25,035 nucleotides of DNA from Silvanigrellaceae bacterium (GCA_049423385.1 JBMSQQ010000051.1:1-25035); one strand, 5' to 3'. Counted from the stretch's first letter, positions 1 through 25,035 are shown. Numbers and translations are program-made. The notes: generated by a model not told the origin, from the sequence alone.

Positions 1-307
1 AGGCGCGTGGGACAAAGCCAATGGGACAGAGGCAGATTGGACGGCATTTGCTGCGGCCGCAAAAAATTCGGTGCAGGCGGGGCGCATGCCGCCGGGTACG
101 ATGAGCACAGACCAAAAAACAAAGTTTATCGCTTATCTTGATTCCTTGCTGGCCTCGACGAACACCACCACAGGTGGGACATCTGCCGCATTCACATTGG
201 CGGACGCAAAACCATTCTGCAATGCGTGTCACATTGCCGGTGGAAGTGGTGCAGGCGCGTGGGACAAAGCCAATGGGACAGAGGCAGATTGGACGGCATT
301 TGCTGCG
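1..307 (+). repeat. Intragenic direct repeat with a 252-bp period
   Basis: Bases 1-55 are identical to 253-307. Protein similarity continues as SVQAGRMPxGTMxTDQxTKFIxYLDSLL. Confidence 0.95.
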
Positions 308-1354
308 ACTGCGAAGGATTCGGTTCAAGCAGGGCGAATGCCAATTGGAACGATGACCACCGACCAGAGAACAAAGTTCATTGACTATCTGGATTCATTG
401 TTGGTGACGGCAACACCCACCCCAATCCCCGCTTCGAACAACCCACCCACGGCAACACTGTCTGCCCCCTGGAACGGGGGCGGCACAGTGACGGGCAGCA
501 ACACCGGAGCAATCAACTTCACTTTGAATGATCCCGACGCGGGAGACACCGTTTCAGTCACCAAAGTGGAATTCAGTTCCAACGGTGGAACAAACTGGCA
601 AAACATCAATTGCATTACGCTCACAGCAACATCGTGCACATGGAATGCCGCAGTCACAAACGGCACGACTTATCGCGTGCGCCTCACCTTCGCAGACAGC
701 CGTGGAGCCACCGACACGGTACAATCCACAAGCAACGTGTCGGTCAACCTCGTCAACGCCAACGGTGCGCCCAGCGTGGCCCTGACAGGCATTTGGCAAT
801 CGGGCAACGCAGCCCTGACAGGCTCAAGCACTGGCACTATCACGTACGCCACCAGCGATCCGGAAAACAATCCGCTGACGGTGACGGTGCAGTACAGCAG
901 CAATGGTGGCTCGAACTGGTTGCCCATCACCTGCTCAAACGCAGACAAATCGACAAGCTGCCAATGGAATGCCGCGATTCCAGACACAATTCCAGAAGGT
1001 GATTCCTACCGTGTGCGGGTCACCGTCAACGATGGAACCAACCCATCCGTCAGTGCATCAACCGTCGCCAATTTCGGCATCACAAACACCAATTACAGAT
1101 ATTCTTCGACGGGCACCGTGAAAGCCCAAACCCTGCTGGTGAATTATTGCGGAAGTTGTCATGGTTTGACAGACAATGCCTTCAGGGCTGGTTCATACAA
1201 CAGCGACCCGAAAGACGCGTATCCGATGCGCACACGAATCAGCGCCCGAATTTACGATCCCGTAAAACCAATGCCAAAGTCCGGCTGGACAACCGCCGGA
1301 AAGCCCGACCGCGCAAAAATTCAATTGTGGATCTGGCAAGGAGCACTGCAATAA
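2..1354 (+). CDS. 5'-truncated multi-domain cytochrome c: tandem 84-aa heme-c modules, two Ig/cadherin-like domains, C-terminal heme-c domain
   Basis: The frame is open from base 2 (GAWDKANGTEADW...). CxxCH motifs CNACH (218-232) and CGSCH (1148-1162) are each followed by an MP candidate distal Met ligand (GRMP, KPMP). Two roughly 105-aa beta-rich repeats start NNPPTA and NGAPSV and contain SSNGGxNW and CxWNAA. Confidence 0.85.
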   Translation, partial: GAWDKANGTEADWTAFAAAAKNSVQAGRMPPGTMSTDQKTKFIAYLDSLLASTNTTTGGTSAAFTLADAKPFCNACHIAGGSGAGAWDKANGTEADWTAFAATAKDSVQAGRMPIGTMTTDQRTKFIDYLDSLLVTATPTPIPASNNPPTATLSAPWNGGGTVTGSNTGAINFTLNDPDAGDTVSVTKVEFSSNGGTNWQNINCITLTATSCTWNAAVTNGTTYRVRLTFADSRGATDTVQSTSNVSVNLVNANGAPSVALTGIWQSGNAALTGSSTGTITYATSDPENNPLTVTVQYSSNGGSNWLPITCSNADKSTSCQWNAAIPDTIPEGDSYRVRVTVNDGTNPSVSASTVANFGITNTNYRYSSTGTVKAQTLLVNYCGSCHGLTDNAFRAGSYNSDPKDAYPMRTRISARIYDPVKPMPKSGWTTAGKPDRAKIQLWIWQGALQ

Positions 1355-1361
1355 GCCCTGC

Positions 1362-2900
1362 TCACAACGAACGCAGATATCCCATCAACGCTTCTTTTTC
1401 GCTGTCATCAAAATTGCTGCACAACTCGCTGTGAGGAGAACCGGCAATTTTTCTGCCGGCGCGTGACTTGCAGAACAGATCATCGAGATTCTCAACAGAA
1501 CCATCAATCATCAAATCGCGTCGCGACCAAACTCCAATCAGTCGGCGGCTACGGATACCCTCTGGCTGTGGCCTGAGATCTGCTGACAATTGTTGGCTCA
1601 GATCATCAATGAGTTTTGCAATGGGAGTTGTCGCCTTGTAGTCCTGGCGTGCATTCTCCAAGCTTTTCGGACTGCCCACAATTTCTGCCGGATAAAGGCG
1701 TGTCGACTCTCCCGCAGTACCATCATGACACTGCACACAGGCTGATTTGAAAATCAACCGACCGTTTTCTACAAGTTCACCTGGCGAGGATTGCTGTTGG
1801 CCTGGAGCCCGCAACTGTCGTAAAAAAGCAACCAACGGACGAATGTTTCGTGGTCGCACCAGGCTCAAATCCTGATAAGCATAAACCAAAGCCGAGGCGA
1901 CAAACTTTTCAAGTGATGCATACTTTGTTGTCTGGCCCAATGGAGCCACACGTCCTGCCAGAAAATCCTCCTCGTACCCTGTCAACCCCCAAATCTGTGG
2001 AATCGAAAGATTCGGCACGCCGTCGCGTTGGATGGTCAACATGGGCGCTCCCGGATTGAAGACTCCCGGACGTCCGTTCAACCATGACAATAAATCACGC
2101 TCCGGAGGCATCGCGACAAACTTCACATCCGGCAGACCCTTGGGACCAATGTTGAGCATATGGAGCATGCGGGAATATTTGAAGACAAGATTCGACCAGT
2201 CGATCCGATTTTTTCCATCCACGACACGCCTGCGTTCCGTGCGCTCGAGTTCCGCGAAAAAAGCTTGAGCTTGTTGCGGCAGCTTCTTTCTCTCGGGATC
2301 GAGCATTGCAGCATAAAGTGGATAATAAGACATCAAATTGAAGGTGCTCAGATCCAGTTTCGTGTTGGGTGCGCCAATGGCGAAACGACCATCCGGCAAT
2401 TGCCCCACATGACATGCCGCACAGGTCACGTTGACCGAAGGCATGCCCGTGTATCGGGTCGTTGATCGAGCGATACCCAAAGGGCGACCGGCAGGATCGG
2501 TTGGATTCGGAAAAAATCCAAGTTTCTGAAAACCAGGACCCACACGATCCGGCCAAGACCGCTCAATCGCGTTGAAAAGAATTTCCGGCAACGGCAACTT
2601 TCCACTGGTTTCCCAGGACAAAAACATCCATTTTCCACAGAGAATTTCCTGTTCGCGCAGCTGCACCGGATCGGTGCCCTTGCGGGGTTGATCAGAGTCA
2701 TCAAGCATGGAACTGTAATTTTCACATGCGCGCTCGGTCCGCGGGCGTTCAAGAATTTCTTCCAGACTGTTTCCAACATCCAACGTAACCACCGAATCGC
2801 CACTCAATGACTTGAGCGATGAAGTCCTTGGATCCTGTTTTCCACACCCTGCCAGCAAAAACACCACGCCCGAAAAAAGCCAACGTTTTGCGAGAGCCAT
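1362..2900 (-). CDS. Di-heme cytochrome c lipoprotein, RoxA/MauG/di-heme peroxidase-like
   Basis: Lipobox LLAG|C. CAACH (2409-2423) in a VTCAACHVGQL...GAPN context and CVQCH (1725-1739) in G..IF...CxxCH. C-terminal LIGVW...DGSVENLDDL resembles the L.G.W...PY.HNGSVP.L motif. Confidence 0.75.
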   Translation of the reverse strand: MALAKRWLFSGVVFLLAGCGKQDPRTSSLKSLSGDSVVTLDVGNSLEEILERPRTERACENYSSMLDDSDQPRKGTDPVQLREQEILCGKWMFLSWETSGKLPLPEILFNAIERSWPDRVGPGFQKLGFFPNPTDPAGRPLGIARSTTRYTGMPSVNVTCAACHVGQLPDGRFAIGAPNTKLDLSTFNLMSYYPLYAAMLDPERKKLPQQAQAFFAELERTERRRVVDGKNRIDWSNLVFKYSRMLHMLNIGPKGLPDVKFVAMPPERDLLSWLNGRPGVFNPGAPMLTIQRDGVPNLSIPQIWGLTGYEEDFLAGRVAPLGQTTKYASLEKFVASALVYAYQDLSLVRPRNIRPLVAFLRQLRAPGQQQSSPGELVENGRLIFKSACVQCHDGTAGESTRLYPAEIVGSPKSLENARQDYKATTPIAKLIDDLSQQLSADLRPQPEGIRSRRLIGVWSRRDLMIDGSVENLDDLFCKSRAGRKIAGSPHSELCSNFDDSEKEALMGYLRSL

Positions 2901-2965
2901 GCCGGTATCCCCCTTGATTCAGCCAAGGGTGGCGCATTGGTGATTGATTGTCGACAAAACGGTGA

Positions 2966-2992
2966 CAATCGGTTGGTTTTACAAACCGATTA
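2966..2992 (-). promoter_or_regulatory. Sigma28/FliA-like promoter candidate (TAAT-N15-ACCGATTG) lying within an 8-bp inverted repeat
   Basis: Matches the TAAA-N15-GCCGATAA spacing. Inverted repeat aatcggtt (2967-2974) / aaccgatt (2984-2991). Confidence 0.45.
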
Positions 2993-3008
2993 AAACGTGT
3001 TCTTTGAA

Positions 3009-4241
3009 CTAAGGAACCTGCTCCATGACAATCCTTGTCACAAGCCTGCCGCGCAATGTTTCCACTCCCCTGGAGACAACCTTGAAAACCGTTCCCGGTG
3101 GAAACAGGACTTCCATTTCGTTTTTGAACTCTGAAATCTCATCAATCATGCGACCGCTCTTTGATGTGATTTGAAAAATCGTGTTGCCTGCAAAACGCTC
3201 GCCTGCATTGCGGGTCGTGCTGGTGAAAGCTTTCTCGGTCACGTTCGCACCCACCTTGTAGACAGCCGAGAGCTCATCAGAAAGGCTAATCCCTCTGTAT
3301 ACAACTCCCTGGAATGCCTTTTCGGATAGTTTGGTGAGTCCGGAACTTGCTGCTTCGATAACAGGTCTCAGCGCAGCCAACTCCGCCTGGTTTCCGCTGC
3401 GCAACGCATTGTTGATGGGCGTGTAGCCCATCCTTGTGTAATAGTTGAGAGCACCCAGCTCACTCACATCCAACTTGAGGTAGTATCTGTTCTTTCCGAT
3501 CAGTTCCTTCGCAGCGCGCCAACTGTGCATTTGCGCAGATGCCAAAAATTCTTCCACTTTCAGAAGTGTTGGTTCAGAGGCAATATGCCGCGTGAGGTTG
3601 AGCGACGTGTTCGAAAAGACGGTGGGAACACTGTTGACGGCCGCGGGCACTGCGCGAACGGCATTGATTCGTGTTACGAGAAGAAAGCCAAGCGACTTGA
3701 CCGAACCCAGCCCCAGAGTGGCTACGGTATCAATCGCCAGATTACCCCATGGATCTTCTGGTGCAGCCCCTGTGTCGATGCAGCGACAACCCGAACCATC
3801 GCAATAATGGACTGCGAATTCACCACATTTTCTCGGTGTGTTTTCGGGGCATACCTTGGGAGTACGATGCGCAAGATTGACCGCGAGTGTGTACCATCGG
3901 TTCTCACCTGCAAGTGTTCCACCGCGAACAACGATTCTCATCACGCGAACGTTCTTTTCATCACTGACCATCGTCAGTTCACGAATGACGGGAGTTCCCT
4001 TGCCGACGTATTTTGCGTTTTTGTTGGCTTCCAGATCGTCTGGACTTGCAAAAACGGGAATGTTGTCTTTGGTGACCATGAAGTGTTCAGGCCACACCGT
4101 GCATGCAGGGACAGAACTGACGTCAGACTCCAAACCCGATTTGGCAACCGGCTTGCAGGCCTGAAGCACAAACAAGACGAGCAGAAGAAACGAAGTGGCC
4201 AAGTGGATTCGAGGAAACAAACGATGGAATGGCGATCGCAT
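3009..4241 (-). CDS. Lipoprotein with a C-terminal R-S-E clade mono-ADP-ribosyltransferase toxin domain
   Basis: ATG 4241 is preceded by GGAGG. Lipobox LQA|C. Catalytic motifs VYRG, FTSTT and EME (ExE), with the typical YT..GY..IN..LR helix upstream. Confidence 0.9.
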   Translation of the reverse strand: MRSPFHRLFPRIHLATSFLLLVLFVLQACKPVAKSGLESDVSSVPACTVWPEHFMVTKDNIPVFASPDDLEANKNAKYVGKGTPVIRELTMVSDEKNVRVMRIVVRGGTLAGENRWYTLAVNLAHRTPKVCPENTPRKCGEFAVHYCDGSGCRCIDTGAAPEDPWGNLAIDTVATLGLGSVKSLGFLLVTRINAVRAVPAAVNSVPTVFSNTSLNLTRHIASEPTLLKVEEFLASAQMHSWRAAKELIGKNRYYLKLDVSELGALNYYTRMGYTPINNALRSGNQAELAALRPVIEAASSGLTKLSEKAFQGVVYRGISLSDELSAVYKVGANVTEKAFTSTTRNAGERFAGNTIFQITSKSGRMIDEISEFKNEMEVLFPPGTVFKVVSRGVETLRGRLVTRIVMEQVP

Positions 4242-4268
4242 GGAACCTCCCGACGCAGCACGCGGGAG

Positions 4269-4295
4269 GTATCGGAACTTCAGGAAAAACCATGA
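4269..4295 (-). promoter_or_regulatory. Sigma28/FliA-like promoter (TCAT-N15-TCCGATAC)
   Basis: Exact 15-nt spacer. The -10 element ends 27 nt before the ART start codon. Confidence 0.6.
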
Positions 4296-4330
4296 CTGGA
4301 ATTTATCATTCAACGACCAAAATAACGAAT

Positions 4331-5398
4331 TTACGGCAGTATCTTCGAAGGGTTCAAAAGTCTTCCATATTGCCTAATCTCAAAGTGAAGGTGGGGTGTG
4401 ATTCCATAGCCCGAAGCATTTCCACTTCGACCCGAGCTTGCAATCTTCGCACCTTTTTCCACATAGGAGCCATGGCTGTAGCTGAAAGAAGTCAGGTGAG
4501 CATATCGGCTTGAGTAGCCTTCCTCATGTTTCACATCGACAACATTTCCATATGAATATTCAAACGCCGGATCGACAATCGTGCCCGCGCGGCTGGCATA
4601 AACGGGTTCACCCACCGCGGCGACAATATCGATACCCTGGTGCCCACGTCCGGACGCGCGGGGTGCCCCAAAATAGCCGCTGCCACCCGAATCATTTCGA
4701 ATGTTGCGGCCCCTGGTCGGCCACACAAACGCACCGTCATCAATCGCAGCGGATTCACTCGCACCCGCCGATGCACCGGGCCGCCTCTGTTGTGCCGATG
4801 CACCCAGTAGCCTGTCAAAATGGCGCGATACCACCAGGAAACTTTCAGCGTTGAGCATGTTGCAATTGAGCAACTGTGCAGGAGTCGGAACGTTGCCATT
4901 GGACGTTGCGGCTGGAGTTGCCTTTGGATCGCCGACCGGCGAGGGAGATGAGCCCGCAACTGGAGTCGCTGCAGGGGCAGAAGAAACCAGCTCTGACGGG
5001 ATTCGAGTTTCCGGTTTTACGTCTTCATTCAGCGACCGTTGAACCTTGCCAATTTCACCCGTCGGCAACCTGACTTCAACAAGATCGAAGAGCCTCCAGT
5101 GATCAATTCCCTCATGTTTCAAGGATTCAACGATCAACACTGTCCCCTGGGGTACGGGACAAAACCCGTCGCCCACACCACCGGAAACAAGATTTGTTTT
5201 GAGGGATGTGTTTTCCTTTGCGGTCAAAGTCTCAATGGACGCGCCCTGTCCATTGCCGGCATCTCCGGCAGTAGAAACCCTTGAGTCGATCTGCTTGCAC
5301 GACACCATAACGGCACCTGCAAGAGTGGAAAAAAGACAACCCACAACAATCCAATTTGTGCGGAGCATTCTCGACGAAACAACACGTTGCCTGTTCAT
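4331..5398 (-). CDS. M23-family (LytM-like) zinc peptidoglycan endopeptidase lipoprotein
   Basis: HQGID (HxxxD), YAHL and PHLHFE (HxH) motifs. Lipobox MVS|C. ATG 5398 has an AAGGA SD. Confidence 0.92.
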   Translation of the reverse strand: MNRQRVVSSRMLRTNWIVVGCLFSTLAGAVMVSCKQIDSRVSTAGDAGNGQGASIETLTAKENTSLKTNLVSGGVGDGFCPVPQGTVLIVESLKHEGIDHWRLFDLVEVRLPTGEIGKVQRSLNEDVKPETRIPSELVSSAPAATPVAGSSPSPVGDPKATPAATSNGNVPTPAQLLNCNMLNAESFLVVSRHFDRLLGASAQQRRPGASAGASESAAIDDGAFVWPTRGRNIRNDSGGSGYFGAPRASGRGHQGIDIVAAVGEPVYASRAGTIVDPAFEYSYGNVVDVKHEEGYSSRYAHLTSFSYSHGSYVEKGAKIASSGRSGNASGYGITPHLHFEIRQYGRLLNPSKILP

Positions 5399-5452
5399 CT
5401 CGGTTGGTCCTTTTTTCAAATCAGTCGGCTTTTTCCGGCGGCCGACGCTTGG

Positions 5453-5479
5453 TTATCGGATTATCAGCGAACAACCTGA
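5453..5479 (-). promoter_or_regulatory. Sigma28/FliA-like promoter (TCAG-N15-TCCGATAA)
   Basis: The -10 element matches GCCGATAA at 7 of 8 positions with an exact 15-nt spacer, upstream of the M23 gene. Confidence 0.65.
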
Positions 5480-5480
5480 G

Positions 5481-6701
5481 TTACCCTTGCCCGACACTTG
5501 CCAAAAATCCACGGCTCCAGCGATTTCCATTGCAAACCGGTGAATCCGGATTGGCACTCAGGGCCTTGCAACGCTTCACCTGTTCTTTTGTGAATGGACC
5601 GAAGGCATTTTCTCCCTCGACACATGCACCCACCTGGGCATCGAATTCTGCGCCCACGGGACACCGAGCTGCGCCGTGCAGCCAAATCGCCATGCCACGC
5701 GACCAACGGATGTTGGAGCAGGCTTCGCCCCCACCTTTTTCTCGACACGCATCCTGCATGCCCTGGGTGAAGGGTCCTTGTGCCTCGCTTGCCGACAAGC
5801 ACATCATGCCACCGGCGTTTCCAACCGGAGCGGCAGAAAAACCTTCGGGACACGCGAGTGAATCCGGATTCGGTGAGGGAGTTCCACCCTTGTCGGTGCG
5901 GCGCTCAAGTCCTGCCACTATCGTTGGGACATCGTCGGTTCTGACAAATGTGAATCCCTCTTGCTTGAGTTGCTTGACCATCAATTTGGTCAGGTCGATG
6001 GTTCGCGAGTGGACGTCGTGCAGCAGGATGATGCCGCGATTGAGTTCGCGGGTTTCGTTCATGTAACCATCCAGACACTTTTCAACCGAATCACCAAACG
6101 ACCAGCATGCCCAGTCTGCAGCGGCAGAAAGTGTTTTGTCTGCGCGCTCGAGGCGTTCTCCGCCAATATCCCAAAAAACGGAACCCACATATTTGGTGAG
6201 TCCAGCACTGTTGAGAATGTTGGCAACCCCAGAGCTCCAATCACCATAGGGAGCACGGAAAAGAAAATGGCCCTTGTCCACATGCTGTTTGATGAGTTCA
6301 TCAGTTCTACGCACTTCGGCGACGGGATCGCTTGATTTTGTCATGTGCGGGTGACTGTATGAGTGATTGGCAACCAAATGACCATCCTGCTGAAGCTGTT
6401 TGACAACTTCAGGATATTGCGCGGCGTTGCTGCCCTGCAGAAAGAAGGTTCCCTTGATGCCTTCGTTTTTGAGAAAACGCGAAAGTTCGGAGGTGCGCGG
6501 ACCAGGGCCATCATCAAACGTCAAGGAAACAGAGCCACCTGCCATACCGTGGCCCATAAGCTGCGGACCGGTGAAATCCTGTACGTTCGAGTCACCGCCA
6601 TCACGGCCCAGGCGACCACAGGCCAGGGTTGCAAATACCAACGAAAATCCACCCACAATCTGAGCAACACGACGAACATTGCGGTTCAAATTCGAAGCCA
6701 T
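5481..6701 (-). CDS. CE4/NodB polysaccharide (peptidoglycan/chitin) deacetylase lipoprotein with two C-terminal Cys-rich repeats
   Basis: TFDDGP, HSYSH, RAPYG and LLHD motifs. Lipobox TLA|C. ATG 6701 has an AGGAG SD. Confidence 0.92.
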   Translation of the reverse strand: MASNLNRNVRRVAQIVGGFSLVFATLACGRLGRDGGDSNVQDFTGPQLMGHGMAGGSVSLTFDDGPGPRTSELSRFLKNEGIKGTFFLQGSNAAQYPEVVKQLQQDGHLVANHSYSHPHMTKSSDPVAEVRRTDELIKQHVDKGHFLFRAPYGDWSSGVANILNSAGLTKYVGSVFWDIGGERLERADKTLSAAADWACWSFGDSVEKCLDGYMNETRELNRGIILLHDVHSRTIDLTKLMVKQLKQEGFTFVRTDDVPTIVAGLERRTDKGGTPSPNPDSLACPEGFSAAPVGNAGGMMCLSASEAQGPFTQGMQDACREKGGGEACSNIRWSRGMAIWLHGAARCPVGAEFDAQVGACVEGENAFGPFTKEQVKRCKALSANPDSPVCNGNRWSRGFLASVGQG

Positions 6702-6869
6702 GTGAAGTCTCCTCGTGCACTGTGAACAAATGTAGTTGGCATCATCCAGCACAAGCCATGCCAGAATCATAATAATGATTCCAGCATCTTAAGTTTATTT
6801 CAACTGTTCAAGGTTCAGACAGTTGGCAAAAACTTTTCAATGGCCTCATGAAACAACAAAACAACATCC

Positions 6870-8150
6870 TCAAAACCGCGCATAAATCTTCAGAGTGTTG
6901 GTCAAGACCGATGCCGCAAGATTTCTATTTTTTCCCGAAAGCGGAACATCGTAATCGATGTCCCACTGCACAGGCAGGAAAAAATCCAGCGCGGAAAGCG
7001 TGAGACCCGCCTGTACAGAATAGAGATGAGATTCAGGTGAGAACTCGACACCACCAAGAGTCGCGCGTGGTTCAAAATCGTACTTGAATTGCCCGTTCAA
7101 CAGCACACGACTCAAAGCATCAGAAACATCTGCAGGGCTCAACGCGATTTTCATGAAACCAACATTCCGAGGATCATCACGCCGAAACTCGGCAGAATTT
7201 GCGATATTGTCTGCACCTGGCGAGTTCACATCCGCGTTGTTGAGCACGGTGCTGTCGAGCAACGATGTTCTTGACTTTTTTGCTGGAAGCAACATCGATT
7301 CCCATTGATTCTGCCATGAAATCACAATTGCCGAAGATGCAGCCCAATCAAGATTTGATCTGATTCCGAGGTCGACTGTCCCACGGCCGGTCGGTCGTTG
7401 CGCTGCAGGAACGTCCCGGAACGAACCCGTTGGCAATCGCAAACCTGCGCCCAAAGAGAAATTCACCGCCCAATCGCGCGCCCAAAGTCCATTGACAGGA
7501 TCAGCCAATGCGACAAGCGCGCCCAATTCAAGATCTCCGAGCCCCGTTGTTCCAGCTGTTGGAATTGCAGCACGCGTGACCAGCGAGGCTGCGACGTCCT
7601 TGATGGGAACGCCCGCCTTGACCGAAAGTTTTTCGCCCGTCGGAAGTGTCAGAACGCTGTTGAACGGCAACGACAAACCGTTCTCATTGATCCCGGAAAG
7701 ACAAGCGGAAACCGTCAAGCATAGACCGTCACTCACCAGCTTTGCCGCTGCTGCCTCCACAAATTCGTTGTATTTTTTTGCATAAAGAGACGACTTTTGA
7801 AACGCCGCGCCATCGATCGCAAGCTTGTTGAATGCGACCATGGGAGCAACAAGTTGAAGCGAAACAGCATCACTCCATCCGTACTCAACAACAAATGCAC
7901 CCGCACCGGCGGAAAGCGTGAAGCCAGAGTCTTCCTTTTTGCCGTCCGGGGAAAAGGCCTGGGTCGCCGTGGCAGACTTGAACAACAGGCGCCCGCGGAA
8001 AACTTTTTCCGGAAGTGTCTTGCCCTCACCCACCAATGCAGTTGGTTTTTGTTGAGGCACAGATGAATCCTGGGATTGAGCCCATGCGATTCCGTGGGTG
8101 AAAATCGTTGCGACAAGAAAAAGAGCTGTCCTGTTTTTTCCTGAACACAT
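6870..8150 (-). CDS. Probable outer-membrane beta-barrel protein (MetA-pathway/COG4313-like channel)
   Basis: Signal peptide ending AWA|Q, alternating amphipathic strands, GLGDLELG, GLRLPTG and PTGRG.VD motifs, and a C-terminal Phe (LKIYARF). ATG 8150 has a GGAG SD. Confidence 0.65.
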   Translation of the reverse strand: MCSGKNRTALFLVATIFTHGIAWAQSQDSSVPQQKPTALVGEGKTLPEKVFRGRLLFKSATATQAFSPDGKKEDSGFTLSAGAGAFVVEYGWSDAVSLQLVAPMVAFNKLAIDGAAFQKSSLYAKKYNEFVEAAAAKLVSDGLCLTVSACLSGINENGLSLPFNSVLTLPTGEKLSVKAGVPIKDVAASLVTRAAIPTAGTTGLGDLELGALVALADPVNGLWARDWAVNFSLGAGLRLPTGSFRDVPAAQRPTGRGTVDLGIRSNLDWAASSAIVISWQNQWESMLLPAKKSRTSLLDSTVLNNADVNSPGADNIANSAEFRRDDPRNVGFMKIALSPADVSDALSRVLLNGQFKYDFEPRATLGGVEFSPESHLYSVQAGLTLSALDFFLPVQWDIDYDVPLSGKNRNLAASVLTNTLKIYARF

Positions 8151-8259
8151 AAAATATGACTCCATCGATCCTGTTTTCCCGACCGCATCAGCTTGCAGAA
8201 TTTTTTGATGACGGGCAAATTTTTCAAGGATCACACAAAAACAGATGGATGGAAACGTC

Positions 8260-9924
8260 ATGCTTCGCACTCATACCCTTGTTGTTCGCGACAAAGTTGC
8301 CATTTTGCCTTTGCTGGCCATCCTTCCGGCCTGCGGTTCAAATCTGGAAAACAAGGCACTGCCCAAACCTGCAAACGAATTGAGCCAAGCCGACGTCACC
8401 GACGACAACATACGTTCCGCCAACCAACGCTGGAACGAATTATCTTCCAAATTGAAACTGTTGAATGATGGTTCAGCTTCCTCATTGAAAAGCCCAAGCG
8501 ACTGGTTTTCCGACACTGCGGATGCCCGTTCGGCCTACAACAGCCTGACAGAGACCATCGCTGCGGAGCATTTGAAAACAGCGCGCAGCACAGGTTGCGC
8601 GGAAGTCGTTTCTTTCGAGACTCTTGGAAAAGCGAAGTCCATCGCAATTGGCTCTGCCGTTCGATTCCCCAGCGAAGTCGAAACGGCCAAGTGGTACCTC
8701 ATGAAATACAAACGATTCAAAGCCGATGGAACACCTGATGCAATGGTCAATGGCGCATTGGTTTCTGTTCCCACGGCGACCACCAACACATACCCGGTGA
8801 TTGCCTATGCACATGCTGGTGATGCAGGATTGTCGGCGCTGGAGATTGCAGCCGTGTTTGGAGAACTTCAAGCAAAGCACATTGTCGTGGCACCCGCATT
8901 TCCGGGTGAGTCCATCTGCAAATTTGGAACCAACTCAGCCAACAAATCTGCATGTGATGCATCGGGCCGATACTTCGACGCTGTTGGAGTGTCAGCTCCC
9001 TTCAGCACGGATGCCGAGGATCTTCTCGCCGCACACAATTGCCTTGTGACTCCCAATGCACTGCCCGATTTCAATTCAACCGTTTTGGATCGCATCAAAT
9101 TCCAGAACATTCCCGACGCAGCCACTGCAATGCCAGTGTCATACATGTTTGGCTCTTCCCGTGGAGGCCTGACCACTTCGATCGCTTTGGCAAAGAACAC
9201 AGCGATGCTTCAATACAATGCCAAAACCGGAACAACCCGGTACAGCGAACCCAAGTATTTTTACTGCGCGGGAACAAACATCAATCCCACGTCTTTCACC
9301 TATGGCGAAATTCGCGTTTATCTGGAAGCGGTCGTCAAGGGAACCGCTGAATCTTCTGCGACATACCGACTGCCAACCGCGCCACAGCTGAATGATTTGT
9401 TCAAAGACTATCGCGAAGGTCGCCTGAGTTCCGCCGAAGCCGCGCTGCTCATTCAAACCCGGGACGCCACCTTCAATGCCCCCCTGGCTCTCGCATCGGT
9501 GAGAAAATGGAGCACCGGCGACAAGGGCGCGTTTTTCACGATGCACGGCACTCTCGACAAATCGATTCCCATTTCCCAGGGAATCTTTGGCGGAAGTGTC
9601 TTTGCGAGCATCAATGCGATCCTGACTGCAAACAGACAATCAGATCCTACTGCAGCTCCGGGAGTTCATCTTTCCACGATGGGTACCATTGCTCAACCAC
9701 CCTACTCTGTGGATGGCGGCAAAACCCTTGCCCCAGGCTCCACCATGCATGGCGACTTTGCATGGTTCGACAGTCTCGTTGGAGTGAACACCTCGGTGAC
9801 AGACAGTGCTGGTCAACCCGTTGCACTCGATGCGAGCTACCCTTTCCTTGGCAAGAAACCCCTGGATGCATTCGCGGCGTGGCTTGAAAACAGTTCGGTC
9901 GGATGCGGCGCTTCAATTCCCTGA
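8260..9924 (+). CDS. Alpha/beta-hydrolase fold lipoprotein (lipase/esterase/peptidase-like)
   Basis: Lipobox LPA|C, YPVIAYAH strand, nucleophile elbow GSSRGG, HGTLD..IP (candidate acid) and a late MHG (candidate His). The start could be 8245 or 8260. Confidence 0.75.
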   Translation: MLRTHTLVVRDKVAILPLLAILPACGSNLENKALPKPANELSQADVTDDNIRSANQRWNELSSKLKLLNDGSASSLKSPSDWFSDTADARSAYNSLTETIAAEHLKTARSTGCAEVVSFETLGKAKSIAIGSAVRFPSEVETAKWYLMKYKRFKADGTPDAMVNGALVSVPTATTNTYPVIAYAHAGDAGLSALEIAAVFGELQAKHIVVAPAFPGESICKFGTNSANKSACDASGRYFDAVGVSAPFSTDAEDLLAAHNCLVTPNALPDFNSTVLDRIKFQNIPDAATAMPVSYMFGSSRGGLTTSIALAKNTAMLQYNAKTGTTRYSEPKYFYCAGTNINPTSFTYGEIRVYLEAVVKGTAESSATYRLPTAPQLNDLFKDYREGRLSSAEAALLIQTRDATFNAPLALASVRKWSTGDKGAFFTMHGTLDKSIPISQGIFGGSVFASINAILTANRQSDPTAAPGVHLSTMGTIAQPPYSVDGGKTLAPGSTMHGDFAWFDSLVGVNTSVTDSAGQPVALDASYPFLGKKPLDAFAAWLENSSVGCGASIP

Positions 9925-9986
9925 AGTGCTCACATCCGACCGGACGTTGTTTCATCGGCAATTCTGCCGGCAGTGCGATTTCCGAA

Positions 9987-10973
9987 TCAGTTCCAGTCGA
10001 GCGAGACCGATGCCTGATACTCGGTGACGCGACTCTCAAAGAAGTTCTTTTCCTTGGGCAGGTCCATAATCTCGTTCATCCAGGGGAATGGTGTGTCTTC
10101 CACGCCAAAAAGCGGATCCAAGCCCACAGATTCAAGCCGGCGGTCGGCAATGTAGCGAATGTAGACCGAGAACTGTTCCTTGCTCATGCCAACAACGTCC
10201 CGTGGCAAACAGTCGGAAACGAAAGCATCCTCAAGCTCAACGACGCGGCTGATGTTTGCACGCACCGCCGCCTTGACGTCATCCGTCCATGCTTCGGGAT
10301 TTTCAACGATGTACTGGTTGATAAGCTTCGTGCCAAAACGGCAATGCAGTGATTCATCGCGAACGATGTACTCGAGCTGCTCGGCCGTGCCAACCATCAG
10401 GTTGCGGCGCTTGAAATTCAGCAACAAAACAAACGCGCTGTAAAACTGCATGCCTTCCATACCCAGATAGTAGGCGCACAGATTTTCCAGGAACGTCTTT
10501 TTGCCGGCCAGAGATTCAGTCGAGAACGCAGGGCTCATCACGCCATTCAAGAAAGATGACTGAAAGTCATGCTTGTCCTTGATGGTCCCAAACCGCTTGA
10601 ATTCAGAAAAGACCTCTTTCTGGTCCATCGACAACGATTCAACGATGTGCGCATACGACCAAGAGTGGATGCTTTCCTGAAATGCTTGTCCGCAAAGATA
10701 CTGACGCACTTCCGGATTGGTCAGGTGGCGATAGATCGCCATGACGATGTTGTCACCCACGAGGACGTCTGTGTTTGCGAAGAAGCTGAGGATCTTCTTG
10801 ATGAGGTGTTTCTCATCGGCATTCAACACACCATTGCTCTTCCATTGCTGAATGTCCGAGGCCATCGAAATTTCCTGCGGAAGCCAGTGGTTCTTGCAAA
10901 GGTTTTTGAATTCGTCCCAGGCCCAAGGGTATTCAAAGGGCATCAGCTGGGTTTGGGTTGCATTCAATAACAT
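9987..10973 (-). CDS. nrdB: Ribonucleoside-diphosphate reductase beta subunit, class Ia
   Basis: FFANTD, ESIHSWSY (ExxH plus the radical Tyr), EGMQFY, DESLH and C-terminal NFFESRVTEY. Confidence 0.97.
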   Translation of the reverse strand: MLLNATQTQLMPFEYPWAWDEFKNLCKNHWLPQEISMASDIQQWKSNGVLNADEKHLIKKILSFFANTDVLVGDNIVMAIYRHLTNPEVRQYLCGQAFQESIHSWSYAHIVESLSMDQKEVFSEFKRFGTIKDKHDFQSSFLNGVMSPAFSTESLAGKKTFLENLCAYYLGMEGMQFYSAFVLLLNFKRRNLMVGTAEQLEYIVRDESLHCRFGTKLINQYIVENPEAWTDDVKAAVRANISRVVELEDAFVSDCLPRDVVGMSKEQFSVYIRYIADRRLESVGLDPLFGVEDTPFPWMNEIMDLPKEKNFFESRVTEYQASVSLDWN

Positions 10974-11006
10974 GGTGTTTGCTCCTGTGGTTTTGTGACC
11001 CGATTG

Positions 11007-13421
11007 TTATTGGCAGCTTTCGCAATCGGGGTTTTCAATTGAGCATGCTTTCGGACCCGCCGACGACGTCGACGTTGTTGCACCGGTTGTTCCTGCGCTG
11101 GTGGCTGTTCCGGCATTGATGCTGGACTTCTCAACTCCCGTCGCAGCCTTGGTGCGCAGATAGTAGGTCGTCTTCAAGCCAGCATGCCAAGCATAACGGT
11201 ACATCTCGTCGAGACGACGACCCGATGGCGCGCCCAGGTATAGATTCAAGCTTTGAGCCTGGTCGATGTAGACCTGACGAACTGCAGCGCAGCGGATGAG
11301 TTGCTCGGGCTCAACGTCGAACGCTGTTTGATACAATTCCTTGAGGTCTTGCGGAATATCAAAATTCTGCACCGAACCATCTGCACGCTTCAGCTCGCGA
11401 GCCATTTGCGCATTCCACAATTGGCGTTCCTTGAGGTCGTCAATCAAGTACTCATTGATGACCGTGTAGTCGCCACCGAGGTTGGTCTTGACGAAAAGGT
11501 TCTTGTAGCTCGGTTCGATCGACTGAGTGCAACCGGCGATGTTGGAAATCGTCGCCGTCGGCGCGATGGCCATGCAAAGGCTGTTGCGCATGCCGCCCTT
11601 CACCTTTTCACGCAGCGTATCCCAAGCGAACTTGCCGGGGAAACCTTCTTGAGCCAACAGGTCAGCCGCAAAGATGGTCTCGTTCTTTGTGTTGCTGAAG
11701 AATGCTGGCACTTCGGGAGTCCGAACATGGCTTCCAAGATCTTTGAGTGTATCCAAGGGCACACGACCTTGTGACCAGCTGGAACCTTCATAGGTCTGAT
11801 AACTTCCACGCTCACGCGCCAGCTCAGCCGAAGCCTCGACCGAGTGATAGCCAATGGCTTCCATGATTTGCGCCGACAACATGACAGCACCTGGTGAACT
11901 GTACGGGATGCGCTTCATGTAGAGAACATCCTGAAAGCCCATCAAGCCGAGTCCAACAGGGCGATGGCGCTCATTGGCGCGCTTGGCCGATTCAATCGGA
12001 TAGAAGTTCTCGGTGATCACATTGTCGAGCATCCGCATCGCCGCGCGAACTGTCGTACGCAGGGCTTCATATGGATTCGGCTGCTGGAAGATCGCCTTTA
12101 GGTTGACCGAACCGATATTGCAGACCGCGGTTTCATCGCCACTCGTGTTGAGGGTGATCTCGGTGCACAGGTTGCTCGAATGAACCACGCCAACATGTTT
12201 CTGGGAACTTCTCAGGTTGCAGGGGTCTTTGAAGGTGATCCAGGGGTGGCCGGTTTCAAACAGCATCGTCAGCATTTTGCGCCACAAGGTGACGGCCGAC
12301 ACGGTTTTGAAGTTCTTGATTTCGCCGTTCTTGGCCTTTGTTTCATAAGTCTCATAGCGAGCCTTGAATTCGGTGCCAAAAGTCTCATGAAGGTCCGGGG
12401 TTTCGCTCGGACAGAAAAGCGTCCATTCGGCATTCGCTTCCACGCGCTGGAGGAACAAATCAGGTACCCAGTTCGCTGTGTTCATATCGTGGGTGCGACG
12501 GCGCTCATCGCCCGTGTTCTTGCGAAGCTCGAGGAAGTCTTCAATATCGAGGTGCCATGTCTCGATATACGCGCACACTGCGCCCTTGCGCTTGCCGCCC
12601 TGATTGACTGCAATCGTCGACGAGTCCTGAACCTTGATAAACGGAATGACGCCCTGGGAACGTCCGTTGGTTCCCTTGATCCATGAACCGCTCGCGCGGA
12701 TGGGAGTCCAGTCGTTGCCAAGACCACCGGCAAACTTCGAGAGGAGCGCGTTGTCTGAATACTGTCTATAGATATCAACGAGGTCATCCTGGACCGTGGT
12801 CAGGAAGCAACTCGACATTTGCGAACGCGCGGTGCCGGCATTGAACAATGTCGGAGTACTGGGGACGTAAAGCATCTGGGAGATCACGTTATAAAACTCT
12901 GCAGCACGTGTCGTCGCCTGCACAGAATCAGCCTCTGCCAGAGCCATGCCCATCGCGACACGCATCCAGAAGTGCTGAATGTCTTCGTATCGACTTCCTT
13001 CCTTGTGAAGCAGGTAGCGATCGTAAAGAGTATGGGCGCCGAGGTAGTCCAGCAGATAGGTTCTCTCTGCCTTGATTTCCTTCTGCAGGGAATCAAGATT
13101 CAGTTCAGCCACGCGAGCAGACATATGTCCCTGCTCAATAGCGAAGCCCACGTACTGCCGGAGGGTTGGACGGAGTTTTTCGTTTTCAGGCAGGCCAACA
13201 GGTTTGCCGTCGTGATTCACAGACAAGGTCGCCAGTGTTTCAAGACGCAACTTCTCGGCCAAAACCGCTGCCGCAAGGAATGAATACTCTTTACCCATCT
13301 CAATCTTTGGGCGCAGATCAAGAATGATGTTGTCGAGTGACCCGGCGAGGTTGATGTTCGTCAGATCAAGCCCTTGATTTTGAACTCGAGGATGAAAGAG
13401 CCGGAATGCAGCGTTCGCCAT
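11007..13421 (-). CDS. nrdA: Ribonucleoside-diphosphate reductase alpha subunit
   Basis: PSTPTLFN, SSCFL, SNLCTEI, VCN, APTATIS, KTTYYLR and C-terminal CESCQ. AAGGAG SD before ATG 13421. Confidence 0.98.
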   Translation of the reverse strand: MANAAFRLFHPRVQNQGLDLTNINLAGSLDNIILDLRPKIEMGKEYSFLAAAVLAEKLRLETLATLSVNHDGKPVGLPENEKLRPTLRQYVGFAIEQGHMSARVAELNLDSLQKEIKAERTYLLDYLGAHTLYDRYLLHKEGSRYEDIQHFWMRVAMGMALAEADSVQATTRAAEFYNVISQMLYVPSTPTLFNAGTARSQMSSCFLTTVQDDLVDIYRQYSDNALLSKFAGGLGNDWTPIRASGSWIKGTNGRSQGVIPFIKVQDSSTIAVNQGGKRKGAVCAYIETWHLDIEDFLELRKNTGDERRRTHDMNTANWVPDLFLQRVEANAEWTLFCPSETPDLHETFGTEFKARYETYETKAKNGEIKNFKTVSAVTLWRKMLTMLFETGHPWITFKDPCNLRSSQKHVGVVHSSNLCTEITLNTSGDETAVCNIGSVNLKAIFQQPNPYEALRTTVRAAMRMLDNVITENFYPIESAKRANERHRPVGLGLMGFQDVLYMKRIPYSSPGAVMLSAQIMEAIGYHSVEASAELARERGSYQTYEGSSWSQGRVPLDTLKDLGSHVRTPEVPAFFSNTKNETIFAADLLAQEGFPGKFAWDTLREKVKGGMRNSLCMAIAPTATISNIAGCTQSIEPSYKNLFVKTNLGGDYTVINEYLIDDLKERQLWNAQMARELKRADGSVQNFDIPQDLKELYQTAFDVEPEQLIRCAAVRQVYIDQAQSLNLYLGAPSGRRLDEMYRYAWHAGLKTTYYLRTKAATGVEKSSINAGTATSAGTTGATTSTSSAGPKACSIENPDCESCQ

Positions 13422-13501
13422 ATGATGCTCCTTGCAGGCGTGTGGGTCTTCCCATAAGACGACAAAACGATTCCCACAGGGGGCTGCACGAGAGGGCTCG
13501 T

Positions 13502-13575
13502 GCCTTACATCTGTTCGGGGTCATCAATTTGTCTTCTCACATATAGTGGTACCGTAGCCTAAAAAACACTGTCAA
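13502..13575 (-). promoter_or_regulatory. Candidate nrdAB promoter with degenerate NrdR box(es)
   Basis: Perfect TTGACA on the minus strand at 13570-13575 with only a weak -10. AcATATAGTG (13539-13548) matches the right half of the NrdR box. A weaker AcATcT core lies 32 bp away at 13507. Confidence 0.4.
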
Positions 13576-13831
13576 TAGCGTGGGCACGATTTCCTTAGCC
13601 GAAATTTTTAATTGGCTGAATGGACAAGAGATTTTTCAAGAACTGTATGGATTTAAAAAATCCATCAAAGTTGCACGCAAGATTAGCGAAAAACTCTATG
13701 CATAATCGTAAAGCACGGGTTGCAACATAGACAAACAAAGATGAACTCCTGTAACAGTGCACTCTTCAGGGCGGTGCATCAGAAAACAGCAGTTCGCATT
13801 CGATCACCGGCCAAACCAGAAAGGATGTACA

Positions 13832-14098
13832 TTGACCCACCACCATTGGGATTTCTTTGGTCCCGACGCCCAAAAAACAGCGGAACACTTCAAGAAACAC
13901 GTTGACGAATTCGCAAATTCACTTTCCCTGAAGATTGATGAAGACGGATTTTTCTCGGCATCGCAAGTTCATGTTTGCTTCTGGGTGGCAATCGAGGATG
14001 AAATGATGGCGGACATGACACAAAAAAAACTCCGCCCGAAGCGGAGTTTAAGCAGACAAGATCACATCAACCTTTTAGCTGGACTGGACTCCAACTGA
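13832..14098 (+). CDS. Small conserved hypothetical protein (88 aa)
   Basis: TTG start with an AAGGA SD. WDFFGPDAQKTAEHF..H..EF...LRPKR resembles a small hypothetical family I recall from Bacteroidota (WDFxGP.A.KTAEH...LKPHRG). Function unknown. Confidence 0.7.
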   Translation: MTHHHWDFFGPDAQKTAEHFKKHVDEFANSLSLKIDEDGFFSASQVHVCFWVAIEDEMMADMTQKKLRPKRSLSRQDHINLLAGLDSN

Positions 14099-14100
14099 GC

Positions 14101-15432
14101 TCACAGCGGCGCAACACCCTGCATTTGGCTCACGAGTGCCTTCTCGTCCGCATGCTCAAACACGGCACGCACAAGCCCCAGCGGGACATATTTGAACGCA
14201 TCAATCAACAGTGCCTTGCTTGAACTTTCCAATGGTTGCCCATTGTCGAAGGCGTCGTCCAACGCGGCAACAAGGTCATTGTCGCTGCCTTGCACCCTGC
14301 AATCCGATCCAGGTGCCCTGCAAAGATCCTTGATCGCATCGAGTCCCATTCCGACGAGCACGAGAGCCGACGTGACGGGTGCCTTGCCCTGACGAAGGTT
14401 GCGCACTGCCATGCGCATCATCTCGACCTGGGCTTTTGCCTTGACCAGCGATTGGGTCCGGGTTGAATCATTCAGAAACGGTTCAAGAACCTGGTTCATG
14501 TAGGATGCGATGCCAAATCCGTTTGCCTTGAACGACAATCCACGCGCAATTGTCACACCCACGTCGCTGGTCTTGAAGATGCCGCTGTAGGTTGCGGTGT
14601 CGAAAACATTCCATCCTCCGCGCACCGGTTGCCATTCACCAGCCATGGGACCCACGGGTACACTCACAGCCACATCGTGAAATCGGTTGAGCATCCTGCT
14701 TTCCTTGAACTCAAACTTGCCTATCACAGGATTGGTGGAAATGGCGCTGCCTGTGAGGGCAAAATCCACAAGGCGAACCTTGAGGCCTGTCTCGTTGCTT
14801 TCCATCGCCGGCGGCAACATCGCGTCGTCGGTCAGAACTTGATAAAGACAACGCACGCGCTTGAATGGCGAAAACATCTTTTTGGCAACGCCATTTCTGC
14901 GCATGATCGGCAGGCCGGCCTCAATCACGGGTAGCCCCACCTTGAGTCCTTCCGTGCAAGTCCGATGCAAAAGTGCATTGTAACCTGGTGCTGCAAGCGA
15001 CAGCCCGAGAGCACCAAGTCCAAGACTCGATTGCAAAACCGAACCTGGCACCTGGACGACCAGCGACAGACATTCACCTGCCTTGAGTCCCTCGCAGAAA
15101 CGTTGTTGGGCAGGTGCTCTGAAGAGACTCGCATCCGATTTGATGGACGCAGGATCGGCACCACTCACGGTTTGCTCGCGTACTGGGGAAAGATTTGAAA
15201 TCGCCGGCTCAACTTCCACACGCGACGGATCATTTCCAGTCGACGGTGAGGTTGAGACATCGTTGTCACCAACCGTGGCAATGGGTTCGCGTGAAATGCG
15301 CACATTTGTGCCACATGCCGTTGGCGTCGACACCATGCTCACACCTGCCAACAGCGCAATGAGCATGAAGGGCCAGTGGGAATCTGATTTCTGCCGCGGG
15401 TTTTGCCGCGGATTGTGTTCAGTGTTTTGCAT
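14101..15432 (-). CDS. Hypothetical exported protein, probable lipoprotein
   Basis: Long ORF. ATG 15432 follows a GAAGGGGG SD, then a hydrophobic stretch and PTA|C. No recognisable domain. Confidence 0.7.
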   Translation of the reverse strand: MQNTEHNPRQNPRQKSDSHWPFMLIALLAGVSMVSTPTACGTNVRISREPIATVGDNDVSTSPSTGNDPSRVEVEPAISNLSPVREQTVSGADPASIKSDASLFRAPAQQRFCEGLKAGECLSLVVQVPGSVLQSSLGLGALGLSLAAPGYNALLHRTCTEGLKVGLPVIEAGLPIMRRNGVAKKMFSPFKRVRCLYQVLTDDAMLPPAMESNETGLKVRLVDFALTGSAISTNPVIGKFEFKESRMLNRFHDVAVSVPVGPMAGEWQPVRGGWNVFDTATYSGIFKTSDVGVTIARGLSFKANGFGIASYMNQVLEPFLNDSTRTQSLVKAKAQVEMMRMAVRNLRQGKAPVTSALVLVGMGLDAIKDLCRAPGSDCRVQGSDNDLVAALDDAFDNGQPLESSSKALLIDAFKYVPLGLVRAVFEHADEKALVSQMQGVAPL

Positions 15433-15568
15433 GGTCCCCCCTTCAATGCCTTTACGTCCGTTCGCGCAATGGGAACGGATGCCTTCGTGGCTTGTCAGCA
15501 ACAACGATGCCAGAGAAAAAGCCAACAAATGCATGTAAAAACACACATCAAGAAAGCTCGCCGGAAGC

Positions 15569-15602
15569 CAGTCGATGTCGAAGCATTCGACACTGTTTTT
15601 TT
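15569..15602 (+). terminator. Intrinsic-terminator-like hairpin with a T7 tail
   Basis: tgtcgaa-gca-ttcgaca (15576-15592), extendable by cag/ctg, followed by ttttttt. Confidence 0.4.
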
Positions 15603-15739
15603 ATTCAACATAGCACTATTAAATCTGATGTTTATTCTTTTTCTTGTCGACTTCAATTCGACTCGCTGATAGCCATGCAACGGGGGACCAATTGGTCTCG
15701 ACCATCTCCGTGAATGCTCAACAAAAAGAGGATTCCGAA

Positions 15740-18025
15740 ATGCATCACCCGAAAATGTCGATTTTCATGTTGGCTTTTCTTGCAACTACTGCAGCAATCT
15801 CCGGATGTCGTTCCTCGACGAGCAAAACACGCAGCACATCGGCGGGTGAGCTTCCAGAACAAACGAAACTCAACGTCACCAAGGCGCGGGTGATTGAATC
15901 CAACAACGAAATTGTCTCTCTCGAATTGGGTTCGCCCGACGAAACATTCAGTGGCCTGGGCACCTGGTTTTTCGTCGATGCAAAGAACTTTGCACCGCAG
16001 TACCTTGGATTGTTGCCGCACAAAGCTCGTCTGCCCATTCCGAAAACTGCAAGGTTGATGAGTGGTCAACGGGTGGATTGCTCACGCGTCGAAGGAAAAT
16101 CCGTTCTTTCCGCACTTTTTTCTGCAAATGAAATAAAGGCCGACTGCAGTGGCCGAGCGATTCGGATTCAATTGTCAAATGAAAGTCCGAACGCTGATGC
16201 AATTGCCAACCAGAATCTCGACACAGCACTTCGATCAGGGGCCAGCCTGATCCTTGCGGACACTGAAAATTCAAACAATCTGATTGAAATCACCATACGG
16301 GGAAACACTGTTTCAATTGCTGAAAACAAGCCTGGTCTCGACCGACCTGCACGCGTGACTTTCTCCAACTCAGAAATTCAAGCATTTTTTTCAGGGCAAG
16401 GATCTCTCGCGTTTCCGTGCACGAACACTGCATGCGCGAAAGCAGCAAGCCCTCTGACTCTCATGAGAAAAGGCAATGGAGATCTCGTCGCGATCCGCCG
16501 GGACAGCGCAAATTCTGGTGCGATTGTTGATAATTCCGTGCAGTCGTTCCGCCGTCCAGGTTCCGAAGGATTGCGCATTTCATCCTACAACGTTGAAAAT
16601 TTCTGGGATGATGTTCCAGACAACAGCAAAGCATACGACGATTTCTCATCTGAACTCTCAAATTGGTATTCCGAAGGATTTGCCGAGCGGAAGGCGCGCC
16701 GCATTCGCGATGCCTTGCTTGCAGCAGGATTGCCCGATGCAGTTGGTTTACAAGAAATCGAGAGTGCGGCGAACTCCGGGCGCTCGCTCGAACTTCTCAA
16801 GCCTTTGCTTGCACCGCTGGGCTACAACTACTTTGCGCTGGGTCAACAGGCGGAAGACAACCCCACTGCCGTGACAACAGCATTCATCAGCAAATATCCT
16901 TTGCTTGAAAACTCTCGTCTCGACTTCAGGTTTGATTCTTCCAAATTGAGGGATGCAGATCGGGACGACTTCATTTCAGCATCCAGGGACCCTCAAAGGG
17001 TGACTCTCGCACTTCCGGAAGGACAGCGGTTGGTGCTGCTCAACAGCCACTGGAAAAGCAAACGAGACAAATCTCCGGTGGGCGACGACATGCGCCGACA
17101 AATTGGACAATTGATGCGCTCTCATCTGGACGAACTCAGAGGCACGAGACATTCAAACTGGTCTGGAATCATTATGGGCGACTTCAATGCAGATTACAGG
17201 GAAGAGTCTGTCCAGGAAGGTCTGCGATTGGCGACAAATCTGGCAACGGCGCGCAATTCACAAAACAGCCTTTTTGACATGTGGCAGACCCGATCTGCTG
17301 AGCTCCAAGGTGATTATCCTCACGATTCCGAACTGACGGCCATCGACAATATCGTGGTCGATCAGAGCGTTCTCGCATTCAATTCACTTGTTCTTGCCCA
17401 TCCGCTGAGGGTCGTCGGAGAGTTTGGGGAGGCTGGAAAACTTTTGCTCAATGGCGACAAGCAACCCTTTCGATCACAAATACACCAAATCAAGGACGAG
17501 ACAGGATCCGAGAAAACTTTCCACAAAGACCTTGGGTATTCGGATCACCTGCCTCTCGTCGTCGAATTCCAGCGTTCGTTGAGCTTGCAGAAACAAATTT
17601 CGGCTGCGATTTTTTCGAATAACATTGAACAACAGACGGCCGCTTCATTGCCAAAAGTTGCAATTCCAGAATCAACATGTCGTGATTCGGAAACCACGGG
17701 TGTCGCAGCTCCTGAAATTCTCAATGCAATAGCATCTGCGCAACGGGGAGACTGTCTGGACCTGAACGGACAATTCCTTTTGCGCAAGACCGGACTCTTC
17801 AACGTCGCGTTCGATCTGCCGGACAATGGGACCCTGAAAGCGAACGAACGGATTGTCATCATCACCGCAGATCGTCCGTTTGGCGCGAATCGCGCTTGGC
17901 TGCGCAGCTCCCTCCAACAAAGTGCAGGCAAGAGCGTGACCCGTCTGCGCGGTCGACTCGGCATTGTTGATGGTGTGAAGGCGATCTTCATCAGTCAACC
18001 GCAGGCCGATATCATTATTGAATAA
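15740..18025 (+). CDS. Endonuclease/exonuclease/phosphatase (EEP) family extracellular nuclease lipoprotein
   Basis: SYNVENF, GLQEIE, HWKSK, GDFNA, IDNI and YSDHLP motifs. Lipobox ISG|C. ATG 15740 has a GAGGA SD. Confidence 0.9.
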   Translation: MHHPKMSIFMLAFLATTAAISGCRSSTSKTRSTSAGELPEQTKLNVTKARVIESNNEIVSLELGSPDETFSGLGTWFFVDAKNFAPQYLGLLPHKARLPIPKTARLMSGQRVDCSRVEGKSVLSALFSANEIKADCSGRAIRIQLSNESPNADAIANQNLDTALRSGASLILADTENSNNLIEITIRGNTVSIAENKPGLDRPARVTFSNSEIQAFFSGQGSLAFPCTNTACAKAASPLTLMRKGNGDLVAIRRDSANSGAIVDNSVQSFRRPGSEGLRISSYNVENFWDDVPDNSKAYDDFSSELSNWYSEGFAERKARRIRDALLAAGLPDAVGLQEIESAANSGRSLELLKPLLAPLGYNYFALGQQAEDNPTAVTTAFISKYPLLENSRLDFRFDSSKLRDADRDDFISASRDPQRVTLALPEGQRLVLLNSHWKSKRDKSPVGDDMRRQIGQLMRSHLDELRGTRHSNWSGIIMGDFNADYREESVQEGLRLATNLATARNSQNSLFDMWQTRSAELQGDYPHDSELTAIDNIVVDQSVLAFNSLVLAHPLRVVGEFGEAGKLLLNGDKQPFRSQIHQIKDETGSEKTFHKDLGYSDHLPLVVEFQRSLSLQKQISAAIFSNNIEQQTAASLPKVAIPESTCRDSETTGVAAPEILNAIASAQRGDCLDLNGQFLLRKTGLFNVAFDLPDNGTLKANERIVIITADRPFGANRAWLRSSLQQSAGKSVTRLRGRLGIVDGVKAIFISQPQADIIIE

Positions 18026-18051
18026 AAAACCCAATAATATTCGAATCTGAC

Positions 18052-18078
18052 TTAAGAGATTCGGAGAAAAACCGAGAC
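18052..18078 (+). promoter_or_regulatory. Sigma28/FliA-like promoter (TTAA-N15-ACCGAGAC)
   Basis: Exact 15-nt spacer upstream of the LPMO-like gene. Confidence 0.5.
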
Positions 18079-18084
18079 AATGGC

Positions 18085-18636
18085 ATGGGGAGGGACCATG
18101 CCTTGAAGATTTCGCTGGCAGCAATATCAGTGGCCTGTGGCTTTGCATTTCTCGTTGAATCCAGCAACGCAGCCGCACACGCCCGCTGGAAACTCAACAG
18201 CACCATCTCGGCTCCCCGAACAAACGACCCCGGCCTCAAAACCGCGCCCTGTGGGGGAGTGGCACGCACAACCAACGTGAAAAAGTACCTCGCGGGTCAA
18301 AAAGCCACTCTCGAGTTCGAGGAAACTGTGAATCATCCAGGAAGATACGAGGTCTATCTGTTGGATGCGCAAGAAAAGCCGGTCGCTGGTGTGCCAAGCC
18401 CACTGGCGAAACTCGAAGACTCACAAAACGATCAAATCATCGGCAGCAATTTTCACCAGTACAACATCACCTTTGATGTACCCGCAATCGATTGCACGGG
18501 CTGTGCATTTCAATTGGTTCAAGTCATGCTCGACAACCCGAATTCACCCAGCAACTATTACTCCTGCACAGATATATCTATCAGCACCAAAGCCCTCGAG
18601 AAGCCGACAGGTGTGAAGATTGAAAAACTCAAATAG
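18085..18636 (+). CDS. Secreted His-brace copper protein, lytic polysaccharide monooxygenase-like (AA11/X325-like; resembles the myxobacterial SCE4755-type family)
   Basis: Signal peptide ends AAA|H, so the mature protein begins with His (18178). PCGG, second His in NHPG (18334), CTGC..Q..Q and YYSCTDI. The true start may be TTG 18103 (GGAGGG SD). Confidence 0.82.
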   Translation: MGRDHALKISLAAISVACGFAFLVESSNAAAHARWKLNSTISAPRTNDPGLKTAPCGGVARTTNVKKYLAGQKATLEFEETVNHPGRYEVYLLDAQEKPVAGVPSPLAKLEDSQNDQIIGSNFHQYNITFDVPAIDCTGCAFQLVQVMLDNPNSPSNYYSCTDISISTKALEKPTGVKIEKLK

Positions 18637-18648
18637 GACAGAAACCAA

Positions 18649-19116
18649 ATGAAGATTGGTTTGCGAACAACAGTGGCAGCGACTTTTCTGGCCTGGGGAT
18701 GCAGCACCCAGGTTGCCCCTCTGCCGATAGCTTCGCTCAAGCCCAACGCATCCTCCAAGTCGAACGTCGATGCTTCGGCAAATCAGCCCCAAAATCAAAA
18801 CAACACTCAAAATCAACCCGGCACTGCGCCACAGCCCAATGAAACAACAAAATCATTGAGGCTCAGCTGGAACAAATCCACGTCGTCGAGTGTTGGCGCA
18901 TATCAAATCTATCTTGCACCACCAGCTGAAGGTCCCGCCAAACTTCTCAAGACAGTGAGTTCTGGTGCTGCAAACTCAGTTCCGACAACGGTCGACTTAC
19001 CGTTGAAAGATTTGGGCACACAGCCTACGGCAGGATCCAATGTTTGTTTCTACATCGTAGCCGAGGATCCCGAGACGATTTCGCCGCCATCTGAGACTTC
19101 TTGCGCCCAGTTCTGA
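18649..19116 (+). CDS. Small lipoprotein with a Q/N-rich linker and a fibronectin type III-like domain
   Basis: Lipobox AWG|C. LSW...YQIY...CFYIVA...S.PS FN3 pattern. Starts 12 bp after the upstream stop and has an AGGA SD. Confidence 0.78.
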   Translation: MKIGLRTTVAATFLAWGCSTQVAPLPIASLKPNASSKSNVDASANQPQNQNNTQNQPGTAPQPNETTKSLRLSWNKSTSSSVGAYQIYLAPPAEGPAKLLKTVSSGAANSVPTTVDLPLKDLGTQPTAGSNVCFYIVAEDPETISPPSETSCAQF

Positions 19117-19268
19117 AGCCAAAATAGATTCCTAAAGGAATATCACTAAAACAATAGATTCTAAAAATCCCAAACGCATAGAAAATCGAAATCTTGCAGC
19201 AAGAACAAATAAAAACATAGCATTACAAAATCCGTATTTAACTAAAAAAAATACAACAACAAAAAAAC

Positions 19269-19295
19269 TCAATTAAAGCTGAAATTTACCGATTC
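19269..19295 (+). promoter_or_regulatory. Sigma28/FliA-like promoter (TCAA-N15-ACCGATTC)
   Basis: Exact 15-nt spacer, preceded by A-tracts that could act as an UP element. The -10 element ends 26 nt before GTG 19322. Confidence 0.55.
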
Positions 19296-19321
19296 CTCTC
19301 GGAAGGGGGGGGGGCAATCGC

Positions 19322-22300
19322 GTGTCGAGTTTCATGAGAATTTCATCAACCTCTATTCTCGTCCTCCTGCAATTGATTGGGGGCTGCACGCGTTCGTCAA
19401 ATTCAAAGGTTGCGAATGGTACTGCTCAAGACAAGCCCCCTTCTGGACCCACTTCTCCCTTTCCGACAGACGTGATTCCTCCCGTTCCCGTGACAGGAAG
19501 TTTCCTGACATCCGAATTGCTTGAAAAAGACGGCGGACAATTTGCGAATGTGACCGTGAGTCTTTTGGCGTTTTCAACTGCAACAGTGGACGTCACGGGA
19601 AACCCGCCCGCTCCTCGTGTGCTCTATTCGACCACCACCGACGCAAACGGTTATTTCAGAGCGCCAGTTGAAAAAATAGAGTCAACCAGAATTGAACTCA
19701 AGATTCAGACACAAGAGCGTATCATTGTCTCAGAATTTGTTCTTCCTCCGGATTTGGCGCTGAGTGTCAGCAAAGCAAGGGTGGGCGCAAATTTGCAACC
19801 TTTGAAGGATCTGACATCCAGTGGCAACGATAAGGCGCTTGCGATCGATCAGAGAAAATTGGTCCTGCAAGTTCCTGAAAACCGCGCGGGTGTGTTTATC
19901 GCAAACTCTCCCCAAAGCCCATTCGAAGAAGCGGTTTCGGTGGTTCCTTTCTCTGTGCCCATTCCTTCCGAATCTCAGCCAAAGACAAAAAAATGGTCCG
20001 CATTGACGACGAGTTATAATGCAAGCACAGAAAATTCGGCCCGTTTTTTTTGGGAAGACACCTTCACAGATGCGGCAAAGGTCAGGATTGTTTTTTCACC
20101 TTCTGAAATTTCTCTTTCCCAATGGGATGGATTAATTGAAAGTACTCCACAGTGGCCAGGCCATAACCCCAATGAAAATGTTGTCGCGGATTATTCGCAG
20201 TGCAATGATTCTTCCTACTCTGCTGGTAGCGGTTCGCTAAGCTCGGCGAGCGGCAGCAAGTGCGGAATCAGCCGAACAATTTTCCCTCTCAATTCAAATG
20301 AAAATGTTTACGCAAGAATCGTTAGCGAGTCGGCAGGAGAGATCAAGCTTTCTCCAGTTTTTGTTATTGAAGCTTTAAACACGGCACCGACTGTTACGCC
20401 GGTAGCCAATATCCAAGGCACTGAAGACACTGCAATGTTCGACGTTGCCCTGAGCATCGGCGACCAGGAAGACAATCTGACCTGTTCGTCGGCATTGACG
20501 GTACGTTCTGGCAACACGCTGCTTCTGCCAAATCGTAACATTTATATCTCAGGAATTGGCACCAACTGCAAACTCACACTTGTGCCATCTGCAGACCAAT
20601 CGGGTACGAGCATGATAAATGTTTCCGTGAGCGATGGTTCCCTCAGTGCAGAGACTAACTTTCTATACACCGTTGCACCGGTAAACGATCCACCGTCATT
20701 GGCAGCGATTGCGTCGCCTCAGACCACTAGTATCAATAATTCAAAAGCACTCAATCTTGTTGCAAACGATCCTGATGGCCCGCTCAACTGCTCAACTGAG
20801 AATTTCGCTTACGCATCTTCCAATTTCAACGTTGTCGCAGAAACGGGTGCAGTCGTTTGGGGCGGAAACTGGCCAAACTGCACAGCCATTATCGCTCCGG
20901 TCGCTACGATGACAGGAATCTCCGAAATCACAGTTACAGTTTCCGATGGTGTATTCACAGCTTCACAAACCTTCACTTTTTCTGTTTTAAAAACCGATGC
21001 CCCAGTAACACTTTCAGGGTGGTATCAAGAAGCCTACGTGAAGGCAGCAAATGCTGGTGGAAGTGATCACTTTGGCTCCTCAGTCTCTCTCTCCGGAGAC
21101 ACACTTGCGGTGGGAGCTCCGCGCGAAGACAGTAATCAAACCACCATCACCAACGGCTCAGGAACCAACACAGACAACAGCTTGAGTGATTCCGGAGCCG
21201 TTTATGTCTACAAACGCACAGGAAACGCGTGGGCCCAGGAAGCATTTTTGAAGTCAGCAAATGCAACCGCGTCACATGGATTTGGTGGGGCAGTCACACT
21301 CTCTGGCGACACACTTGCAGTCGCTGGTACTGCTTTCCCTGTTGGAGTTTTCGTCTACAAACGTACAGGCAGCACCTGGGCCCAGGAAGCTTATGTGATG
21401 GGGGCGAATGCTGCGAGTGGTGATTATTTCGGAATGAGTGTCTCGCTCTCGGGCGACACCCTCGCGGTTGGAGCAAACGAGGAAGACAGCAACCAGACCA
21501 CAATAACCAACGGTACAACAACAAATCCAAATAACTCACTGCTCGAGTCGGGTGCAGTGTACGTCTACAAGCGCACAGGAATCAGTTGGGCGCAGGAAGC
21601 ATTTATTAAAGCAGCAAATGCTGGATCCGGCGATTTTTTCGGATTTTCAGTCTCTCTTTCGGGTGACACCCTTGCAGTCGGGGCGCAAAAAGAAGACAGC
21701 AATCAAAACACCATCACCAATGGCACGAGTGCCAGTAGCGACGATCTGTCAACAGATTCCGGAGCGGTTTACGTTTACAGACGTACTGGAAGCACCTGGA
21801 GGCAAGAAGCGTACGTAAAGGCGGCGAATGCAGGAACAAATGATCTTTTTGGTGGCTCAGTCTCTGTTTCCGGAGACACTCTCGCAGTCGGGGCTACCAA
21901 TGAGAGCAGCAAACAAAACACAATTACCAACGGCACAACGGCCAGTGCAGACAACAGCGCGTCTTGGGCTGGTGCCGTTTACGTTTACAGGCGTACCGGC
22001 AGTGTTTGGGCCCAGGAAGCGTTTGTGAAGACGGTAAACGCGCGCGGAAGTCAGACTTTCGGAGAAAGTGTCTCGCTCTCTGGCGACACACTTGCAGTGA
22101 CATCAATCCGAGAATCCAGCAGCCAAACCACCATCACCAACGGGACAACAGCCAGTTTTGATACCAGCAAGGTTCAGTCGGGTGCCCTGTATATATACAA
22201 GCGAACTGGAAACTTATGGGAGCAGGAAGCCTACGTCAAACCCGCAAATGCAGACGCAAATGAATTTTACGGTCACTCAGTTTCCATTTCTGGCGACACT

Positions 22301-24814
22301 GTGGCAGTTGGATCGGATAATGAGGACAGCAACCAGATCACCATCACCAATGGCGCGACGGCGAGTCCAGACAACAGCAGGCCCGACTCAGGTGCCGTTT
22401 ATATTTACCGCCGATCGGGTCGATTGTTTGATCCCATTGAAGTTGTGGCATCAAGTTCCAGCTCTGCTTCTTTTGATGTGACTTGGAGAAGCGAAAACAC
22501 AGGAACTGCCAACGGCACAGTGAAGGTGGTGTACGGAACAACAGAACCTGCCGCACAATGTTCATCAGGAACGCTTGCATTTTCCGGCACCGCAGGTTCC
22601 GCATCGGTGACAAGTGGACTTGTTCCCGGAACGACCTACTTTGTTCGAGTTTGCAGTACCGATGGTTCCAACTGGTCGCAGGGAACTGTTTCGAGGGTCA
22701 TGGTCGTACCCAGTATCTCCACAGCTCCCACAGTCACGAGCATCGTTCGAGGAACCACCACCAATCCAGTCCCATTTGACGTTAACCGTATCGACTTTGT
22801 TGTATCCTTCAGTGACGAAATGACAGAAATTTTACCGTCCAATTTCACCTTGACGAAAATTGGCGGCACTGGTGTGCCTGCTGGTGTTGTCGATCAAATC
22901 TATTGTTCGGGCTCGAGTTGTGTCGTTTGGGCTATACCTTCTGCGAGTGGAGACCTCCGCCTGGATCTATCGAGTCCATCCGGTATCAGGGACAGATGGG
23001 GTAACCCACTTGGCGGGGCATTTACTGGCACCGGCGTTTACACCGTAACTTCGCGATGGCAACAGGAAGCTTATGTAAAGGCGACAAATGCAAATGCAAA
23101 TGATTTTTTTGGAAGTTCCGTGTCACTCTCTGGCGACACGCTCGCCGTGGGAGCCGACGACGAGGACAGCATCCAGAGCAGCATCACCAACAGTACAACA
23201 GCAAGTTCAGACAATTCTATCCCGGGTTCAGGAGCCGTTTATGTTTACAAGCGAACGGGGAACACGTGGAGCCAAGAAGCCTATGTCAAAACTTCAAATA
23301 AAAATGTGGACGATCACTTTGGTATTTCCGTCTCACTCTCCGGAGACACCCTTGCAGTGGGAGCCGTTGGAGAAGACAGCAGCCAGACCACAATCACAAA
23401 TGGCACGGGTACAAGTTCAGACAACAGCGCAACAGATTCTGGAGCCGTTTACCTTTACAAGCGGACCGTCAGCACATGGGCTCGGGAAGCGTATGTCAAG
23501 GCAGCGAATGCAGGGGCGGGTGATAATTTTGGAGTCTCAGTATCACTCTCGGGCGACACACTGGCTGCGGCGGCGAACTTGGAGGACAGCAATCAATCCA
23601 CGATCACCAACGGGACATCTGTGAATACGGACAATTCGGCAACAGATTCGGGAGTTGTTTACATTTATGGCCGCACAGGAAATTCTTGGGCGCAGGAAGC
23701 ATTTGTGAAGGCAGCAAACGCGAATACGGGTGATTTTTTTGGAACCAGTGTCTCTCTCTCGGGTGATACGCTCGCGGTGGGCACTCCTCAAGAGGACAGT
23801 AATCAGATCACCATCACCAACGGCGCAGAAGCCAGCGCAGACAACTCAATAACAGATTCGGGAGCGGTTTACGTTTACAGGCGGACGGGAAGCACCTGGG
23901 CACAGGAAGCTTTTGTGAAGGCAGCGAATGCAGGAGCAAGTGATCTGTTTGGTGCCTCTGTCTCCCTATCCGGAGACACACTTGCGGTTGGTGCACCCAA
24001 AGAAGACAGTGGTCAGAGAACCATCACCAATGGACCGGGCGCCAGCCCAGACAACAGCAAACCAGATTCGGGAGCCGTTTACATTTACAGGAGAATGGGA
24101 AGCAATTGGGCCCAGGAAGCTTTTGTGAAAGCGGCGAATGCCAGCAACAGTAACTATTTTGGATCCAGTGTCTCTCTTTCTGGTGATACTCTCGCAGTGG
24201 GCTCATACAGGGAACAGAGCAATCAGACCACCATCACCAACGGCACAACGGCAAGTTCAAACAGCGATGCGCGCTGGGCAGGTGCGGTCTACGTCTACAA
24301 ACGCACGGGCAGTTCATGGAGTCAGGAAGCTTATGTGAAGGCCACCAACGCAGAGGCGGGAGATTATTTTGGTCATTCTGTTTCGCTTTCCGGGGATTCC
24401 TTGGCCGTGGCCGCCGACCAGGAGGAAAGCAACCAGACCACTATCACCAACGACATTAACGCCAGTGTAGACAATAGTCTTATTGCCGCTGGAGCTGTGT
24501 ATGTTTACCGCTACACGGGACGGATGTTTGACCCAGACTTGCTTGTAAGTGCAAAGACACAAACCAGCATCAGCTTTACCTGGAATTCAAACCTAGGCAA
24601 CACAACAATGGTGAAGGTGGCTCCCGTCGCCAGCGGAAGCGGAACACCAGCACTAAATTGTAACGATGCAGCAGCAACAACACTCCCGGCTGGCACGACA
24701 GCCTATACCTACAGTGGGCTTACTGCAGGAACCAAATACGGATTCCGCTTCTGTGCTTGGGATGGCAGCAATGCAAGCGGCGGTTCAACGATATGGGAAG
24801 ACACCTCACCGTGA
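19322..24814 (+). CDS. Giant surface lipoprotein/adhesin: Ig/cadherin-like domains plus two 7-bladed FG-GAP (integrin-alpha-like) beta-propellers, each followed by FN3
   Basis: Lipobox IGG|C. NTAP and NDPP Ig-like modules. 14 repeats of WxQEAYVKAxNA..DxFGxSVSLSGDTLAVGA...GAVYVY. FN3 signatures VTW...PGTTYFVRV and FTW...GLTAGTKYGFR. Confidence 0.92.
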   Translation: MSSFMRISSTSILVLLQLIGGCTRSSNSKVANGTAQDKPPSGPTSPFPTDVIPPVPVTGSFLTSELLEKDGGQFANVTVSLLAFSTATVDVTGNPPAPRVLYSTTTDANGYFRAPVEKIESTRIELKIQTQERIIVSEFVLPPDLALSVSKARVGANLQPLKDLTSSGNDKALAIDQRKLVLQVPENRAGVFIANSPQSPFEEAVSVVPFSVPIPSESQPKTKKWSALTTSYNASTENSARFFWEDTFTDAAKVRIVFSPSEISLSQWDGLIESTPQWPGHNPNENVVADYSQCNDSSYSAGSGSLSSASGSKCGISRTIFPLNSNENVYARIVSESAGEIKLSPVFVIEALNTAPTVTPVANIQGTEDTAMFDVALSIGDQEDNLTCSSALTVRSGNTLLLPNRNIYISGIGTNCKLTLVPSADQSGTSMINVSVSDGSLSAETNFLYTVAPVNDPPSLAAIASPQTTSINNSKALNLVANDPDGPLNCSTENFAYASSNFNVVAETGAVVWGGNWPNCTAIIAPVATMTGISEITVTVSDGVFTASQTFTFSVLKTDAPVTLSGWYQEAYVKAANAGGSDHFGSSVSLSGDTLAVGAPREDSNQTTITNGSGTNTDNSLSDSGAVYVYKRTGNAWAQEAFLKSANATASHGFGGAVTLSGDTLAVAGTAFPVGVFVYKRTGSTWAQEAYVMGANAASGDYFGMSVSLSGDTLAVGANEEDSNQTTITNGTTTNPNNSLLESGAVYVYKRTGISWAQEAFIKAANAGSGDFFGFSVSLSGDTLAVGAQKEDSNQNTITNGTSASSDDLSTDSGAVYVYRRTGSTWRQEAYVKAANAGTNDLFGGSVSVSGDTLAVGATNESSKQNTITNGTTASADNSASWAGAVYVYRRTGSVWAQEAFVKTVNARGSQTFGESVSLSGDTLAVTSIRESSSQTTITNGTTASFDTSKVQSGALYIYKRTGNLWEQEAYVKPANADANEFYGHSVSISGDTVAVGSDNEDSNQITITNGATASPDNSRPDSGAVYIYRRSGRLFDPIEVVASSSSSASFDVTWRSENTGTANGTVKVVYGTTEPAAQCSSGTLAFSGTAGSASVTSGLVPGTTYFVRVCSTDGSNWSQGTVSRVMVVPSISTAPTVTSIVRGTTTNPVPFDVNRIDFVVSFSDEMTEILPSNFTLTKIGGTGVPAGVVDQIYCSGSSCVVWAIPSASGDLRLDLSSPSGIRDRWGNPLGGAFTGTGVYTVTSRWQQEAYVKATNANANDFFGSSVSLSGDTLAVGADDEDSIQSSITNSTTASSDNSIPGSGAVYVYKRTGNTWSQEAYVKTSNKNVDDHFGISVSLSGDTLAVGAVGEDSSQTTITNGTGTSSDNSATDSGAVYLYKRTVSTWAREAYVKAANAGAGDNFGVSVSLSGDTLAAAANLEDSNQSTITNGTSVNTDNSATDSGVVYIYGRTGNSWAQEAFVKAANANTGDFFGTSVSLSGDTLAVGTPQEDSNQITITNGAEASADNSITDSGAVYVYRRTGSTWAQEAFVKAANAGASDLFGASVSLSGDTLAVGAPKEDSGQRTITNGPGASPDNSKPDSGAVYIYRRMGSNWAQEAFVKAANASNSNYFGSSVSLSGDTLAVGSYREQSNQTTITNGTTASSNSDARWAGAVYVYKRTGSSWSQEAYVKATNAEAGDYFGHSVSLSGDSLAVAADQEESNQTTITNDINASVDNSLIAAGAVYVYRYTGRMFDPDLLVSAKTQTSISFTWNSNLGNTTMVKVAPVASGSGTPALNCNDAAATTLPAGTTAYTYSGLTAGTKYGFRFCAWDGSNASGGSTIWEDTSP
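21020..22430 (+). repeat. FG-GAP coding repeat array 1 (7 units, mostly 210 bp)
   Basis: Seven WxQEA units. Unit 2 is only 147 bp (21230-21376). Confidence 0.92.
23057..24530 (+). repeat. FG-GAP coding repeat array 2 (7 units of 210 bp)
   Basis: Seven Wx(Q/R)EA units at 70-aa spacing, ending GRMFDP, like GRLFDP in array 1. Confidence 0.92.
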
Positions 24815-25035
24815 AAACAAGAACAGCATTGCTTGTAAAGATTTTTGAAAATTGCTCCGCCTCGTGAATCGAACTGAAGAATGTTTAATTTTGGGTTTTG
24901 CGCAGCAAAGAAAAAGAGGCAGGATTTAACTACCGACCTCTCAATACACCGCCAGAACGGACAAACTTCCAGTATATCCTGTGATTTCAATCACGGCGTC
25001 CGTTGCGGCATTGAAGCCTGAAACACCATCGTTGA

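Follow-up and report, generated by a model that had tools for sequence, protein, structure and literature searches.

Four sites in a 25,035-nt stretch of a Silvanigrellaceae genome (GCA_049423385.1, JBMSQQ010000051.1:1-25035; hereafter the window) form part of a set of about 180-200 motifs which, judging from sequence, are probably read by FliA (sigma28), which would act as a master switch for a motile cell state. An initial annotation of this DNA had proposed a special set of five genes for exported effectors, linked by FliA-like sites. That five-gene module was dropped: its sites amount to four of about 190, and its genes do not stay grouped in relatives. We therefore treat the sites as part of a genome-wide regulon.

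FliA-type sites in the window

The window sites were scored by a model trained without the window's contig (four cross-validation folds agree). Gene starts and lipoboxes were called with custom heuristic scripts, the lipobox of the M23 protein was identified by sequence inspection, and transcription start sites were predicted from the -10-to-start spacing in Table S2 of PMC3627812. All five strings proposed in the initial annotation were present in the sense orientation with a 15-nt spacer, and all lay where it had placed them between genes, the ADP-ribosyltransferase (ART) site only if the ART gene starts at ATG 4241 (GGAGG ribosome site; custom gene caller) and not at the longest-ORF start 4313. 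The features are as follows.

2966..2992, minus strand: site proposed for the di-heme cytochrome gene; 5.0 bits, rejected as chance
3009..4241, minus strand: predicted lipoprotein with a C-terminal R-S-E ADP-ribosyltransferase domain (PF03496 and PF01129)
4269..4295, minus strand: FliA-type promoter of the ART gene; TCAT, 15 nt, TCCGATAC; predicted start ~4262
4331..5368, minus strand: M23 peptidase, predicted lipoprotein; start 5368 or 5398; PF01551, E 4.8e-27
5453..5479, minus strand: FliA-type promoter of the M23 gene; TCAG, 15 nt, TCCGATAA; predicted start ~5446
18052..18078, plus strand: weak FliA-type promoter of the LPMO-like operon; TTAA, 15 nt, ACCGAGAC; predicted start ~18085
18103..18636, plus strand: SCE4755-family polysaccharide monooxygenase-like secreted protein; start 18103 or 18085; NF043005, 95.4 bits, cut-off 75
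18649..19116, plus strand: small predicted lipoprotein, behind the LPMO-like gene with a 12-nt gap
19269..19295, plus strand: FliA-type promoter of the FG-GAP repeat protein gene; TCAA, 15 nt, ACCGATTC; predicted start ~19302
19322..24814, plus strand: large predicted lipoprotein with FG-GAP repeats and fn3-like domains; start 19322 or 19334; PF14312, E 3e-113

The M23 and FG-GAP sites scored highest, at 19.4 and 16.5 bits in the held-out model, and no control region reached 16 bits. The M23 site, which begins 2 nt past the stop codon of the deacetylase gene, was kept in one of nine genus relatives, the closest one (16.3 bits). The FG-GAP protein belongs to a paralogue family, whose members with a matched N-terminus carried the site at 12 bits or more in 7 of 11 cases and at 8.8 bits or more in all 11; we infer a role in adhesion for this adhesin-like protein. 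The ART site scored 13.6 bits and was found 19-40 nt upstream of five of the nine evaluable orthologues (10.1-15.9 bits). Full-length ART orthologues occurred in 10 of 12 genus relatives, and C29, R316, the STT/S motif, E375 and E377 were conserved in all nine aligned sequences, which carry the catalytic R, STS-type motif and ExE of R-S-E ADP-ribosyltransferase toxins. The best-matching PDB entries were 6DRE/6DRH (E 3e-19), given in PMC8120803 as Tre1/Tri1.

The LPMO-like site scored 8.8 bits alone, and we retained it because it is conserved, preceding the orthologous gene in six of eight relatives (8.5-18.4 bits). H26, H78, Y152 and Y153 of this putative monooxygenase were unchanged in nine of nine sequences. 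The small lipoprotein gene lies behind the LPMO-like gene in five of eight relatives and is likely co-transcribed with it; Pfam and NCBIfam searches gave no family match for its product, leaving the FN3 label of the initial annotation unconfirmed. The fifth site did not hold up, as the di-heme score of 5.0 bits equals background and none of 10 orthologues exceeded 7 bits. Moreover, both proposed boxes are altered in the closest relative while the surrounding DNA is conserved, and this site is thus most likely a chance match. The fraction of real sites in the corresponding score bands was about 0 for the di-heme site, 0.77 for ART, 1.0 for M23, 0.29 for LPMO-like and 1.0 for the adhesin-like gene.

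The model scan gave no FliA-type site for several further exported proteins of the window (the deacetylase, the nuclease-like protein and 8245-9924), and nothing of at least 6 bits in the non-coding DNA before nrdA, in line with the annotated absence of a site at nrdAB. The deacetylase is only remotely similar to PDB 5JP6 (last of 25 matches). For this genome, three strong sites among the window's 12 upstream regions is an unremarkable number (P = 0.09).

A genome-wide motif and its probable reader

The cross-validated motif model reads YTCAAGT, a spacer of 15 or 16, and KCCGAWA. CCGATA was the most enriched upstream 6-mer when the window's contig was excluded (121 of 1809 regions versus 23.7 shuffled and 64 antisense), and the -35 word showed a peak at spacers 15 and 16 only. 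The suggested upstream enrichment was confirmed in held-out data, with 209 of 1969 upstream regions at 12 bits or more versus 18 of 1484 control regions; about 32 would be expected in 1969, which implies 180-200 promoters. At 16 bits or more, 85 of the 1969 upstream regions remained versus none of the controls. The held-out sites lay at a median of 41 nt from the gene start. The signal for clustering of sites along contigs was weak (22 of 166 neighbours versus a rate of 0.09) and was set aside. An exact 15-nt spacer is not a hallmark of these sites, as the 209 had spacers of 15 (108), 16 (93), 14 (7) and 17 (1) nt, the first two being about equally used in this genome. The first base of the -10 box was T in 113 and G in 78 held-out sites. 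Many of the genome's sites are retained in relatives.

The organism falls in Bdellovibrionota and encodes FliA within a flagellar cluster (TIGR02479, 266 bits versus a cut-off of 189.6). This FliA retains residues matching E. coli R74, D81, R84 and R91 (numbering counted by hand), and a FlgM gene (PF04316, above cut-off) lies upstream of flgK/flgL-like genes. The motif is built like the TSS-mapped FliA promoters of Bdellovibrio (TAAA/TCAA/TCAG/TCAT boxes and CCGATA/CCGAAA -10 boxes; PMC3627812, Table S2), and Bdellovibrio FliA activated such promoters in E. coli reporters according to PMC5430801. No sigma54 boxes were found with the pattern used in the nine regions before flagellins, flgM and flp. 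A relaxed FliA due to Phe at the sigma70-W433 position was rejected as the cause, because all 43 Bdellovibrionota FliAs examined, Fluviispira included, share this Phe, and because an I79W change gave no transcription gain in Pseudomonas, as described in PMC12784957.

FlgM would let go of FliA, and RNA polymerase would then start about 7 nt behind the -10 box. FliA would thereby activate an old core shared with Fluviispira, made up of flagellin, chemotaxis and c-di-GMP/sigma54 signalling genes, together with a large and fast-turning-over exported arm of lipoproteins, hydrolases, adhesin-like proteins and the ADP-ribosyltransferase. Membership in the regulon would change through promoter gain or loss and not through clustering, and the exported arm would most likely be used to attack or digest other cells or particles encountered during swimming.

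Targets of the predicted regulon

The expectation of exported targets was supported genome-wide, as a lipobox was present in 78 of 177 top targets versus 154 of 1567 low-scoring genes (p 2e-27). Pfam matched 38 of 102 top targets versus 47 of 60 controls, leaving 64 of the 102 without a Pfam family, and four of the 102 were flagellar or chemotaxis genes by Pfam. Most targets encode non-flagellar surface, secreted, signalling or unknown proteins; the regulon is not purely non-flagellar as had been proposed, however, since flagellins, CheW/CheV, FliG-like and many signalling genes also carry the motif. Three of seven flagellin genes scored at least 12 bits, and the other four 3.0-9.9 bits (one is second in tandem behind a flagellin gene of at least 12 bits, and the rest scored 5.4-9.9). 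Below 10 bits were also flgM (7.0) and four of six MCP genes (5.1-8.5), so that part of the expected targets have weak sites or lie inside operons. The targets further included two L,D-transpeptidase genes (16.5 and 11.0 bits) and, among the top ones, the urocanase and proline dehydrogenase genes of amino-acid catabolism. A top-scoring site of this genome precedes a PocR-sigma54 activator gene (21.7 bits), whose counterpart in a Bacteriovoracaceae MAG (43% identical) has a site of 20.3 bits.

The Tad pilin gene flp (7.0 bits) and tadA (6.6 bits) had no FliA-type site; tadA is on a different contig, and a promoter serving its whole operon may therefore have escaped the scan. The Tad system is not missing, because flp and tadA homologues were found by tblastn with Fluviispira Tad proteins as queries; cpaB had no match in this genome with the TIGR03177 profile. 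A search for the c-di-GMP-I riboswitch (merRNA-like marker) gave no match in five genomes, nor in controls, and is therefore uninformative.

Comparison with known systems and relatives

The attack-phase regulon of Bdellovibrio bacteriovorus, as described by Karunker 2013 (PMC3627812) and Avidan 2017 (PMC5430801), shares the two boxes and the 15/16 spacing, and there too FliA reaches far past flagella, with many unknown proteins among the targets alongside surface anchors, proteases, chemotaxis and signalling. Both regulons include an NtrC-family activator (in Bdellovibrio Bd1891, Table S2), likened by family and similar length. The predicted size of about 180-200 here and the 92/140 TSS-mapped promoters of Bdellovibrio are not strictly comparable because the methods differ. 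Unlike in Bdellovibrio, the -35 box here is mostly TCAA, the Tad pilin gene lacks a site, an ART lipoprotein is among the targets, and cultured members of the order grow without prey. The E. coli class 3 flagellar regulon has the sigma family, consensus and FlgM in common with this genome, and flagellins, MCPs and c-di-GMP genes are targeted. In E. coli, however, five of 248 upstream regions reached 12 bits (four of them beside fliA/fliC) versus 209 of 1969 here, and only here are 15- and 16-nt spacers about equal and an initial T of the -10 box above G. The ART shares its R-S-E ADP-ribosyltransferase domain with Tre1 of Serratia proteamaculans, but is a predicted lipoprotein whose Cys-rich N-terminal part is unrelated, and no PAAR domain was found in it. 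No immunity gene is adjacent, and both ADP-ribosylhydrolase genes lie on other contigs.

Fluviispira, cultured and prey-free, has a signalling core 3-5-fold smaller and no lipoprotein arm. Its sites with a scored homologue in the present genome had a site there too in seven of seven cases, versus 14 of 149. Lipobox genes numbered 102 per Mb here versus 36 in Fluviispira, and their share among targets was 101 of 290 versus 0 of 19. Motif excess was 0 to 37 (most 5-22) in 13 MAGs with FliA grouping with Bdellovibrionales or Bacteriovoracales, a range that overlaps the values of Fluviispira (11) and E. coli (13). The FliA tree was a quick, midpoint-drawn IQ-TREE of one gene covering 44 of 45 selected rows (L015 yielded no FliA with the search motif). 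A wrong-spacer control was added because the reversed-pattern control is biased by base composition, and eight genomes with counts identical to others were removed as duplicates. The L,D-transpeptidase count was rejected as a lifestyle marker, being non-discriminating (4 here, 1-2 in low-GC relatives and 1-5 in Bdellovibrionales/Bacteriovoracales MAGs).

Alternative explanations and lifestyle

Chance matches chosen by eye would account for the di-heme site, and loose matches are frequent in coding DNA (20 in the window, 15 besides the five), but this explanation is scarcely credible and is refuted for the set as a whole, as two window sites reach the 16 bits attained by no control and the ART and LPMO-like sites recur among relatives. 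It is also very unlikely that the reader of the motif is not FliA but an ECF sigma or a DNA-binding protein. Besides RpoD, RpoH-like and FliA, the genome does encode three short sigma70-family members, and the sites at flgM and some flagellins are weak; against this, the motif is identical to the FliA consensus, the reporter experiments of PMC5430801 had such promoters driven by Bdellovibrio FliA, and the same model ranked fliA, fliC and fliD within its top five in a 400-kb E. coli sample.

Markers of a predatory lifestyle were mixed. A narrower form of our explanation, which we regard as rather doubtful, is that the regulon is the attack-phase programme of a bacterial predator, and that cultured Silvanigrella and Fluviispira lost both predation and the lipoprotein arm. 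The promoter and target classes do match Bdellovibrio, the nearest solved structure to the ART is the antibacterial toxin Tre1, wall enzymes (M23 and both L,D-transpeptidases) are targeted, and the lipobox contrast with Fluviispira points the same way. E. coli ilvC, ilvD, ilvI, leuA, argB, argC, argE, trpA, trpB and trpC had no match here, but his, thr and most purine genes tested were present (purD was not found) and a hisD match was also missing in prey-free Fluviispira, so auxotrophy fails to discriminate lifestyles. Similarly, a DXR match was lacking in all five genomes, Fluviispira among them. A second DacB-family gene occurred in three of three genus genomes tested versus a single one in Fluviispira, but this second DacB-like protein matched none of the Bdellovibrio structures. 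Moreover, motif excess fails to track predation, flp has no site, and the prey-modifying enzymes of Bdellovibrio become active after the attack phase. The cultured Silvanigrella aquatica and Fluviispira sanaruensis are classed as non-predatory in PMC11656739.

Possibly, FliA instead governs the dispersing or foraging state of a scavenger or small-eukaryote parasite, in which the exported arm targets particles, chitin or a zooplankton host. PMC7386786 describes the cultured members of the family as chemoorganotrophic and places the Daphnia pathogen Spirobacillus in it, and chitinase and chitin-binding genes are reported from Oligoflexia (10.1101/2020.11.01.364414). The LPMO-like gene belongs to the regulon, urocanase and proline dehydrogenase are among its top targets, and ART matches also take in SpvB, Vis, XopAI and ExoS-type effectors with eukaryotic targets. 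However, the top ART match is antibacterial, and neither the lipoprotein arm nor the ART is present in Fluviispira, the sole prey-free genome with a name among those tested (for the ART, the low-GC relative G016).

In a more speculative and rather doubtful scenario, the uncultured high-GC genus would be a predator or parasite with two phases that has gone unrecognised. Its regulon of about 190 promoters would be the attack programme of ancestral Oligoflexia, and its lipoprotein arsenal would include a Tre1-like toxin with type VI-free delivery. Cultured Silvanigrella and Fluviispira would then have become scavengers secondarily, losing the arsenal but not the signalling core, and the lipoprotein arm could flag lifestyle from genome data alone.

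Implications

The model yields a ranked list of about 190 predicted co-regulated genes, mostly without a Pfam family, and distinguishes an old signalling core from an exported arm specific to the lineage. Within the open-access literature searched, no description of a FliA regulon from this order was found. PMC5430801 describes FliA as a master regulator of cell state in terms of an obligate-predator trait. A predicted regulon at least as large in an order without known bacterial predators in culture suggests that this trait is older and broader than predation, or that the order includes unrecognised predators.

FliA and the genome-wide motif

The genome (G000; 3.47 Mb in 183 contigs, 90.6% complete, with the window as contig C51) encodes FlgM and has, as the initial annotation supposed, a fliA gene, whose product exceeds the TIGR02479 cut-off and which sits within a flagellar cluster. 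The nearest FliAs are 76-95% identical and belong, where labelled to that level, mostly to Silvanigrellales/Silvanigrellaceae; that of Fluviispira multicolorata is 83% identical. A quick one-gene FliA tree (44 rows) placed G000 inside a 22-row Silvanigrellales clade (support 100) and there in a 12-row group of MAGs of about 50% GC (support 100), separate from a low-GC group with Fluviispira and a Silvanigrella MAG (support 98).

We called 2930 genes with our own script. The loose pattern derived from the five window strings gave 8 matches versus 1.2 expected; this test is circular, and C51 was therefore excluded from training in every later one. Of all 6-mers, CCGATA was the most enriched in the 1809 non-coding upstream regions from contigs other than C51 (121 regions versus 23.7 shuffled and 64 antisense), and -35 words 5' of it peaked at spacers 15 and 16 only; the two-block model reads YTCAAGT, a spacer of 15 (48%) or 16 (44%), and KCCGAWA. 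Under four-fold cross-validation with 1484 regions leading into gene ends as controls, 209 of 1969 upstream regions reached at least 12 bits versus 18 control regions (31.6 scaled), and 85 versus none reached at least 16 bits, with the -10 box a median of 41 nt from the gene start. Both counts bear out the proposed enrichment upstream of starts over background. The excess over control was 177, 190 and 198 at 12, 10 and 8 bits, which suggests about 180-200 promoters in this genome. Karunker 2013 reported TTAAG-N16-CCGATA in 92 of 140 Bdellovibrio attack-phase promoters (PMC3627812); in its Table S2, judged by eye, the range of boxes matches ours and transcription starts about 7 nt behind the octamer.

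Predicted targets

By our own heuristic, a lipobox was present in 78 of the 177 genes scoring at least 13 bits versus 154 of 1567 below 8 bits. Pfam families were found in 38 of 102 top targets (those of the 177 within fetched regions) versus 47 of 60 low-scoring genes of those regions (the first 60 from a draw of 102). These 38 include four flagellar/chemotaxis genes, one pilin-like gene and about ten signalling proteins (a sigma54 activator, HD domains, PilZ, kinases, a receiver), besides peptidases, an L,D-transpeptidase, Ig/cadherin and fasciclin proteins, cytochromes c, urocanase and proline dehydrogenase. With the in-sample model, 3 of 7 flagellin and 2 of 6 MCP genes reached at least 11 bits, and flgM scored 7.0. 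The Tad operon is FliA-driven in Bdellovibrio (PMC5430801), whereas here flp scores 7.0 and tadA 6.6 bits under that in-sample model. Three loci outside the window are recorded separately:

G000:C12:8091-9677 (L339): PocR-sensor sigma54 activator, whose FliA-type site ranks among the strongest in G000 and also in a Bacteriovoracaceae MAG
G000:C31:14397-14810 (L087): one of the seven flagellin genes, with an in-frame TAA stop in the N-terminal domain
G000:C4:60685-61566 (L338): 293-aa DacB-family predicted lipoprotein; a nearby gene for an L,D-transpeptidase lipoprotein has a site of 11 bits

Through the L339 activator, FliA might act on a sigma54 tier throughout the phylum.

The five window sites

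All five strings are present in sense orientation with 15-nt spacers, as first described, and their held-out scores differ widely.

Table. Held-out scores of the window sites (site; bits; real share of score band)
M23; 19.4; ~1.0
Adhesin; 16.5; ~1.0
ART; 13.6; ~0.77
LPMO-like; 8.8; ~0.29
Di-heme; 5.0; ~0

In six of eight relatives the LPMO-like gene is preceded by a site scoring 8.5-18.4 bits. ART sites lie 19-40 nt upstream in 5 of 9 evaluable relatives; of the others, one scores 9.7 bits with its site 153 nt away and three score at most 4 bits, and a further locus is cut too short. The adhesin comparison covers family members rather than orthologues: 19 other loci, 11 with a matched N-terminus, of which 7 reach at least 12 bits and all 11 at least 8.8. 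The M23 site occurs in only the closest of nine relatives, yet the deacetylase-M23 gene order is kept in 9/9, which suggests a recent gain of the site. Among control loci in relatives, nrdA exceeded 8 bits in 0/4 and the deacetylase in 1/11.

The di-heme site most likely falls outside the FliA set, as no relative (0/10) exceeds 7 bits and the closest one has both boxes altered with spacer and flanks kept. Nor do the five genes behave as a linked set: they are not kept together in relatives, M23 being followed directly by the di-heme gene in the closest relative and ART orthologues lying elsewhere. The density of strong sites in the window is ordinary for this genome (P = 0.09). Other window features are as follows:

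2-1354 (+): multi-heme cytochrome c protein with repeated units, running off the contig start, convergent with the di-heme gene
2930-2990 (-): region before the di-heme gene; TCGGTTTGTAAAACCAA and TTTTGTCGAC are retained in the closest relative, with the proposed FliA boxes altered
3009-4241 (-): lipoprotein-type R-S-E ADP-ribosyltransferase (ART) with a Cys-rich N-terminal part, 57-63% identity in 10/12 genus relatives
5484-5900 (-): Cys-rich domain of ~125 residues in the deacetylase C-terminal part, with 6 further occurrences in G000 and many copies elsewhere in the family
18078-18103 (+): predicted transcription start of the LPMO-like gene, on the A of in-frame ATG 18085, which is not kept in relatives

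The retained TCGGTTTGTAAAACCAA/TTTTGTCGAC may belong to a different promoter or bind some other regulator. Because ATG 18085 is not conserved, the LPMO-like gene more likely starts at TTG 18103. A Pfam search of the Cys-rich deacetylase domain returned no family. The di-heme protein matches the di-heme peroxidase model weakly (47.7 of 150 bits); the LPMO-like protein exceeds the NF043005 cut-off, with two His and two Tyr kept.

Comparison with relatives

We counted a strict pattern at right versus wrong spacers in 44 genomes/records; it detects about one-fifth of G000 sites, and its sensitivity may vary by lineage.

Table. Strict-pattern excess
G000; 36
Three genus relatives; 27-36
Other family members G013, G014, G015, G017, G018; 22-69
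Family member G034; 54
Five MAGs grouped with Oligoflexales; 16-76
Low-GC G036 (Fluviispira), G037, G038; 10-11
Low-GC family member G016; 12
E. coli; 13
13 Bdellovibrionales/Bacteriovoracales-type MAGs; 0-37

With the upstream pipeline, at least 12 bits was reached by 13/457 regions in Fluviispira (800 kb) and, in 400 kb each, by 10/262 in G016, 14/254 in the Bacteriovoracaceae MAG and 5/248 in E. coli, versus 209/1969 held-out in G000, on which the model was trained, so counts elsewhere may be too low; model-free word counts were about threefold lower in Fluviispira. All 7 Fluviispira sites with a scored G000 homologue have a site in G000 (versus 14/149), and by these homologies they mark a predicted core common to both; the shared fractions were 3/7 versus 8/81 for G016 and 1/5 versus 4/56 for the Bacteriovoracaceae MAG. 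A lipobox was found in 0/19 targets of Fluviispira, 0/16 of G016, 3/17 of the Bacteriovoracaceae MAG and 101/290 of G000, lipobox genes being rarer overall in Fluviispira and G016 (36-50 per Mb versus 102). From counts in non-independent kin and a one-gene tree, we infer an ancestral large regulon that later shrank in the low-GC group.

Possible roles of the exported arm

The dependence on FliA, the timing and every protein activity given here are predictions from sequence. Released from FlgM, FliA would start transcription about 7 nt behind the boxes, and it probably drives a motile-state programme that would join an old signalling/motility core to a lineage-specific exported arm.

The use of this arm in bacterial predation, as the initial annotation's predator-like bacterium implied, is one possibility, and its use in scavenging or on a eukaryotic host a slightly more probable one, both at less than even odds; it may also serve something else. 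The predicted ART lipoprotein, full length in 10/12 genus relatives and with R-S-E motifs intact in 9/9 aligned, has as best solved relatives 6DRE/6DRH, an antibacterial Tre1/Tri1 pair (PMC8120803), followed by effectors with eukaryotic targets; relatives keeping ART have no adjacent immunity gene. In G029, a genome from another family of the same class, the ART domain has 13 matches. PMC11656739 gives Silvanigrella aquatica and Fluviispira sanaruensis as non-predatory, a listing based on literature search, and F. multicolorata is a chemoorganotroph that grows on agar (PMC7386786). E. coli queries found his, thr, carAB and most purine genes in G000 (91% complete) and no ilvC, ilvD, ilvI, leuA, argB, argC, argE, trpA, trpB, trpC or thiamine genes. 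With no hisD match in Fluviispira and no DXR match in any of the 5 genomes searched, such markers cannot tell predatory and non-predatory lifestyles apart here. The second DacB-family lipoprotein (L338), present in 3/3 genus genomes tested, matched no Bdellovibrio structure.

The open-access literature searched held no report of a Silvanigrellales FliA regulon, though subscription papers or supplements could contain one. This kind of regulon is known from Bdellovibrio; the present case differs in the order in which it occurs, its apparent size, its bias towards lipoproteins, the absence of a link to Tad and the way it contrasts with Fluviispira.
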